A DNA stretch of 64,000 bases, from positions 12,649 to 76,648 of the forward strand of contig JANOPQ010000262.1 in the NCBI GenBank assembly GCA_031421935.1, given 5' to 3'. Origin of the DNA: Bacteroidota bacterium (GTDB lineage Bacteria; Bacteroidota; Bacteroidia; AKYH767-A; OLB10). Of this stretch, positions 1-64,000 are shown piece by piece. The stretch's first letter is position 1. Every line of letters starts with the position of its first letter. Position numbers and translations under genes: made by a program. The notes below the pieces were generated by a model. That model saw only the letters and a list, made by a program, of their open reading frames with translations, ran no database searches and was not told the DNA's origin.

Positions 1-3000
1 CCACCGTTACCACCGGAAGCATAAGCTGCTAATGTTGTACTTTCTCCTTCGCAAATGGAATCTTCAGTAACCGTCATGTTGATGGATAGAGCAGGAAATA
101 CGAATACCGGAATATTAGAAACTGTTTTCGTACATCCATTGGCATCGGTAACTAAAACGGAGTACAAATTATTTACACTTGGATTTACAGAGATGTTACT
201 TGCAGTATGGTTGGTGTTCCATAAATAATTGTAGCCTGCCGTTCCTCCGCTCACAGTAGCGATTAAGCTCGCGGATTGACCTATGCAAATAGTATCCGGA
301 TGATTTACGCTGGCTTGTAAAACAGTTGGTTCAATGATAGTAAAAGTAGTATCGAAAGGACATAAATGCGCATCTAAAATTTGTACAGTGTAAATACCCT
401 GAGGAATTGTTGAAATCACATTGGAAACAGAACCATTGCTCCAGATATAAGCATAAGGCCCAACACCACCACTGGTGGCGATGTTGATGGAAGCATTGCT
501 CATTCCAAAACAAGGAATTCCATTTACAGTAGGTTGGATAGCAATGGCCGTGGGCTGCGTTACTTGAATCGTTTGATTGGTAGTGCATCCATTCGCATCC
601 GTAGCCGTAACTGAATAATTTCCAGCAATTAAATTTTGTAGCGCAGCATTCGCACTTCCATTCGACCATTGGTAAGAGTACGGAGGTACACCACCGTTAG
701 AACTTACTGTCGCCTGCCCGTCGTTTCCGTTGAAGCAATTTACATCTGTAATAACTGATGGATTAAATGCGAGCAATATAGGTTGTGTAATATTTACAGA
801 GCTAGTTGTGATACATCCATTCGCATCTGTTAATACGATGGTATAATTTCCAGCAGGTAAATTTGTATTATTCGAAGTCGTAATTCCGTTCGACCATAAA
901 TATTGATAAGGTGTTGTTCCACCATTTGCCGCGTACAGTGCAGCACCGTTGGATCCGCCAAAGCAAGAAACCATGGTAGCTGAACTTTGTGTTAATCCTA
1001 AAAGAGTAGGCTCCGTAATGGTGGTGCTTTGCACTTCAGTACAACCGTTTTGGTCGGTGATGATTACGCTATACGTTCCGGCAATTAAATTATTCGCTGA
1101 AAGTGTATTCGCACCCGTTGACCAAACATAAGTGTAAGGACTTGTTCCGCCTAAAGCATTTGTGTTTGCACTACCATCGTTTCCTCCATAGCAACTTACC
1201 ATTTGAAGCGGTTGCGTGGTTGCACTGAGCACTTGTGGTTGTTGAATCGTGAATACATCAGCATCGGTACATCCAAAATTATCCGTTACAGTTACTGCAT
1301 AGTTTCCAGCGTTTAATCCATTTGCAGTTGGGGTATTACTACCATTCGACCAAGCGTAATTGTATGGAGCACTTCCACTACTCACTTGCAACTGAGCGCT
1401 GCCGTTAGCTTCACCAAAACATAATGCGTTGAATGTTGTAACATTGTCGATACTTGGTCCTTGAAGGCCATTCACGGTTAATGTTGAAGAAAGCGTACAT
1501 CCATTTGCATCACTCACCGTTACTGTATAATTACCGGTGGTGAGCCCTGTTGCTGTATTTGTATTTTGTCCGTTATTCCAATTAAATGTGTAAACACCTG
1601 TTCCTCCTGAAATTTGCACCTGTGCGCTACCGTTAGATGCGTTACATTGTGTAGGAGTTGTTGTTGGAATACTTGCTAAAGGTGTAGGTTCTAAAATTAC
1701 CACGACTTGTTGAGTCACACATCCATTGACATCGGTCACAGATAAAGTATAATTCCCAGCAGCTAATCCTGCTGCTGATGCTGCGTTTCCTCCTGATGGT
1801 AACCAGTTATAATTGAATGGACCATTTCCCCCAACAATAATGATACTCGCACTACCATTTGAAGATCCATTACAAGAAGCAGGAGTAACATTGGTCACCG
1901 CTAACGTAGCGCCACCTGCATTACTAATGGTTGTTGAATTAGAGATAGTACATCCATTTGCATCGGTGATGGTTACAGAATAATTTCCACTCATCAATGA
2001 GTTTATCGTATTTGAACCCGATGCTCCATTTGACCAATTATAATTATAGCCACCGGTACCTCCTGAAACTACTGCTGTAGTTGTTCCGTTTGCTAATCCG
2101 CATGTAGCTTGTTGTGTATTCAATTGCAATTGCAATGCAGTGGGTTCATTAATCTGGATCGGAGTATTCGTTACACATCCATTCACATCGGTGACAATTG
2201 CTGTATAATTTCCAGCAGCAAGTCCTGTGGCTTGGGTTGTATTTCCTCCTGATGGAATCCATTGATAAGTGAATGGACCATTTCCTGCATTCGTTACCAC
2301 TTCTGCATTTCCATTATTTCCTGCAAAACAAGTTACATCATTCGTGTTTAAAATAGCAACAGTGGGTCCGCCTAAATTTGCAACGGCTGCAGTCGTATTA
2401 ATTGTACATCCATTAGCATCGGTAGCAGTTACTGTATAAGTTCCAGCAACAAGTGTATTAATACTAGTTCCTGCTTGACCTGTAGACCATGCATAAGTTA
2501 ACGCTCCCGTTCCTCCATTGCCAACTACTGCAGCGTCACCATTCGATGCACCACAAGTTGCAGGAGTGGTATTCGTTACTAAATTGATAATTGCAGCTTG
2601 ACCTACATTAATCACTTCAATTGCTGTACAGCCATTCACATCACTAACGGTTACCGTATACGTACTTGAAGTTAAACCGTTGGTGGTTGCTGTAGCCGCA
2701 CCGTGACTCCAAGCATAATTAAAAGGAGCAGTTCCTCCGTTGGTATTAACAGTTGCACTTCCGTCGTTTCCATTGAAGCAAGTTGCGGGAGTTGAATTTC
2801 CGTTTGTTGTTAATGTAACCGGTGTAGATATTAAAACATTTCCTTGTTCAGTACAACTGTTATTGTCAGTTACTGTTACTGTATAATTTCCTGCAGATAG
2901 TGAAGTGGCATTAGCGGTAAGATCTCCATTTGACCAAACATAACTATAGGCTCCTGTTCCACCATTAGCAAGAACACTACTTGTTCCATTGGCATTTCCA

Positions 3001-6000
3001 CAAGTTTCTGGTGTTACAGATAAAGCAAGTTGGATGGCAGTAGGTTCAGTAAGATTTACATTTATACTTGTGATGCATCCATTGGCATCCGTAACATTTA
3101 CCGCATAAGCTCCCGCAGTAAGACCAGTGGCTTGCGCTGCATTTCCTCCTGATGGAATCCAAGAATACGTGTAAGGACCATTACCAGAAGTTACAGTAAC
3201 TTCCGCATCTCCATCAGCACCACCATTACAAGAAACATCATTTGTAGAAAGCAAACTTAGTGAAGGTCCACCTAAATTCGCAACGGCTGCAATGGTTGTG
3301 GCTGTACATCCATTTGCATCGGTAGCTATAACGGTATAGGCCCCCGCAGTTAATCCATTAATAGAAGTTGTGGCTGCTCCAGTCGACCATTGAAATCCGA
3401 AAGCGCCTGTTCCTCCGTTTGCATTTACTTGTGCAGTTCCATTGGCATTTCCGCAACTTGCATCAGTTACCACCGTATTTATAATAATAGATGATGCTTC
3501 TCCAACAACAATTGTCGTTGGAAATGGACATCCATTATTATCGGAAATAGTGACCGTATAAGATCCTGCAGTTAAATTAGTAATCTGTGAAGTGGAAGCA
3601 CCTGTATTCCATAAAAAAGTATAAGGAGAAATACCACCAGCCGCCACAATAGAAGCACTTCCGGTATTACCACCAAAACAATCAGCATCTACACTAGAAG
3701 AAGTTCCAGTAATGGCGAGAGGTTCTGTAACAACAGCTAATGTTTGTTGAGTACATCCTTTTGCATCCGTAACGGTTACATTATAATTTCCTGCTGATAA
3801 ATTAATTCGGTTAGAAGTTAATACTCCGCCTGGATTCCAGTCATAAACATAAGGCGCAGTACCATCTTGAGCATCGATATCAGCAGTTCCGTCATTGCCT
3901 CCGTTACAAGTAACAGAAGTTGTTAAATTATTTACAACAAGTGGAAGTGGTTCTAAAATTGTATAATTTAATGTGGTACTACAGCCATTAACATCGGTTA
4001 CACTCACATTATAAATTCCTGCAGATAATCCAGTGGCAGTTGCAGTAATTCCACCGGAGGGAAGCCAATCAAATGTAAATGGACCATTGCCCACCGTAAC
4101 TAAAACCGAAGCAGTTCCATCGGCTCCTCCTGCACAACTTACATCAGTTTGTCCATCAAATAGCAATGTTGGTCCTCCCGCACTGTTGATTATTGTATTA
4201 TCTGAAACGGAACATCCTTGTGCATCGGTTACTGTAACAGTATAAACTCCTGCCGAAAGTGAGTTCGCTGTGGATGTTATAGAACCACTACTCCAACTGT
4301 AACTGTATGGAGCTATACCGCCATTGGGAGTCACGACAGATGAACCATTGCTATTTCCACAAGTAGAAATTGTATTCGCGAAGGCTAAAGGAATGATGGC
4401 TGGTTCGGTGATGTTAGCTACTAACGTTGACGTACATCCGAAAGCATCGGTAATAGTTACAGTATAATTTCCGGCGGTTAAATTTGAATTCGTAGCGGAG
4501 CTTGCGCCGTTCGACCAATTATAAATGAATGGACTATTTCCACCTGCTATTCCAACGTCAATGTTCCCATCGTTACCACTATTGCACGTTACATCGTTTA
4601 TGGTTGTAACACTCACAACAGGTCCGACTTGGTTAGGAATATTAACTGTGGTTTCAAAGGTACAGCCATTAGCGTCACTAACGGTAACCGTATACGAACC
4701 TGCAGAAACATTACTCAATGTATTATTTACGGATGTGCCCGTTGACCATGTATAAGCATAAACTGGAGTACCACCGTTTACCAAAATATCAGCTCCTCCA
4801 TCCGCTTGTCCGCAATGGGAAGTGTACGAATTTGAAATTGTACTCAACGCAGAGGGCTCATTAATAGTAGCGGAAACTATCGATGAACAACCATTCGCAT
4901 CAGTCACTGTCACCGAATAAATTCCAGCGGTTAATCCAACTCCTGTAGTTCCACTACCACTTGCCGACCACGCATACATATAGGGAATTGCTCCGCCATT
5001 TACTGTAATGGTGAGTGCGCCATCATTTCCTCCATTACAACTTACATCTGTTTGCAAAAGCACAACTGCAGAAGGTCCATTAGAACTTCCTACATTCACA
5101 TTCATTTGTTCGGTGCATCCATTGGCATCGGTAACAACTACAGTATATGATCCTGCACCTAAGTTAATTGCTGCAGCACCATTTCCACCTATGGGCGACC
5201 ATGCATAAGCATAAGCACCTGTTCCTCCGCCTGCAACTACAGAAGCACTTCCATTAGCACTTCCGCACGTTGCCAAAGTGCTGCTTGGAATTAAATTAAT
5301 AGCAGATGGTTCTGTGATACTCGATTGAAAAATAGCAGTGCACCCAACCGCATCAGTAACAGTAACAGTATAGGTTCCTGCTGCAATATTATTATTTAAC
5401 AATCCTACAGTACCATTTGACCAAAGTAAATTATACGGTGCAATTCCACCAATAGCATTTACGGAAATGAATCCATCTGCACCACCAAAGCAAGTAGCAT
5501 CGGTACTATTATTTAATGTGATCGTAGGAGCAGGTTCATCTGCAACCACACCACTTGCAACAGCGGTACATCCATTCGCGTCACTAACTGTAACCGTATA
5601 TGTACCGCTTACTACGTTCGTAATTTGATTCGTTCCTGATGTACCATTCGACCATGCATAAGTATATGGAGATGTCCCTCCACTTGCCGTGATCGTTAAT
5701 TCTCCATCAGCTTGTCCGCAATGCGCCGTAGTAGTAACATTTACAAAAGTAAATCCAGTTGGTTCTGTTAAATTAACAATGATGGATGAACTACAACCAT
5801 TATCGTCGGTCACAGTCAATGTATAAATTCCTGCAGATAATGAATTAATTGAATTCCCTACACCTCCATTCGACCATACATATGCATAAGGAGATGATCC
5901 ACCTACTACGTTTATGCTGATATCACCATCGTTTCCTCCGGGACATGTAATATTATTACTACTTAAAATATTTAGTGCTGGTCCGTTTGCACTAGGTACG

Positions 6001-7825
6001 CTTACGTTTCCGATAGAAGTACATCCATTTGCATCTGTCACTAAAACCGAATAGTTTCCTGCATTCAATCCACTTGCAGAATTATTTGTACCGCCACTAG
6101 GGCTCCAATTGTATAAATAACCAGGAGTGCCGCCGTTCACAATTACAGAAGTAGTTCCGTTGGATCCTCCACATGTTGTACCTGTTGATGAAGGAACTAC
6201 ATTAAGTGGAGTTGATTGATTAATTACAACGGATTGTGTTGCAATACAGCCGTTCGCATCCGTAGCAGTCACCGTATAGGTTCCTGCAGATAAGCCACTA
6301 TTAGTAGCACCTACAGTTCCGTTCGACCACAAATAAGTGAATGCAGGAGTACCGCCAACTGCGGCAACGGTGGTAGAACCATCAATACCTAAATTACAAC
6401 TTACAGGAGTAATAGAAGAAATATTTACTTGTAATAATGCAGGAGCAGTTACTGTACCATTGTTGGAAGCAGTACATCCGTTTCCGTCGGTTATTGTTAC
6501 AGTATACGTTCCAGGTAACAAATTATTTTCGTTAGCAGTAATGGATCCACTACTCCAAACATAACTATATGTAGGTGTACCTCCATTGCCCGTCACAGAA
6601 AGTGAACCATCGTTTTCATAACTACAAGTAACAGGTACAGAATTCGAAATAGTAGCTGTAAGTTGTAGCGGAGCAGTAATCACAACACTTGCAACAGAAG
6701 TACACCCTGCACCGTCAGTTGCAGTTACCGTATAATTGCCAGCTGCTAATCCTGAAGCAGAAATGCCTGCGCCACCACTTGGTGTCCAATTGTAAACGAT
6801 AGGAGCAACGCCCCCCACTACATTGGCATTAGCACTTCCATCATTTCCTCCGAAGCAAGTTACATTTACACTGGAAGCTATAGTGGCAGTTGGCCCACTT
6901 GAGTTAGCTACTACAACGTTCCCTAACATGGTACATCCAACGTTATCTGTTACGGTTACATTATAACCTCCTGCTCCTAATCCAGAAGCAAAAGCAGTAG
7001 CACCTCCGGAAGGAGACCATGCATAAGTATATCCGGGTGTACCACCTAACGCAGCAACAGAAGCAGTTCCATTATTAGTCCCACAACTAGCCGCTGTAGA
7101 TGACATAGCTAAAACAATGGGTGTGGGTTGCGTTATGCCCACAGTCATAAATCCAGTGCATCCGCGGCTATCCGTCACCGTTACAGTGTAAGCTCCAGCG
7201 GTCAACGAAGAAATAGTAGGACCTGATGCACCGTTAGACCAAGAATATGTATAGCCAGGAGTTCCACCAGCAGTAGAAACAGTGATGGTTCCATTTTGTC
7301 CTCCGTTGCAAGTAACATTTGTTTTTGTAACAGTGGAAGCAACTATAATTGCAGGTTGTGTAATAGTACCATTGGCAAGGGTTGTACAACCATTGGCATC
7401 GGTAATAGTAACGGTGTAATTATTCGCAGCCAACGCAATTGGATTTGCTCCAGTTCCAGAAGGGGACCATGAGTAAGTAAAACCCGGCACGCCACCGTTA
7501 ATCACTAAACTGGCAGTACCATTGTTACTGTTGTTACAAGTAAGATTGGTCGTATTCATAACTGCTGAAAAAGCCGGTGCTGCAGTAATCGTAAAAGCAG
7601 CACTAGAGGTACAACTATTATTATCTGTAACACTTACTGTATAATTTCCTGGTGCTAAACTGTTCAAAGTGCTTGTGCCTGCAATATTGTTTTGCGTAAA
7701 CAAAATGGTACCTGCACTATTAGTCCAAACATAATCCCATGGACTTGCTCCCAATCCCGTGGCTACAGCTGTTCCTGTATTTTGTCCTTGACACAAAGGG
7801 TTCGTCGTAACAACAGTGGGCGCTT
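1..7825 (-). repeat. About 34 tandem coding repeats of 225-230 bp (about 75 aa, SprB-repeat type) inside the giant adhesin gene
   Basis: The plus-strand motif gtaCATCCATTnGCATCnGTnAC (reverse complement encodes VTDxNGC) recurs near 135, 585, 815, 1040, 1270, 1497, 1720, 1950, 2172, 2403, 2630, 2850, 3072, 3303, 3528, 3752, 3980, 4210, 4432, 4660, 4885, 5112, 5340, 5567, 5790, 6020, 6247, 6472, 6700, 6930, 7157, 7385 and 7610. A degenerate copy lies near 365. Confidence 0.85.
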
Positions 7826-9266
7826 GACAACAATTTAGAGTGGCAAAAAAATTAGTAACTGGATCTTGTGTACACGCTACAGATGTCCAAGATCCACTTT
7901 CTCCATCAGCGTAAGTATCGATGTTAATATTTAGACTTGTTCCGGGAACACACAATCCGATTGGAATGGTTTGAACAGAAAAACAAAATGTCCAATCGCA
8001 AATACCAGCGCCATTATTATCACCGAAATTATTTCCAGGATTCCCATCAGCAACTCCTCCAGCATTACCTAAATTCGATTCATAATAAAAGCCAGGGCCA
8101 GTAACGTTACCTGTAGCCGAGCTAGTTACATTGGTATTATACCAATTCCATGTTCCAGCCCCTGAACAATTAGTTGCAGATACAGGTGTGAAAGTACTCA
8201 TGTCCCATCCAGGTCCTAGAGTTGGAACAACACCATGTAACCAGTTAGCCGAAGTTTGATTGTAATCTGAAATAGTATAACAAAAATTGACGGTTTGTCC
8301 TGCGGGATACATTCCATTTACAGGAGGAGGAATAGCAGTAAAATTACTTTGAATAACACATCCTGCACAGTCATAATTATTTTGAAGAGTAAGATTAAAG
8401 TTACATTGATCAGCAACATTGCCTCCGCTCACTTGTAAATAATAGGATCCTGCTGCAAGACCGGAGAAAGTAGCATTAAGATTTCCGGCTGCGCCAATAG
8501 CACAACCTCTCGGAATTAAACCTGCACAAGTGTTTCCTTCATATAATCCAACATTGGGTGTAATTAGTCCACCAGAAAGTGAGATGTTTAAACTTGGACC
8601 CGTGATTGTAAATCGATACCATACATCAGCGGCAGGAGTTGACATATTTCCTGCTGGCTGACATCCTAGCAGTGACGTATATGGGAATTCAGGGTTCGCA
8701 CAAAGATTTGTGGTGTTTAAACTTGAAAGCGCTCCAATTCCACCAGGACAAGGAGAGGGAGCAGGAATCGCACCCATATTAATTGCACCTGAACATGCAT
8801 CATTTGACGGAGAGGCACCACCGTTACATGCGGTAGCACATCCAGGAGTACTACAAATCACACAAGAAACTAATGCTTCCCAGCCAGCAGAACGGATGGT
8901 AGGATCTGAAGTAAACACAATGGTTAAACATCCTGAACTTCCTGTTACCAATCCCGGACTTACATTTCCAGTAAAAACACCAACGAGTGGTGATGCTGTA
9001 GTTGGACCATTATAAATGGTCATTTCATCAAATATATTTTCTAAGTCGAAAAAAGTAAAATTTAAGCGAACACAATTTCCTGGTACAGATGAACAAATAG
9101 TTAATGTAAAATTTTCGTTGTTCGCATAGTTTCCTCCACTACCACCACTATCATAAAAAGTTCCACCACAAGTACTAATGTTTCCATTGCCCATCAAATG
9201 AGTTTGGGCCGATGAATCCATCGATAGAAAAAATAAAATAAATAAATAGAATATGCTTCTTAGCAT
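1..9266 (-). CDS. Giant cell-surface adhesin with tandem SprB-type repeats (N-terminal >3,088 aa; C-terminus lies beyond window position 1)
   Basis: My own minus-strand translation from the ATG at 9264-9266 gives MLRSIFYLFILFFLSMDSSAQ (signal peptide). Next comes a CUB-like module (GNISTCGGTFYDSGGSGGNYANNENFTLTIC...DEMTIYNGP...SAGWEALVSC), then a PPC-like module (WYRFTITGPSLNISL...AGSYYLQVSGG), then repeats ending ...Y.V.VTD.NGC. The codon phase at 9266 and at the VTDANGC codons near 150-152 is identical. The ORF track lists no stop-bounded minus-strand ORF beginning at 9266, which implies the frame stays open to the window edge. Confidence 0.9.
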   Translation of the reverse strand, partial: MLRSIFYLFILFFLSMDSSAQTHLMGNGNISTCGGTFYDSGGSGGNYANNENFTLTICSSVPGNCVRLNFTFFDLENIFDEMTIYNGPTTASPLVGVFTGNVSPGLVTGSSGCLTIVFTSDPTIRSAGWEALVSCVICSTPGCATACNGGASPSNDACSGAINMGAIPAPSPCPGGIGALSSLNTTNLCANPEFPYTSLLGCQPAGNMSTPAADVWYRFTITGPSLNISLSGGLITPNVGLYEGNTCAGLIPRGCAIGAAGNLNATFSGLAAGSYYLQVSGGNVADQCNFNLTLQNNYDCAGCVIQSNFTAIPPPVNGMYPAGQTVNFCYTISDYNQTSANWLHGVVPTLGPGWDMSTFTPVSATNCSGAGTWNWYNTNVTSSATGNVTGPGFYYESNLGNAGGVADGNPGNNFGDNNGAGICDWTFCFSVQTIPIGLCVPGTSLNINIDTYADGESGSWTSVACTQDPVTNFFATLNCCQAPTVVTTNPLCQGQNTGTAVATGLGASPWDYVWTNSAGTILFTQNNIAGTSTLNSLAPGNYTVSVTDNNSCTSSAAFTITAAPAFSAVMNTTNLTCNNSNNGTASLVINGGVPGFTYSWSPSGTGANPIALAANNYTVTITDANGCTTLANGTITQPAIIVASTVTKTNVTCNGGQNGTITVSTAGGTPGYTYSWSNGASGPTISSLTAGAYTVTVTDSRGCTGFMTVGITQPTPIVLAMSSTAASCGTNNGTASVAALGGTPGYTYAWSPSGGATAFASGLGAGGYNVTVTDNVGCTMLGNVVVANSSGPTATIASSVNVTCFGGNDGSANANVVGGVAPIVYNWTPSGGAGISASGLAAGNYTVTATDGAGCTSVASVVITAPLQLTATISNSVPVTCSYENDGSLSVTGNGGTPTYSYVWSSGSITANENNLLPGTYTVTITDGNGCTASNNGTVTAPALLQVNISSITPVSCNLGIDGSTTVAAVGGTPAFTYLWSNGTVGATNSGLSAGTYTVTATDANGCIATQSVVINQSTPLNVVPSSTGTTCGGSNGTTSVIVNGGTPGYLYNWSPSGGTNNSASGLNAGNYSVLVTDANGCTSIGNVSVPSANGPALNILSSNNITCPGGNDGDISINVVGGSSPYAYVWSNGGVGNSINSLSAGIYTLTVTDDNGCSSSIIVNLTEPTGFTFVNVTTTAHCGQADGELTITASGGTSPYTYAWSNGTSGTNQITNVVSGTYTVTVSDANGCTAVASGVVADEPAPTITLNNSTDATCFGGADGFISVNAIGGIAPYNLLWSNGTVGLLNNNIAAGTYTVTVTDAVGCTAIFQSSITEPSAINLIPSSTLATCGSANGSASVVAGGGTGAYAYAWSPIGGNGAAAINLGAGSYTVVVTDANGCTEQMNVNVGSSNGPSAVVLLQTDVSCNGGNDGALTITVNGGAIPYMYAWSASGSGTTGVGLTAGIYSVTVTDANGCSSIVSATINEPSALSTISNSYTSHCGQADGGADILVNGGTPVYAYTWSTGTSVNNTLSNVSAGSYTVTVSDANGCTFETTVNIPNQVGPVVSVTTINDVTCNSGNDGNIDVGIAGGNSPFIYNWSNGASSATNSNLTAGNYTVTITDAFGCTSTLVANITEPAIIPLAFANTISTCGNSNGSSVVTPNGGIAPYSYSWSSGSITSTANSLSAGVYTVTVTDAQGCSVSDNTIINSAGGPTLLFDGQTDVSCAGGADGTASVLVTVGNGPFTFDWLPSGGITATATGLSAGIYNVSVTDVNGCSTTLNYTILEPLPLVVNNLTTSVTCNGGNDGTADIDAQDGTAPYVYDWNPGGVLTSNRINLSAGNYNVTVTDAKGCTQQTLAVVTEPLAITGTSSSVDADCFGGNTGSASIVAAGGISPYTFLWNTGASTSQITNLTAGSYTVTISDNNGCPFPTTIVVGEASSIIINTVVTDASCGNANGTAQVNANGGTGAFGFQWSTGAATTSINGLTAGAYTVIATDANGCTATTIAAVANLGGPSLSLLSTNDVSCNGGADGDAEVTVTSGNGPYTYSWIPSGGNAAQATGLTAGAYAVNVTDANGCITSINVNLTEPTAIQLALSVTPETCGNANGTSSVLANGGTGAYSYVWSNGDLTANATSLSAGNYTVTVTDNNSCTEQGNVLISTPVTLTTNGNSTPATCFNGNDGSATVNTNGGTAPFNYAWSHGAATATTNGLTSSTYTVTVSDVNGCTAIEVINVGQAAIINLVTNTTPATCGASNGDAAVVGNGGTGALTYAWSTGQAGTSINTLVAGTYTVTATDANGCTINTTAAVANLGGPTVAILNTNDVTCFAGNNGNAEVVTNAGNGPFTYQWIPSGGNTTQATGLAAGNYTAIVTDVNGCVTNTPIQINEPTALQLQLNTQQATCGLANGTTTAVVSGGTGGYNYNWSNGASGSNTINSLMSGNYSVTITDANGCTISNSTTISNAGGATLAVTNVTPASCNGSSNGSASIIIVGGNGPFNYNWLPSGGNAASAAGLAAGNYTLSVTDVNGCVTQQVVVILEPTPLASIPTTTPTQCNASNGSAQVQISGGTGVYTFNWNNGQNTNTATGLTTGNYTVTVSDANGCTLSSTLTVNGLQGPSIDNVTTFNALCFGEANGSAQLQVSSGSAPYNYAWSNGSNTPTANGLNAGNYAVTVTDNFGCTDADVFTIQQPQVLSATTQPLQMVSCYGGNDGSANTNALGGTSPYTYVWSTGANTLSANNLIAGTYSVIITDQNGCTEVQSTTITEPTLLGLTQSSATMVSCFGGSNGAALYAANGGTTPYQYLWSNGITTSNNTNLPAGNYTIVLTDANGCITTSSVNITQPILLAFNPSVITDVNCFNGNDGQATVSSNGGVPPYSYQWSNGSANAALQNLIAGNYSVTATDANGCTTNQTIQVTQPTAIAIQPTVNGIPCFGMSNASINIATSGGVGPYAYIWSNGSVSNVISTIPQGIYTVQILDAHLCPFDTTFTIIEPTVLQASVNHPDTICIGQSASLIATVSGGTAGYNYLWNTNHTASNISVNPSVNNLYSVLVTDANGCTKTVSNIPVFVFPALSINMTVTEDSICEGESTTLAAYASGGNG

Positions 9267-9893
9267 GTTGGTTGATACAAATAAATGCAAGTAGGTATTA
9301 CTAAATTATTAATAATACAAATACTCCTAAGATTGTTTTGGTGGTTCTTAATTCTACAACCGTAAATATAATGATTATACTCTAATTATTTATTGCCAAA
9401 CGTATAAATTTATGGGTGAAATTATTAATCTAACGGGCAAATCAATTAAACTTGAAGCTAAGCTAATGGGAAACTAATTTTTCTTAAAGAATAATATGCT
9501 TTTGAAAGGGTGAGATAATTATAAGTCTAAAGACGAGTAAAAGAGTTGGTTTTCTGATGCACCTAATATAGACACCTTATCTAATCAGACATATCTCATT
9601 GATTAATAATTAATTATTATGATTTACGTTAAAATTAGTCTATTTTTTCCTGCAGATTGAAGTAGTTAAAAATGAAATTTTTTGAGTCCGAATTTTCAAC
9701 TCTAAACGAAGTGCTATTTGAAAATGACTCCTCGATAAGGAGGATCAAGGAAAGAATAAATTGAAAAAATATAGATGATAAAAGGAACGAATTAGAGGTA
9801 AAATATTTTTTTAGCAGTATATAGCCTCAATATAATCCAAGTAAAATCTCCTTTCATCCAAGTGTATACCACTAAAAGGAAAGAAGAATCTGA

Positions 9894-10883
9894 TTAAGTC
9901 AACTTCTCACTCAGCAATTTCATCTCTTCTTTGGCCGATTTTTTTTCATGAATGATGTTGTAAACTGCATTGCAAATGGGTAAATCAACAGCAGTTTTTT
10001 GATTAATGGAATGAATACATGCGATGGCATAATATCCTTCTGCAATCATATTCATTTCGAGTTGTGCACTTTTAACAGAATATCCTTTTCCAATCATTGA
10101 ACCGAATGTGCGATTGCGACTAAATTGAGAATAGGAAGTAACTAATAGATCACCTAGGTACGCACTATCATTAATATCTCTTTTGATGGGATGAACAGCA
10201 TCCACAAATCTTTTTATTTCGCGAATGGCATTGGAAATTAATACGGCTTGAAAATTATCTCCATACCCGAGTCCATGACAAATGCCACTAGCAATTGCCA
10301 TAATATTTTTTAATACGGCAGCGTATTCAGTTCCGAAAATATCGTCTGAAACAATAGTTCGTATATACCTGCACGTTAGTAATTTCGCCATCGTAGAAGT
10401 GGTAGTAATATCGGGACAAGCTACTGTTAAATAACTCAATTTCTCGAGAGCAACTTCTTCTGCATGACAAGGTCCGGTAATAACACCCATTCGATAAATA
10501 GGAACTTTAAAATATTGCTGCATGAAATCTCCAACAATCAAATTGTGTTCAGGAACAATTCCTTTAATTGCTGAAAAAACAATCTTGTCTATAAAGTCTT
10601 TTTCAGTAATGTCTTTTAAAGTTGTTTTTAAAAATGCGGATGGTACTGCAAGCAAAATAATTGAAGAAGATTGTAAAGCATCTATAATATTGCTCGTCGG
10701 TTTTACTTTATTTAAATCTAAAGTAACATCGCTTAAATAATTTGGATTGTGCTGATATTGTTGAATGAAAGCAACGGTTTCCGGATTACGCACCCACCAA
10801 TGAATCTCATCAGCTTCATTACTTAAAATTTTTACTAAAGCTGTTGCCCAGCTCCCTCCGCCAAGTACGGTAATTTTCTGCAT
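9894..10883 (-). CDS. gpsA: NAD(P)H-dependent glycerol-3-phosphate dehydrogenase
   Basis: 329-aa ORF with an N-terminal Rossmann motif (KITVLGGGSWATALVKIL). Length and overall pattern are typical of GpsA. Confidence 0.9.
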   Translation of the reverse strand: MQKITVLGGGSWATALVKILSNEADEIHWWVRNPETVAFIQQYQHNPNYLSDVTLDLNKVKPTSNIIDALQSSSIILLAVPSAFLKTTLKDITEKDFIDKIVFSAIKGIVPEHNLIVGDFMQQYFKVPIYRMGVITGPCHAEEVALEKLSYLTVACPDITTTSTMAKLLTCRYIRTIVSDDIFGTEYAAVLKNIMAIASGICHGLGYGDNFQAVLISNAIREIKRFVDAVHPIKRDINDSAYLGDLLVTSYSQFSRNRTFGSMIGKGYSVKSAQLEMNMIAEGYYAIACIHSINQKTAVDLPICNAVYNIIHEKKSAKEEMKLLSEKLT

Positions 10884-11088
10884 GTTGCGAAAGTAATGAA
10901 ATCCTGTTTCATTTAACTTTATAAATTGATTTACAATGAGTTTTCGCCATCAGAGCTTCTTTTTTTACATTAAAAAGGGAAGCGCTTTCCGCATCTTAAA
11001 TGTTTAAAGTTTCATCATTGTGTATTTTTTTTGCTGTTTTTGATCCAATCAATTTAATTAGTTTTACACTTCAACAAAAAATGATCTC

Positions 11089-12090
11089 ATGAAAATTCTA
11101 AAGAAAATTTTACTTGTACTAACTATTCTAATAGTGGTGCTTGCTATTATTGGTTGGATGATGCCATCTACAATACATATTGAAAGAAGCATGAATATGA
11201 AGGCTTCGACTCCTTCAATTTTTAATCAAGTGAACGTAATGAAGAATTGGGAAAATTGGAGTCCGTGGAAGGCGATGGATCCAGAAATGAAAATTACTTA
11301 CAATGAAATTCCATCAGGTAATGGTGCGAGTTATTCTTGGGTGGGTGATAAGACCGGCGTTGGACAAATGACATTGTCAGATGTAAAGGAAAACGAATCA
11401 ATTGTAACGCTACTTACTTTTGAAGGAGAAAAGGATGCTCTCAGTGGTTTCCGTTTTGAAAAAGATGGCGAAGAAACGAACGTAACATGGTATTTTGACA
11501 GTGAAGTAGGAGCGAATCCTTTCATGCGCTTATTTTGGAAAATGGGTGTTGGTATGATGGAAGATACATTCGATAGTGGGTTGAAAGCGTTAAGTGATGC
11601 AGCGGAAAAAAATCCAGTTGTTGTTGCTCCAACATTTAACATGGAAGTAAAAGTTATGCCTGCAACTGAATATGTTTTCATACATGATACAGCAAGTATT
11701 GCTACCATTGGACAAAAACTAGGAATGCATTATGGTGCATTGCTGGGTGTAATGCAATCTCAAAAATTGGAACAAACTGGTGCACCTTTCGCAATTTATT
11801 ATTCGGAGTCTGAAACTAATTGGGAGTTGGATGCTTGTATTCCAGTTAATAAAACTGCAAAAAAAGAAGGTAATATTCAAATCGGAAAATATGCAGGGGG
11901 TAATATGTTAGTAGTTTCATATATGGGTCCTTATGAAGGAACTCCTGCAGGACATGAAGCAGCAGACACATATATCAAAACAAATAATTTAGAAGTGATC
12001 GGAGCACCATGGGAAAAATATGTTACAGATCCTATGACTGAAAAAGATTCTACAAAATGGTTAACTGAAATTTGTTATCCAGTGAAATAA
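11089..12090 (+). CDS. Membrane-anchored SRPBCC-fold / GyrI-like small-molecule-binding two-domain protein
   Basis: 333-aa ORF with an N-terminal TM helix (ILLVLTILIVVLAIIGW). The first half resembles the SRPBCC/polyketide-cyclase-like fold and the second half a GyrI-like effector-binding domain. Called by eye only. Confidence 0.6.
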   Translation: MKILKKILLVLTILIVVLAIIGWMMPSTIHIERSMNMKASTPSIFNQVNVMKNWENWSPWKAMDPEMKITYNEIPSGNGASYSWVGDKTGVGQMTLSDVKENESIVTLLTFEGEKDALSGFRFEKDGEETNVTWYFDSEVGANPFMRLFWKMGVGMMEDTFDSGLKALSDAAEKNPVVVAPTFNMEVKVMPATEYVFIHDTASIATIGQKLGMHYGALLGVMQSQKLEQTGAPFAIYYSESETNWELDACIPVNKTAKKEGNIQIGKYAGGNMLVVSYMGPYEGTPAGHEAADTYIKTNNLEVIGAPWEKYVTDPMTEKDSTKWLTEICYPVK

Positions 12091-12110
12091 AAAAATTAGT
12101 GATACAAATA

Positions 12111-12136
12111 AAAGGGAGCCCATTCGGACTCCCTTT
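12111..12136. terminator. Bidirectional rho-independent terminator between convergent genes
   Basis: AAAGGGAG (12111-12118) pairs with CTCCCTTT (12129-12136), with an inner CC/GG pair. T-runs flank it on both strands (cttattttt downstream on +; ttttatttg on -). Confidence 0.75.
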
Positions 12137-12161
12137 CTTATTTTTATTTATTGACGAAGAA

Positions 12162-12365
12162 TTAATCTTTATCGCTTATTTTTTTTGTTCCTTCTTCACC
12201 AGTTCCTTTTGATGCATCTTTAAACTCTTTTATGCCTTTACCTAATCCTTTAGCAAGTTCAGGGATTCTCTTTCCTCCAAAAAAGAGTAGTACTACTACG
12301 AGAAGTAATATTATTTCAGGAGCGCCCATGCCTCCAAGAAATCCAATAAATATAGTCAGATTCAT
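12162..12365 (-). CDS. tatA: Twin-arginine translocase subunit TatA/E
   Basis: [49 protein letters not shown] is the classic TatA TM helix plus amphipathic helix. I chose the start at 12365, not 12386, because a TACCTTTG promoter box overlaps the longer ORF. Confidence 0.85.
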
Positions 12366-12383
12366 TTTTAGAATTTTACAGGG

Positions 12384-12391
12384 CAAAGGTA
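12384..12391 (-). promoter_or_regulatory. Candidate Bacteroidota -7 box (TACCTTTG) for tatA
   Basis: The reverse complement of caaaggta matches TAnnTTTG and lies 18 nt upstream of the ATG at 12365. Confidence 0.35.
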
Positions 12392-12769
12392 GTATTTTTT
12401 TTAGCGGGTTCCATGAATACTATTGCTAGTATTTAGATAAACAATTGGAATAGAAAGCATTGAGTGATTTTATAAGTTGAAGATGATTGAAATGAATCCA
12501 AATTTCATCAAAAGAGAAGGTCGAATTGGAAATTCTAGAACCAATTCTATAAATAGACACCTTTTTAATTCTTTTAGTAATTTGCCCTTCAACACCTTTC
12601 ATTTTAATTGTAAGATGTATGTTTTAAGGGTTAAGTTGATCTTTATTTTCAATTAAATTGTGGTAAACAACAATTCGATAAGAAAACCTGTGCGATCTAA
12701 TTGTTTAATTTTAAGTGCAAGAGTTATTCAATTGTATTCCGTATTTTAGAGAAATAAATAAAAGAATTT

Positions 12770-13414
12770 ATGTCGATTCGTGTAGCAGTTTTTGATGATA
12801 ATAATTTATTCCTTGAGTCCATGTCATCTTTTATTGAAGAGGCACCTGGATTTTCTTTAGTAGGAGCTTTTGTTGATTGTGTGGATATAAAAACGAAGAT
12901 TGATTCCTGCGAACCCGATGTGGTCATGATGGATATTGAAATGCCTCATGTAAGCGGAATCGAAGGATTGAAAACAATAAAAAAATTATTTCCAAAACTA
13001 AATGTCTTAATGCAAACATCTTTTGAAGATGATGATAAAGTGTTTGCTGCAATTTGCGCTGGAGCCTCTGGTTACATTTTGAAGAACACACTTCCTTCTC
13101 GAATATTGGAATCTATAGTGGAGGTATATCAAGGTGGATCACCAATGAGTCCTACAGTTGCTCGCAAAGTACTTGGCTTTTTACAACAACCACCTCCTGT
13201 AGTTGCAAAAGAAATTCCCAATTATAATTTGTCGAATCGTGAAAAGGAAGTCTTGGGTTGTTTAGTAAAAGGAATGAGTTATAAGATGATCGCCGACCAT
13301 TGTCATATTAGTTACGAAACCGTTCGATCACACATGAAAAATATTTACGAGAAGTTACATGTAGTAAGCATGACTGAAGCGGTTGCAAAAGCGATCAACC
13401 AAGGATTAGTGTAA
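12770..13414 (+). CDS. Two-component response regulator, NarL/LuxR family (REC + HTH)
   Basis: The REC domain carries acidic residues (VFDDNN ... VVMMDIEMPHVSG). The C-terminal LuxR HTH reads LSNREKEVLGCLVKGMSYKMIADHCHISYETVRSHMKNIYEKLHV. No kinase gene is adjacent. Confidence 0.9.
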   Translation: MSIRVAVFDDNNLFLESMSSFIEEAPGFSLVGAFVDCVDIKTKIDSCEPDVVMMDIEMPHVSGIEGLKTIKKLFPKLNVLMQTSFEDDDKVFAAICAGASGYILKNTLPSRILESIVEVYQGGSPMSPTVARKVLGFLQQPPPVVAKEIPNYNLSNREKEVLGCLVKGMSYKMIADHCHISYETVRSHMKNIYEKLHVVSMTEAVAKAINQGLV

Positions 13415-13425
13415 TCAAGAAAAAA

Positions 13426-14664
13426 TTATTTTCTTGCCAACCAGTTCTTCGGATCTAACTTCGAAGAGTTTTTCCAAATCTCTAAATGTATTTCTCCTTT
13501 AGAACCTTCGCCTTCTCCCAAAGTTCCGATAGATTGTTTTGTGCTCACTTTATCTCCCGTATTAACTGATACCGTTTCTAAATTAGAATACACACTGAGG
13601 TAATCACCATGTCGAATAATAACAGCCTTTCCAGCTCCTGGAATGGTGATCACACCACTTACAGTTCCTTCAAAAATACTTCTTGCAGTAGCTCCTCGTC
13701 CGCTTTGAATATCAATACCATTATTCTTTACCATAATTCCTTTCAATTCTTTGTGAGGATGTTCTCCAAACACACTTGAAATGGTTCCTTCGTTCACGGG
13801 CCAAGGGAGTAATCCTTTGTTGCCGGAAAAGCTATTCGACAATTTTGCCGCTTCAGGAGTTAGTGTAAATACATTACTATTGGTGATATTCTTTTTTCCT
13901 GCCGCCACCGCCTTTTTTCGAGCAGCTTCAATTTCTTTCTTGATGAGATTTTCAATGGCACGATCTAGTTTTTTCTTGGCTGCTTGCTTATCCGCTAAAT
14001 CTTTTTTTAATTTCTTCTCGCGATCAGTAAGTTTAACTAATAGTTTATCCTGATCTTTCTTTTCTTTTTCTAAAGTTGATTTTTGTTTTTGTTCTGTATT
14101 CCGCAAACTTGTTTTTTCATTTTTCTTCTGCTCCAGTTCCTGCTTCTTTCCTGTAAGCTGTTCTTGTGTGCCTAAAATTTGCGCGGCTTGCGTTCTGCGA
14201 TATACTCCATACTGTTGAAGGTATTTCATCCGTTTGTAAGCTTGATTGAAATTTTCAGAAGCAAAAATGAACATAAGGAGCTGGTAATTATTGCGCGTCA
14301 AATAAGCATTGCGAATCATCACAGCATATTCTCTTTTTAACTTATGCAATTCCGTTTCTAAGCCACCTATTTCTTTTGTTGTGGAAGCGATAGCTCCTCC
14401 TATAGAAGAAATTTCAGAGTTAATCGTTCCAATTAATGCTTCCCTCAGTTGTATTTTTTTTCGAAGAGCAGCTAATTGTTCAGCGGTACTATTTTTATTT
14501 TTTTCTACAATCTTTAATTGCTTACTCGTAAAATCAATTTCTTTCTGAATTTTTGCTTTTTTGTTTTCTAACTCTTTTTTGTTTTGCGCAAAGGAAGTGC
14601 TGCTTCCTATTATCATTAGGAAGAGAACTATTAGGCATAAATGTTTTTTAACGACTACGTTCAA
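13426..14664 (-). CDS. EnvC-like murein hydrolase activator (coiled coil + degenerate LytM/M23 domain)
   Basis: A long K/E/Q-rich coiled coil is followed by an M23-like domain whose metal ligands are degenerate: NNGIDI replaces HxxxD and IHLEIW replaces HxH. The maximal ORF extends to 14706 (TTG). The TTG at 14664 gives MNVVVKKHLCLIVLFLMIIGSSTSFAQ, a clean signal peptide, and a smaller overlap with the upstream gene. Confidence 0.8.
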   Translation of the reverse strand: MNVVVKKHLCLIVLFLMIIGSSTSFAQNKKELENKKAKIQKEIDFTSKQLKIVEKNKNSTAEQLAALRKKIQLREALIGTINSEISSIGGAIASTTKEIGGLETELHKLKREYAVMIRNAYLTRNNYQLLMFIFASENFNQAYKRMKYLQQYGVYRRTQAAQILGTQEQLTGKKQELEQKKNEKTSLRNTEQKQKSTLEKEKKDQDKLLVKLTDREKKLKKDLADKQAAKKKLDRAIENLIKKEIEAARKKAVAAGKKNITNSNVFTLTPEAAKLSNSFSGNKGLLPWPVNEGTISSVFGEHPHKELKGIMVKNNGIDIQSGRGATARSIFEGTVSGVITIPGAGKAVIIRHGDYLSVYSNLETVSVNTGDKVSTKQSIGTLGEGEGSKGEIHLEIWKNSSKLDPKNWLARK

Positions 14665-15502
14665 AGTTCGAGGGGATATTGAATGGGAATTCTTGGACTT
14701 CACCAACTTTTAGTTTTCCGAAATCGATACTGATCTCAAGTTCTTTTTCTGCTTTTACTTTTGTCTTCGACTTAAATGGAAACTGTCCAGCATCGGTTTG
14801 GCGAAAGTCTTCGTATTCTGTCAGTAGACTTTTGTTAATTCTTTGGTCAAGTACCGACATTTTAAAAATGCGATAAAAAGTATCATTGATAAATACATCT
14901 TGAATAACAGGCTTACTCAAATCACCTTCTTCCAAAGAACGTTTTAATTTCTTTTTATTGAGGGAGCTTAACACATAAAACTTTTCTTCTAGGTAAACAG
15001 AATTAAAGCGATTTTCATTTTTCTTGTAAGCGAAAAAATTCCCGTATAATAGCGCTTGTACAATTTCAAAATTAACCTTTAGTTGAAGCAATTTATTTAT
15101 TGTTTCAAAAGTATTGACCTGATATTTATTGTGAATTCGATCTAGCATCATTACGGAGTCAGGTGTAATCATCACTCGAGCTACTTCTATACCTAATAGC
15201 GGAGAAATAGAAATCCAAATGACACTGTCTTTCTTTGCACGTAAAGTAATATTGAATGAAGTTTCATTTCCTTCTTGATTCGTCTTCACGCTGGCTTTCC
15301 CACTGATCCATTCTGCTTTGAAGGAACATGAATCCAATCGCCCCATTAAAACTTGAACAGATTCATTTTCCATTGGAACGATGGCACCAGGTTGAACATT
15401 CAATGATTTTTGTCTTGACTTACAGGATTGAATGGTTATTACTAAAATCATCAAGCCAGCCAGAAAGGGAAGATGATGTCTAATCATATAGTTTTTTTTC
15501 AC
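14648..15502 (-). CDS. DUF4292-like outer-membrane lipoprotein (LolA-like fold family)
   Basis: 284-aa ORF with a lipoprotein signal (...LMILVITIQSCKS). The TPR / this gene / M23 gene order is a conserved Bacteroidota block. Family called from memory of that synteny. Confidence 0.6.
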   Translation of the reverse strand: MKKNYMIRHHLPFLAGLMILVITIQSCKSRQKSLNVQPGAIVPMENESVQVLMGRLDSCSFKAEWISGKASVKTNQEGNETSFNITLRAKKDSVIWISISPLLGIEVARVMITPDSVMMLDRIHNKYQVNTFETINKLLQLKVNFEIVQALLYGNFFAYKKNENRFNSVYLEEKFYVLSSLNKKKLKRSLEEGDLSKPVIQDVFINDTFYRIFKMSVLDQRINKSLLTEYEDFRQTDAGQFPFKSKTKVKAEKELEISIDFGKLKVGEVQEFPFNIPSNFERSR

Positions 15503-17234
15503 TCAATTTTTTATCTAGTAATTCCGAATGGTCACCTACCTTTTTTGCTTTCTGCCAATATTCAACAGCTTCACTCGCTCTTCCAAGCTTAAATAAAATA
15601 TCGCCATAATGTTCCAATACAGTTCCACTCACTTCACTTGAATTTTGTCTGGCCTTTTCTAACCATGTTAAAGCTTCACTGAATTTTCCTTGCTTGTAAA
15701 GAACCCATGCATACGTATCTAAAAAGTTTGCATTGTTCGGGCTAATTTCATTGGATCGCTTCGACATCTCAGCTGCTTTTTCCAATTGTTCATTTCGAAG
15801 TGACAAATAATAAGCCCAGTTGTTTAATACATATACGTTGCTGCCATCTATGTTTAACGCTTTTTGGTAATATTTGTCAGAGTCTTCAAACTTTTTAAGT
15901 TTATCATAAACATCTCCCAAGTTGGAATAAAAATCTATTTGCTCTTGATCATTGTCCACTACTAATTTACTTCCACTTACTAACGTTTTAGCAGCGTCGT
16001 CGTATTTTTTATTTTGAATTTTCGCTATACCATTAAACAAATACAAAAAACTTTGATCGGGAAATAGACCCAACGCTTCTTCTGATTCTTCTTCCATCAT
16101 ATTAAATTCTTTTAGCTCCGCCTCCAGAATTAATAATTGTTGCCAAGCTCGAAGATTTTTTTTGTCAAGATTTAAACTTATTCTGTATTGATCTCTCGCT
16201 TCAGGATATTGTTTGTTGACCGATAAAAAATCTGCGTAAACAGATTGAGGATTCGCTTCACCGGGATGAGTTTGACTTAATCGTTTACTTAACTCCAATG
16301 ATTGATCCATCATCTCTGGACTCGTTTCTACTAACGGCAAATAACTAGTCAAAATTCTAATTTTTACTTCACTTGCAAGTTGATTGGATGAAAATGCTTT
16401 TTTTAATTGCTCAAACGATTCTGCCTTTTTCTCTTCACTGCGATATTGTTCAGCCAATGCCAATGCTATGCTCGGATTGTCTGGATCAATTTGCTGCATG
16501 CGTTGAATTGTCTCTTTCGCTTTGTCGGGCTGATTATTTACTTGCCATAGCTCAACTAGCAATGAATAATTATCTAAATTCTCGGGCTCCGACTTTATCA
16601 ATTTCTCTAACTCATTGGCAGCCTCAGTCACTTTTCCTAACTTCAAGTACATGCGTTGCTTTTGAATTGATAAGTCTCTCGATACTCCTAACTTCTCTTC
16701 AATTTTGTCGTAAATTTTAATGGCTTCTAATAATTTCCCTTGCATCAACAAAGCATCCGATTCGTTGAATAAGTATTCAATGCGTTCTGGATTTTTACGA
16801 TGAAGCTGCTGATAAATTTCAATAGCATTGCTGTATTTACCAGATTTCTCATATGTATCTGCAAGTAGCATAGCATACCATTCATTGTCCGGACTTAATT
16901 CAGCGGCGGTTTTGATAAAGAAAAGCGCATCATTAATTTTTCCTTTTTGATTGTAGATGGCTGCCAATTCAAACATGGCTGCATGATTCTTTGGATCTAA
17001 GCGAATGCATTGTGCAAACAAATCAGCAGCTGCTTGAATGTTTCCACTTGCTTTTTCTTTTTGTGCATCAAAAAAAGTATATGTTAAAGTGATCCGTTGT
17101 TGTTCGGTCATTTCATTTTTACTTTTGCTTGACGGAGCCGCCGCAGTACTCGTGCTTTTTTTGGCTGGGCTGCATGCACTAATTAAAAGCGTAACGCTTA
17201 AGGGAAGGATGTAAAAAAGTCGGAGTAGTTTCAT
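15480..17234 (-). CDS. TPR-repeat lipoprotein
   Basis: 584-aa ORF with a lipobox (LLISACS). It has many 34-aa TPR-like units with A..Y/F...A/L.L.P.N patterns. Confidence 0.85.
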   Translation of the reverse strand: MKLLRLFYILPLSVTLLISACSPAKKSTSTAAAPSSKSKNEMTEQQRITLTYTFFDAQKEKASGNIQAAADLFAQCIRLDPKNHAAMFELAAIYNQKGKINDALFFIKTAAELSPDNEWYAMLLADTYEKSGKYSNAIEIYQQLHRKNPERIEYLFNESDALLMQGKLLEAIKIYDKIEEKLGVSRDLSIQKQRMYLKLGKVTEAANELEKLIKSEPENLDNYSLLVELWQVNNQPDKAKETIQRMQQIDPDNPSIALALAEQYRSEEKKAESFEQLKKAFSSNQLASEVKIRILTSYLPLVETSPEMMDQSLELSKRLSQTHPGEANPQSVYADFLSVNKQYPEARDQYRISLNLDKKNLRAWQQLLILEAELKEFNMMEEESEEALGLFPDQSFLYLFNGIAKIQNKKYDDAAKTLVSGSKLVVDNDQEQIDFYSNLGDVYDKLKKFEDSDKYYQKALNIDGSNVYVLNNWAYYLSLRNEQLEKAAEMSKRSNEISPNNANFLDTYAWVLYKQGKFSEALTWLEKARQNSSEVSGTVLEHYGDILFKLGRASEAVEYWQKAKKVGDHSELLDKKLSEKKLYD

Positions 17235-17236
17235 GT

Positions 17237-18238
17237 TTAGGATTCAGTACTATAATCGCCAATACTAAGGTCTTTTAATTGGCCGTGATAATGAACGTAA
17301 TTTCCTATCAATGAATTGTCAATTCCTGCATCTTTTAATTGAGCGTGGTCTCTCACAATGCTGTTTTTAAGGATGCTATTGGTCACTTTCGTGTTTTTTC
17401 CAATACTAACATGCGGACCTACTACAGATGATTCTATGATTACATCATCTCCAATGAAACAAGGAGGAATGATTACGCTATTATTAATTTTAGCCGATGT
17501 TGCAATATGATTATTCGGATATTTCATCTCCAATACGCGCAAGTTGGTATAAACGGTTGCATCTTTATTTCCACAGTCGAGCCACTCATCTACTTTACCA
17601 GCTTTCAATATTTTTCCTTTCGCTTTCATATTTTCCAACGCATTGGTCAATTGAAATTCGCCTTTATCTTTAATGTTGTTATCAATTAAATATTGAAGTT
17701 CACTTCGCAGATATTCTCCATCTTTTAAGTAGTAAATTCCAATGATAGCTAAGTCCGAAACATATTCTTGTGGCTTCTCCACAAAATCCGTTATCGTTGC
17801 GTCAGATGTAGTTTTCACAACACCAAACTGACGTGGATCTTCAATTTGTTTTACCCAAATAACGCCATCGCAATTTGGATCCATTTTAAAGTCGGCGCTA
17901 AAAAGTGTATCTGCAAATGCGACTACAACAGGTCCTTTTAATGCAGACTCAGCACAAAGAATAGCATGAGCTGTACCGAGGGGAACATCCTGATAATGGA
18001 TACTTCCTTTAGCACCTAAATCTTCAGCAATCTTTATTAAATTCTTTTCCGCTTCTTCGCCAAAATGTCCTACTACAAATGCAATCTCTTCTACTTTCTG
18101 ATTGCACATGCGAATAATATCTTCCATCAAATGTTGAACGATTGGTTTTCCTGCTACTGGAATTACTGGCTTTGGTGTTGTCAGCGTATGCGGACGCATT
18201 CTCTTGCCCATACCTGCCATTGGAACGATGATTCTCAT
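17237..18238 (-). CDS. Sugar-phosphate nucleotidyltransferase (NTP_transferase N-domain + left-handed beta-helix C-domain)
   Basis: MRIIVPMAGMGKRMRPHTLTTPKPVIPVAGKPIV is the GxGxR nucleotidyltransferase signature. The C-terminus has hexapeptide-like repeats. Confidence 0.85.
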   Translation of the reverse strand: MRIIVPMAGMGKRMRPHTLTTPKPVIPVAGKPIVQHLMEDIIRMCNQKVEEIAFVVGHFGEEAEKNLIKIAEDLGAKGSIHYQDVPLGTAHAILCAESALKGPVVVAFADTLFSADFKMDPNCDGVIWVKQIEDPRQFGVVKTTSDATITDFVEKPQEYVSDLAIIGIYYLKDGEYLRSELQYLIDNNIKDKGEFQLTNALENMKAKGKILKAGKVDEWLDCGNKDATVYTNLRVLEMKYPNNHIATSAKINNSVIIPPCFIGDDVIIESSVVGPHVSIGKNTKVTNSILKNSIVRDHAQLKDAGIDNSLIGNYVHYHGQLKDLSIGDYSTES

Positions 18239-18313
18239 AGAATTTATTTAATATTAAATTACCTAATTGTTTATTTTAAAAGAAAAATTATTTTAAATTG
18301 TTAGTCGTTAATT

Positions 18314-18745
18314 TTATTTTCCAGTAGAACCAAATCCTCCTGCTCCTCTTTCGCTTTCTTCCAATTGTTTTGATTCTTTCCATACAACTCTTTCATGTTT
18401 CGCAATAACCATCTGAGCAATGCGCTCTCCATCATTAATTACAAATTCTTTTTTGCCATGATTTATTAAAATCACTTTAATTTCCCCTCTATAATCGGCA
18501 TCTACAGTCCCTGGACTATTTAAAACGGTAATTCCATTTTTGGCTGCTAATCCACTTCTAGGACGTATTTGAGCTTCAAACCCAATGGGTAATTCCATGA
18601 AAAGTCCGGTTGGAATAATCACAGTATCAGAAGGTTGAATTGAAATGGGCGAGTCTAAATTAGCCTTCAAATCCATCCCTGCTGATGCAATTGTTTCATA
18701 AGCAGGCAAAGGATGATGGCTTTGGTTGATGATTTTTACTTCCAT
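18314..18745 (-). CDS. dut: dUTP diphosphatase
   Basis: 143 aa with motifs [22 protein letters not shown] and GERIAQ, typical of trimeric dUTPase. Confidence 0.92.
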
Positions 18746-19151
18746 GTTGTGGAGCGAAATTAACGTTTTTACACGCCCCTCAGTAATATATTCGAGGTGT
18801 TTATCCTGCCCAAATTGTTAAAAAAATGAATCGATGGTATCACTTAATCACTGTAACACTCTTAGAATTTGGTAGTCAAATTATCTTTTGTATTAGTTTC
18901 GACTGTAAGAATAAGTGTAAATCTCCTTCGATTTTGCTGTAACTATTCGTAATTCAATACGTATATCATGCGCGAGACAGTTTTTGAGTTTGTTCAATGT
19001 GTTTAAAATCAATATTTTACAATCTATCTTTTTTCTGATGATTTTTTTATTAGATGTGAGGAATCGCCAAGTATTGTAACCTTATCGAGTGAAATTGAGT
19101 TTAATTACGCATGTGCTGTTGCTCTGTGTTGACGCCTCTAACCGACTTACC

Positions 19152-19895
19152 ATGAAATTAACTTCAAATTTTTTACTCAAAATTGCCACCATGGGTGTGA
19201 CAGGATTAATCATCCTTTTGCTCTTCAGCTCCTGCAATAAGTACGCCTTGTACCAAACCAATGCGACCAAAACGTCGAAAGGTTCTACCAGTGAGATTTC
19301 AGAGAAAGTTTTATCAACAGGTGATAAGATTTCACTTAGTGTTTGGGGTCATGATGAATTGAGCGTCGGTTCTGTTCATAGCGTTTATAGCATTCCCGAA
19401 GAAGCAGGAAAGTGGTTACAGATTGATGAAAATGGAGATGCGAATTTACCTCAAATTGGAAAAGTAAAATTGGAAGGATTGACCTTGTTAAAAGCAGAAG
19501 AAAAGTTGGTGAATTTATATAGTCAATTTATTCAAAAGCCAATTTTGAATTTGCGTTTGCTAAGTAATCAAGTTACAGTGCTCGGAGAAGTACAAAGTCC
19601 AGGAAATTATGTTTTCCATACGGATCAAGTTCGTTTGGTGGATATGATTGGTAAAGCAAATGGATTTACAGATTATGCAAAAACAACCGACATTAAAATT
19701 ATTCGTGGGATTGAAACGATAAGAGTGGATCTGACAAAAGCAGCAAGCAACGAAGTGATGGTAACATCACGCGATGTAATATATGTAGGTCCAGGAAGAA
19801 ATAAATCATTTGATCGCATCGCTTCAAAGTTGATTCCATTAGCGAGTTTACTCACTGCCTTAGCGCTAGTATATAACGTATCCGTAAGTAAATAA
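19152..19895 (+). CDS. wza: Polysaccharide export outer-membrane lipoprotein (Wza-like)
   Basis: Starting at the ATG at 19152 gives MKLTSNFLLKIATMGVTGLIILLLFSSCNKY (lipobox). Poly_export/SLBB-like patterns follow (GDKISLSVWGHDEL, VTVLGEVQSPGNY). The ORF-track start at 19089 adds 21 unlikely residues. Confidence 0.85.
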   Translation: MKLTSNFLLKIATMGVTGLIILLLFSSCNKYALYQTNATKTSKGSTSEISEKVLSTGDKISLSVWGHDELSVGSVHSVYSIPEEAGKWLQIDENGDANLPQIGKVKLEGLTLLKAEEKLVNLYSQFIQKPILNLRLLSNQVTVLGEVQSPGNYVFHTDQVRLVDMIGKANGFTDYAKTTDIKIIRGIETIRVDLTKAASNEVMVTSRDVIYVGPGRNKSFDRIASKLIPLASLLTALALVYNVSVSK

Positions 19896-19896
19896 T

Positions 19897-22197
19897 ATGC
19901 GAACACCTGGTTCTCTTCAATCAATGTTGTACCCACTTCAAAAAAGATGGTATCTCATTGTTATTTGCATTCTACTGTCGGGAATTGCGGCTACCCGTTA
20001 CCTTTATATGGCTACCTCGCAGTATCAAGCTTCGGCTACACTTCGTATTGAAGATGCTCAAGATGGAATGTCGGGTAGTAATTTGTACCGTGACTTCGAC
20101 GTTTTTAAATCTAACCCGAAAGTGCAAACGGAAGTGGAGGTTTTAAAATCTCGTTCGTTATTCGAGAAAGCATTGGATCGTTTAGATTTCCATGTAGAAT
20201 ATTATCGTCAAGGTGAATTGAAACAAGAGGAAGTTTATCATACTGCCCCATTCTTAGTTGACTATTCAATTACGGATAGTAGTTTTAATACGTTGAATTG
20301 CAATTTGAAATTTTTAGATGGGAATAAATTTTTAATTAGTTATGAGCGTTTAGGAAATACTTTTGAAAAGCAAGGAGTATTCGGAACTCAAATTTGTGAT
20401 GGAGGTGTTTGCATCACAGTAAAAAAAGATGAAGAACAATTGCGTTATCATCCACAATTAAAACAAGAGAATTGGTCGTTTATTGTTTATTCAAGAGATG
20501 CATTAACATCAAAGTTGATGAATGCTCAATACCTTGTTAAAGCAGCCGATAAAGAGGTAAATATTGTTAAACTTTATTATACACATGCGATTCCCGAGAA
20601 AGCATCAAAAATGGTGAATGCCATTTCTACTGCATACATTGATCAAGGAATTGAAGATAAGAAAAGTTTAGCAAGTAGTACCGTGGATTTCATCAATCAG
20701 CAAATTGCTATTGTCGGTAAAGAGTTGGATGATGCGCGTGATGCAATCAAAATGTATCGTATCCAAAATCAGATTGTCAATATCGCACAAGAAACGGATG
20801 CAACGTACAAAACGTTAGGTGAACTTACCTTGCAAAAGGTAGATGTGAACATGCAGTTGAATGTGTTGGAGAACATGAGTGATTATTTACGAAAAAATCG
20901 TGAAGTAAAGTTCTCTGGTCCAGAGTATGGAACGGTCATCGATCAGCTTTTTACGGAAAGTGTAGCTAAGCATAATGCGAAGATCCGTGAGCGAGAGGAA
21001 TTGATTAAGAAATACACTGCCGAAAACGATCGAGTTAAAAATATTGATGCAGAAATATCTCAACAAAAAGCATATTTAATAGAAAGTGTAAATAATACAC
21101 GTCGCAAATTGTTGTCGAAGGAAGATGATCTTTATGCAGCCATCGACGATCAGCGCGCTTCTTTTATTGGGATGCCAGAAAAGGAAAGTACGCTGCAAGA
21201 ACTAAACAGAAATTATTTTTTGTTTGAAAAAGTTTACAATTTCTTAATAGAAAAGCGTACGGAAGCAATCATTACACAACAAGTGAATGTATCATTTAAT
21301 CGAATTTTAGAAACTGCGTTGATTCCAGAAGTAGCCGTTATGCCTCGAAAAGACGTTGTATGGGGATTGGCCTTAATGCTCGGTTTGATTTTGGGTGTGA
21401 TGCTCGCTTATTTCCGTCATTATACGTTGCCATCGGTAAATACTCCAGAGGATTTGATGGCTGATTCATCTATCCCAGTGATCGGACAAATTCAGAAATT
21501 TAAAGTGAATGAAAGTTCTTATAAAGCATTTAATACTTTAACGGCTCGCATCTTTATGAATCAATCGACTCAGAGTTCGATGGTGATAACGGTGACGAGT
21601 ACCCGCAAAGGGGAAGGGAAATCTTTTGTGGCTACACAATTGGCACGAACATTAGCTGCTCAGGATAAGAAAGTAATTTTGTTAGACCTGAATAGTTATA
21701 ATCCCAAAGTAGCATCTAGTTTTGACGTTCGTAACGGATGTGGAATGAAAGATATTTACGCACAACAATGTTCATTGCAAGATGCCATTCAAATTACGTC
21801 TATCCCCAATCTCGATGTTATTACATCAGGTGAAACAGAAGATATGGTTGAACATTTGATTGCAACGAATCGCACGAAGGATATTATTTCTGAGTTGCGA
21901 ACTCAATATGATGCAGTCATTATTGATACCCCTGAAGTAGGTGAATACATTGAAGCCATCCCATTTATGAAGTGGAGCGATTTAAATTTATACGTGGTGC
22001 GTGCAGAAAGCGGTAAGAATGAATTAGTGGAAAACGCGGAAATGGTGAAGGAAGAGTATCGCCTACAAGAAGTGTATTATGTGTTGAATGCAATGAAGGA
22101 GAAAAGAAATCATACAGGATATAGCAAGCCCGCGAAAGTGAAGTCGATAAAGGGACGATCGTATAAAGCTCAACTTTCAAATTTATTCATGTGGTAA
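19897..22197 (+). CDS. wzc: Chain-length determinant / BY-kinase-type polysaccharide co-polymerase (Wzc-like)
   Basis: 766 aa with two TM segments flanking a coiled-coil periplasmic domain. The C-terminal P-loop domain has Walker A TRKGEGKS and Walker B AVIIDTPE. Walker A' is degenerate (ILLDLNSYNP) and the C-terminal tail has only 2 Tyr. Confidence 0.85.
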   Translation: MRTPGSLQSMLYPLQKRWYLIVICILLSGIAATRYLYMATSQYQASATLRIEDAQDGMSGSNLYRDFDVFKSNPKVQTEVEVLKSRSLFEKALDRLDFHVEYYRQGELKQEEVYHTAPFLVDYSITDSSFNTLNCNLKFLDGNKFLISYERLGNTFEKQGVFGTQICDGGVCITVKKDEEQLRYHPQLKQENWSFIVYSRDALTSKLMNAQYLVKAADKEVNIVKLYYTHAIPEKASKMVNAISTAYIDQGIEDKKSLASSTVDFINQQIAIVGKELDDARDAIKMYRIQNQIVNIAQETDATYKTLGELTLQKVDVNMQLNVLENMSDYLRKNREVKFSGPEYGTVIDQLFTESVAKHNAKIREREELIKKYTAENDRVKNIDAEISQQKAYLIESVNNTRRKLLSKEDDLYAAIDDQRASFIGMPEKESTLQELNRNYFLFEKVYNFLIEKRTEAIITQQVNVSFNRILETALIPEVAVMPRKDVVWGLALMLGLILGVMLAYFRHYTLPSVNTPEDLMADSSIPVIGQIQKFKVNESSYKAFNTLTARIFMNQSTQSSMVITVTSTRKGEGKSFVATQLARTLAAQDKKVILLDLNSYNPKVASSFDVRNGCGMKDIYAQQCSLQDAIQITSIPNLDVITSGETEDMVEHLIATNRTKDIISELRTQYDAVIIDTPEVGEYIEAIPFMKWSDLNLYVVRAESGKNELVENAEMVKEEYRLQEVYYVLNAMKEKRNHTGYSKPAKVKSIKGRSYKAQLSNLFMW

Positions 22198-22200
22198 ATT

Positions 22201-23478
22201 ATGAGCTTTCAACTTAGTTTAAGTCTGCCAAAACAGCTCATCAAAAGTGAGACAGCTGTTATTTATGCCGATCAGGCATTGGTAAGCGGACTTAATTTTT
22301 TGTCAAGTGTAATACTTGCACGTTATTTAGGACTCGAAGGTTTTGGTATCTATAGCATAGCATGGCTAGGAGTTATGATTGCAAGTAGTATCAATCAGCC
22401 TTTTATTATTGCACCCATGCAAACGTTGAGCAGTAAGAAAATAGATGCCGATCAATCTGATTATTTGCAAGCACTCGTTTTCAAGCAACTTATTTTTGCT
22501 GGATTGATGGGAGTACTGTCTTTCCTTGTTGTCATTGTAATGAGTTATCTTCTTGATCAATGGAAGGTACAAAGTATTATTCTTGCCTTTCCATTAGCAG
22601 TTTTTGCTTTTTTACTTCAAGATTTTTTTCGTCGTTATTTTTTTGTAATTGGTAAACCCTATAAATCTTTGTTAATTGATGCAATTGCCTATGGCGGAGT
22701 ACTCATTGCCTCGTTTGCTATACATTATGTTCGTTCGATGGATGCACAGTTCATTTTATTATTGACCGCTGTGTTTTTTTTGTATGCTTCGCTCGTGGGA
22801 CTATGGTCATTAGATCAGTTGCGCTTTAAACCAAAAGTAATCAAAGCGACAATACTCGAACATTGGGATTTTAGTAAATGGCTAACGGTTACGGCACTAC
22901 TACAATGGTTTAGTGGAAATCTTTTTATTATTGCAGCCGGAGCTATTCTTGGGCCAGTAGCCGTAGGAGTGACTCGGATGGCACAAAATATAGTTGGAAT
23001 AACCCATGTTCTATTTTTAGCCATGGAAAATATTATTCCAGTTCGAGCATCTCAACATCAACGAGAAGGAGGAAACGAAGAAATGTTTCGTTACTTGTGG
23101 AAGTTTGCTTTGCAAATGGGAGCAGTTACATTAACATTGTTGACGGTTCTAGCGATCTTTAGTAAACAAATCATTTTATTATTTTATGGAGCTGAATTTG
23201 TAATTTATCAGCATATCTTAATCGGATTTTGCGCATTGTATGTGATTATATTTATTGGATATCCTCTTCGTTATGCTATCCGTACGTTAGAAAATACACG
23301 ACTTATTTTTATTTCTTTTATCGCAACTAGTATTTTTAGTGTCTTAACTGCTTATCCAATCATTAAAGCATTCGGATTAAATGGTGTATTAATTGGTTTG
23401 GGCATCACCCAACTAATTACACTCTTCCTTTATTATTTTAGTTTGCGAAAGGAAGTTGCGAAGTTATCAGCTGAATAG
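22201..23478 (+). CDS. wzx: Wzx-type polysaccharide flippase (MOP superfamily)
   Basis: 425-aa polytopic membrane protein (about 12 TM). Its position after wzc fits, and the N-terminal pattern LVSGLNFLSSVILARYLG is typical of Wzx-family proteins. Confidence 0.8.
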   Translation: MSFQLSLSLPKQLIKSETAVIYADQALVSGLNFLSSVILARYLGLEGFGIYSIAWLGVMIASSINQPFIIAPMQTLSSKKIDADQSDYLQALVFKQLIFAGLMGVLSFLVVIVMSYLLDQWKVQSIILAFPLAVFAFLLQDFFRRYFFVIGKPYKSLLIDAIAYGGVLIASFAIHYVRSMDAQFILLLTAVFFLYASLVGLWSLDQLRFKPKVIKATILEHWDFSKWLTVTALLQWFSGNLFIIAAGAILGPVAVGVTRMAQNIVGITHVLFLAMENIIPVRASQHQREGGNEEMFRYLWKFALQMGAVTLTLLTVLAIFSKQIILLFYGAEFVIYQHILIGFCALYVIIFIGYPLRYAIRTLENTRLIFISFIATSIFSVLTAYPIIKAFGLNGVLIGLGITQLITLFLYYFSLRKEVAKLSAE

Positions 23479-23561
23479 TCCATTTATATTCTCATTATAG
23501 GTTTGCTTTGTACTTTTCATCCGAAACCTTACATGCATCTTACACGTAAAAAGAATCAACT

Positions 23562-24698
23562 ATGAAAGTGATTCATGTAGTACTTGGTAAGGCCAATCCC
23601 AATAGAATGAATGGGGTGAACAAGGTTGCACATCAGCTAGCCATGAATTTATATGCGCATCAAGTGCCCGTGGAAATATGGGGAATTACGAAAACTCCAA
23701 CAGAAGCTGTTTATCCTCGTCCATTTCCTACTCATTTGTTTAGATCTCAACCTATCTACCGCGACTTAGATCCTAAAATGATGTTTGCAGTTTCTCAGGA
23801 AAAGAAGGACACTATATTTCATATTCATGGTGGATTCATCACTGACTTTTATAAGTTAACTCGATTATTGAAGGAGATGAATTTCGAATATGTGTATACT
23901 CCGCATGGTGCATTCAATAAAATTGCTTTGGAGAAGAACAAGTGGATTAAAAAAATTTACATAAGCAGATACGAGAAATCTATTTTACGTCATGCCAAAG
24001 CCATTCAATTGTTAGGACAAAGTGAGTTCGACCATCTGGGAACTATTATTCGATTGAGTAATAAAGTTGTTATACCCAATGGACAAGATTTTGATGAGCT
24101 AGCTTTTGAATTTGCAACAATGAAAAATCGAAATGCTCCGGTATTTGGTTTTTGTGGTCGATTAGATACCTATTACAAAGGCCTCGACTTTTTATTGGAA
24201 GGATTTGCCGGTTATTGTAAGAAGGGTGGCGAAGGTGAATTATGGTTGATAGGTGATGGACCTGATCGTCCTCAACTCGAAGCATTGTGTAAAGTATTTC
24301 ATATTGAAACGCGTGTGCAGTTTATGGGAGCACGTTATGGAAAGGATAAACTAAATCGAATTGCAAATATGGATGTTTTTTGTCACCCTTCTCGTTCAGA
24401 AGGTTCACCCACAGCGGTTCTTGAAGCGGGCGCATTAGGAAAAGCACTTATCGTAAGCACTGCAACCAATGTTGGGGCAGATGTTGAAAAGTATAATGCA
24501 GGTTTTCACATTCGCCAAAGTACAAGTAAGAGTATCGAAAATGCAATGTTTAGTTTTTTAAAGACTTACCAATCTGGTGAATATTTAGAGTTTGGAAAGC
24601 AAGCAAAAGAGATGGTGAAAATTGAATTTTCATGGAATGCGGTTACGAAGAAATTGCTAGAGCTGTACGATTATGAAACACGAGCCGTAAAGTTATGA
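23562..24698 (+). CDS. Glycosyltransferase family 4
   Basis: 378 aa. The C-terminal GT4 signature reads FCHPSRSEGSPTAVLEAGALGKALIVS (an E-x7-E-like motif). Confidence 0.85.
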   Translation: MKVIHVVLGKANPNRMNGVNKVAHQLAMNLYAHQVPVEIWGITKTPTEAVYPRPFPTHLFRSQPIYRDLDPKMMFAVSQEKKDTIFHIHGGFITDFYKLTRLLKEMNFEYVYTPHGAFNKIALEKNKWIKKIYISRYEKSILRHAKAIQLLGQSEFDHLGTIIRLSNKVVIPNGQDFDELAFEFATMKNRNAPVFGFCGRLDTYYKGLDFLLEGFAGYCKKGGEGELWLIGDGPDRPQLEALCKVFHIETRVQFMGARYGKDKLNRIANMDVFCHPSRSEGSPTAVLEAGALGKALIVSTATNVGADVEKYNAGFHIRQSTSKSIENAMFSFLKTYQSGEYLEFGKQAKEMVKIEFSWNAVTKKLLELYDYETRAVKL

Positions 24699-25996
24699 AT
24701 GAAGAATATTTACTTTCTTCACAATTGGCAAAACGCATCCAACGCTTTTTGATTTTATTATTGGCACTAAGAATAGTTTCATACTTCGTACTCACTGATA
24801 ATATTGTAATTGTTCAAATAACAAAGGCCAGTTTGCGTATTTCTATTACTTTGTTATTAGCTGTGATTTTATTTTTTCAAACCCGGAGAAATAATCCAAG
24901 GAAAAATAAATTTTTGCAAGTCACTCCGTGGGTGTTGTATGGATTGTATTTGTTTTTAGGCGTAGCTTCACTTTTTTGGACGAGTTCATTTCATGCTAGC
25001 GCTTTGCAATGGGTGATGGATTTTGAAGGATTTATATTCGCTTGGATGTTTATGGGTGTTTTTTACATTTATAAACAACGTGATCCCGAAAATTATTTTG
25101 AATTGCATAAAATTATTGCCCCAGCTGTTTTAATGGTTTCGGTAGGATTTATTCTTGGGATATTTCTTGATCCCGATAAATTTTATCGATTAACACATGG
25201 CGGAAGTGTAAGTCGGTTAGGTGGATTTATTATCAATCCAAATGAGTTGGGAATGTTGTTTGTAATTGGAATCAGTTGCTTTCTTCCTATGCTTTTTCAA
25301 CAAGGAAAATTGCGAATTAGTGTCGCACTTTCAATGATCCTGCTCACCTATCAATTAATATTAACGGGTTCGCGCTCTTCGTTGATTGGGTTGTTATTGG
25401 TTTTAATCTTGTATGCTATTTTATATGGAAGTAAGATCAGCAAGTTGGCAATTATCGTTGGAACTATTGCATTAGTTCCAATTGCTGGCTATTCTTTCTT
25501 TGTAAAGCAAGGGCAAGTCGCAGAATTATTTACACTTACTGGCCGAATCCCCTTTTGGCAAGATCTTTTGACTTATAATTTCCCAAAGGAACCATGGCTA
25601 GGATTTGGATATATGCGTATCGATTACGTCGATAAATTCGATTCCTTAAATGCGTATGCTGGTGCGATGACACATAATACCTTTTTGCAAGTATTGTTAG
25701 GGCTTGGAATGAGTGGTCTGTTGCTAGTTCTGATGCAGTTGTCAGTTTTTCTGTATTTTGCTAGCAAAGTGGCTGATAAAGGGTTAAAACAATCGATTGG
25801 TCTCCTATTAATTCCACTTTTGGTTAATTCAATTACCGAGTTCGGCATTTTTGGAGAAACCAATTATGGAATCATCTTTTATTTATTTCTAGTTTTTACA
25901 GTGGCAGTAGAACCTCTTGTTCACTCTGAGCGTATAAAAAGTCGCCACCATGAAAAAGTCAAAACTTTCTCTCACCGATCTCAGCCTCTTGCGTGA
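24695..25996 (+). CDS. wzy: O-antigen polymerase/ligase family membrane protein (Wzy-like)
   Basis: 433-aa polytopic membrane protein containing a Wzy_C-like loop (LTGSRSSLIGLL). An ATGA overlap links it to the upstream GT. Confidence 0.75.
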   Translation: MNEEYLLSSQLAKRIQRFLILLLALRIVSYFVLTDNIVIVQITKASLRISITLLLAVILFFQTRRNNPRKNKFLQVTPWVLYGLYLFLGVASLFWTSSFHASALQWVMDFEGFIFAWMFMGVFYIYKQRDPENYFELHKIIAPAVLMVSVGFILGIFLDPDKFYRLTHGGSVSRLGGFIINPNELGMLFVIGISCFLPMLFQQGKLRISVALSMILLTYQLILTGSRSSLIGLLLVLILYAILYGSKISKLAIIVGTIALVPIAGYSFFVKQGQVAELFTLTGRIPFWQDLLTYNFPKEPWLGFGYMRIDYVDKFDSLNAYAGAMTHNTFLQVLLGLGMSGLLLVLMQLSVFLYFASKVADKGLKQSIGLLLIPLLVNSITEFGIFGETNYGIIFYLFLVFTVAVEPLVHSERIKSRHHEKVKTFSHRSQPLA

Positions 25997-27299
25997 TTTA
26001 TTCGCTCCAGGGTTGGAGATGATTATTATTGATCCCTTCGAAAGAGTGGATGAGAATGTAGAGGAAAGTATGGAGAGTTATCAACCCGATGAGAATAGTT
26101 TGAATTTTGTGATTGATGTATCACAGTATTCTTTTTCGTGTTTTCTATCTAATGCACAGGATGATTCTTGCACTTCTTTTGATTTTATTAATAACGCCGA
26201 TGGAACGATTCGATGGTTTTATAATTCGAATTGTAAGGAAGCAATGCATTTGTCTTTGTACAATTCGAATTCAATAAAGTCAAAGATTTATGTTTCGGTA
26301 AGTAAAATAGTATGGAAGTTGGGCCAAGGTAATTTGCTCTCTTCCGGTCGATTTGAAATGCAACAATTCTTAGTGAATGAAGTAAAAGCAAAGTATGGAA
26401 TTGAAGAGCATGAAATATGTACTTTTTTCACAGGCACAAGAGGTGCAACACGAAAAATAGTTGTAGATGTGACAAGTGAAGATGGAATTTGTGCATTTAT
26501 AAAAATACCATTAACAGTAACTGCTGAAAAACTAGTTAAAAACGAAATTGATATGGTGAAGTCCTTGAATAAATTTGATTTTACAACCTTGAGTCTGCCT
26601 AAGATCTCAAAGCATATAAATGGTCACGCTCGACTATCAAACGTTAAGCCTGCATTTACAATTTCTGCAGATAAAATCGCGGCCATTCACGCCAGCGCTG
26701 TTGGCGAGTTGTACGCACTTAGTCATGAGCGTAAAGCAATCACCGATACAGAATCATGGAATGTGATCAATGGAAATGTGCATTATTTGTTTAATGAATT
26801 AGAGTATAGGAATAATTTAGACCCCAGTAAAATTGATGCGTTAGTAAAAGGATTGAAGCAACTTTATTCAACAATTTCATTGGGAGAGTCTATTCCCGTT
26901 TCTGTGTCTCATGGTGACTTTACTCCATGGAACATGTATTGCGACGATCAACGATTATATGTTTACGATTGGGAAATGGCGAGAAATGGTATTCCGATGT
27001 TATTTGATTTGTTTCATTTTAGTTACCAGTCTGTTATTTTGCAACAACAAAAATCGTATAAGGAAGTAAAGATTAACATTAACGGTTGGTTAAAGCAGCC
27101 AATCGTGATGCACATGATTCAGAAGTATAGAATAAATGTTAAATTGCATCATGCTCTATACTTGTTGTTCAATGTAAGTTTTTATTTACGTCAATACTTG
27201 AATGAAAAGGAGCCGCTCATGCAAAGTGAATGGATGATGGATGCTTGGGTGTTGGCTATTGAAGATTGTTTAACAACTGTAAAAGTCAATTCAAAATAA
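25950..27299 (+). CDS. Phosphotransferase of the APH/choline-kinase fold (unknown substrate)
   Basis: The catalytic loop SHGDFTPWNM (HGDxxxxN) and the metal-binding YVYDWEMA (DxE) are the APH/ChoK-family signatures. The N-terminal 150 aa or so are unassigned. The start is uncertain: 25950 overlaps wzy by 47 nt, and an alternative ATG lies at 26019. Confidence 0.7.
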   Translation: MKKSKLSLTDLSLLRDLFAPGLEMIIIDPFERVDENVEESMESYQPDENSLNFVIDVSQYSFSCFLSNAQDDSCTSFDFINNADGTIRWFYNSNCKEAMHLSLYNSNSIKSKIYVSVSKIVWKLGQGNLLSSGRFEMQQFLVNEVKAKYGIEEHEICTFFTGTRGATRKIVVDVTSEDGICAFIKIPLTVTAEKLVKNEIDMVKSLNKFDFTTLSLPKISKHINGHARLSNVKPAFTISADKIAAIHASAVGELYALSHERKAITDTESWNVINGNVHYLFNELEYRNNLDPSKIDALVKGLKQLYSTISLGESIPVSVSHGDFTPWNMYCDDQRLYVYDWEMARNGIPMLFDLFHFSYQSVILQQQKSYKEVKININGWLKQPIVMHMIQKYRINVKLHHALYLLFNVSFYLRQYLNEKEPLMQSEWMMDAWVLAIEDCLTTVKVNSK

Positions 27300-27301
27300 T
27301 C

Positions 27302-28606
27302 ATGAATCAAAGACGACTTTTTTTAGATTATTTTTTCAAGGAGATGATGCCTTATCGCTACGCCTTGTTGAAGTTTATACATACGTCTATTGATGAGATC
27401 CCAGAAAACTCGGATGTAGATGTTTTAATTTCTAAGCTTGATTTAGTGAAAATACTAAGGATTGTTGAGAAAGGTAAAAATATTGAACGCGTTCAGTTCC
27501 ATAAAAAATCATTTGCCACATTCACTTGTTTGCTATTTGAAGATGGATCTTATTTAGAAATTGATTTTTTACATCGTTTCGATCGAAAGGGCGTTGTGTA
27601 TTTAGATGCTGCGATGGTTTTGGATGATATCGATGTTTTGAATTCTGGATTAAAAGTAGCTTCACATGCTTATAGCTTTGAATATATTTTGCTGTTTTAT
27701 TTGTTGAATGACGCTGTCGTTCCACAGAAATATAGAGATTATTTTGCTTCTTTTAGTACCGAAGAGAGGTCGGGAATATTTATTCACATGACATCCAGTT
27801 ATGGTGTAAATATAAATGTGTTAGAGGATTTGTACTCCTTGCACTCTCGTCATGCAAAGAAAGTTAGACTGCGAATTGAAAATTTATCTGTGAATAAAGG
27901 TATTCGTTTTATATATTATAAATTGCGATATTCTGTCGAAGTATTAAAGGATGCTATCAGTCATCGTGGAATCATGATTACTTTTAGTGGAGTAGATGGT
28001 GCTGGAAAATCAACCATCATTGATGAAGTCAATGAAATGTTGAAAAGCAAGTTTCGTCAACGAACAGTGATTCTTCGCCATCGTCCATCTTTATTACCGA
28101 TCTTAAGTAGTATGCGTCATGGAAAAGCAAATGCTGAGAAAAGAACAAGAGAACATCTTCCGCGTCAAGGAACGAATTCAAGCGGATTAAGTTCATTCTT
28201 CCGTTTTATGTATTATTATACGGACTATATCTTAGGGCAATTCTATATTTATTTTAAATATACGCTTAGAGGATATACAGTTTTGTATGATCGCTATTAT
28301 TTTGATTTTATTATTGACTCTAAAAGATCTAATATCGTTTTGTCTAAAAAATTTATGAAATGGGGATACCATTTCATTTTTAAACCCGAGTTGAATGTAT
28401 TTCTTTATGCGGATCCAGAAGTAATTAGAACGAGAAAACAAGAATTAGATACCATGGCGATTACAGAGCTAACTTCCGATTATAGGAAGTTGTTTACGGA
28501 GTTAAGTAATGGAGGAAAGCAGAGGAAATATTTGATGGTGAATAATGTCAGTAAAGAGGAAACATTCCACCGTGTAATGAAAGAGTGTATTTATTTAACT
28601 ATTTAA
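27302..28606 (+). CDS. Fusion protein: N-terminal nucleotidyltransferase-like domain + C-terminal thymidylate-kinase-like P-loop kinase domain
   Basis: The N-terminal ENSDVDVLI resembles the DxD of minimal nucleotidyltransferases. The C-terminal MITFSGVDGAGKSTIIDEV is a dTMP-kinase-type P-loop. Starting at the ATG at 27302 (MNQRRLF) puts it 2 nt after the upstream stop. Confidence 0.6.
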   Translation: MNQRRLFLDYFFKEMMPYRYALLKFIHTSIDEIPENSDVDVLISKLDLVKILRIVEKGKNIERVQFHKKSFATFTCLLFEDGSYLEIDFLHRFDRKGVVYLDAAMVLDDIDVLNSGLKVASHAYSFEYILLFYLLNDAVVPQKYRDYFASFSTEERSGIFIHMTSSYGVNINVLEDLYSLHSRHAKKVRLRIENLSVNKGIRFIYYKLRYSVEVLKDAISHRGIMITFSGVDGAGKSTIIDEVNEMLKSKFRQRTVILRHRPSLLPILSSMRHGKANAEKRTREHLPRQGTNSSGLSSFFRFMYYYTDYILGQFYIYFKYTLRGYTVLYDRYYFDFIIDSKRSNIVLSKKFMKWGYHFIFKPELNVFLYADPEVIRTRKQELDTMAITELTSDYRKLFTELSNGGKQRKYLMVNNVSKEETFHRVMKECIYLTI

Positions 28607-28631
28607 TTGAAATCACAATATATTATAGATC

Positions 28632-29387
28632 ATGAAACGTAATCAATATACTCCACCAGTGAAGCATAATATTACTGCTTCTTATAAAACTCCCGTGATC
28701 GACCAATTATTAGGTCGCACTACTCTTGAATGGACCTGTGACGATGGGCACAAAGAGGCTTTGCAAGCTTCCTTGCGTTTCACTGATTATGAGGGAAATT
28801 CTCCAAGTACTTATAGTGTTCTTCGTTTACCCTACATTTTCAAAACATGGATGCAATCGCGACGTTCTCCAATTTTGGAAGAGCCAGTTCCGTTTATTGT
28901 GATGGACGCCATTCGCTTTTTGACAACGCTGGTTCAACCAGGAATGAAGGTTGTAGAAGCAGGTGGTGGAAATTCAAGTCTTTGGTTTTTGGAAAAGAAT
29001 ACACATGTCACCACTTATGAGCACAGTTCAGAATGGGCAGGATTTATTCAGCAAACCGTTCGAGAGAATCCATTGCGTTTCCACGAAAAGAATTTTAATA
29101 TTAAAGTGATGCAAGGTTCATCTGCCCTTGCAGATATGGCTTTAATTCCAGATCAAAGTTTGGACTTTGTCCTTGTCGACTGTATGAATGATTTTACACG
29201 ACGCAATGATTGTATGGAAGTGTTAATGTCGAAAGTGAAGAAAGGTGGATGGATGGTGCTGGATAATTCTGATAACCCAGTGAATTGGGTGGGCGCTGAT
29301 TTATTGAAAGGAAAAGAAATGCATAAGTTTAGTGGTTTTGCACCGATGGGATTGTTTGTTTGTCAAACTACCTTCTGGAAGATGTAA
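28632..29387 (+). CDS. Class I SAM-dependent methyltransferase-fold protein
   Basis: Motif I-like VVEAGGGNSSLWFL, an acidic strand end FVLVDC, and GGWMVLDN. Called by eye. Confidence 0.55.
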   Translation: MKRNQYTPPVKHNITASYKTPVIDQLLGRTTLEWTCDDGHKEALQASLRFTDYEGNSPSTYSVLRLPYIFKTWMQSRRSPILEEPVPFIVMDAIRFLTTLVQPGMKVVEAGGGNSSLWFLEKNTHVTTYEHSSEWAGFIQQTVRENPLRFHEKNFNIKVMQGSSALADMALIPDQSLDFVLVDCMNDFTRRNDCMEVLMSKVKKGGWMVLDNSDNPVNWVGADLLKGKEMHKFSGFAPMGLFVCQTTFWKM

Positions 29388-29388
29388 C

Positions 29389-30117
29389 ATGTTGCGAAAA
29401 ATTATTTTACATATCGCCAAGAAGAAAAATGCTGATTTTAGCTTGGATCCATCCTTGAGTAATGAAGTGTTATTCTCGTTTGTATTCGATAAATTTATTT
29501 CGCTGGTTCGTTCAACGAAATTTATTTTTTGTAAAAGAGAGTTGATGTTATTCGTAGGAAGCGGAGTTCGTATTCGCGGACAACGTTCTGCGCATTTTGG
29601 TAAGGCTGTGCAAATCGGTGATGGAGTGCAAATAACCGCATGGGGCACGAAAGGTTTATTTATCGGAGATTATTCGTGGATCGGAAGCTATTCATTTCTT
29701 AAAGTATCTTTTTCACTAAACGACAGTGGAAAATTTATTTCGATAGGAAGGAATGTCGGAATTGGTGAATACGCTCATCTCGGTGGAGCTGGTGGATTAA
29801 GCATTGGCGATGATTGTATTATTGGTCCTTACTTAAGTTGCCACCCAGAAAATCATCGTTTCTTAGATACACATGAATTGATTCGTTTGCAAGGAACACA
29901 ACGGAAAGGAATTTCTATTGGAAAAAATTGTTGGATAGGAGCTAAGGTAACAATTCTCGATGGTGTTCATATTGGAAATAATTGTGTAATTGCTGCAGGC
30001 GCTGTTATCAATAAGGACATGCCCGATAATGCAGTAATTGGTGGAGTGCCTGCTAGAGTCATAAGAAGTAGAAATGTCGATGAAGCTAATATCTCTTCGC
30101 AGAGAATGTCTGCTTAA
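29389..30117 (+). CDS. Hexapeptide-repeat (LbH) O-acetyltransferase
   Basis: Left-handed beta-helix repeats (IGDDCIIGPYLSC, IGKNCWIGAKVTILDGVHIGNNCVIAAGAVI) and a C-terminal GVPARVI. Start at the ATG at 29389 (MLRKIIL), 1 nt after the upstream stop. Confidence 0.85.
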   Translation: MLRKIILHIAKKKNADFSLDPSLSNEVLFSFVFDKFISLVRSTKFIFCKRELMLFVGSGVRIRGQRSAHFGKAVQIGDGVQITAWGTKGLFIGDYSWIGSYSFLKVSFSLNDSGKFISIGRNVGIGEYAHLGGAGGLSIGDDCIIGPYLSCHPENHRFLDTHELIRLQGTQRKGISIGKNCWIGAKVTILDGVHIGNNCVIAAGAVINKDMPDNAVIGGVPARVIRSRNVDEANISSQRMSA

Positions 30118-30121
30118 TAAA

Positions 30122-31390
30122 ATGGGAGAGAAAATGAATACAAATCAACAACAAACCGTTTTGGTAAGTGCTTATGCGGTGAATCCATACCATGGATCTG
30201 AAGATGGAATGGGATGGAATTTTATTCTGCAAATTGCACGATTCAATAAGGTGATTGCTGTTACACGCGAAAATACGCGATCAGATATTGAAAAGTATAT
30301 CAGCGAAAATACAAGTAAGGATTATTCAAATATTCAATTCGCTTATTATGATTTGCCTTATTGGGCACGTTTTTGGAAGAAGGGCGGTCGAGGTGCTATG
30401 TTGTACTATTACCTCTGGCAATTTTTCTTACCGCGTTTTGTAAATAAAAATAAATATAAATTTGATATTGTTCACAATTTGAATTTTCATAATGATTGGA
30501 CTCCCTCCAGTCTTTGGAAATTAGATAAGCCTTTTGTGTGGGGACCTATTGGTCATCATCCTCGCATCCCAAAGGATTATGTGTTGCATGTTTATGGCTG
30601 GAGATCCTATGTAATGGAGGAAGTAAAGTGGATGATCAAAAAATATTTTTGGAAGATGGACCCATTGCTTCGCCAAACGGTAAGTCATGCTGATCGAGTA
30701 CTTACTATGAATTCGGGAGTAGAGCAAGTGTTGGATTTACCAAAGGATAAAATTTATTATATGCCTAGTGTAAGCACAGAAGATCCAACTGATAGTATTG
30801 ACAGGAAAAGAAATTCAGATTTCACTGTACTTTCTGCCGGTCGATTTGTTCCATTGAAAGGATTTGATATTACAATCAGAGCATTTGCACGTTTTTATCA
30901 TCAACTTTCATTTGCAGAACAGAAAAAGACGAAACTCGTTTTAGTGGGTGATGGCCCCTACAAAAAGTATTTGCAAAACTTAGCTAAGGAAATGGAAGTT
31001 CAAGATCAAGTAACATTCATTGCTTGGTTGCATAGAAGTGATTATAAAAAGTTGTATAAGAAGTCGGATGTATTTTTATTTCCAAGTCATGAAGGAGCCG
31101 GAATGGTAGTAGCCGAAGCACTTTCATACGGACTTCCAGTTGTCTGTTTTCAAAACGAAGGACCTGGTGAGTTTGTATCAATGGACTGTGGCATTAGAGT
31201 TCCTTATAACCGGTATAATACCAGTGTGACCAAGTTTGCTGATGCCTTGCGCTTATTGAAGGATGATGTAGCATTATATCATTCATTGAGCTTGGGTGCA
31301 AGAAAAATGTTTCAAGAGAAGTTTAATTGGAATTTAAAAGGTGATCAGTTGAAAGATGTTTATAATGATTTATCACGTAAGGCAGGTTAA
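30122..31390 (+). CDS. Glycosyltransferase family 4
   Basis: The GT4 C-terminal core reads FLFPSHEGAGMVVAEALSYGLPVVCF. Start at the ATG at 30122 (or 30134), just after the upstream stop. Confidence 0.85.
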   Translation: MGEKMNTNQQQTVLVSAYAVNPYHGSEDGMGWNFILQIARFNKVIAVTRENTRSDIEKYISENTSKDYSNIQFAYYDLPYWARFWKKGGRGAMLYYYLWQFFLPRFVNKNKYKFDIVHNLNFHNDWTPSSLWKLDKPFVWGPIGHHPRIPKDYVLHVYGWRSYVMEEVKWMIKKYFWKMDPLLRQTVSHADRVLTMNSGVEQVLDLPKDKIYYMPSVSTEDPTDSIDRKRNSDFTVLSAGRFVPLKGFDITIRAFARFYHQLSFAEQKKTKLVLVGDGPYKKYLQNLAKEMEVQDQVTFIAWLHRSDYKKLYKKSDVFLFPSHEGAGMVVAEALSYGLPVVCFQNEGPGEFVSMDCGIRVPYNRYNTSVTKFADALRLLKDDVALYHSLSLGARKMFQEKFNWNLKGDQLKDVYNDLSRKAG

Positions 31391-32503
31391 GTGAATACAA
31401 CGAAAAGTAAAATAGTAGCAGTACATCTGCTGAATGATTTCAGTGGAAGTCCGCTGGTTTTTTCACAAGCATTAAACGCTCTGAAGGCTTCAGGTCATCC
31501 TATCGTGATTCATACGAGTAAAGGAAGATCTGGATTTTTAGATCAGGTTGAGGCATCAAAATTTTATTTTCCATATCAATTTTATTCGAATATATTCATA
31601 CGTTTGATGGCATTCACTTTTAGTCAGGTATTTTTATTTTTTCAGTTGTTAAAATATCGAAAGGAAGATGTTATCATTTATGTAAATACATTGTTGCCTT
31701 TTGGAGCCGCCTTAGCAGCATTTTGTATGAGGAAGAAAACATTTTATCATGTGCATGAAAGTTATATTCAACCAGCGCCCTTAAAGTCTTTTTTAAGATG
31801 GGTGGCCTCTTTCACTGCAGATACTATCTTTTATGTTTCAAATTATCTATATCAAGCAGAAAAAATTGGAAATGTAAATGCTTGTGTGTTACATAATGTT
31901 TTACCCCAGTCATTTGTTGATCGTGCAGCAAAGAATCTTTATTCGCCCTCAAGTAATGAAAGATTTACTGTATTAATGGTGTGTTCGTTCAAAGTATATA
32001 AGGGTGTCCCTCAGTTTGTAGAACTAGCTGCTCGTCATCCTAATTTGAATTTTGAGTTAGTGCTAAATGCTTCTAAGGTTGAAGTATGTCTTAATTTCAC
32101 ACCTCAACATATTCCATCAAATTTGTCGGTGTTTTCTGTTCAAAAGGATTTGGATTCCTTTTATTCTCGTGCAAATCTTGTCGTGAATCTAACTAATCCA
32201 AAGCAATGTATAGAAACTTTTGGTATGACACTTTTGGAAGCCATGAGTTATGGAGTACCCGTAATTGCACCTACTCAAGGTGGCCCTGCGGAAATAGTAG
32301 AGGAAACGATAAACGGTTTTCAAATTGATGTTCATGATGAAGCAACACTCGATTTTAGATTGTCTTTCTTAGCTTCAAATCCAGAGTTTATGCAGCAGTT
32401 GTCAACAGGTGCTCGTGAAACCGCAAAACGATTTGGGTCAGAGAAATTTAAGAATTCTCTAATTAATGTTTTTGATTCTTGTAATCAAGATGTAAGAAAT
32501 TAG
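31391..32503 (+). CDS. Glycosyltransferase family 4
   Basis: 370 aa with a GTG start directly after the upstream TAA. The GT4 core reads ETFGMTLLEAMSYGVPVIAPTQGGPAEIV. Confidence 0.8.
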   Translation: MNTTKSKIVAVHLLNDFSGSPLVFSQALNALKASGHPIVIHTSKGRSGFLDQVEASKFYFPYQFYSNIFIRLMAFTFSQVFLFFQLLKYRKEDVIIYVNTLLPFGAALAAFCMRKKTFYHVHESYIQPAPLKSFLRWVASFTADTIFYVSNYLYQAEKIGNVNACVLHNVLPQSFVDRAAKNLYSPSSNERFTVLMVCSFKVYKGVPQFVELAARHPNLNFELVLNASKVEVCLNFTPQHIPSNLSVFSVQKDLDSFYSRANLVVNLTNPKQCIETFGMTLLEAMSYGVPVIAPTQGGPAEIVEETINGFQIDVHDEATLDFRLSFLASNPEFMQQLSTGARETAKRFGSEKFKNSLINVFDSCNQDVRN

Positions 32504-32747
32504 AGTTTTTGTCTAATATTTATTTTCCTTTAAATGTAACCTTTTTCAACATATTGATAAACGTATATTTATAATTCAACGTTTTTTGGCTCTAATTTGA
32601 GTACATCCGAGTCTGAGGCATTTGGCAGCGTAGATCAACTCAATTTTGAAAGAACCTTCCTCTGTAAGCAATCGTACAAGAAAGGAAATTCATTCTATAG
32701 AATTGAACTAATTTATTATCGAATTTATAAGCAGAGCTCAAATAAAT

Positions 32748-33944
32748 ATGAAGTCGAAGTTAAGTGTTGCTGTGATTGGTACAACTGGTTTGCCGGCTCG
32801 TTATGGCGGATTTGAAACTTTAGCGCACCATTTGGTGGATCAGTTAGGGACAGAGGTTGATTTTACAGTGTATTGCAGTGGAAAATATTTTGAGAAGTCT
32901 TCCAAGCGGCTAACAGTTTTTAATGGCGCCAAGTTAGTCTATCTTCCTCTAAATGCGAATGGATATCAAAGTGTAATTTACGATATGATTTCCCTTGTAC
33001 ATGCTATTCGACATGCTGATGTTGTGCTAGCACTAGGAGTATCAGGTGCCATGCTCTTTCCAATATTGAAATTGTTCACAAGGAAAAAGATTTTAGTAAA
33101 CATTGATGGACAAGAATGGAAACGCCCAAAATGGAATTGGATAGCCAAAAAGGTGTTAAGTTTCAGTGAGAAATTGGCAGTTCGTTTTGCAGATGTAGTC
33201 ATCACGGATAATAAAGTTATTCAGCAATATGTACATAAGAGTTACAATCGTACTGATGCTTGGCTAATTGAATATGGTGGAGATCATGTAAGCAAGCAGC
33301 CGTTAACGAATTATCATTATGAACAATTTCCTTTTTTAAAGGAGCCGTATGCTTTCAATGTAAGTCGAATTGAACCTGAGAATAATATTCATTTGATTTT
33401 AGATGCTTTCAGTAGAGCTCCACAACAAACATTAGTAATGGTGGGTCTGTGGAATCATGGAAAGTATGGAATGGATTTGAAAGTGAAGTTTTCTAATTAT
33501 GCAAACATTCATTTGTTGGATCCGATCTATGACCAAGATCAACTGAATTCGATTCGATCGAATGCTAAGTTTTATGTGCACGGACACAGTGCCGGAGGAA
33601 CAAATCCAAGTTTAGTGGAAGCAATGTGTTTGGGATTACCCATCCTCAGCTATGGCATCGATTATAATCGTGATACAACAAATCATCGCGCACGTTATTT
33701 TAACAATGCAGAAGATCTTTTGAAACAATTATCCTATTTCGCACAAACAGATCTCTCGAAGATGGGAGTGGAGATGCAAAATTATGCAATGCAAAAATAT
33801 GCATGGCAACGCATTGCTTCCATGTATTTTGCTGCTTTTAAAGGAGAATCACAAGCAGTGGCAGAGTTGTCATTCACGATTTCAAATCAATCAGTACATG
33901 CAATTGATTTGAAAACTAATAATACTAGATCAGCTGCCGCATGA
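32748..33944 (+). CDS. DUF1972-type glycosyltransferase (GT4-like, rhamnosyl/hexosyl-transferase class)
   Basis: The N-terminal VAVIGTTGLPARYGGFETLAHHL is the DUF1972 signature. The C-terminal YVHGHSAGGTNPSLVEAMCLGLPIL fits GT1/GT4. Confidence 0.8.
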   Translation: MKSKLSVAVIGTTGLPARYGGFETLAHHLVDQLGTEVDFTVYCSGKYFEKSSKRLTVFNGAKLVYLPLNANGYQSVIYDMISLVHAIRHADVVLALGVSGAMLFPILKLFTRKKILVNIDGQEWKRPKWNWIAKKVLSFSEKLAVRFADVVITDNKVIQQYVHKSYNRTDAWLIEYGGDHVSKQPLTNYHYEQFPFLKEPYAFNVSRIEPENNIHLILDAFSRAPQQTLVMVGLWNHGKYGMDLKVKFSNYANIHLLDPIYDQDQLNSIRSNAKFYVHGHSAGGTNPSLVEAMCLGLPILSYGIDYNRDTTNHRARYFNNAEDLLKQLSYFAQTDLSKMGVEMQNYAMQKYAWQRIASMYFAAFKGESQAVAELSFTISNQSVHAIDLKTNNTRSAAA

Positions 33945-36880
33945 AGAAACTTCGCTTGCTTGTTTTAGGGTGCGGGTTGTGTACTTGCTTGCAAGCACAG
34001 CAAGTTACTACTGTGGCTGGAAGCGCTGGAGCATCAGGATTTGTTGATGGAGCTGGACCCATTGCTCGATTTAATGAACCTCATGCCGTAGCAAGTGATC
34101 CCAATGGAAATGTTTTTATCGCCGATCGACTCAATCATAGAATTCGAAAAGTGAATGCATCCGGAATCGTAAGTACCTATGCTGGAACTGGGGCTATTGG
34201 TGGTACCGATGGCCCTGCACTTTCTTCTACATTTAATGAGCCATGGGGAATTGCATGCGATGCTATCGGAAATGTATATGTTGTAGATGCTAAGAATTAT
34301 AAAATTCGAAAAATTGATAGTGGAGGTATGGTTACTACTTTAGCTGGTTCTGGAGTATTTGGAACAACAAATGGAGCAGCATCTTTGGCGCGCTTTGGCT
34401 TTCCTGCAGGTATCGCAGTAACATCAAATGGTTATACTATTTATGTTTCCGACTATAACACCCATACTATACGAAAAATTGAAAATGGTCAAGTTTCTAC
34501 CATGGCTGGAACAGTTTTCGTTTCTGGAATGAATGATGGTACTGGAGCTACTGCCACGTTCAATCATCCTTATGGTTTATGCATGACTTCATCAGGTGAT
34601 GTACTCATCGCCGATGAGTGGAACAGTGTGATTCGAAAAATGAATTCACTCGGTGTAGTAACTACAGTTGCCGGCAGTGGAATTCTAGGGAGTATAGACG
34701 GCCCGGCTATGAGTTCTCAGTTTAAATTTCCTGCAGGTATTTGTACCGATGGCATGGGCAATATTTTTGTTGCAGATGTATTGAATCATACCATTCGAAA
34801 ACTGAATGCTTCAGGAATGGTAAGTACATACGCTGGTTTAGCAGGAAATATTGGCGATGTCAATGGTAATGCAACGTTAGCCCGATTTAATAATCCAACT
34901 GGAGTTTGTTTTAATGTAATAGATCAAGGTGTATATATTGGTGATAATACAAATCAGTTATTGCGAAAAATTACGAATGTATCTTCAATTGCTTTATCTC
35001 TTTCTTTGGCAGGAGCATCAACTAGATGTTTTGGAGATCCAATCGTTTTTCAAATTAGTCCATCTAACTTAAGTAATTATACGATTAAAGAAAATTCAAT
35101 AATAGTTGGGAGTTCTTCGAATGCTACAGTAACAGTCTCCAATTTATCGGTAGGTACACATACACTGTATGCATCTGCTGTAGATGGAACGGGTGCAACC
35201 GCCAATTCTGCAAATATTACAGTTACGATTCTTCCACCCATCGTTCCTACCATTACAAGTAGTAATGGAACTGCATTATGTAACGGTGCCGCCTTAACCC
35301 TAACCGCTCAGTCAGGATCAAATTATGTATGGTCAAATGGAGCTACTTCTAATTCTATTGTTGTCAATGCTGCAGGATCTTATCAAGTGAGCGTAACGAA
35401 TGCAGCGGGTTGTAGAGGAATCTCTTTACCTTTTGTTGTTACTGTTCAAAGTAATCCAGTCGCAACCATTACCGCTGCATCCGACACCATTTGTCCAAAT
35501 CAAAGTACTTCGTTAACTGCTTCAGTTGCTAGTTCATATCAATGGTCAACAGGCGCTACAACGCAAAGTATTTCCGCAGGACCTGGTTCTTATTCAGTGA
35601 CTGTTACGAATGCCGGAGGTTGTACAGCAACGTCTTTAGTTCAAACTATTTCTGCCTTTTCAGTAAGCACGCCTGTCGTTTCTCCCGATGGAACGGTTAT
35701 ACTTTTTCAAGGTGATTCGGTATTGTTGCAAGCAACTGGAAGTTCCACATATATGTGGTCCAATGGCATTACGAGCAGTAGTATTTATGTTAACGCAACG
35801 GGAAATTATTCTGTTGTTGGAACTTCGACTAATGGATGTACTGCAACATCTACTCCAGCAAATGTGACTGTAATTTCATCATCAACCATTCTTACTGCAC
35901 AAGGTGCTACCAGTTTTTGTGATGGAAATTTTGTTCAACTACAATCGATCTTTCCAACAGGAAATCAATGGTACTATAATGGCCTTCCTTTAGCTGGTTC
36001 CAATGCACAGCAATATAATGCATACGATGATGGCTGGTATCATGTAGGGGTCTGGCAAAATAATGCTTGGATGTTTTCTGATTCTATTCGTGTAACCGTT
36101 TTCCCCACACCCGATGTTCCAAATTTAAATGATACTTCTGTTTGCAAGGGATCTTCAATTACATTGAACATCCCGTTTGTAAGTGGTGTAACTTATAAAT
36201 GGTACAATGCATTAACAGGAGGCTCTTTACTTTCTAGTGGATTGAGTTTTACTTCACCTCCACTAACTACCATGACAACTTATTATGTTGAAGCAGTGAA
36301 TTCATTTAGCTGTAATTCGGCGCGCTTGGATGTTGATGTTGTTGTTAAAGCTTTACCAGTGGCTAGCTTTACTTATTCTTCTGTTGCATCAAGTGGACAA
36401 TACAATGTTAGTTTCACATGTACTACATTGAATCCAGATTATATCACTTGGATTTTTGGCGACACCTCAATACAAGGAAACGTATCTCATCTTACAGATC
36501 CAATGTATACTTATCCAGTTGCTGGAACGTATGATGTAATACTCGTCATTGAAAATTTCTTAGGCTGTACGGATACGTTAGTGAAGAAGATCGCTGCAGG
36601 AGCTAATAATCCTGCTTTTGTTCCAACCACCTTTACACCCAATGGCGATGGGAAGAATGATATTTTCAGAGTACGTGGCGAGCAATTTACACTGGAGGCG
36701 ATGAAAATTTATGATCAGTGGGGTACATTATTATATTCTACAGATGCGTCTAATCCGCAGTGGGATGGAACCGTGAATGGAAAAACAGTGATGAATGGTA
36801 CTTATGTTTATCGCATCGTTATTCTGGATGAAAATTTTAATATACAAGAAATGACAGGTCCTGTGACTGTAATAAAATGA
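33941..36880 (+). CDS. Secreted NHL-repeat beta-propeller / Ig-like-repeat / PKD protein with a T9SS type-B C-terminal sorting domain
   Basis: Signal peptide, then six roughly 55-aa NHL blades each ending xxIRK (NHRIRKV, NYKIRKI, THTIRKI, NSVIRKM, NHTIRKL, NQLLRKI). Repeated Ig-like modules follow (WSNGATSNSIVVNAAGSYQVSVTNAAGC, and similar). The C-terminus FTPNGDGKNDIFRVRG...WGTLLYST...WDGTVNGKTVMNGTYVYRI...GPVTVIK is the gliding-motility-associated / type-B CTD. Confidence 0.88.
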   Translation: MKKLRLLVLGCGLCTCLQAQQVTTVAGSAGASGFVDGAGPIARFNEPHAVASDPNGNVFIADRLNHRIRKVNASGIVSTYAGTGAIGGTDGPALSSTFNEPWGIACDAIGNVYVVDAKNYKIRKIDSGGMVTTLAGSGVFGTTNGAASLARFGFPAGIAVTSNGYTIYVSDYNTHTIRKIENGQVSTMAGTVFVSGMNDGTGATATFNHPYGLCMTSSGDVLIADEWNSVIRKMNSLGVVTTVAGSGILGSIDGPAMSSQFKFPAGICTDGMGNIFVADVLNHTIRKLNASGMVSTYAGLAGNIGDVNGNATLARFNNPTGVCFNVIDQGVYIGDNTNQLLRKITNVSSIALSLSLAGASTRCFGDPIVFQISPSNLSNYTIKENSIIVGSSSNATVTVSNLSVGTHTLYASAVDGTGATANSANITVTILPPIVPTITSSNGTALCNGAALTLTAQSGSNYVWSNGATSNSIVVNAAGSYQVSVTNAAGCRGISLPFVVTVQSNPVATITAASDTICPNQSTSLTASVASSYQWSTGATTQSISAGPGSYSVTVTNAGGCTATSLVQTISAFSVSTPVVSPDGTVILFQGDSVLLQATGSSTYMWSNGITSSSIYVNATGNYSVVGTSTNGCTATSTPANVTVISSSTILTAQGATSFCDGNFVQLQSIFPTGNQWYYNGLPLAGSNAQQYNAYDDGWYHVGVWQNNAWMFSDSIRVTVFPTPDVPNLNDTSVCKGSSITLNIPFVSGVTYKWYNALTGGSLLSSGLSFTSPPLTTMTTYYVEAVNSFSCNSARLDVDVVVKALPVASFTYSSVASSGQYNVSFTCTTLNPDYITWIFGDTSIQGNVSHLTDPMYTYPVAGTYDVILVIENFLGCTDTLVKKIAAGANNPAFVPTTFTPNGDGKNDIFRVRGEQFTLEAMKIYDQWGTLLYSTDASNPQWDGTVNGKTVMNGTYVYRIVILDENFNIQEMTGPVTVIK

Positions 36881-39081
36881 AGAATATTTTTACATATCTT
36901 CTTTTATTTTCTTGTTGTATAACAGGATGGAAGGCGAGTGCGCAAGATCCACATTATACGCAGGCGCACCGTATTCCATCATGGTATAATCCAGCTGCTG
37001 CCGGACATGGCGTCGAGCATATTCGATTAACGATGTTATATCGCAATCAATGGTCTAGTGTGATGAGTCCATTTAAAACACAAGGCCTATTTTTTGATAA
37101 ACAAGTGAGTAAAGTAGGATTAGGAGCGAACCTTGTCAATAATTCATCTGGAGATGCTGGGATACGTCAGTTGTTTTTGAACGGTCAAATATCATATCGA
37201 TATGCCATTGGAAAAAGTGTTATTGCTTCTGGACTTCAAGTGGGATTAATCCAGAAAAGTTTTGATCCATCAAAAATGACTTTTGATGATCAGTATACTC
37301 CTGATCAAGGAGCGAATCCTGCTACGCCTACATCAGAAACTTTTTCATATACGAAGTTGACACGACCTGATTTTGGCGCTGGACTGCTGTGGACATATGG
37401 TCATCCAGGAAAGGAAAAATTTTATCCATATGCAGGTGTTTCTTTGCAACATATTAATCAACCAAAGGAAAGTTTCATAGAAGAAAATAATTTTATTCCA
37501 AGGAAATTAACAGCAAATGCCGGACTAGGAATTGTCTTAAGTGAAGCGATTACCATTACACCTATGCTCTTATTTGCTCAACAGCAATTTTCAAAAGAAT
37601 TACTGGGTGGAGTAATGGTAAAACTACCGTTAGAGGGTCGTGATAATGTGGAAGGCGGCTTGTTGTTTCGGAACAAAGACGCAGCTGCTTTGTATGCCGG
37701 TTATCAATGGAATAATTTTATGTTGGGAATGAGTTACGATGTTAACCTTTCTGGTGTGACGGGCGGTCCAGGCGCATTTGAACTCACGTTAACGTATATA
37801 CCCAAAGCCAAGGAAAAAAAGGAGCTTGCTAAGAAGAAGGAAAAAGAAAAGAAATCGGCTCCAAAAGCTAAAACGTCGACAACGAAACCGAAAACATCAG
37901 TGCCTACTTCTGGACCTAAGCCTTCCGTGGCAACGAATTCTCCTGCTCCTAAAACTCAGGAAAAAACAGTACCATCGAAAACTCCAAATTCTTCTGATAC
38001 GAAATCAGTAGTTACTACAAAGCCACCATCGGCGAAACCAGCAACGACAGCGGAAGCTATCGTTAAGCCTCCTGTTTCAACTGTACCATTTAATAATGCA
38101 CAGAAAGCGAATAACCCATCTGCAAAAGTTGTTACTCCAAATGAAAAGGTGGAAATGACAAAGGCAAATCTGAAGAATGCGAAGAATTTGCCAATATCAA
38201 GTATTGTACTTACACCTAAAAAGTCAGAGAGAAAAGCCAAACTTGTAAATATTTTACCTCTTGAAGGTCATGAATTGCCTGAAGTTGAAAATGCAACTTA
38301 CAAAGCTACGCCGAAGCGAATATATGTTTCAATACCTGTTGAGCAACCAAAAGCAGGAGATAAAAAATCTATTTCTTCATTGCCAATAGAAGAACGAGAG
38401 ATCGCTTTAATTACTCCATTGAAGTTAAAATCTACGCCAAAGACTCTTCCAGTAAAAGTTAGTCCATTACAAGTTCATAAAACAAAAGTAAAAGGTGGTT
38501 TAGGTATTCCATCTAACATGGAACCAAATACTACTTCAATTAATTCATCGCCTACAAAGGCTATTGCTTTGCCAGATGTAATAATTAAGAAAGCTGAAAT
38601 TAGTTCTGCACCAAAGGTTAAGTCAATTGGAATTCCAATCGAAAGTCCAGAATCTTTAACAACGATACCAACTACAATTACACGCGAACCTATTGTTACA
38701 ACTTTAATTTCGGATTCAGTTTTAAATTCATCATCCAATTTTGGAATAATTGAATTTAAACCTTTCAGTGCTAATGTACATGGAATTTACAAACTGGATG
38801 TTATTGAACCCGCTTTCGACTCGGTTTATTGGGATGCTGATTTATTTATAGTTATCACCGGACATACTCATAGCGAGGGCAATACTTCTGCTAACATGAA
38901 CTTGTCACAAGCACGCGCAGATGCCGTTCGCGCCATTTTCTTGAAAAAGGGACTGCCAATGGAAAAAATTCATACCATAGCTTATGGCGAAACAAAGCCA
39001 CTGAAAAATAATTTGACAGAAGAAGATAAACAGCATAACCGTAGAGTAGAAATTCACGTAATAAGAAAAAAGCATCCGTAG
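36877..39081 (+). CDS. PorP/SprF-family T9SS outer-membrane protein fused, via a roughly 300-aa K/P/T/S-rich linker, to an OmpA-like peptidoglycan-binding domain
   Basis: The N-terminus SAQDPHYTQAHRIPSWYNPAAAG plus a beta-barrel-like region to about residue 305 fits PorP/SprF. The linker runs 37804-38737 (KEKKELAKKKEKEKKSAPKAKTSTTKPKTSVPTSGPKPS...). The C-terminus ITGHTHSEGNTSANMNLSQARADAVRAIF...AYGETKP...NRRVEIHV fits OmpA_C. An ATGA overlap links it to the upstream cargo gene. Confidence 0.85.
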   Translation: MKNIFTYLLLFSCCITGWKASAQDPHYTQAHRIPSWYNPAAAGHGVEHIRLTMLYRNQWSSVMSPFKTQGLFFDKQVSKVGLGANLVNNSSGDAGIRQLFLNGQISYRYAIGKSVIASGLQVGLIQKSFDPSKMTFDDQYTPDQGANPATPTSETFSYTKLTRPDFGAGLLWTYGHPGKEKFYPYAGVSLQHINQPKESFIEENNFIPRKLTANAGLGIVLSEAITITPMLLFAQQQFSKELLGGVMVKLPLEGRDNVEGGLLFRNKDAAALYAGYQWNNFMLGMSYDVNLSGVTGGPGAFELTLTYIPKAKEKKELAKKKEKEKKSAPKAKTSTTKPKTSVPTSGPKPSVATNSPAPKTQEKTVPSKTPNSSDTKSVVTTKPPSAKPATTAEAIVKPPVSTVPFNNAQKANNPSAKVVTPNEKVEMTKANLKNAKNLPISSIVLTPKKSERKAKLVNILPLEGHELPEVENATYKATPKRIYVSIPVEQPKAGDKKSISSLPIEEREIALITPLKLKSTPKTLPVKVSPLQVHKTKVKGGLGIPSNMEPNTTSINSSPTKAIALPDVIIKKAEISSAPKVKSIGIPIESPESLTTIPTTITREPIVTTLISDSVLNSSSNFGIIEFKPFSANVHGIYKLDVIEPAFDSVYWDADLFIVITGHTHSEGNTSANMNLSQARADAVRAIFLKKGLPMEKIHTIAYGETKPLKNNLTEEDKQHNRRVEIHVIRKKHP

Positions 39082-39084
39082 TTC

Positions 39085-40176
39085 ATGATAACATCTGAAT
39101 CTTTAATGATCTTGTTTTGCATTGGAGTAGCCATGTGTACCACAGCTATTTTAATTCCTTGTTGGATTAAAGTTTGTGCCAAATGGAATTTGTATGAACA
39201 AACGGATGATCGCAAACGTCATCGCAGTAATATTCCAACCATGGGTGGAATTTCCATCTTCGCTGGAATATTTATTAGTTCATTAATTTTTGTTCAAGAT
39301 TCAAATGCATATAATTTTAATATTCTCTATGGTGCAATGTTCCTACTGTTCTTAACTGGATTTTTCGATGATTTAATAGATTTATCCCCTTTAAAAAAAG
39401 TGGCATTTCAATTTATAGTTTCCATCCTAGTAATTGCAGCTGGATTTAGAATTGAAAGCGCGTTCGGACTATTTTCGGTAGGTGAATTACCTATGATCAT
39501 TTCTTATGGTGTAACAATTTTTTTCATTATTGCCATTACCAATGCATTAAATCTAATTGATGGATTAGATGGTTTAGCTGGTAGTATTACATTGATAACA
39601 AGTTTGATTTTTGGAATTTTATTTTATCAAGTAGGTGATGTAGGTATGACATTTTTAGCGATGTCAATTTGTGGTGCGGTCTTTGGATTTCTATTTTATA
39701 ATTTCCATCCTGCAAAAATATTTATGGGAGATACTGGGTCCTTGGTATTGGGATTTCTTTTATCCATACAAGCCATTGCGCTCATGCAACATTATTCGCA
39801 TGATGTGAATAGCATTCCTGAATTATCACCCACTGTGATTATTGCTGCCTTGTTTGTACCTGCTTATGATGTCTTGCGTGTATCGGTAATAAGAATGCTT
39901 ACAGGCTATTCTCCTTTTCATCCCGATCGAAATCATGTACACCATATGATTCTTGGACAAGGTTTTGGGAAGCGCATGACTACCTTAATGATTACGGGAT
40001 TCAATTTGTTGTATGTTGCTATTGCGGTGTTATTCCCTCAAATGGATATCAATTTATTTTTAATTTTGGCAGTTTGCCTTGGAATGCTAACTATGAATAC
40101 ATTGAGTATGTCTTTCTTAGCCAATATTTATGGCCGATTAGGAGGAAGATTGTATCAGCAACCAGCAAAAGCTTAA
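39085..40176 (+). CDS. WecA/MraY-family polyprenyl-phosphate N-acetylhexosamine-1-phosphate transferase (initiating transferase)
   Basis: 363-aa polytopic protein with signatures GFFDDLIDLSP, NALNLIDGLDGLAGS and IFMGDTGSLVLGF. Confidence 0.88.
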   Translation: MITSESLMILFCIGVAMCTTAILIPCWIKVCAKWNLYEQTDDRKRHRSNIPTMGGISIFAGIFISSLIFVQDSNAYNFNILYGAMFLLFLTGFFDDLIDLSPLKKVAFQFIVSILVIAAGFRIESAFGLFSVGELPMIISYGVTIFFIIAITNALNLIDGLDGLAGSITLITSLIFGILFYQVGDVGMTFLAMSICGAVFGFLFYNFHPAKIFMGDTGSLVLGFLLSIQAIALMQHYSHDVNSIPELSPTVIIAALFVPAYDVLRVSVIRMLTGYSPFHPDRNHVHHMILGQGFGKRMTTLMITGFNLLYVAIAVLFPQMDINLFLILAVCLGMLTMNTLSMSFLANIYGRLGGRLYQQPAKA

Positions 40177-40240
40177 ATATTTCCTAAAACGATTACTTTT
40201 GCTTTTCGAATTTGGATACTATTCCAAATGGAAAAAATTG

Positions 40241-41611
40241 ATGCTAAAAAAATATCTTATTATCATTCTACTATTGGTAGTGGCGCAAAGCCATGCTCAA
40301 CAGAGCGATTCTATCATGATTCGTAAAATTTATGACGAAGCATTAACGAAAAGTAAATGTTATGATTGGCTTGACTTTTTAAGTAATCGAATTGGCGGAC
40401 GATTAAGTGGTTCGATGCAAGCTGCACAAGCCGTGAATTATGTACAGATGGAATTAACTAAACTAAATGTTGATGCGGTTACATTGCAAGAAGTGATGGT
40501 TCCTCATTGGGTACGAGGTCCTAAAGAACAAGCATGGATCAGTAGTAATACGCAGAAAACAATGGTTTCAATTTGTGCATTAGGTAGCAGCATTGCAACT
40601 CCCAAAGAAGGATTGATTGCAGAAGTTGTAGAAGTTTCCAATTGGGAGGAGATGGAAAAATTGGGGATTGAAGGGGTTAAAGGAAAAATTGTTTTTATGA
40701 ATCATCCAATGAAACCAACTTACATCAATGCGTTTGAAGCGTACGGTGAAGCTTCTAAATATCGTTATAGTACTACTTCTAAAGCCGCAGCGTTAGGTGC
40801 TAAAGGAGTAGTAGTTCGTTCCATGACTATGGCTATGGATAATAATCCACATGCGGGTGCAATGGGATATGATGAATTAATTGAAAAAATTCCTGCTTGT
40901 GCAATAAGTACATTAGGCGCTGAACGTTTAAGTGCCATCCTTAAGAAGGATAAGAAAGCTCAGTTTGGTTTTGTGATGTCTCCACAAACTTTACCAGACA
41001 CTTTATCTCATAATGTGATTGGTGAAATTGTGGGAACGGAATTTCCAAAGGAAGTAATTTTGATTGGTGGACATTTAGATGCATGGGACTTGGGTGATGG
41101 CGCACATGACGATGGAGCAGGCGTTGTACAAGCCATGGAAGTTTTACATATTTTGAAGTCTTTAAATGTGAAACCAAAACGCACCATTCGTTTTGTCGCT
41201 TTTATGAATGAAGAGAACGGCGGAAAAGGAGGCGAGAAATATGCTCAATCAGCGAAGAGTGATAAACGGAAAACAATTGCAGCCATTGAAAGCGATGCAG
41301 GTGGATTTTCTCCGCGCGGATTTTCTTTTAAAGGAGATTCCTTGATGATCTTAAAAGCGATGTCGTGGAAAAAAATGTTTGAACCTTATTTATTATTCGA
41401 TTGGAGAAAAGGATATGGTGGTGCGGATATTAATCACCTTAAGGATCAAGGAACATTGCTCATCGGCTTTATGCCCGACTCACAACGTTATTTTGATTTG
41501 CATCATGCTGCAACCGATACGTTCGATAAAGTGAATAAGCGCGAACTTGAGTTAGGTGCAGCAGCGATGGCTTCTTTAGCTTGGTTGCTTTCCGAGTATG
41601 GGGTGAAATAA
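40241..41611 (+). CDS. M28-family aminopeptidase with PA domain
   Basis: Starting at the ATG at 40241 gives the signal peptide MLKKYLIIILLLVVAQSHAQ. The metal-ligand region GGHLDAWDLGDGAHDDGAGV and FMNEENGGKG are typical of M28. Confidence 0.85.
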   Translation: MLKKYLIIILLLVVAQSHAQQSDSIMIRKIYDEALTKSKCYDWLDFLSNRIGGRLSGSMQAAQAVNYVQMELTKLNVDAVTLQEVMVPHWVRGPKEQAWISSNTQKTMVSICALGSSIATPKEGLIAEVVEVSNWEEMEKLGIEGVKGKIVFMNHPMKPTYINAFEAYGEASKYRYSTTSKAAALGAKGVVVRSMTMAMDNNPHAGAMGYDELIEKIPACAISTLGAERLSAILKKDKKAQFGFVMSPQTLPDTLSHNVIGEIVGTEFPKEVILIGGHLDAWDLGDGAHDDGAGVVQAMEVLHILKSLNVKPKRTIRFVAFMNEENGGKGGEKYAQSAKSDKRKTIAAIESDAGGFSPRGFSFKGDSLMILKAMSWKKMFEPYLLFDWRKGYGGADINHLKDQGTLLIGFMPDSQRYFDLHHAATDTFDKVNKRELELGAAAMASLAWLLSEYGVK

Positions 41612-41687
41612 GAATTTATACGTATTATAAATGAATATAAATTCAACAGCTTTTGAATGTTTAAAATCCAAAAGTGGTTCGTAAGAT

Positions 41688-42506
41688 TTAAACACGAGTA
41701 TCCACCTCAAACGTATCCGCATCCAATAAAACCGGGAATTTTTTGCGGATATCCTGCAGGGATTTCCAGTTGAGTTCGATGGTTTGAAGTCCAGCTTTAT
41801 TAGATTTCAAATTGCTGATGGGTTCGCCCAATGGATTATATAATCCGGAGTCGCCACAGTATTTTATTTTGTTTCCATCTTCCCCAACACGATTCACACC
41901 TGCTACGTAGCATTGGTTTTCGATGGCTCTTGCAATCAATAATTGTTGCCAAGCATAAGTACGCACTGCAGGCCAGTTAGCAACGTAAAGTAAAACATCA
42001 TAATCGTATTTTGCTTTTGCACCTTTTCCTATAATTCTATTTTTGCTCCATACAGGGAAACGTAAATCGTAGCAAACCATCGGACAAAATCCCCAACCTT
42101 TGTATTCAATTACGATGCCTTCCGTACTTCCGGTATACGTTTTTTCTTCCTTCCCCATTCGGAAAAGATGTCTTTTGTCGTAGTGGTCATAATGTCCATC
42201 GGGTTCCATCCAAATAAAACGGTTGTAAAATTTTCCCTCTTCTTTGATCATGATGGATCCACAAATCGCTGCTTTTAATCCTTGAGCTGTTTCAAACATC
42301 CATTGCATCGCCGGACCTTCCATCTCTTCCGCTAATTTTTTTGCATTCATGCTAAATCCTGTACTGAACATTTCGGGAAGAACAAGTAGATCACTCTCTC
42401 CCTTTTCCATTTTGGAAAGCTGCTTGTTTAATAATTTGAAATTATCAATGGGTGATTCCCATTTTATATTCGGTTGTACTAGCGTTAAACTGAGGTTTTT
42501 TGGCAT
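41688..42506 (-). CDS. Carbon-nitrogen hydrolase, omega-amidase (YafV-like)
   Basis: 272 aa with nitrilase-superfamily motifs LLVLPEMFSTGF (Glu), HYDKRHLF (Lys) and PMVCYDLRFP (Cys). Confidence 0.85.
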   Translation of the reverse strand: MPKNLSLTLVQPNIKWESPIDNFKLLNKQLSKMEKGESDLLVLPEMFSTGFSMNAKKLAEEMEGPAMQWMFETAQGLKAAICGSIMIKEEGKFYNRFIWMEPDGHYDHYDKRHLFRMGKEEKTYTGSTEGIVIEYKGWGFCPMVCYDLRFPVWSKNRIIGKGAKAKYDYDVLLYVANWPAVRTYAWQQLLIARAIENQCYVAGVNRVGEDGNKIKYCGDSGLYNPLGEPISNLKSNKAGLQTIELNWKSLQDIRKKFPVLLDADTFEVDTRV

Positions 42507-42719
42507 GGGATGTATAGATGTATATAAATGACTTTACGAATGTACGAAATGTATAGAAACACTCTGAAATCTTTTAAATAATAGAATTATCTTTTATTGG
42601 TCACTTGTCCAATAGTTTTGCAAGTAGCACCTGTCCCGCAGAACTGCGGGATCCAATAATAAAGCTTCACGATTTGCATATATTAACTAACAACCACTAA
42701 CATTTAATCGTGAAACCTC

Positions 42720-42774
42720 GCGCCTGCCTGCTTTGCTCCGCTGAAGCTACAGCAAAAGCGATGCTGCAAGCAGG
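42720..42774. repeat. GC-rich palindromic element, long form (arms GCGCCTGCCTGC ... GCAAGCAGG around an inner TTTGCT/AGCAAA stem)
   Basis: The arm core is shared with the copies at 56164-56187 and 62903-62926. Local GC is far above the surrounding AT-rich spacer. Confidence 0.6.
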
Positions 42775-42863
42775 ACCAAAATCTAATCCCGATAGCTATC
42801 GGACTAACATCTAAAATCTAATAACTAACAACCAACATCATCTAAAAATTCGCAAAAGAATTT

Positions 42864-44021
42864 TTAGATACTCAACAATCGTTCTGCTGCTTTCTCCAGC
42901 TGGTCATTTTCTTTCGCGAAACAAAAACGCAATAAATGATAATCATGAGGCACCGAATAAAATACAGATACGGGAATAGACGCCACTCCAATTTCCTTTG
43001 TTAATCGAATAGCATACTCTGTATCCTTTTCTTTGCTGATGGATGAATAGTCGAGCAATTGAAAGTACGACCCTAAACAAGGTAATATTTTAAATTTGCT
43101 ACCTTTCATTAATTTCTGAAAGTAATCTCTTTTCTCTTGGTAAAATTCGCCGAGTCCCATATAATTTTCTTTGTTCAACATGTAGGCAGTAAGTGCATGT
43201 TGTAAAGCCGTGTTAACCGAGAATACAGTGAACTGATGTACTTTTCTAAATTCTTTCATGAGATGGGCTGGTCCTAAACAATAACCCACCTTCCATCCGG
43301 TAGCATGAAAAGTTTTTCCAAAAGAAAAAACAATCATACTCCGCGATGCTAATTTCGGATAGCGCGATACACTTTGATGTTCGTATCCATCAAAGATGAT
43401 ATGCTCATATACTTCATCACTTAAAATAATGATATCCGTACCGTCTGTAATTTTTTCAAGTTGTAGCATATCCTTCGCCGTTAGTATGGTCCCGGTAGGA
43501 TTTTGCGGTGTGTTGATGATGATCATCCTCGTTTTTTGAGTGATGAGTTTTTTAATTTCTTCCCAAGGAATAAAATAGTTCGGTGGCTGAAGTGGAATGT
43601 GTACTGGAATTCCTCCAGCAAGGAGTATTGCTGGAACATAGCTGTCGTAAGAAGGTTCCAATACAATAACTTCATCGCCTTCATGAATGAATGCACTAAT
43701 AGCAGTATAAAGCGCTTGTGTTCCACCCGCCGTAATGGTGATTTCGGCCTCGGGGTCGTATACGCAAGAATATAAATCTTCCATTTTTTCAGCAATGCAT
43801 TCACGCAAAGTGAAAATGCCTGGCATGGGTGCATATTGATTGTGCCCAGCTTTTAGTGCATCATGATATAATGAAATGAGTTTTTCGGAAACTGGAAATC
43901 CTGGAAAACCTTGGCTTAAATTAATAGCACCAACCTCGTTGGCAAGCCCCGACATAATACTAAATATGGTAGTCCCCGCTTTGGGAAGTTTGCTGCGTAT
44001 GTTTCCTTTGAATTCTGGCAT
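42864..44021 (-). CDS. PLP-dependent class I/II aminotransferase (YbdL / glutamine-transaminase-like)
   Basis: 385 aa with INLSQGFPGFP near the N-terminus and the PLP-lysine motif SFGKTFHATGWKVGY. Confidence 0.88.
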   Translation of the reverse strand: MPEFKGNIRSKLPKAGTTIFSIMSGLANEVGAINLSQGFPGFPVSEKLISLYHDALKAGHNQYAPMPGIFTLRECIAEKMEDLYSCVYDPEAEITITAGGTQALYTAISAFIHEGDEVIVLEPSYDSYVPAILLAGGIPVHIPLQPPNYFIPWEEIKKLITQKTRMIIINTPQNPTGTILTAKDMLQLEKITDGTDIIILSDEVYEHIIFDGYEHQSVSRYPKLASRSMIVFSFGKTFHATGWKVGYCLGPAHLMKEFRKVHQFTVFSVNTALQHALTAYMLNKENYMGLGEFYQEKRDYFQKLMKGSKFKILPCLGSYFQLLDYSSISKEKDTEYAIRLTKEIGVASIPVSVFYSVPHDYHLLRFCFAKENDQLEKAAERLLSI

Positions 44022-44060
44022 ATACTCACGAATTTACATATTATTTGAATTCCTAAGTCT

Positions 44061-44068
44061 TATCTTTG
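44061..44068 (+). promoter_or_regulatory. Candidate -7 box TATCTTTG upstream of the fructosamine kinase gene
   Basis: Perfect TAnnTTTG match 29 nt upstream of the ATG at 44098. Confidence 0.35.
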
Positions 44069-44097
44069 GATGAAATTGATCTTCACACGATAAAGTT

Positions 44098-44976
44098 ATG
44101 ATGAACCCGTCTGATGCATTCCGTTTGGCTTGGGAATCGCTCTTTTTCGAATGCCCAAATGTTTACTCCGTTTTGCCATTATCCGGAGGTAGTATCAATC
44201 AAGTTTTTAAAGTGGAAAGCAGTGATGGGCTATTTGTGATGAAGTTGAATTCATCTGCATCATATCCTAAAATGTTTTCTGTAGAGACAAATGGATTAGC
44301 GATGTTGAAAGAAACAAAAACAATCTCTTGCGCTGAAGTTATTGGAGTTTGTGAATTGGAATCGCATCAAGTTTTAATTCTTGAGTACATCCCACCAGCA
44401 GAAAAGAAAAATAAATTCTTTGAAAATTTTGGCGTTCGTTTAGCACATCTTCATCAACATTCTGCTCCGTATTTTGGGCTGGATCATGATAATTATATTG
44501 GTCGACTTCCTCAGAAAAATAATAAAGAAAATTCTGTAACCGATTTTTTTATCAATCAACGTTTGCTTCCTCAACTGGATTTAGCAATGGCTCATCAAAC
44601 GATCACCACGGAATTGAGAAATAAATTCGACGCTCTTTTTTTGAAGATGGATTCCCTGTTGCCGAATGAACCTCCGTCATTAATTCATGGCGATTTATGG
44701 AATGGAAATTTTGTGGTTGGAGAGGAGGGCAATGTTGTTTTAATAGATCCTGCCATTTCTTATTTTTCTCGTGAAGCAGATCTGGCTATGTCAAAACTTT
44801 TTGGTGGATTTGATGAAATATTTTATTCTACTTACCATCACACATTTCCTCTGCAACCCCAATGGGAAAAAAGAATTCCACTGTGGAATTTATATCCAAT
44901 GTTGGTTCATATTAATCTATTCGGTGGAACATATCTGAATGACGTGAAAGCAAGCCTAAAGCATTTTGTGGTCTAA
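44098..44976 (+). CDS. Fructosamine/ketosamine-3-kinase family protein
   Basis: 292 aa with LSGGSINQVFKV near the N-terminus and the catalytic LIHGDLWNGN. Confidence 0.88.
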   Translation: MMNPSDAFRLAWESLFFECPNVYSVLPLSGGSINQVFKVESSDGLFVMKLNSSASYPKMFSVETNGLAMLKETKTISCAEVIGVCELESHQVLILEYIPPAEKKNKFFENFGVRLAHLHQHSAPYFGLDHDNYIGRLPQKNNKENSVTDFFINQRLLPQLDLAMAHQTITTELRNKFDALFLKMDSLLPNEPPSLIHGDLWNGNFVVGEEGNVVLIDPAISYFSREADLAMSKLFGGFDEIFYSTYHHTFPLQPQWEKRIPLWNLYPMLVHINLFGGTYLNDVKASLKHFVV

Positions 44977-45137
44977 TACCAAATCCAATTATATTTTAGT
45001 CCGATCTGCTAGTCCTTTTTCACCAATACTTCTTAAAAAAATAGTTCCGTAGGCTATGGCTATGCAACGATTTTTTTAAATCGTCTCGGTAAAAAAATAC
45101 GTTGCAGCTTTGAACTAAAATATAAATGGAATTGGTA
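44977..45137. repeat. 161-bp element bounded by 24-nt terminal inverted repeats (MITE-like or large structured terminator)
   Basis: TACCAAATCCAATTATATTTTAGT (44977-45000) against ACTAAAATATAAATGGAATTGGTA (45114-45137) gives 22/24 complementary positions. Internal sub-hairpins are GCAACG/CGTTGC and ACGATT/AATCGT. The element begins at the first nt after the upstream stop codon. Confidence 0.6.
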
Positions 45138-45225
45138 TAATATTAATGGGATAAATTCGATTCCATTGTTTGCAAGTCAACGTAGTCTGGTTGGATTTGG
45201 TTGATAGATAATTGCTCCGCAAGTA

Positions 45226-45250
45226 GCTAAAAGCTAGAAGCTAGCAGCTA
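45226..45250. repeat. 7-nt microsatellite (GCTAAAA GCTAGAA GCTAGCA GCTA)
   Basis: Read directly from the sequence. It is preceded by TGGTTGGA/TTTGGTTGA units at 45188-45204. Confidence 0.7.
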
Positions 45251-45302
45251 ATCAATCCTTTAGGATTATTATAAATAGTTGTATCAACAACAATTGTATT
45301 TG

Positions 45303-45310
45303 TATCTTTG
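45303..45310 (+). promoter_or_regulatory. Candidate -7 box TATCTTTG, 4 nt upstream of the marR-family ATG (leaderless geometry)
   Basis: Perfect TAnnTTTG. It lies inside the longer ORF-track version (45279 TTG start), which argues for the ATG at 45315. Confidence 0.4.
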
Positions 45311-45314
45311 CAAA

Positions 45315-45767
45315 ATGGGAAGAATAGAAGATGAAATTTTGCAGTCAAAATTTGAAGACGAGTATCAAAAAGTAGTAGTGAATGTACTTTTTACCGCTAG
45401 CTGGCTCGATGTAAAGAATATCCAGCGCTTAAAGCCTTTCGGAATTTCACCACAGCAGTTTAATGTCCTTCGAATTTTACGTGGATCTTTTCCAAATGCA
45501 CTTCGTTTAGGTGATATATCTAATAGAATGATTGATAAAAATTCGAACGCTACCCGGTTGGTTGAAAAATTGCGTCAAAAAAATTTGGTGAAACGCGAGG
45601 TTTGTGAACACAGTCGCCGACAAGTTGATATCTGGATTACACAAGAAGGATTATCGATCCTTGAGCGTATTGATGTAAGTATGAAAGTTTGGAAGAATGA
45701 ATTTAAAGATGTTTCAGAAGCGGAATTAAAGCAACTCAATTTGCTTTTGGATAAGTTAAGAGATTGA
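45315..45767 (+). CDS. MarR-family transcriptional regulator
   Basis: About 150 aa with a winged HTH (ISPQQFNVLRILRGSFPNALRLGDISNRMIDKNSNATRLVEKLRQKNLVKR). Confidence 0.85.
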   Translation: MGRIEDEILQSKFEDEYQKVVVNVLFTASWLDVKNIQRLKPFGISPQQFNVLRILRGSFPNALRLGDISNRMIDKNSNATRLVEKLRQKNLVKREVCEHSRRQVDIWITQEGLSILERIDVSMKVWKNEFKDVSEAELKQLNLLLDKLRD

Positions 45768-45790
45768 CGCTATCCCATCAACATAATAAA

Positions 45791-48700
45791 TTATTTTTTA
45801 CCAAGTTGTAATTTAAGGTAAAAGGAAGTCCCTACATTTTGTTTCGTTTCAAACCAAACTTGTCCGCCCATCCCCACAACCATTTCTTTTACCATCGCTA
45901 GGCCCAGTCCCGCGCCACTCGATTTTGTAGTGAAGTTAGGAACAAATATTTTGTTCAATCGGTCTTGGGGTATACCCATGCCGTTATCTTGAACACAAAT
46001 GATCACTGCATCTGTTTCTTGCTGTAATGAAATAATTATTTTCCCTTCTCTGTCGTAGGGAATGGATTGAATCGCGTTTTTAATGAGGTTTCCAAAAATG
46101 CGAATGAGTTGATCTTTATCAGCAAGTACTTCTAATGTTTCTGATGAAGTTTCAAAAACAATTTTAGCATGTTCATCTTCATTGTACAAATCGCAACTAT
46201 GATTGATTACACTTATTAATTCCACAATGGTATATTCGGGCTTTGGCAACTTTGCGAAATGACTAAACTCAGTAGCGATGTTTGATAAAGTATCGATCTG
46301 TTCAATCATGGTAACACTAATCTTTCTTACCAATTCATCTTTGTTTGGGTGGTTGTCATCAATAGCGCGCATCAAATGTTGAACACCTAATTTCATAGGA
46401 GTAAGCGGATTTTTAATTTCATGCGCGACTTGTTTCGCCATTTCTCTCCATGCACTTTCTCTTTCCGATTTAGCAAGTAATTGAGCACTTTTTTGAATTT
46501 GCTCCAACATTCGATTGTATTCATCAATTAATGCACCAATTTCATCTTTCGTTTTCCAGATAATGGGTTCACTTACGGTACCTAATTTTGTTTTGCTTAA
46601 GCTCTCTTGAATAATTCGTAACGGCTGTGTAATCCGATTGGAAATAAAGAATGCAATCAAAATGGAAAGGCTAAATAAGAGCACGTATAAATTAATTAAC
46701 GCCACTAAGAATCCTGAAATGTCTCTTTTTAATTCAGTATCTCGATCAAAATAAGGAATGCTTATGAATCCAATTTGTTTGCTATTTATATTACTCACCT
46801 GCTCATAAGCTGCGGTGTATTTTAAATTGCTTATGTTTTCACTCTGTATAAACAACGCTTTTTGATTGGTTGTTAAACTAATTAAGGCAGTGCGATTCAT
46901 TAGAGGCGCCATAATATTCTGATCGTAAATACTTCGTTGCGACGAATAATACAAACGACCATCATTGCTATAAAAATTAAAATCTGTTTTAAGCGTGTTA
47001 GCCAATCGTGTGAAGAGATATTGCAAATCATCGTTCAACATGTTCCCCATTAATTCTCGATTGCCAATCTCACTTTCAACTAATACTCGAAGGTTATGTA
47101 ATTTTTCACGAATACGATTTGTTTGCGCTTCCTCGTAGTTTTTTACAATGTAGGTTACGGTAGCTGCTCCAATTAATAAAAGTGTTCCAGCAACTATCAT
47201 GGTAATGGTTAACTGAATTCGACTGTTAAAATTGAATTGCAAATCAAATCCTTGTCGAAGAAATCGAATAGCAATACTTAAAACTAAAAAACTAAAACTA
47301 AAGAAAGTAAATAGATAAGAGAATAAAGTCACCCATACCCACAATCCTTGAAGAGGTGAACTGATGATTATTAAATTTTTCCCGTATTTATAAAACAAAT
47401 GTTGTTTTCCCTCAAAGGAAACAAAACGCATTCCATCTAAATTTCTGAAGTATTGCATGTAAGGAGCGTCTGTGAGATAATAATTATATTCACCAGACTG
47501 ACTTACCAATTTCCCACTCTGATATCGAGCATAAGCATATTTGTTGATATCACGCGAGTTCCCTACTTTATTGCTAAGTAATAATTCAGGGAGTCCAATT
47601 TCTTCTTGCGTCGATCGAGCATTTAATTCAACAATTAATGTACCTACAGGAGAGTCATTCCCTCCTGGATGAATGATTCCTATGTATTGTGCTCTTCCAT
47701 TTTCATCGCGGAAATATGCAAAATGAGGGCTAGCAGTAGGCCTGCCTTCCGTTAAGTTGATTCGTTTAATTTTGTCGATGTTCCATGATGGATCACCAGC
47801 ACGATTCAATGGTAAATCTTGTGCATTGAAGAATTTAAAGCTCGCTTCGTATCGTCCTAAGTATCCGTTAAAGTATTGCTTTGTGAGATGACGACTCAAA
47901 TTTTCAAAGATCTCTGGTGAGTTAAATATCACCTGCGGAGGTAAGGTGAGCATTCGAATCAACTCGCGATCATTTCGAATCCTAGTTTCAATTTGTTGTA
48001 GTAAAAATTCTGCAACAATGTCTTGCTCATTCTCCAGTTTAGCAGCTAAGAGTTGTCGTTTTTCTTTTTCTCTTGTTTCGTTAAAAGAATAAATAATCTG
48101 TGCAGTATAAACCGAAAAGACTAGGATAACTAACACGGTTCTCGAAAAGGAAAATAAACGCATCTCCGTACTTCGAATGTATCCAATGAAAATAATTAAG
48201 ATATTGGTCAATAGAAATGCACTAACACCATAATCGGTAAATAAATTGTTATTCCTAAGTAATAATAGAGAGGCTAGAAATAAACCTTGCGATACCAGAA
48301 ATAATATAGCCACCGAGGAAAGGGATAGCTTGGTTTTTCGAATGATTAATACACTTCCATCACATAATAAATAAAAAGTACTTAATAAAATGCCAATCAC
48401 AATCATTCCCACTCCTGTGAAAATAGTTAACTGGAAAATATTATTAATGTCAAATGAAATTTGTGAATTGATAATTAGTCCACTCAACAAGTAATTAATT
48501 AATACTGAAAAAATGAAAGTGAAAAAAAAGATCAAAACGATGAGCATTTTACTTTTAAAATTGGATGCTACTTTCCTGCTTTGAATAAGCCAAGTGTAAG
48601 CGAAGATGAAAATATATGCAAGAGTCACCACCGTTAGCAAGAGATCTCCTAAAGAATTAAAGAGAAAGCCACTTGCATAATACTTGGAACTAAATAATTC

Positions 48701-49498
48701 ACTTTCAAAAATTTCTTTTGGCCACTGTGTCCATGACATCATGATCCTAAATCCAACAATAAATAAAAGCAAAATTATTCCAGGTGCCGATCTTTTATTA
48801 CCAAGTCGGCGCAATGCATCAAAAGCAAGTAGACTTAAAAAGAGTATGCATAATCCATACAACATCGAAATATAAAAGGGACAATCGTTATTTTCATTAC
48901 TGTCAGTAAATAGAAGTCTGAACAATTCTTTTTGCTCTGGACCCTTGAAACTAAATCCTTGTGTAGTAGTATCTAGACTTAAATTTACATCTTTATATAA
49001 AGAAAGCGCAGGATGAAAAGCATTGTCGAGGTATTTATTTTGCAACGCATATTGATGCTTTATCAGCAAAAGAGCAATTAATTTTCGGTTGGCAACCGTT
49101 TTACTTTTGAAATAGTAAAATCCATTTCCTAAAAGATAAACACGCCCATCTTCATAATTAGTAATATTAAAAGTATCTAGCAATGCTTTATTGTCGGACC
49201 AATATTTTAATCTCCCACTTTCAAAAACCAAGACGCAAGTGTTTTCGGTAAGTTTAAGATGTTGCAAAGCATTGGAAAAAGATCTTTCATTAAAGCGGAG
49301 GCCTTCGAGTTTTGGGGCAAGAGCATTTAAGTTCATTTCAAGACCTTTTGCAAGGGAAGAAAAACTCGTTTCAGCGATACTGACCAATTCTTTATGCTGA
49401 ACCGCTCGATATTCCTGCCACCACTGAATAGATAGTCCTGATACCAAGCTCAGAAGAGCTAAAAGGCTAATTACGAGGACTCGACGAGGGTATGCCAT
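45791..49498 (-). CDS. Large multi-pass sensor histidine kinase (HAMP + HisKA + HATPase_c)
   Basis: 1,235 aa with an N-terminal TM helix, an extracytoplasmic domain, a block of about 8 TM helices, further loop domains, then a HAMP domain. The H-box is AHEIKNPLTPM, the N-box NLIKNAIQS, and the G-boxes DNGMGIP and GAGLGLAMV. Confidence 0.9.
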   Translation of the reverse strand: MAYPRRVLVISLLALLSLVSGLSIQWWQEYRAVQHKELVSIAETSFSSLAKGLEMNLNALAPKLEGLRFNERSFSNALQHLKLTENTCVLVFESGRLKYWSDNKALLDTFNITNYEDGRVYLLGNGFYYFKSKTVANRKLIALLLIKHQYALQNKYLDNAFHPALSLYKDVNLSLDTTTQGFSFKGPEQKELFRLLFTDSNENNDCPFYISMLYGLCILFLSLLAFDALRRLGNKRSAPGIILLLFIVGFRIMMSWTQWPKEIFESELFSSKYYASGFLFNSLGDLLLTVVTLAYIFIFAYTWLIQSRKVASNFKSKMLIVLIFFFTFIFSVLINYLLSGLIINSQISFDINNIFQLTIFTGVGMIVIGILLSTFYLLCDGSVLIIRKTKLSLSSVAILFLVSQGLFLASLLLLRNNNLFTDYGVSAFLLTNILIIFIGYIRSTEMRLFSFSRTVLVILVFSVYTAQIIYSFNETREKEKRQLLAAKLENEQDIVAEFLLQQIETRIRNDRELIRMLTLPPQVIFNSPEIFENLSRHLTKQYFNGYLGRYEASFKFFNAQDLPLNRAGDPSWNIDKIKRINLTEGRPTASPHFAYFRDENGRAQYIGIIHPGGNDSPVGTLIVELNARSTQEEIGLPELLLSNKVGNSRDINKYAYARYQSGKLVSQSGEYNYYLTDAPYMQYFRNLDGMRFVSFEGKQHLFYKYGKNLIIISSPLQGLWVWVTLFSYLFTFFSFSFLVLSIAIRFLRQGFDLQFNFNSRIQLTITMIVAGTLLLIGAATVTYIVKNYEEAQTNRIREKLHNLRVLVESEIGNRELMGNMLNDDLQYLFTRLANTLKTDFNFYSNDGRLYYSSQRSIYDQNIMAPLMNRTALISLTTNQKALFIQSENISNLKYTAAYEQVSNINSKQIGFISIPYFDRDTELKRDISGFLVALINLYVLLFSLSILIAFFISNRITQPLRIIQESLSKTKLGTVSEPIIWKTKDEIGALIDEYNRMLEQIQKSAQLLAKSERESAWREMAKQVAHEIKNPLTPMKLGVQHLMRAIDDNHPNKDELVRKISVTMIEQIDTLSNIATEFSHFAKLPKPEYTIVELISVINHSCDLYNEDEHAKIVFETSSETLEVLADKDQLIRIFGNLIKNAIQSIPYDREGKIIISLQQETDAVIICVQDNGMGIPQDRLNKIFVPNFTTKSSGAGLGLAMVKEMVVGMGGQVWFETKQNVGTSFYLKLQLGKK

Positions 49499-49607
49499 CT
49501 TTACGAAAGTAGCGGTTGAACTCTATGTTTTCCGTACTAAAGAGATATTTTATTAACGATAGAATGTTTGATAGCGAGGTTTCGCTCTGTATTTCACTTG
49601 CTTGTTT

Positions 49608-49615
49608 TAACTTTG
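49608..49615 (+). promoter_or_regulatory. Candidate -7 box TAACTTTG, 4 nt upstream of the ATG at 49620 (leaderless geometry)
   Basis: Perfect TAnnTTTG match read directly from the sequence. Confidence 0.4.
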
Positions 49616-49619
49616 TTTC

Positions 49620-50126
49620 ATGACAAATGTGATAATTAATGGTTCTGCCGACTTAAAGGTAGAACAAAATGGTACGGATTTATTAGTCAACGGAACTAAA
49701 AAAGTTTTTGATTTAAAGAAGTTGCATCCAGGATCCTACCATCTTTTAAGTAATGGAATTTCGTATAATGTGGAAGTGATTAGTTCTAATTCTAAAGAGA
49801 AAAAACATATTATTCGATTAAATGGAAAAGTGCTCAACATCCAAATGCGTGATCGTTACGATGATTTGTTGAAAGAATTAGGTATGGACGCTTCCTCTGC
49901 TCTGCGAGTAGGTGACTTAAAAGCACCAATGCCCGGATTGGTGGTGAATATTCCTGTGAAAGAAGGGGATCTAGTTAAAAAAGGCGATACCTTAGTCATT
50001 CTGGAAGCCATGAAAATGGAGAACGCACTAAAGGCAACCGTTGATGCAACCGTTAAAAAGGTGGCTGTTACAAAAGGTAAAGTGGTGGATAAAAATGAAG
50101 TGCTTATTTATTTAAGTGAACAATAA
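49620..50126 (+). CDS. Biotin/lipoyl-attachment-domain protein (biotin carboxyl carrier-like subunit)
   Basis: The C-terminal LVILEAMKMENALKA contains the AMKM biotinylation motif. No carboxylase or decarboxylase partner gene is present in the window. Confidence 0.8.
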   Translation: MTNVIINGSADLKVEQNGTDLLVNGTKKVFDLKKLHPGSYHLLSNGISYNVEVISSNSKEKKHIIRLNGKVLNIQMRDRYDDLLKELGMDASSALRVGDLKAPMPGLVVNIPVKEGDLVKKGDTLVILEAMKMENALKATVDATVKKVAVTKGKVVDKNEVLIYLSEQ

Positions 50127-50141
50127 ATTAAAACTAAAAAT

Positions 50142-50849
50142 ATGGAAAATTCATTTTCGCGACGCGAATTCATCAAAGTAAGCGCACTAACTACAGCAGG
50201 TGTTGTGGCTGCAAACTCAGGAATATTTGCCACTCCGCATGGAGATCCTAATTTCAAATTGCCAGCCATTCCTTATGATCTTAAATCATTGGAGCCACAT
50301 ATTGATGCCTTAACCATGGAGATTCATTATACGAAGCATCATCAAGCATATGTCGATAATTTAAATAAGCTCTGCTCCGACATGCATATTCATGATCCGA
50401 ATTTGGAGAATATTTTAAGAATGGTATCAAAGTTTCCACCAGGAGTTCGTAATAATGCAGGTGGTCATTGGAACCATTCTATGTTTTGGACCATCATGAA
50501 GCCTAACGGTGGTGGCGTACCGAAAGGGAAGTTATTGGAAGCAATTAATACTTCATTTGAAAGTTTTGAAAAATTTAAGGAACTATTTGCCAATGAAGCG
50601 AAAAATCGTTTCGGCAGTGGATGGGCTTGGTTAATCAAAAATACCGAAGGTAAATTGCAAATTTGTTCGACTCCAAATCAAGATAATCCATTGATGGATC
50701 TAGCTGATGTGAAAGGTACACCGATCCTTTGTTTGGATGTATGGGAACATGCCTATTATTTAAAGTACCAAAACAAACGTCTCGATTATATTAATGCTTG
50801 GTGGAATGTGGTGAATTGGGATGTGGTGATGGGACGAATGATGATGTAG
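50142..50849 (+). CDS. Fe/Mn superoxide dismutase with an N-terminal twin-arginine (Tat) signal peptide
   Basis: FSRREFIKVSALTTAGVVAA is a Tat motif. SOD motifs are IHYTKHHQAYV and DVWEHAYYLKYQN. Confidence 0.9.
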   Translation: MENSFSRREFIKVSALTTAGVVAANSGIFATPHGDPNFKLPAIPYDLKSLEPHIDALTMEIHYTKHHQAYVDNLNKLCSDMHIHDPNLENILRMVSKFPPGVRNNAGGHWNHSMFWTIMKPNGGGVPKGKLLEAINTSFESFEKFKELFANEAKNRFGSGWAWLIKNTEGKLQICSTPNQDNPLMDLADVKGTPILCLDVWEHAYYLKYQNKRLDYINAWWNVVNWDVVMGRMMM

Positions 50850-50890
50850 TAATTGTTTAAATTCAATAACACAAAAATTCCAAGGTTTAA

Positions 50891-50930
50891 AACAACAAAG
50901 CCTAAGGTTTCAACCTTAGGCTTTGTTGTT
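50891..50930. terminator. Bidirectional terminator hairpin between convergent SOD and OmpA-like genes
   Basis: AACAACAAAGCCTAAGGTT (50891-50909) and AACCTTAGGCTTTGTTGTT (50912-50930) form a perfect 19-bp inverted repeat. T-rich sequence follows. Confidence 0.7.
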
Positions 50931-50955
50931 ATTTGTTATTGATATTTTATTTTTT

Positions 50956-51795
50956 TTATTTCGGTTCTAACATTTTGAAAAACTGATCCAATTGTGGTAA
51001 AATCACAATGCGTGTTCTGCGGTTTAATGAGCGACCATTTGTGTCAGCATTACTAGTCACAGGAACATATTCACTGCGACCTGCTGCAATCATTCTAGAT
51101 GGATCAACACCATAATTTTTCTGAAGTACACGAACCACAGATGTAGCACGCATCACACTTAAATCCCAGTTGTCTTTAATAGTACCTGCTGAGATGGCTT
51201 TGTTATCCGTATGTCCTTCTACCATAAACTGTACTTCCGGTTGCGCCTTAATTACTTCAGCCACTTTGCCAAGAACAGTTTTAGCACGCGCAGTGATATT
51301 ATAACTTCCACTGCTAAATAACATTTTATCAGAGATACTGATGAATACTGCACTTCCTTCAACATTGATGGTTACATCTTCATCATTTATATCTTTCAAT
51401 GCTCCTTTTAGATTTAATACTAAAGCCATATTTAAAGAATCTTTATGTGCCATGGCGGTCTGCAAATCTTTGATGTAAGAATCTTTGGAATTAATATTCT
51501 CTAAAGATTTACGGATGCTCTCAGATTGTGTAGAGTTTATCACCGACATATTGCTCAATTGCTGTAACATGGTCGTGCTGTTGGCTTTTAAGTCAGCAAG
51601 CTCTTGAGCTAAACGAACGTTCTCGGCAGAAGATCTTCCGCTTTCATCTAAACATTTCTGAAGATTACTTTCAATGACTCCACAATCTTTCTTTAAAGTC
51701 TCGTACATGGCACTTTGCTTGTTGTACTTTTTTCGGCTCACGCAACCTGTCGTCACGATGCTGATGGCTAGAATAGCTACTAAAATTTTATTCAT
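50956..51795 (-). CDS. OmpA/MotB-domain lipoprotein with an N-terminal coiled coil
   Basis: Lipobox (IVTTGCVS) and a C-terminal OmpA-like domain (VEGHTDNKAI...WDLSVMRATSVVRVL...NRRTRIVILP). Confidence 0.85.
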   Translation of the reverse strand: MNKILVAILAISIVTTGCVSRKKYNKQSAMYETLKKDCGVIESNLQKCLDESGRSSAENVRLAQELADLKANSTTMLQQLSNMSVINSTQSESIRKSLENINSKDSYIKDLQTAMAHKDSLNMALVLNLKGALKDINDEDVTINVEGSAVFISISDKMLFSSGSYNITARAKTVLGKVAEVIKAQPEVQFMVEGHTDNKAISAGTIKDNWDLSVMRATSVVRVLQKNYGVDPSRMIAAGRSEYVPVTSNADTNGRSLNRRTRIVILPQLDQFFKMLEPK

Positions 51796-52272
51796 TGTTT
51801 TATTTTTTAATTGATATTATTTCGTTCTGCAAAATTACGCTTATCCTTTTTATAAAAATTGATCTATATCATAATGTATTTACATTTGATTGTTGGTTCT
51901 TTGTATTCACTTGACACTCACTTAAAAACAGAGTATTTAACCGCAAATTAAGTATTTTCAAATATTCGATATCAAATAATGTATTTCTATTGGATTCCTA
52001 TTTTCGATTTAACAATTATTGGTATCAGTCGCATAAAATGACTGAAAACTCCATAAAATATCATCTCACTAATGATGTAGATTAAAAGAGGCTGATTTAA
52101 TCTTGACAAAAGGGATTGTTTTAGGAAGCCTTTAATCAATATTTTACAATGATAAGAGCATCATATAATGGTTAGATATAAAGGTCTAAAATCAAATATG
52201 GGGTGTGTGTACAATTTGAATTTTGCACTTTAGGTCATATTAAATTTATTTTATCTTCACCCTCATCTATCT

Positions 52273-53715
52273 ATGGTCAACCACTCTAACTCCCGCACCT
52301 CGATCCCCATTCTAATCTCCGTATTCTTTTTTTGGGGCTTCGTTGCAGCCAGCAATGACATTCTTATTCCTGTTTTCAAAGAAAAATTAAATCTGGAGCA
52401 ATGGCAAAGTCAAATGATTTCATTCGCATTTTATGTAGCCTATACGATTGGATCACTTATTTATTATTTTGCATCGAAAGCAAGTGGTGGGGATATTTTA
52501 AATAGAATAGGATATAAAAATGGAATTGCTCTTGGACTTGTCATTTCAGCATTAGGGACTTTATTGTTTTTTCCGGCTGCAGATTCTGCTTCATTTGGGT
52601 TGATGATTTCCGGACTTTTTATCGTTGGACTTGGGTTTTCATTGCAACAAACAGCTGCTAATCCACTAGCCATCACCATTGGGAATCCGAAAAAAGGCGC
52701 ACAACGTTTAAGTTTAGCTGGAGGAATTAATAATATTGGAACTACCATCGGACCTCTTATCGTGAGTTTCGCCATTTTTGGTTCGCTAAAGGCAGGCGAA
52801 CATTTGGATTCGCTTTCTGCAGTGAAAACTCCTTATTTAATTTTAGGGGTGGCTTTTGTTGTGGTTGCAATCATCTTCAAATTTTCTTCTTTACCTAATC
52901 AAATTCATCATGAAGATAATGTTGCGGAATCCGCTTCGTCAAGCAAGGTATCTTATAAATCTGCACTTTCTTATCCGCAATTGTGGATGGGAATGATAGC
53001 CATTTTTTTATATGTTGGTGTTGAAGTTTCAACAGCATCTAATCTTCCGGAGTTTATGCGCGTTCACCTGCAAACACCCACAAGTGAAATTGCACCTTAC
53101 GTTTCTTTGTTCTGGGCGAGTTTGATGATTGGTCGTTGGACAGGTGCAGTAGGCGCCTTTGATTTAAAACGAAATGTAAGAACATTTTTGAATTTTATTT
53201 TACCGTATGCTGCATTCGGTGTTTTCTTATTCGCGAATCGTATTGCGAATAATGATCTGACTCCGTTTTATGTTTATGCATTTGTAATTATTCTGATCAT
53301 CATTGCTGATATTCTGAGTAAAGGAAATCCAGCACGACAACTATTACTTTTCTCCTGCTGTGGAATTGCAGCGTTGTTAGTTGGTATTTGTGCCGATGGG
53401 TTGATCAGCGTGTATGCATTCATCAGCGTTGGTTTGTTTTGTTCAACATTATGGCCCTGTATTTTCACGCTTGCTATTGCAGGATTGGGAAAGCATACAA
53501 ACGAAGGTTCAAGCTTTTTGATTATGATGATTATGGGTGGAGGATTTGTAAGTCTACTGCAAGGCTGGCTCGCTTCCGATCATCTACTCGGTATTCAAGC
53601 AAGTTATGTAGTCGGTATTCTTTGCTTTTTGTATTTAGCGTACTATGGGTGGAAAGTGAAAAACATATTGGCAACACAGGGAATTCATTATGACAAAAAA
53701 ATAACTTCTCATTGA
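52273..53715 (+). CDS. MFS sugar:H+ symporter of the FucP / glucose-galactose (GluP/NagP) family
   Basis: 480 aa, 12 TM. The N-terminal FFFWGFVAASNDILIPVFKEKLNL is typical of the FucP family. Confidence 0.85.
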   Translation: MVNHSNSRTSIPILISVFFFWGFVAASNDILIPVFKEKLNLEQWQSQMISFAFYVAYTIGSLIYYFASKASGGDILNRIGYKNGIALGLVISALGTLLFFPAADSASFGLMISGLFIVGLGFSLQQTAANPLAITIGNPKKGAQRLSLAGGINNIGTTIGPLIVSFAIFGSLKAGEHLDSLSAVKTPYLILGVAFVVVAIIFKFSSLPNQIHHEDNVAESASSSKVSYKSALSYPQLWMGMIAIFLYVGVEVSTASNLPEFMRVHLQTPTSEIAPYVSLFWASLMIGRWTGAVGAFDLKRNVRTFLNFILPYAAFGVFLFANRIANNDLTPFYVYAFVIILIIIADILSKGNPARQLLLFSCCGIAALLVGICADGLISVYAFISVGLFCSTLWPCIFTLAIAGLGKHTNEGSSFLIMMIMGGGFVSLLQGWLASDHLLGIQASYVVGILCFLYLAYYGWKVKNILATQGIHYDKKITSH

Positions 53716-53803
53716 TACAAAGATCATGAGTAAGTAAATGCTATATGATGAAATAAAGATGTTGTCTGTAATGTTAGATGGACTTATTAAAGCACCTAGA
53801 AAA

Positions 53804-56038
53804 ATGAAGATTAAAATAATAAATTCGCTCGTCCTAATTTTATTTTTTTCTTCACATGCTTTTTCTCAGAAAGGGTCTTTAATTCCACTCCCCAATAAAA
53901 TTTCTTCCGTTCCTGGAAAGTTTACCATTTCTCCTGCGACAAAAATTTTAGCAAATGGTGACGTGGCCATACAAGCAGCTGAACTTTTTAATTCATGGTT
54001 GAAGCAAACAAACGGATATGCATTGCCGATAGTTTCTACAGTTTTAAGGAAAGATCGATATATCGCATTTTCAATGGTGAACGACACTTCAGAAAAGTAT
54101 ATGTTGAAAGTGAAACGAAAGTATATGCTTTTAGAAGGGGGTGCAGCTGGACTTATAAGAGGCACTAGCACTTTGTTGCAGTTGGCTTTTCAGTCACTTG
54201 AAACTAAAAATAAAATTCCTTGTTTAACTATTTATGATCAACCGAAATTTGGTTATCGTGGTGTGCATTTAGATGTATCTCGACATTTTTTATCGAAGGA
54301 GTTTGTGAAAAGATACATTGATCTACTTGCTCTTTATAAGATGAATACTTTTCATTGGCATCTTACCGATGATCAAGGATGGAGAATTGAAATTCTTAAG
54401 TATCCCCGTCTCACCGATGTAGGCTCATGGAGAAGTGGAAGTATGATTGGTCCCTACCGAAATCAACAATTCGATTCTATTCCATACGGTGGATTCTACA
54501 CGCAGAATGATATTCGTGAGGTGGTGTTTTATGCATCGCAACGTCAAATCACAATCATTCCCGAAATTGAAATGCCTGGCCATTCTCTTGCCGCTTTAGC
54601 TGCGTACCCCGAATATTCTTGTTTGGGCACTGTGAAGGAAGTTGGAAGAGCCTGGGGAGGATTTGATGATGTGTTTTGCGTGAATGATTCTACTTTCTCT
54701 TTTTTGGAAGATGTTCTTTCCGAAGTCATCGAATTGTTTCCTTCAAAATATATTCATATTGGAGGTGATGAATGTCCGAAATTAAGATGGAGCCAATGTC
54801 CAAAATGTTTAAATACTCGCTTTGAAAAGAATTTGAATAACGAAGATGAGTTGCAAAGTTATTTCATTCAGCGTATAGAAAAATTTCTAAATAGTAAAGG
54901 CCGGCAAATTATTGGATGGGATGAAATTTTAGAAGGAGGACTCGCTCCAAACGCCACCGTTATGAGTTGGAGAGGAATTGATGGTGGAAAAACAGCAGCG
55001 CGATCTGGTCATAACGCAATTATGACGCCCGGCACCCATTGTTATTTCGATCATTATCAAGGGGAGAGAGCAACAGAGCCTTTAGCATTCGGAGGATATA
55101 CCACATTGGAAAAAGTTTATTCTTATCGGCCCATTCCCGATTCGTTAACGAAAGATGAACAGAAATTTATTTTAGGGGCCCAAGCAAATTTATGGACCGA
55201 ATATATGTATGATGAAAAGCAAGTGGAGTACATGCTCTTTCCAAGATTGTGCGCACTCACGGAAGTGTTGTGGACCGATACTGTGTGGCATAATGAAAAA
55301 AGTTTTTATAAACGCATTTTGCAAAATCAACATTTGCTAGATTCTTTTCATGTGAACTATTCGAATACATGGCATTTACCTTCTTTAAAAATTAGTGGAG
55401 GAGAAAAAGTTCCTTCTTTGCTTTTATCCTTAGACTCAAAAGTTCCGCAGAGCATACAAACGGCATGGGAAGATGACAACGGAGTTTCCGAATTCACAAC
55501 GTATCGTAATCCGAAAACAGTAAGTTCCACAGGAAAATTATTAGTTCGTAGCAACTACAATCAGCATCAAACAACAGTAAAATTTCCGTTTGAATTTTCA
55601 AAAGTTACTGGAGCTAAAATAAATCTCATTACCCCAGGTAATAAAAGTTATGCGAATCCGCCCATCACTTTGGTAGATGGAATTACGGGCGCTTTCCCGT
55701 GGACAGGCAAACATTGGATTGGATGGATTGGGAAAAGTCCGGAATTACAGATAGACTTTACCACCCTACAAAAAGTGGATAGCATTGTCATTGTTTATTT
55801 ACACGATCCTGTAAGTTGGATTCATGCTCCCGCAAGTATAAGTTATGGAGAAACTGAATTGCAGTTTGAATCTCAAAAAACAACAACAGCTGAAGCCATT
55901 AATCGTATTTCAATTCCTGTAGATAAGGAAATGAAAAATATTCACCTCCGCTTCAATTCCATCGGCCTAAATCCCGAAGGCACCGCTGGCGCAGGACAAA
56001 ATGGATGGCTTTTTGTTTCAGAGATATTAGTGTACTGA
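53804..56038 (+). CDS. GH20 beta-N-acetylhexosaminidase with a C-terminal discoidin-like (F5/8 type C-like) module
   Basis: Starting at the ATG at 53804 gives the signal peptide MKIKIINSLVLILFFSSHAFSQ. The catalytic region reads RGVHLDVSRHF...NTFHWHLTDDQGWR...HIGGDE. Confidence 0.9.
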   Translation: MKIKIINSLVLILFFSSHAFSQKGSLIPLPNKISSVPGKFTISPATKILANGDVAIQAAELFNSWLKQTNGYALPIVSTVLRKDRYIAFSMVNDTSEKYMLKVKRKYMLLEGGAAGLIRGTSTLLQLAFQSLETKNKIPCLTIYDQPKFGYRGVHLDVSRHFLSKEFVKRYIDLLALYKMNTFHWHLTDDQGWRIEILKYPRLTDVGSWRSGSMIGPYRNQQFDSIPYGGFYTQNDIREVVFYASQRQITIIPEIEMPGHSLAALAAYPEYSCLGTVKEVGRAWGGFDDVFCVNDSTFSFLEDVLSEVIELFPSKYIHIGGDECPKLRWSQCPKCLNTRFEKNLNNEDELQSYFIQRIEKFLNSKGRQIIGWDEILEGGLAPNATVMSWRGIDGGKTAARSGHNAIMTPGTHCYFDHYQGERATEPLAFGGYTTLEKVYSYRPIPDSLTKDEQKFILGAQANLWTEYMYDEKQVEYMLFPRLCALTEVLWTDTVWHNEKSFYKRILQNQHLLDSFHVNYSNTWHLPSLKISGGEKVPSLLLSLDSKVPQSIQTAWEDDNGVSEFTTYRNPKTVSSTGKLLVRSNYNQHQTTVKFPFEFSKVTGAKINLITPGNKSYANPPITLVDGITGAFPWTGKHWIGWIGKSPELQIDFTTLQKVDSIVIVYLHDPVSWIHAPASISYGETELQFESQKTTTAEAINRISIPVDKEMKNIHLRFNSIGLNPEGTAGAGQNGWLFVSEILVY

Positions 56039-56042
56039 TAAA

Positions 56043-56098
56043 TTGGCAAGTTGGTGAGTTGGTGGATTGGTGAATGGGTGAATGGGTGAATGGGCAAT
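56043..56098. repeat. 8-nt microsatellite, 7 units (TTGGCAAG TTGGTGAG TTGGTGGA TTGGTGAA TGGGTGAA TGGGTGAA TGGGCAAT)
   Basis: Read directly from the sequence. A period of 8 is not a multiple of 3, so it is non-coding. It generates the spurious antisense PIHPFTHSPIHQ ORFs in the track. Confidence 0.8.
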
Positions 56099-56163
56099 CG
56101 CAACGCTTCGCGATGAAAGCTTGGCAAATTATCGCCGCACCGCTGCTTGCCATTGCTAACGTT

Positions 56164-56187
56164 GCGCCTGCCTGCTGCAGGCAGGTT
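56164..56187. repeat. GC-rich palindromic element, short form (GCGCCTGCCTGCTGCAGGCAGGTT)
   Basis: The stem CCTGCCT/AGGCAGG is followed by TTT. It matches the copy at 62903-62926 at 22/24 positions and could double as a terminator for the GH20 gene. Confidence 0.65.
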
Positions 56188-56277
56188 TAAATCCTGAAAA
56201 TTTTATTAAATCTAGATTTTCATAGAGCTGAAGTTTTTATATGTTAGAGTAAATTAATTATTTCCTCAAATACATTA

Positions 56278-56285
56278 TATATTTG
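56278..56285 (+). promoter_or_regulatory. Candidate -7 box TATATTTG, 3 nt upstream of the GH2 ATG (leaderless geometry)
   Basis: Perfect TAnnTTTG match read directly from the sequence. Confidence 0.4.
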
Positions 56286-56288
56286 TAA

Positions 56289-58784
56289 ATGATTTCTTCT
56301 CGGTCAATATTCAATTCTCTTATTCTCGGTTTATTGTGTGTTCTTGGTTACACTTCTATCGCTCAAACTGTACCACTTTCCAACTGGACATTCAAGCAAT
56401 CTACATCAAAGAAATGGCTCCCTGCACAGGTTCCTGGAACTGTTCATACCGATTTATTAAGAAATAAAATTATCAAGGATCCTTTTCTCGACGATAATGA
56501 AAAGAAAGTCCAGTGGGTAGGAGAAGCGAATTGGGATTATCAATGTAAATTTTCTTGTGAGGAGTCCATCTTAAGAAAACCACAAATACATTTGAATTTT
56601 GAAGCACTCGATACGTATGCGGATGTATATTTAAACGATTCATTGATTTTAAGAGCTGATAATATGTTTTGTTATTGGAAGGTGAATGTAAAAACTATTC
56701 TACGAAAGAAAAATACGCTTTTAGTGAAATTTAAGTCGCCAGAAGCCGAAGCAAAGTTAGCTGCACAGAAGTTGAATTACACCTTACCAGAAGGCTTGCG
56801 TAGCTTCACGCGCAAAGCTCAATTTCATTACGGCTGGGATTTTGCTCCTAAACTTTTAACGTGCGGAATTTGGAAAGCAGTGAATTTAGTAGCAGAGAAG
56901 GAAGTGGCATTGAACTCAATTCGTGTCCTATCCAAAATGAGTATAGGCGATACTGTTAGTGGACAGGCTTTTGTTAAAATTAATTCTACTATTCAAAAGA
57001 AAACTTATCTAACCTTTAATGTCATCGGTACAAATGTAAAGTTGATTCATGAAATAAATATTCAACGAGGTGAACAAACAGTAAGTATTCCCTTTGTTAT
57101 TCCAAATGCTCAACGATGGCAAATCAATGGGAAAGGAGAACAACCTATTTATAAAATAGTTTGCCGATTGGAAGAAGATACATTGAATCAAGTAGAGTGT
57201 AAAACTGGATTCCGTACAGTTGAATTAAAAACTAATAAAGACGTAATTGGTAGTGAATTTGGATTTCGCATAAATGGAAAAGATGCATTTGTTCGTGGTG
57301 CAAATATGGTTCCGCCTGATGTGTTTTTACCAAACGTAGGTGTGGATGAATACAAGTCTTTAGTTTTAAAGGCAAAGGAAGCAGGAATGAACATGCTACG
57401 TGTTTGGGGTGGGGGAGTGTATTTGCCGGATGCATTTTATGATTATTGTGATCAGAATGGAATTATGGTTTGGCAAGATTTTATGTTTGCATGTAGTATG
57501 ATTCCAGGCGATACAGCATTTGCTTCCAATGTGCGAACAGAAGCTATTCAACAAGTGGAACGATTGTCTTCCCATCCTTGTATTGTATTATGGTGTGGAA
57601 ATAACGAGAGTGATGAAGGTTGGCATAATTGGGGTTGGCAAAAACAATTTAATTATTCACCTGCAGATTCAACAAAAATTTGGAATGATTATAAAAATGT
57701 ATTTCAATCCATTTTATCTAATGTAGTAGATTCTTTACATCCATCGTGTTCGTATTGGTCTTCTTCTCCTTCCATTGGTTGGGGACGAAAGGAAAGTATG
57801 TTGTCGGGCGATAGCCATTATTGGGGTGTATGGTGGGGCATGGAAGATTTTGAAGTGTACAAAAAGAAAACAGGACGATTCATGAGTGAATATGGATTTC
57901 AATCGATGGCGGATGTGAGTTCGTATCGATCAAGCATTTCTAAAATGGATTTTACATCTCCTGCATTTTTAAATCATCAAAAGCATCCAAAAGGTTTTGA
58001 AACCATCAATGAATACTTGAAGCGTTATTTTAAAGTTCCAACTACTATCGATGATTATGCGTACCTCTCACAGTTGCAACAAGCATATGGAATGGACATA
58101 GCCACCAAAGCGCATCGAAGTGCATTTCCAATTTGTAGAGGCACTTTGTTTTGGCAGTTTAATGATTGCTGGCCTGCTGTATCTTGGAGCAGTCTTTCAA
58201 AAAATCTCCATCCTAAATTAATTTATTCTACCGTTAAACATAATTTCGATGCCTTGTTTGTCACTACTTCAGAAACAGAAAGAGGATTGTCAACGTATTT
58301 GCATTACGACGGACAAGAATCCATTTCCATTACTGTAAGATTGTATTATGTAAGAACAGATATGCTGACTGAACCCATTTCAATTGACGAACGTTATTTA
58401 ATTCTGAATCCCGATACCGTGATCAAGGATTGTATTTTTTTTCCGAGTCACCAAATGAGAAATTTGGACACAAATCATATTGTTTTAGTTACGGAAGTGA
58501 TTGATAATTTTCATTTCAATGTCATTTATCGAGATTTTTTCTTTCGTAATCGTCCTAATAAAATCGATTTCCATCCAACTAAGCTTAAAGTGGAGATGAT
58601 CGATAATACCAGTTTGATCGTTACTTCCAATGTATTTACGTATGGCTTGTATTTTTACGATGAAGAAGGAAAATGCAAGTTTGAAAATAATGGAATTCAT
58701 TTGATGCCCAACGAAAGCAAGTTGATTAATTTCACCGGCCCGGCAGATAAGATCAAATGGAAATGCTGGAATAATATGAAGTAA
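56289..58784 (+). CDS. GH2 beta-mannosidase
   Basis: 831 aa with a signal peptide. The N-terminal W.F....KWLPAQVPGTVHTDLLRNKIIKDPF pattern and the NESDEG and WQFNDCWP regions are typical of bacterial beta-mannosidases. Confidence 0.85.
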   Translation: MISSRSIFNSLILGLLCVLGYTSIAQTVPLSNWTFKQSTSKKWLPAQVPGTVHTDLLRNKIIKDPFLDDNEKKVQWVGEANWDYQCKFSCEESILRKPQIHLNFEALDTYADVYLNDSLILRADNMFCYWKVNVKTILRKKNTLLVKFKSPEAEAKLAAQKLNYTLPEGLRSFTRKAQFHYGWDFAPKLLTCGIWKAVNLVAEKEVALNSIRVLSKMSIGDTVSGQAFVKINSTIQKKTYLTFNVIGTNVKLIHEINIQRGEQTVSIPFVIPNAQRWQINGKGEQPIYKIVCRLEEDTLNQVECKTGFRTVELKTNKDVIGSEFGFRINGKDAFVRGANMVPPDVFLPNVGVDEYKSLVLKAKEAGMNMLRVWGGGVYLPDAFYDYCDQNGIMVWQDFMFACSMIPGDTAFASNVRTEAIQQVERLSSHPCIVLWCGNNESDEGWHNWGWQKQFNYSPADSTKIWNDYKNVFQSILSNVVDSLHPSCSYWSSSPSIGWGRKESMLSGDSHYWGVWWGMEDFEVYKKKTGRFMSEYGFQSMADVSSYRSSISKMDFTSPAFLNHQKHPKGFETINEYLKRYFKVPTTIDDYAYLSQLQQAYGMDIATKAHRSAFPICRGTLFWQFNDCWPAVSWSSLSKNLHPKLIYSTVKHNFDALFVTTSETERGLSTYLHYDGQESISITVRLYYVRTDMLTEPISIDERYLILNPDTVIKDCIFFPSHQMRNLDTNHIVLVTEVIDNFHFNVIYRDFFFRNRPNKIDFHPTKLKVEMIDNTSLIVTSNVFTYGLYFYDEEGKCKFENNGIHLMPNESKLINFTGPADKIKWKCWNNMK

Positions 58785-58874
58785 GTTATTGCCATTAGGA
58801 CCTGTTTATACCATTACTTTTCTCTTTGAGATCGGTCATATGATTAAATTTTATGGAAGATGCGATATTTTGAT

Positions 58875-58882
58875 TATTTTTG
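58875..58882 (+). promoter_or_regulatory. Candidate -7 box TATTTTTG, 4 nt upstream of the GH92 ATG (leaderless geometry)
   Basis: Perfect TAnnTTTG match read directly from the sequence. Confidence 0.4.
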
Positions 58883-58886
58883 ATTC

Positions 58887-61811
58887 ATGTATTCAAAAAT
58901 AATTCTCTTCCTTCTCAATTTATTATTTTTCATTCCTCCTAGTTACGCACAGGATTTATCAAAATACGCCGATCCCATGACCGGCACAGGTGGCGTTGGA
59001 CACACCTACCCTGGAGCTACTTTACCTCACGGAATGGTGCAACTAAGTCCCGATACGCGCCGTGATGGAAGCTGGGAAGGATGCGCTGGATATTATAATG
59101 CGGATACACTCATCTACGGATTTACACACACTCATTTAAGCGGTACTGGTTGTTCCGATTATGGTGATATTTTATTGATGCCTGGTCAAGGGAAACATTC
59201 TTTTGTTCCAACGGAATATGGATCTAAGTATAGTCATGCTACGGAAAAAGCATCTCCCGGATTTTATGAAGTGCAGTTATCAGACGATAATATTAAAGTA
59301 GAGTTAACAACGAGTCTCCGAGCTGGATTTCATAAGTATGTGTATCCAAATTCAGAAAATCAATTTGTAATTCTTGATTTGCAGCATCGCGATAAAACAT
59401 TGCGTTCTGAATTGACTTATGTAAACAAACATGTATTAGAAGGGTATCGTCGAAGTGAAGCATGGGCAAAGGATCAGTTCGTTTTTTTCTCGATTGAGTT
59501 TTCAAAACCCATCAGTAGTGTTTCTTTGAAAGGATTTGTTGAGAAAATGATTTTAGGAAGAACAATCGATCATGACGAACTATGTGCTGCGATCCATTTT
59601 GAGAGTAATGTTTCAGATAAGAGTAATACACTTTTAGTAAAAGTTGGAATCTCTACTGCCGATGCAGAAGGCGCTCGTAAGAACAGAGAAGCCGAAATTC
59701 CAGATTGGAATTTTGAAAAAGTAAAGTCAGATGCAAAGATGATGTGGAACAAAGAACTTTCTAAAATTGTAGTTTTTGGAAAGTCAGAAAGAGATAAAAC
59801 AAATTTTTACACGTCCTTGTATCACACGATGATTGTTCCCAATATTATTTCAGATGTGGATGGTCGTTATCGTGGACGTGATAATACCGTTCATAACGGG
59901 GATGGATTTACGCATTATACCGTTTTTAGTTTGTGGGATACATTTAGAGCTGCTCATCCTCTATATAATTTAATTGATAGAAGTAGAAGTTTGGATTATA
60001 TTAAGTCTTTGCTGAATCAATATCAATTAGGTGGGCGTCTCCCTGTTTGGGAGCTGGGCGCTAATGAAACTGATTGTATGATCGGGTATCATAGCGTTTC
60101 TTTAATTGCAGATGCACTGGTAAAAGGAGTAAGTAACTTTGATACTGCCTATGCTTATGAAGCCATGAAGAAAAGTGCAACATGGAATCATTTGGGTTTA
60201 CCACAATATATGGAACATGGTTATCTTGCTGTAGAAGATGAGCATGAGTCGGTTTCTAAAACATTAGAATATGCCTACGATGATTGGTGTATTTCAGAAG
60301 TAGCACGTATGCTAGATAAAGGAGTAGAACAACAAACTTATTTACGTCGTGCAGCTTCGTATCGAAATGTTTTTGATCCCACCACGGGATTTATGCGTCC
60401 TCGTCGGAATGGTGATTTCATTCCCAATTTCGATCCGCGCGAAGTAAACAATCATTATACCGAAGCTAACTCCTGGCAGTATTCTTTTTTTGTTCCACAA
60501 GATATACCCGGACTAATTTTTATGATGGGTGGCGATCAACAAGCAGAAGCAAAGTTGGATGGATTGTTTTCTGAAAACAGCGAAACTACTGGTCGTACGC
60601 AAGCTGATATTACAGGATTAATAGGACAGTATGCACATGGAAACGAGCCGAGTCATCACATGGCGTATTTGTATGATTATATTGGGAAGCCTTATAAAAC
60701 ACAAAAATTAGTACGTACCATCATGGACAGTCTTTATCATAAAGGTCCGGAAGGGTTGCCAGGTAATGAAGACTGCGGGCAAATGTCGGCGTGGTTTGTA
60801 TGGAGCGCCATGGGATTTTATCCTGTGACTCCAGGAAGTCCTTACTATGCAGTGGGAAGTCCATTGTTTGATTCGGTGCATGTAAATTTGGAGAATGGAA
60901 ATCGCATCCGCATCCTTGCCAAAGGGAATTCACTAACGTCGTTGTATGTACGTAGTGTGAAGATGGATGGAGTTGAGCAAGAAAATAATTTGATTACGCA
61001 TGATGATTTTGTAAAATCAAAAGAATTAGTTTTTGAGATGAGTGCTACACCCGAAGTTTCGCGTGGTGCAACCTCTGAAAAAAGAGGAACGATGAACTCT
61101 CCCTATTTTTATAGAGCGCCTTTAATAAAATCAGAAGGACGAATATTTAAAGATAGTTTACTCGTCAATATTGTTTCTTTAGATGGAGCGATGATGTTGT
61201 ATGGGTACAATCCCGGACTCATGATGATGGGCGAATATTACCGTAAACCATTTTACATTCATGAAAGCACAACGCTCTATGCTCAATGCGGCGATCAGAA
61301 AGGAAAGAGTGGGGTTACGCAAGCTTCCTTTTTTAAATTACCAAATAATTGGAGTGTACTATTGCACAGTACTCCCGGTAAGCAATATTCTGCAGAAGGA
61401 TCGATCTCTATGATTGATGGAATTCATGGAACGGAGAATTGGAGGAAAGGAGATTGGCATGGCTATCAATCCCAAGATATGGATGTTGAAATTCAAATGG
61501 ACAAAGAACAAAAAATATCCAGCGTTAGTGTTGGCTTTTTGCAAGACACTCGCTCTTGGATTTTAATGCCCGCGAAAATGAATGTAGAAGTTTCAATAGA
61601 TGGAAAGTCATGGAAGAAAATCACAGAGGTTGTGAATCAGGTACCAGATACTAATATGGTAGTGAATACTCAAATACTCACTGCTAAATTTCCACCGGTG
61701 AAAGCAAAGTACGTTCGTATAAAAGCAAAAAATTATGGTGTATTACCCAAGTGGCATCAAGGTGCAGGGTATGATGCGTATATTTTTTGTGATGAGATTG
61801 AGGTAAAATAA
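58887..61811 (+). CDS. GH92 alpha-mannosidase with a C-terminal discoidin-like module
   Basis: DPMTGTGGVGHTYPGATLPHGMVQLSPDT, FTHTHLSGTGC and GNEPSHHMAYLY are classic GH92 motifs. The C-terminal 150 aa or so resemble the GH20 C-terminal module. Confidence 0.92.
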   Translation: MYSKIILFLLNLLFFIPPSYAQDLSKYADPMTGTGGVGHTYPGATLPHGMVQLSPDTRRDGSWEGCAGYYNADTLIYGFTHTHLSGTGCSDYGDILLMPGQGKHSFVPTEYGSKYSHATEKASPGFYEVQLSDDNIKVELTTSLRAGFHKYVYPNSENQFVILDLQHRDKTLRSELTYVNKHVLEGYRRSEAWAKDQFVFFSIEFSKPISSVSLKGFVEKMILGRTIDHDELCAAIHFESNVSDKSNTLLVKVGISTADAEGARKNREAEIPDWNFEKVKSDAKMMWNKELSKIVVFGKSERDKTNFYTSLYHTMIVPNIISDVDGRYRGRDNTVHNGDGFTHYTVFSLWDTFRAAHPLYNLIDRSRSLDYIKSLLNQYQLGGRLPVWELGANETDCMIGYHSVSLIADALVKGVSNFDTAYAYEAMKKSATWNHLGLPQYMEHGYLAVEDEHESVSKTLEYAYDDWCISEVARMLDKGVEQQTYLRRAASYRNVFDPTTGFMRPRRNGDFIPNFDPREVNNHYTEANSWQYSFFVPQDIPGLIFMMGGDQQAEAKLDGLFSENSETTGRTQADITGLIGQYAHGNEPSHHMAYLYDYIGKPYKTQKLVRTIMDSLYHKGPEGLPGNEDCGQMSAWFVWSAMGFYPVTPGSPYYAVGSPLFDSVHVNLENGNRIRILAKGNSLTSLYVRSVKMDGVEQENNLITHDDFVKSKELVFEMSATPEVSRGATSEKRGTMNSPYFYRAPLIKSEGRIFKDSLLVNIVSLDGAMMLYGYNPGLMMMGEYYRKPFYIHESTTLYAQCGDQKGKSGVTQASFFKLPNNWSVLLHSTPGKQYSAEGSISMIDGIHGTENWRKGDWHGYQSQDMDVEIQMDKEQKISSVSVGFLQDTRSWILMPAKMNVEVSIDGKSWKKITEVVNQVPDTNMVVNTQILTAKFPPVKAKYVRIKAKNYGVLPKWHQGAGYDAYIFCDEIEVK

Positions 61812-61859
61812 TTGGGGCAGAAAAATTCTTAGTAAATTATTAAAAGGACACAAGTGAAT

Positions 61860-62870
61860 ATGATCAATCGCAGAAAATTTATTCGTCACTCTGTTTTATC
61901 TACAGGAGCAATTTTACTTGCTCAAAATTTGAATGCACGAGTACCTTCTACCAATAGTTTTCCGCTCGTGATTTCAACATGGGCTCCCAATGTGAAAGCT
62001 AATAAAGTAGCTTGGGAGATATTAGCTAAAGGCGGTCGTGCGCTTGACGCCATTGAAAAAGGTGTGATGGTTACAGAAGCAGATCCTGAGGACACTAGTG
62101 TTGGATACGGAGGATTACCAGACAGAGATGGAAATGTTACGTTGGATGCATGCATCATGGATGAATTGGGTGGATGTGGTTCAGTAATGTGCATTGAAAA
62201 CATTATGCATCCTGTTTCAGTTGCGCGATTGGTAATGGAAAAAACACCACACGTAGTATTAGTTGGCAGAGGTGCTTTTGAATTTGCATTGAAGAATGGA
62301 TTTAAAAAGGAAAATTTATTGACACCTAATTCCGAAAAAATTTGGAAAGAGTGGTTGAAAACAAGTAAGTACAATCCAATGGATACCATGAAGCACATGA
62401 AAGATAAGCGTGCTCCAGGTTCTATAGACAATCATGATACAATCGGAATGCTTGCTATGGATGTGAACGGAAATTTGTCGGGGGCATGCTCTACTAGCGG
62501 AATGGCATTTAAGATGAAAGGTCGAGTAGGAGATTCCCCGATTATTGGAGCCGGTTTATTTGTAGATAATGAAGTAGGTGCCGCCACAGCAACTGGAGTA
62601 GGAGAAGAAGTAATTCGAATTTGCGGTTCACATACCGTTGTGGAAGCCATGCGTTATGGTAAATCTCCATTGGAAGCCTGTCAAATTGCAGTAGAACGTA
62701 TGCATAAAGTGCGTAAAAATCATTTGAACGATATGCAGATTGGATTCATTGCAGTAAATAAGAGTGGAGAGATAGGAGCTTTTGCATTGAATGAAGGTTT
62801 TACATACGCTTATCGAATCGGAGACGGATTTGATGTGATCAAATCTGCTGACTTTTTACTGAAGAAGTAA
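61860..62870 (+). CDS. N4-(beta-N-acetylglucosaminyl)-L-asparaginase (glycosylasparaginase, Ntn hydrolase) with a Tat-like signal
   Basis: MINRRKFIRHSVLSTGAILLAQ is a Tat-like signal. The autoproteolysis site is NHDTIGMLAMD. GDSPIIGAGLFVDN is typical of the family. Confidence 0.9.
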   Translation: MINRRKFIRHSVLSTGAILLAQNLNARVPSTNSFPLVISTWAPNVKANKVAWEILAKGGRALDAIEKGVMVTEADPEDTSVGYGGLPDRDGNVTLDACIMDELGGCGSVMCIENIMHPVSVARLVMEKTPHVVLVGRGAFEFALKNGFKKENLLTPNSEKIWKEWLKTSKYNPMDTMKHMKDKRAPGSIDNHDTIGMLAMDVNGNLSGACSTSGMAFKMKGRVGDSPIIGAGLFVDNEVGAATATGVGEEVIRICGSHTVVEAMRYGKSPLEACQIAVERMHKVRKNHLNDMQIGFIAVNKSGEIGAFALNEGFTYAYRIGDGFDVIKSADFLLKK

Positions 62871-62902
62871 ATCCGTGCCAATCCTAATAATTCGTTTTAT
62901 CT

Positions 62903-62926
62903 GCGCCGGCCTGCAGCAGGCAGGTT
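62903..62926. repeat. GC-rich palindromic element, short form (GCGCCGGCCTGCAGCAGGCAGGTT)
   Basis: It matches 56164-56187 at 22/24 positions and lies 33 nt after the glycosylasparaginase stop. Confidence 0.65.
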
Positions 62927-62969
62927 CCCCTATATCATCCTGGCTAAATAATTCCAATATAAAAAGTAG

Positions 62970-63653
62970 ATGCTTCTAGAACTCGCTACATTCAATATTG
63001 AATCTGTGCACATAGCGGTTGCTGCAGGCGTTCATCGTCTGGAGCTGTGCGAGGATTACACTTGTGGAGGCGTCACTCCTTCTTTAAATTATTTTAACGA
63101 AGCACGAAAATTATTTCATGAAAAAATTTTTGTAATGATTCGTGCTCGACCCGGGTCATTTGTTTATTCCGAAGAAGAGTTTGAAAAAATGTTGCGAAGT
63201 TTAGAAATGTTTATAGAATTGGGTGCAGATGGTTTTGTAGGTGGATTTATGAACGAAGATCAAACAATCAATGAAAATCAACTTGGTAAATTTTTAATTG
63301 AATGCCAACCTTTACCCTTTACATTTCATCGTGCCTTTGATCAAGTTCGTGATTGGAAATTAGGTCTCGATATTTTATTAAAATATGGTTGTGAGCGTGT
63401 ACTTACCTCTGGAGATGGAAAAACTGCGGAGGAAGGCATGGTTCGACTCAAGGAAATGATCGACTATGTAAAAGGAGAATTGATGATACTTCCTGGTGGT
63501 GGAATTCGTTCTTCTAATCTTGAAAGCATGTTGGATGTTTGTCAGCTTGAAGAAATTCATACAGCTGGAATCACACAAGAAAATTTGCTGAATGGAAAAT
63601 TTATTGCCGATGAAAGTGAATTGTTGAAAATAATTGAAATAATGAAAAAATAA
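62970..63653 (+). CDS. cutC: CutC-family protein
   Basis: 227 aa. The N-terminal LELATFNIESVHIAVAAGVHRLELCEDYTCGGVTPS matches the CutC TIM-barrel N-terminal pattern. Confidence 0.85.
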   Translation: MLLELATFNIESVHIAVAAGVHRLELCEDYTCGGVTPSLNYFNEARKLFHEKIFVMIRARPGSFVYSEEEFEKMLRSLEMFIELGADGFVGGFMNEDQTINENQLGKFLIECQPLPFTFHRAFDQVRDWKLGLDILLKYGCERVLTSGDGKTAEEGMVRLKEMIDYVKGELMILPGGGIRSSNLESMLDVCQLEEIHTAGITQENLLNGKFIADESELLKIIEIMKK

Positions 63654-63656
63654 ATT

Positions 63657-64000
63657 CTACTTTTTCCTTTTGCTATTTATCTTTTGAAGTTCTTCAACAT
63701 TTGCTTTGTCTTTTAATCGACCTGTAGAAATTTTACTTGTGATAAGATGGTTGTAATTAATGATTTTAACTTGTTGGTCAGCGATAGGAAAATAACTAGA
63801 TTGATCGAAAGCTTCTAAGAATTCAACTTGTTGAATTTTAGTCAAAAAATCTATTCTTTTTGGAGATTCTCCAAAATAAAATACTTGAGGTTGGCTAAAA
63901 TCTAATTTTTGAAGTTGTGCTATTGTAGATTCATTTACTTTAATTTCTTTAAAAGCACTAATAAATGCGGTTTTGTTTTCTTCCGTTGGCTCGAGCCAAA
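63657..64000 (-). CDS. Hypothetical protein, partial (N-terminus beyond window end); possibly a small nucleotidyltransferase-fold protein
   Basis: My own translation shows the frame is open from 63998 downward (WLEPTEENKTAFISAFKEIKVNE...PKRIDFLTKIQQVEFLEAF...LITSKISTGRLKDKANVEELQKI). The ORF-track entry starting at 63845 is only a TTG-truncated part. The family guess rests on the RIDxLT...GRxKDxxxxEEL pattern alone. Confidence 0.5.
   Translation of the reverse strand, partial: WLEPTEENKTAFISAFKEIKVNESTIAQLQKLDFSQPQVFYFGESPKRIDFLTKIQQVEFLEAFDQSSYFPIADQQVKIINYNHLITSKISTGRLKDKANVEELQKINSKRKK

Follow-up and report, generated by a model that had tools for sequence, protein, structure and literature searches.

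T9SS type B cargo is kept by PorP-like carriers in a PorU- and PorV-independent manner, and cargo that is not mobile has been proposed to be anchored to the wall (PMC9143113). These carriers are dedicated and keep their substrates bound (PMC12635249). In P. gingivalis a PorE-PorP-PG1035 complex exists, and 6 of the 10 porP-like genes of F. johnsoniae adjoin porE-like genes (PMC9143113). The assembly of streptococcal rhamnose glycans starts with a WecA-family initiating transferase, after which a DUF1972-containing GT4 enzyme attaches the second sugar and thereby commits the lipid carrier (PMC6802508). The locus described here contains genes of both kinds, and a full-text literature search found no paper on a type B cargo pair within such a glycan operon.

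Organization of the glycan locus

The window is a stretch of 64,000 nt from a Bacteroidota bacterium (GCA_031421935.1, contig JANOPQ010000262.1, positions 12,649-76,648, forward strand; GTDB lineage Bacteria; Bacteroidota; Bacteroidia; AKYH767-A; OLB10), and all organisms compared with it are uncultured MAGs. Its glycan locus belongs to an uncharacterised family of Wza/Wzc/Wzx/Wzy-type surface-polysaccharide loci that is widespread among uncultured Bacteroidota, with the order wza-wzc-wzx-GT-wzy-APH-like-TMK-like-(MT)-(AcT)-GT-GT-DUF1972 GT-wecA (Table 1). Wza and Wzc are present, and the locus is therefore of the capsule/EPS type and not an O-antigen pathway.

Table 1. Features of the gene run, in window coordinates
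Feature	Position	Strand	Basis
Wza-type outer-membrane polysaccharide export protein	19152..19895	+	PF02563 (Poly_export) + SLBB
Wzc-type polysaccharide co-polymerase fused to tyrosine autokinase domain	19897..22197	+	Wzz, GNVR, AAA_31
Wzx-type flippase	22201..23478	+	PF01943 (Polysacc_synt) 30.4 bits; cut-off 28.2
GT1a, GT4 glycosyltransferase	23562..24698	+	HMM
Wzy_C-domain membrane protein, presumed Wzy polymerase	24695..25996	+	PF04932 52.6 bits
APH-like phosphotransferase, 449 aa	25950..27299	+	PF01636, outside the N-terminal half; conserved across locus family
Two-domain protein, thymidylate-kinase-like (TMK-like) P-loop C-terminal half (GVDGAGKST)	27302..28606	+	PF02223; alignment A1
Methyltransferase (Methyltransf_24)	28632..29387	+	HMM
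Hexapeptide-repeat O-acetyltransferase	29389..30117	+	HMM
GT1b, GT4 glycosyltransferase	30122..31390	+	HMM
GT1c, GT4 glycosyltransferase, final gene of module A	31391..32503	+	HMM
Conserved non-coding gap, boundary of modules A and B	32504..32747	+	alignment A2, conserved blocks
DUF1972 GT4 glycosyltransferase (GacB/WchF-Cps2T-like)	32748..33944	+	PF09314 93.7 bits
T9SS type B cargo, 979 aa	33941..36880	+	NHL, Ig_7, PKD, CHU_C; TIGR04131
PorP/SprF-family barrel fused to OmpA-like peptidoglycan-binding domain, 734 aa	36877..39081	+	TIGR03519, PF00691
WecA/MraY-family polyprenyl-phosphate hexosamine-1-phosphate transferase, initiating enzyme	39085..40176	+	PF00953 135 bits
M28 Zn-peptidase, flanking gene	40199..41611	+	PF04389; synteny

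HMM searches reproduced the domain calls of the preliminary description, whose gene identities are correct. Re-reading of the junctions, in agreement with the ORF coordinates, again gave ATGA overlaps at 24695-24698, 33941-33944 and 36877-36880, and likewise the gaps of 0-4 nt (19895/19897, 22197/22201, 27299/27302, 29387/29389, 30117/30122, 31390/31391 and 39081/39085). The count of 18 consecutive plus-strand genes has to be corrected to 15 for 19152-40176, or 16 with the M28 peptidase. The junctions listed in that description likewise add up to 15 genes.

A single 18-gene operon, as had been claimed, is probably not present. The run is broken twice, by an 83-nt gap 5' of GT1a (23478/23562) that includes a TAGGTTTG -7-like box at 23498, and by a conserved non-coding gap of 244 nt, which splits module A (wza to GT1c) from module B (DUF1972 GT-cargo-PorP-wecA). 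Because of this division, and because the modules are found apart in some genomes (L015, L039/L040, L106), the one-operon reading is doubtful. The 244-nt gap contains no terminator-like site, a scan for a TANNTTTG box found none in it, and its alignment shows conserved blocks but no covariation; the gap is likely to be an internal promoter or leader. As it may carry a promoter, co-expression of the pair with module A is uncertain. At the other end of the run, a TACTTTTG -7 box lies at 40194-40201. The M28 peptidase is probably a separate transcript and is invariably located 3' of the pair in the window's clade.

Within module A, the Wza-type protein is short (247 aa counted from the ATG; the ORF opens at GTG 19089) and its C-terminal sequence forms a hydrophobic helix. 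Short OPX proteins with such a helix are a class common in Bacteroidetes (PMC9601211). The Wzc-type protein scores slightly short of the TIGR01007 cut-off (106.7 against 108.05 bits), and the TMK-like gene, with 556 homologues at E<=1e-20, is the hallmark of this locus family. The Wzy_C protein had no match in the NCBIfam search, and its assignment as a polymerase is not exclusive, since PF04932 is common to Wzy polymerases, WaaL ligases and PglL-type O-oligosaccharyltransferases.

Module B contains the same pairing of a WecA-family transferase with a DUF1972 GT4 enzyme as GacO/GacB and WchF (Cps2T), a likeness at the family level only (DUF1972 GT: NF046071, 197 bits, below the 500 cut-off; WecA-like protein: TIGR02380, 160.6 bits, under 326). 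By analogy, the DUF1972 GT probably adds the second sugar onto the lipid-linked primer (PMC6802508). Unlike in the GacO/GacB comparison, the two genes are separated in the window by the cargo-PorP pair.

The cargo protein and its carrier

The type B assignment of the cargo was confirmed with TIGR04131 (61.2 bits; cut-off 35), and no TIGR04183 match, the type A signal, was listed in the HMM search. The protein is arranged into a signal peptide, a six-bladed NHL propeller (residues ~20-345), an Ig-like stalk, a PKD domain and the type B C-terminal domain (894-976), and its AlphaFold model has a pLDDT of 86. The orthologues (~75 clusters) are constant in length (973-1036 aa), with the NHL head and the C-terminal domain as their most conserved parts. 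Among solved structures, the head is closest to teneurin-like protein, SOQ1, NHLRC2 and TRIM71 NHL domains, while the stalk resembles the T9SS-secreted GhpA filament by fold match; together they favour binding rather than catalysis. T9SS cargo is abundant in this genome, and a SprB-repeat protein of >3101 aa is encoded 10 kb upstream.

Many EPS operons carry a dedicated degrading or modifying enzyme, and a propeller that trims or modifies the polymer extracellularly would be a counterpart of AlgL, PslG and BcsZ, encoded in other exopolysaccharide operons. Lyases and lactonases do exist among β-propellers, and Pfam gives weak cross-matches, at 24.9 bits to Arylesterase and at 20.9 bits, under the cut-off of 50, to Vgb_lyase. 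Such an activity is nevertheless very improbable: both by sequence and by fold the best matches are to NHL scaffolds that are not catalytic, the invariant residues of the head correspond to the structural blade signature (D..N..IRK) and not to a metal or catalytic site, and a long Ig stalk combined with wall tethering suits an adhesin or lectin better.

The stalk includes three sequons of the form D(S/T)(A/I/L/V/M/T) that 34-39 of 40 orthologues retain. Together with the breadth of the PF04932 family, they raise the possibility that the locus uses the cargo as a substrate. In that case WecA and the DUF1972 GT would prime a lipid-linked glycan that is then moved onto the protein, in the periplasm or on the cell surface, either through O-glycosylation by the Wzy_C protein, acting as a PglL/WaaL-like transferase, or through glycan anchoring. 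The position of the cargo gene would fit this, since the genes on either side of it encode the first two steps in assembling a lipid-linked glycan (PMC6802508), and T9SS cargo linked to a Wzx/Wzy-made surface glycan is known from LPS tethering of type A cargo, by an A-LPS/O-LPS linker in P. gingivalis (PMC13086638) and WaaL-dependent in C. hutchinsonii (PMC12860637). However, that tethering requires a type A domain and the PorU sortase and belongs to the O-antigen pathway, whereas the window cargo combines a type B domain with a carrier of its own, within a capsule/EPS-type locus; nor are the A-LPS glycan genes interleaved with cargo genes. Type B cargo is held by PorP-like carriers without PorU and PorV (PMC9143113), and the sole Wzy_C gene was already part of the ancestral locus and is grouped with wza, wzc and wzx, where a polymerase gene would be expected. 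Moreover, the sequons could be structural motifs of Ig-like repeats, and the general O-glycosylation system of Bacteroidota would modify them regardless of the locus. Altogether, a role of the cargo as substrate is unlikely.

The carrier belongs to the PorP/SprF family, as had been described (TIGR03519, 186 bits; cut-off 90.55), but it is not a simple PorP, since it is fused to an OmpA-like domain (PF00691, 56.7 bits). The barrel (residues 1-307) is followed by a disordered K/P/S/T-rich linker of ~330 aa and the C-terminal OmpA-like domain; linker length varies among orthologues, which measure 555-822 aa. This fusion, which the preliminary description missed, points to wall tethering via the carrier rather than to glycan anchoring. 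A further role for the barrel, as an outer-membrane polysaccharide conduit acting with the short Wza in the manner of composite OPX/β-barrel translocons, has to be regarded as highly improbable and is already disfavoured. Short OPX proteins often need a β-barrel partner (PMC9601211, PMC9603273) and this Wza has only 247 aa, but its hydrophobic C-terminal helix places it in the Bacteroidetes class without a coupled barrel (PMC9601211), the ancestral locus has no barrel gene, and PorP barrels have 14 strands where known OPX partners have 16-18.

Distribution and history of the pair

A scan with the TMK-like gene as query yielded 80 loci. The DUF1972 GT directly adjoins wecA in 20 more distant loci, all outside the window's clade, where local HMMs detected neither PorP nor NHL nor a type B C-terminal domain. 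The pair is thus an insertion, because the same glycan locus exists without it, an outcome that the preliminary description, taken literally, had named as counting against its reading. The 22 pair-bearing loci on the TMK-like NJ tree all group in one clade. Judged from these sequences, the insertion is single, ancient, stably kept and vertically inherited in that clade; the pair is therefore not always inside the locus, but neither is it a recent strain-level insertion.

The position of the pair between the DUF1972 GT and the WecA-like gene, as first reported, recurs in divergent loci: gene order is kept in 19 genome loci at 45-95% identity, and three among the most divergent cargo orthologues (45-47% identity) all lie in the same locus. 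An overlap of 4 nt (-4) joins the DUF1972 GT to the cargo in ~20 loci and the cargo to PorP in ~22, persisting down to about 45-50% amino-acid identity, and the PorP-to-wecA gaps measure 2-18 nt. The shared order and the recurring overlaps place the arrangement beyond chance, and the conservation of the tight junctions argues for co-transcription and translational coupling; combined with vertical inheritance, the 4-nt start/stop overlaps assign the pair to a DUF1972 GT-cargo-PorP-wecA transcription unit. The claim of a coupled operon is supported in this respect. Coupling need not extend to the initiating transferase, however, since four lineages (L012, L015, L109 and the P0283 contig) have no wecA 3' of PorP. 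In L015 module B stays together though module A is gone, with an IS transposase upstream; in L108 the pair persists beside a strongly reduced set of glycan genes; and L039/L040 have module A and no module B at that site. The pair can therefore persist where glycan genes next to it have been lost, at least locally (L012, L015, L109, P0283, L108).

These losses are compatible with a possible, more tentative explanation, regulatory hitch-hiking, in which the pair is kept at a permissive and well-expressed position for expression alone, co-regulated with other envelope features, its ligand (prey, substrate or other cells) being unrelated and without physical or enzymatic tie to the polymer. The ancestral locus works without the inserted pair, which is thus dispensable for glycan synthesis. 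Synteny across the clade extends to the flanking housekeeping genes (M28, CN-hydrolase, aminotransferase), so that part of the conservation is general vertical synteny, and the plentiful T9SS cargo of the genome would agree with such an origin. Hitch-hiking does not readily explain why both junctions keep their overlaps over this range of identity, nor why the pair is never missing from module B wherever that module is visible. Unrelated T9SS cargo has, furthermore, been captured independently at the next junction elsewhere, which is unexpected for a merely permissive site. The GT1c|DUF1972 junction hosts an FG-GAP/UnbV_ASPIC protein with a type A signal in L107 (TIGR04183, 31 bits; cut-off 23), its orthologue in L097 and a related giant protein in L081. 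Of the added arguments for a functional link between protein and glycan locus, these independent insertions, overlooked in the preliminary description, are the strongest. The tight joining of the pair to glycan-building genes likewise suggests that protein and polymer cooperate at the cell surface.

Proposed role and comparison with known systems

The favoured reading, held with moderate confidence, is co-expression of the glycan-priming enzymes with a wall-tethered protein, an NHL propeller on a stalk, that probably binds the polymer or organises it. Glycan and protein may form one surface structure. A standard T9SS module (type B cargo plus dedicated PorP/SprF carrier) entered once, in the clade ancestor, between the DUF1972 GT and wecA, the final two genes of the locus. 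The cargo would be exported by Sec, pass the T9SS by its type B C-terminal domain and remain attached to its own PorP-family barrel, itself fixed to peptidoglycan by the long flexible linker and the OmpA-like domain, a PorP-PorE arrangement in one polypeptide. The predicted outcome is an immobile propeller head, kept off the membrane by the Ig-like stalk, that may bind, retain or organise polymer at the surface as does the Wzi lectin of the E. coli group 1 capsule. As it would be produced in constant ratio to the two glycan-priming enzymes, the cargo most likely acts on the same polymer.

With SprB-SprF of F. johnsoniae and PG1035-PorP-PorE of P. gingivalis the window shares a TIGR04131-type C-terminal domain (PMC9143113, PMC12635249), a carrier gene directly 3' of the cargo, a carrier-associated OmpA_C-like peptidoglycan-binding module and a cargo predicted to be carrier-bound at the surface. 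By contrast, its OmpA-like domain is carried on the PorP barrel itself and not on a separate PorE-like lipoprotein, the TPR, β-propeller and CRD domains of PorE are absent, and the periplasmic tail lacks cysteine, whereas the tail cysteines of SprF link to the gliding track. Unlike these pairs, it lies inside a polysaccharide operon, with a 4-nt overlap with a glycosyltransferase gene.

Wzi of the E. coli/Klebsiella group 1 capsule loci (PMC3791409) is likewise a surface protein encoded in a Wza/Wzc/Wzx/Wzy-dependent locus, and the window protein is proposed to share its role of holding polymer on the cell. Wzi is an 18-stranded barrel, itself the lectin, with no homology to the window proteins, whereas the window would use a T9SS-delivered propeller-on-stalk held by a separate barrel. 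RemA of F. johnsoniae, reportedly a mobile T9SS-secreted lectin that interacts with a Wza/Wzc-dependent polysaccharide, provides a precedent for a T9SS surface protein working with a secreted polysaccharide. However, remA is not part of the glycan operon and encodes a mobile gliding adhesin, whereas the window cargo gene is embedded in such an operon and its product is predicted to be immobile and wall-tethered.

Composition and modular arrangement of the locus

By Pfam, the locus holds all parts of a Wza/Wzc/Wzx/Wzy-dependent capsule or EPS pathway: an OPX exporter, a PCP-2a co-polymerase/kinase, a flippase, a polymerase, an initiating transferase and glycosyltransferases (GTs). Pfam and NCBIfam matches assign Poly_export and SLBB domains to Wza and Wzz, GNVR and AAA_31 domains to Wzc, and identify Wzx, a Wzy_C protein, three GT4 enzymes (GT1a, GT1b and GT1c), a DUF1972 GT4 and a WecA/MraY-family transferase. 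The Wzx match lies barely over its cut-off (30.4 vs 28.2), and the Wzy call is limited by PF04932, which does not tell a polymerase from a ligase or an O-oligosaccharyltransferase. A methyltransferase (MT), an acetyltransferase (AcT) and two unusual two-domain proteins, phosphotransferase-like (APH-like) and thymidylate-kinase-like (TMK-like), are also encoded. The last two are the hallmark of the locus family, occurring as fusions in some metagenome proteins (P0153, P0184) and at half size in one compared locus (L108); a possible role is the addition of a phosphorylated substituent to the glycan.

The preliminary description had presented 18 genes at 19152-40176 as one uninterrupted run. Its gene boundaries reappear in the ORF list of the window, its three ATGA overlaps and seven junctions of 0-4 nt are seen in the sequence, and Pfam and NCBIfam match all of its functional labels. 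The genes number 15, however, and the run, tight as its junctions are, is split by a 244-nt non-coding gap between GT1c and the DUF1972 GT. Relatives with as little as about 71% protein identity share conserved blocks in this gap, which are strongest over the ~90 nt leading up to the DUF1972 GT start. Nearly all loci have a gap of about 50-460 nt at this junction, which in other lineages is the site of T9SS cargo. Rfam (gathering thresholds) and tRNA scans of the whole window gave no matches, leaving the gap free of known RNA elements, and a conserved RNA structure was rejected, as RNAalifold on eight relatives returned -4.7 kcal/mol and no compensatory pairs.

Coordinates of the features discussed; rows with an L handle refer to that compared locus (genome and metagenome collections), the others to the window
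Feature	Position	Strand	Remark
SprB-like ORF	3-9305	minus	>3101 aa, running off the window start
RmlA-long-like nucleotidyltransferase gene	17237-18238	minus	179 bits (cut-off 320)
APH-like (449 aa) and TMK-like (434-446 aa) genes	25950-28606		each with an N-terminal half without family assignment
Gap between modules	32504-32747		244 nt
Cargo gene	33941-36880	plus	979 aa
Cargo signal peptide, predicted	33941-34010		cleavage CLQA/QQV
PorP-OmpA carrier gene	36877-39081	plus	734 aa
Carrier signal peptide, predicted	36877-36950		cleavage KASA/QDP
TACTTTTG box	40194		just before the M28 gene
M28 Zn-peptidase gene	40199-41611
TANNTTTG boxes	44061, 49608, 56278, 58875	plus	4-30 nt upstream of start codons
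L004 PorP-OmpA gene	10001-12197		frameshift in lysine-rich linker
L007 PorP-OmpA gene	10001-12424		frameshift inside PorP barrel
L015 DDE transposase gene	4403-5605		DUF4372 + DDE_Tnp_1
L061 PD40 + OmpA gene	11099-13639		847 aa
L081 PKD/FG-GAP/UnbV_ASPIC gene	4697-11494		>2266 aa
L097 orthologue of the L107 protein	5114-7441		37% identity to N-terminal part
L107 FG-GAP + UnbV_ASPIC gene	14654-21153		~2170 aa, frameshift-split

Variant loci lack or separate the two sides of the gap, and the locus therefore acts as two modules: module A, from wza to GT1c, and module B, comprising the DUF1972 GT, the cargo, its carrier and wecA. Module A is kept in L039 and L040, inside the pair-bearing clade, and in L106, where module B is not present at that site. 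In L015, the DUF1972 GT-cargo-PorP series is intact without module A, and a DDE transposase stands in module A's place just upstream of the DUF1972 GT, which suggests that the modules were parted by an IS. In L108, the pair is kept behind a reduced glycan set (wzc, the half-size APH-like and TMK-like genes, and GT1b). The junctions within module B are tight in the cargo-carrying loci measured: -4 between DUF1972 GT and cargo in about 20, -4 between cargo and PorP in about 22, and 2-18 nt from PorP to wecA, which is absent after PorP in L012, L015, L109 and the P0283 contig.

In a sigma-70/terminator consensus scan, which is uninformative for Bacteroidota, counts were at or below shuffled expectation, and no terminator-like site was found inside the gap. 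The Bacteroidota -7 box TANNTTTG is missing from the gap and from upstream of wza and the DUF1972 GT. Its occurrences elsewhere in the window, close to start codons, are consistent with Bacteroidota-type promoters having very short leaders. The TACTTTTG box before the M28 gene suggests that the transcript ends with wecA.

Both putative priming enzymes score below their equivalog cut-offs. The WecA-like protein reaches 160.6 bits against the exception-level model TIGR02380 (cut-off 326.05), with only PF00953 (135 bits) matched, while the DUF1972 GT (domain match 93.7 bits) reaches 197 bits against the Cps2T/WchF-GacB beta-1,4-rhamnosyltransferase model NF046071 (cut-off 500). By analogy with GacO/GacB and WchF priming (PMC6802508), the former would make the lipid-linked primer and the latter would add the committing second sugar. 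The dTDP-rhamnose supply genes rmlBCD were not found in the window. An RmlA-long-like sugar-1-phosphate nucleotidyltransferase gene and a dUTPase gene lie divergent from wza, and L031-L033 and L042 keep both genes upstream of wza; an activated sugar for the locus could come from the transferase.

The cargo and its PorP-OmpA carrier

The preliminary description had called a type B cargo and a PorP/SprF-family partner, and the models that it named for checking them both score above cut-off. The cargo's C-terminal domain (residues 894-976) matches TIGR04131 with 61.2 bits (cut-off 35) and PF13585 (CHU_C) with 60.8 bits, and is preceded by NHL, Ig_7 and PKD domains (Pfam/NCBIfam). The type A models TIGR04183 and PF18962 were not found among the Pfam and NCBIfam matches listed for this protein. 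As is typical of type B cargo, a cognate PorP/SprF-like gene adjoins, with a 4-nt overlap at the cargo stop codon. A confident AlphaFold model (mean pLDDT 86), based on 40 orthologues, shows a six-bladed propeller (the NHL head, residues 20-345), then a chain of beta-sandwich domains, then the C-terminal domain. In the orthologue alignment, conservation is highest in the head and the C-terminal domain and lowest in the signal region.

A polymer-modifying enzyme is one alternative reading of the cargo. By both sequence and fold, the nearest matches of the head are non-catalytic NHL scaffolds (a teneurin-like protein, SOQ1, NHLRC2, TRIM71 and Thin), and a lyase or hydrolase propeller is unsupported by either kind of match; the head would thus serve binding rather than catalysis. 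The stalk is closest to the T9SS-secreted grappling-hook filament GhpA.

The N-terminal Sec signal peptide of the cargo, read from the translation by eye, is MKKLRLLVLGCGLCTCLQA, followed by QQV. Glutamine comes first after the predicted cleavage sites of both cargo and carrier, which fits the Bacteroidetes Q-rule of an N-terminal pyroglutamate. It also suggested the M28 protein as a glutaminyl cyclase, a candidate dropped on finding only generic Zn-peptidase/amidohydrolase matches, far below cut-offs. A further, probable T9SS cargo in the window is a giant SprB-like adhesin with a signal peptide, a CUB domain and many SprB repeats, whose C-terminus lies outside the window.

The carrier belongs to the PorP/SprF family but is larger than that label implied. 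Residues 1-307 form the PorP barrel (TIGR03519, 186.1 bits, cut-off 90.55; model positions 1-290 of 292), followed by a low-complexity linker of ~330 aa rich in K, P, S and T and by an OmpA-like domain (residues 657-722; PF00691, 56.7 bits) whose matches are peptidoglycan-binding domains. The PorE family NF052230 is absent from the best 25 of 39 NCBIfam matches, and of the PorE architecture (TPR, beta-propeller, CRD and OmpA_C-like domains) only the OmpA-like domain is present. The carrier would thus work like PorP plus PorE yet falls outside the PorE family. A PorE-PorP-PG1035 complex exists, SprF binds SprB, and in F. johnsoniae 6/10 porP-like genes adjoin porE-like genes; wall anchoring of non-mobile type B cargo through PorP-PorE-like complexes has been proposed (PMC9143113). 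Cysteines in the periplasmic tail of SprF form the link to the moving track (PMC12635249). The window's carrier has no cysteines after its signal peptide, compared with 2-10 tail cysteines in more distant orthologues. By comparison with these systems, the fusion fits the static, wall-anchored class, and as a natural PorP-linker-OmpA protein it lends independent support to the anchoring model.

The PorP-OmpA gene is frameshifted in L004 and L007; the contig names (tig…) suggest long-read assemblies, so homopolymer errors are more likely than pseudogenes. In the cargo-free locus L061, a PD40 + OmpA protein is encoded ~1 kb downstream of wecA, with a 169-aa ORF between; it resembles the PorE and CHU_0125 families at about 236-238 bits, below their cut-offs of 600 and 620.

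Distribution of the pair and recurrence of T9SS cargo

With the PorP-OmpA protein as query, 25 loci were obtained from a collection of one genome per GTDB species. The order TMK-like, MT, AcT, GT1b, GT1c, gap, DUF1972 GT, cargo, PorP, wecA, M28 is kept in 19 of them, with PorP identities of 45 to 95%; each of these 19 comes from a MAG labelled Bacteroidota, Bacteroidia or Bacteroidetes, with evidently mislabelled Bifidobacterium titles in two. The closest MAG contigs are JADKFA010000009 and JANOAX010000176. The other six hold generic PorP or OmpA relatives (<=34% identity) without shared synteny. Since the flanking CN-hydrolase and aminotransferase genes are likewise syntenic, the PorP-based search by itself cannot part operon constraint from general vertical synteny. 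The cargo as query gave ~75 clusters of full-length orthologues, all of 973-1036 aa, and the divergent ones looked up (45-47% identity) lie inside the glycan locus in 3/3 cases. The M28 gene comes after the pair throughout the clade (L001-L019, L108, L109), directly after PorP where wecA is missing, and was not detected beside cargo-free loci.

In the reciprocal search, ten TMK-like proteins were aligned (A1) and a metagenome collection was scanned, giving 80 loci (38-77% identity) onto which the window's proteins were mapped. Local HMMs were also used there to look for PorP barrels, type B C-terminal domains and NHL heads. The glycan locus is widespread and keeps the order wza, wzc, wzx, GT1a, wzy, APH-like, TMK-like, (MT), (AcT), GT1b, GT1c, DUF1972 GT, wecA. 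The named TMK-like homologues come without exception from MAGs (Chitinophagales, Flavobacteriales, Vicingaceae, Bacteroidales and one Opitutaceae), and the homologue searches returned no cultured organism carrying the locus. Most cargo-free loci are likely from Bacteroidota, given their G+C of 29-42% and a SusC-like receptor in one.

As to whether the pair always sits inside the locus, the comparison proposed in the preliminary description divides: pair-bearing loci form one clade, but in 20 loci, where the DUF1972 GT lies directly beside wecA, neither mapping nor the HMMs found cargo or PorP. All 22 pair-bearing loci fall together in the TMK-like neighbour-joining tree, with cargo-free loci on all other deep branches; the parsimonious reading is therefore a single insertion between DUF1972 GT and wecA, followed by long retention with overlapping codons. 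An ancestral locus without a barrel gene speaks against the PorP barrel as the conduit of the polymer. This role is also disfavoured by Wza, which ends in a hydrophobic helix typical of the short OPX class of Bacteroidetes, for which no barrel partner is needed (PMC9601211).

Other T9SS cargo has entered the same part of the locus. At the GT1c/DUF1972 junction, L107 encodes a CRTAC1-like protein that combines FG-GAP and UnbV_ASPIC domains with a sorting domain of type A (31.1 bits to TIGR04183, cut-off 23), and L097 has an orthologue in the same place. On a different tree branch, a PKD/FG-GAP/UnbV_ASPIC protein directly follows GT1c in L081, and in L076 a reprolysin with a type A domain lies two genes past GT1c, in addition to a 327-aa ORF without assignment. 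A further candidate, orf919 of L056, looked type A-like by eye at its C-terminus, matched no model and was left out. Other extras are mostly glycan enzymes (an acyltransferase, a GT, a second Wzy_C protein), and several of the non-glycan ones are T9SS beta-propeller cargo, a pattern which argues for more than a permissive site. The rival account is hitch-hiking, in which the pair would be kept for expression only; the syntenic flanks leave room for it, and the recurrence of propeller cargo weighs the other way.

Proposed function and comparison with known systems

In the proposed mechanism, the module B genes would be co-transcribed, and the cargo would be exported and then bound by the carrier, itself tethered to peptidoglycan, so that the head could act on the polymer made by its own locus. 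A tentative and rather doubtful explanation of the recurrence is that the locus repeatedly recruited T9SS-delivered beta-propellers because polymer and protein form one structure, or because the polymer is borne covalently on the cargo. A rival casts the cargo simply as a glycosylation substrate; its position among the glycan genes would suit this. If the one-structure reading is true, a wall-tethered, stalked propeller lectin holds or patterns the capsule or EPS on the cell, a T9SS-based functional analogue of Wzi and the first physiological role tying a type B cargo to polysaccharide. On the comparative side the signal is solid; the functional claim is a prediction from the sequences of uncultured MAGs.

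To our knowledge, almost no functions outside gliding have been assigned to type B T9SS cargo, and we know of no account of how Wzy-type polymers are retained on Bacteroidota cells. The pair, translationally coupled to two glycan-priming genes across a deep clade, is a concrete candidate for a protein-polysaccharide surface assembly, and so is the locus's repeated acquisition of other T9SS propeller proteins. All components come from known families. What is new is the location of a type B cargo and its carrier within a Wza/Wzc/Wzx/Wzy operon, where they separate two priming genes, together with the depth at which this location is retained, the PorP-linker-OmpA fusion and the recurrence of T9SS cargo in the locus; literature searches found no description of this arrangement, in agreement with the preliminary description. 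The known link between glycans and the T9SS, in which type A cargo is tethered to LPS (PMC13086638, PMC12860637), is inapplicable to a type B domain. The closest functional analogue of the favoured reading, in which the head acts on the polymer of its own locus, is the capsule lectin Wzi (PMC3791409).
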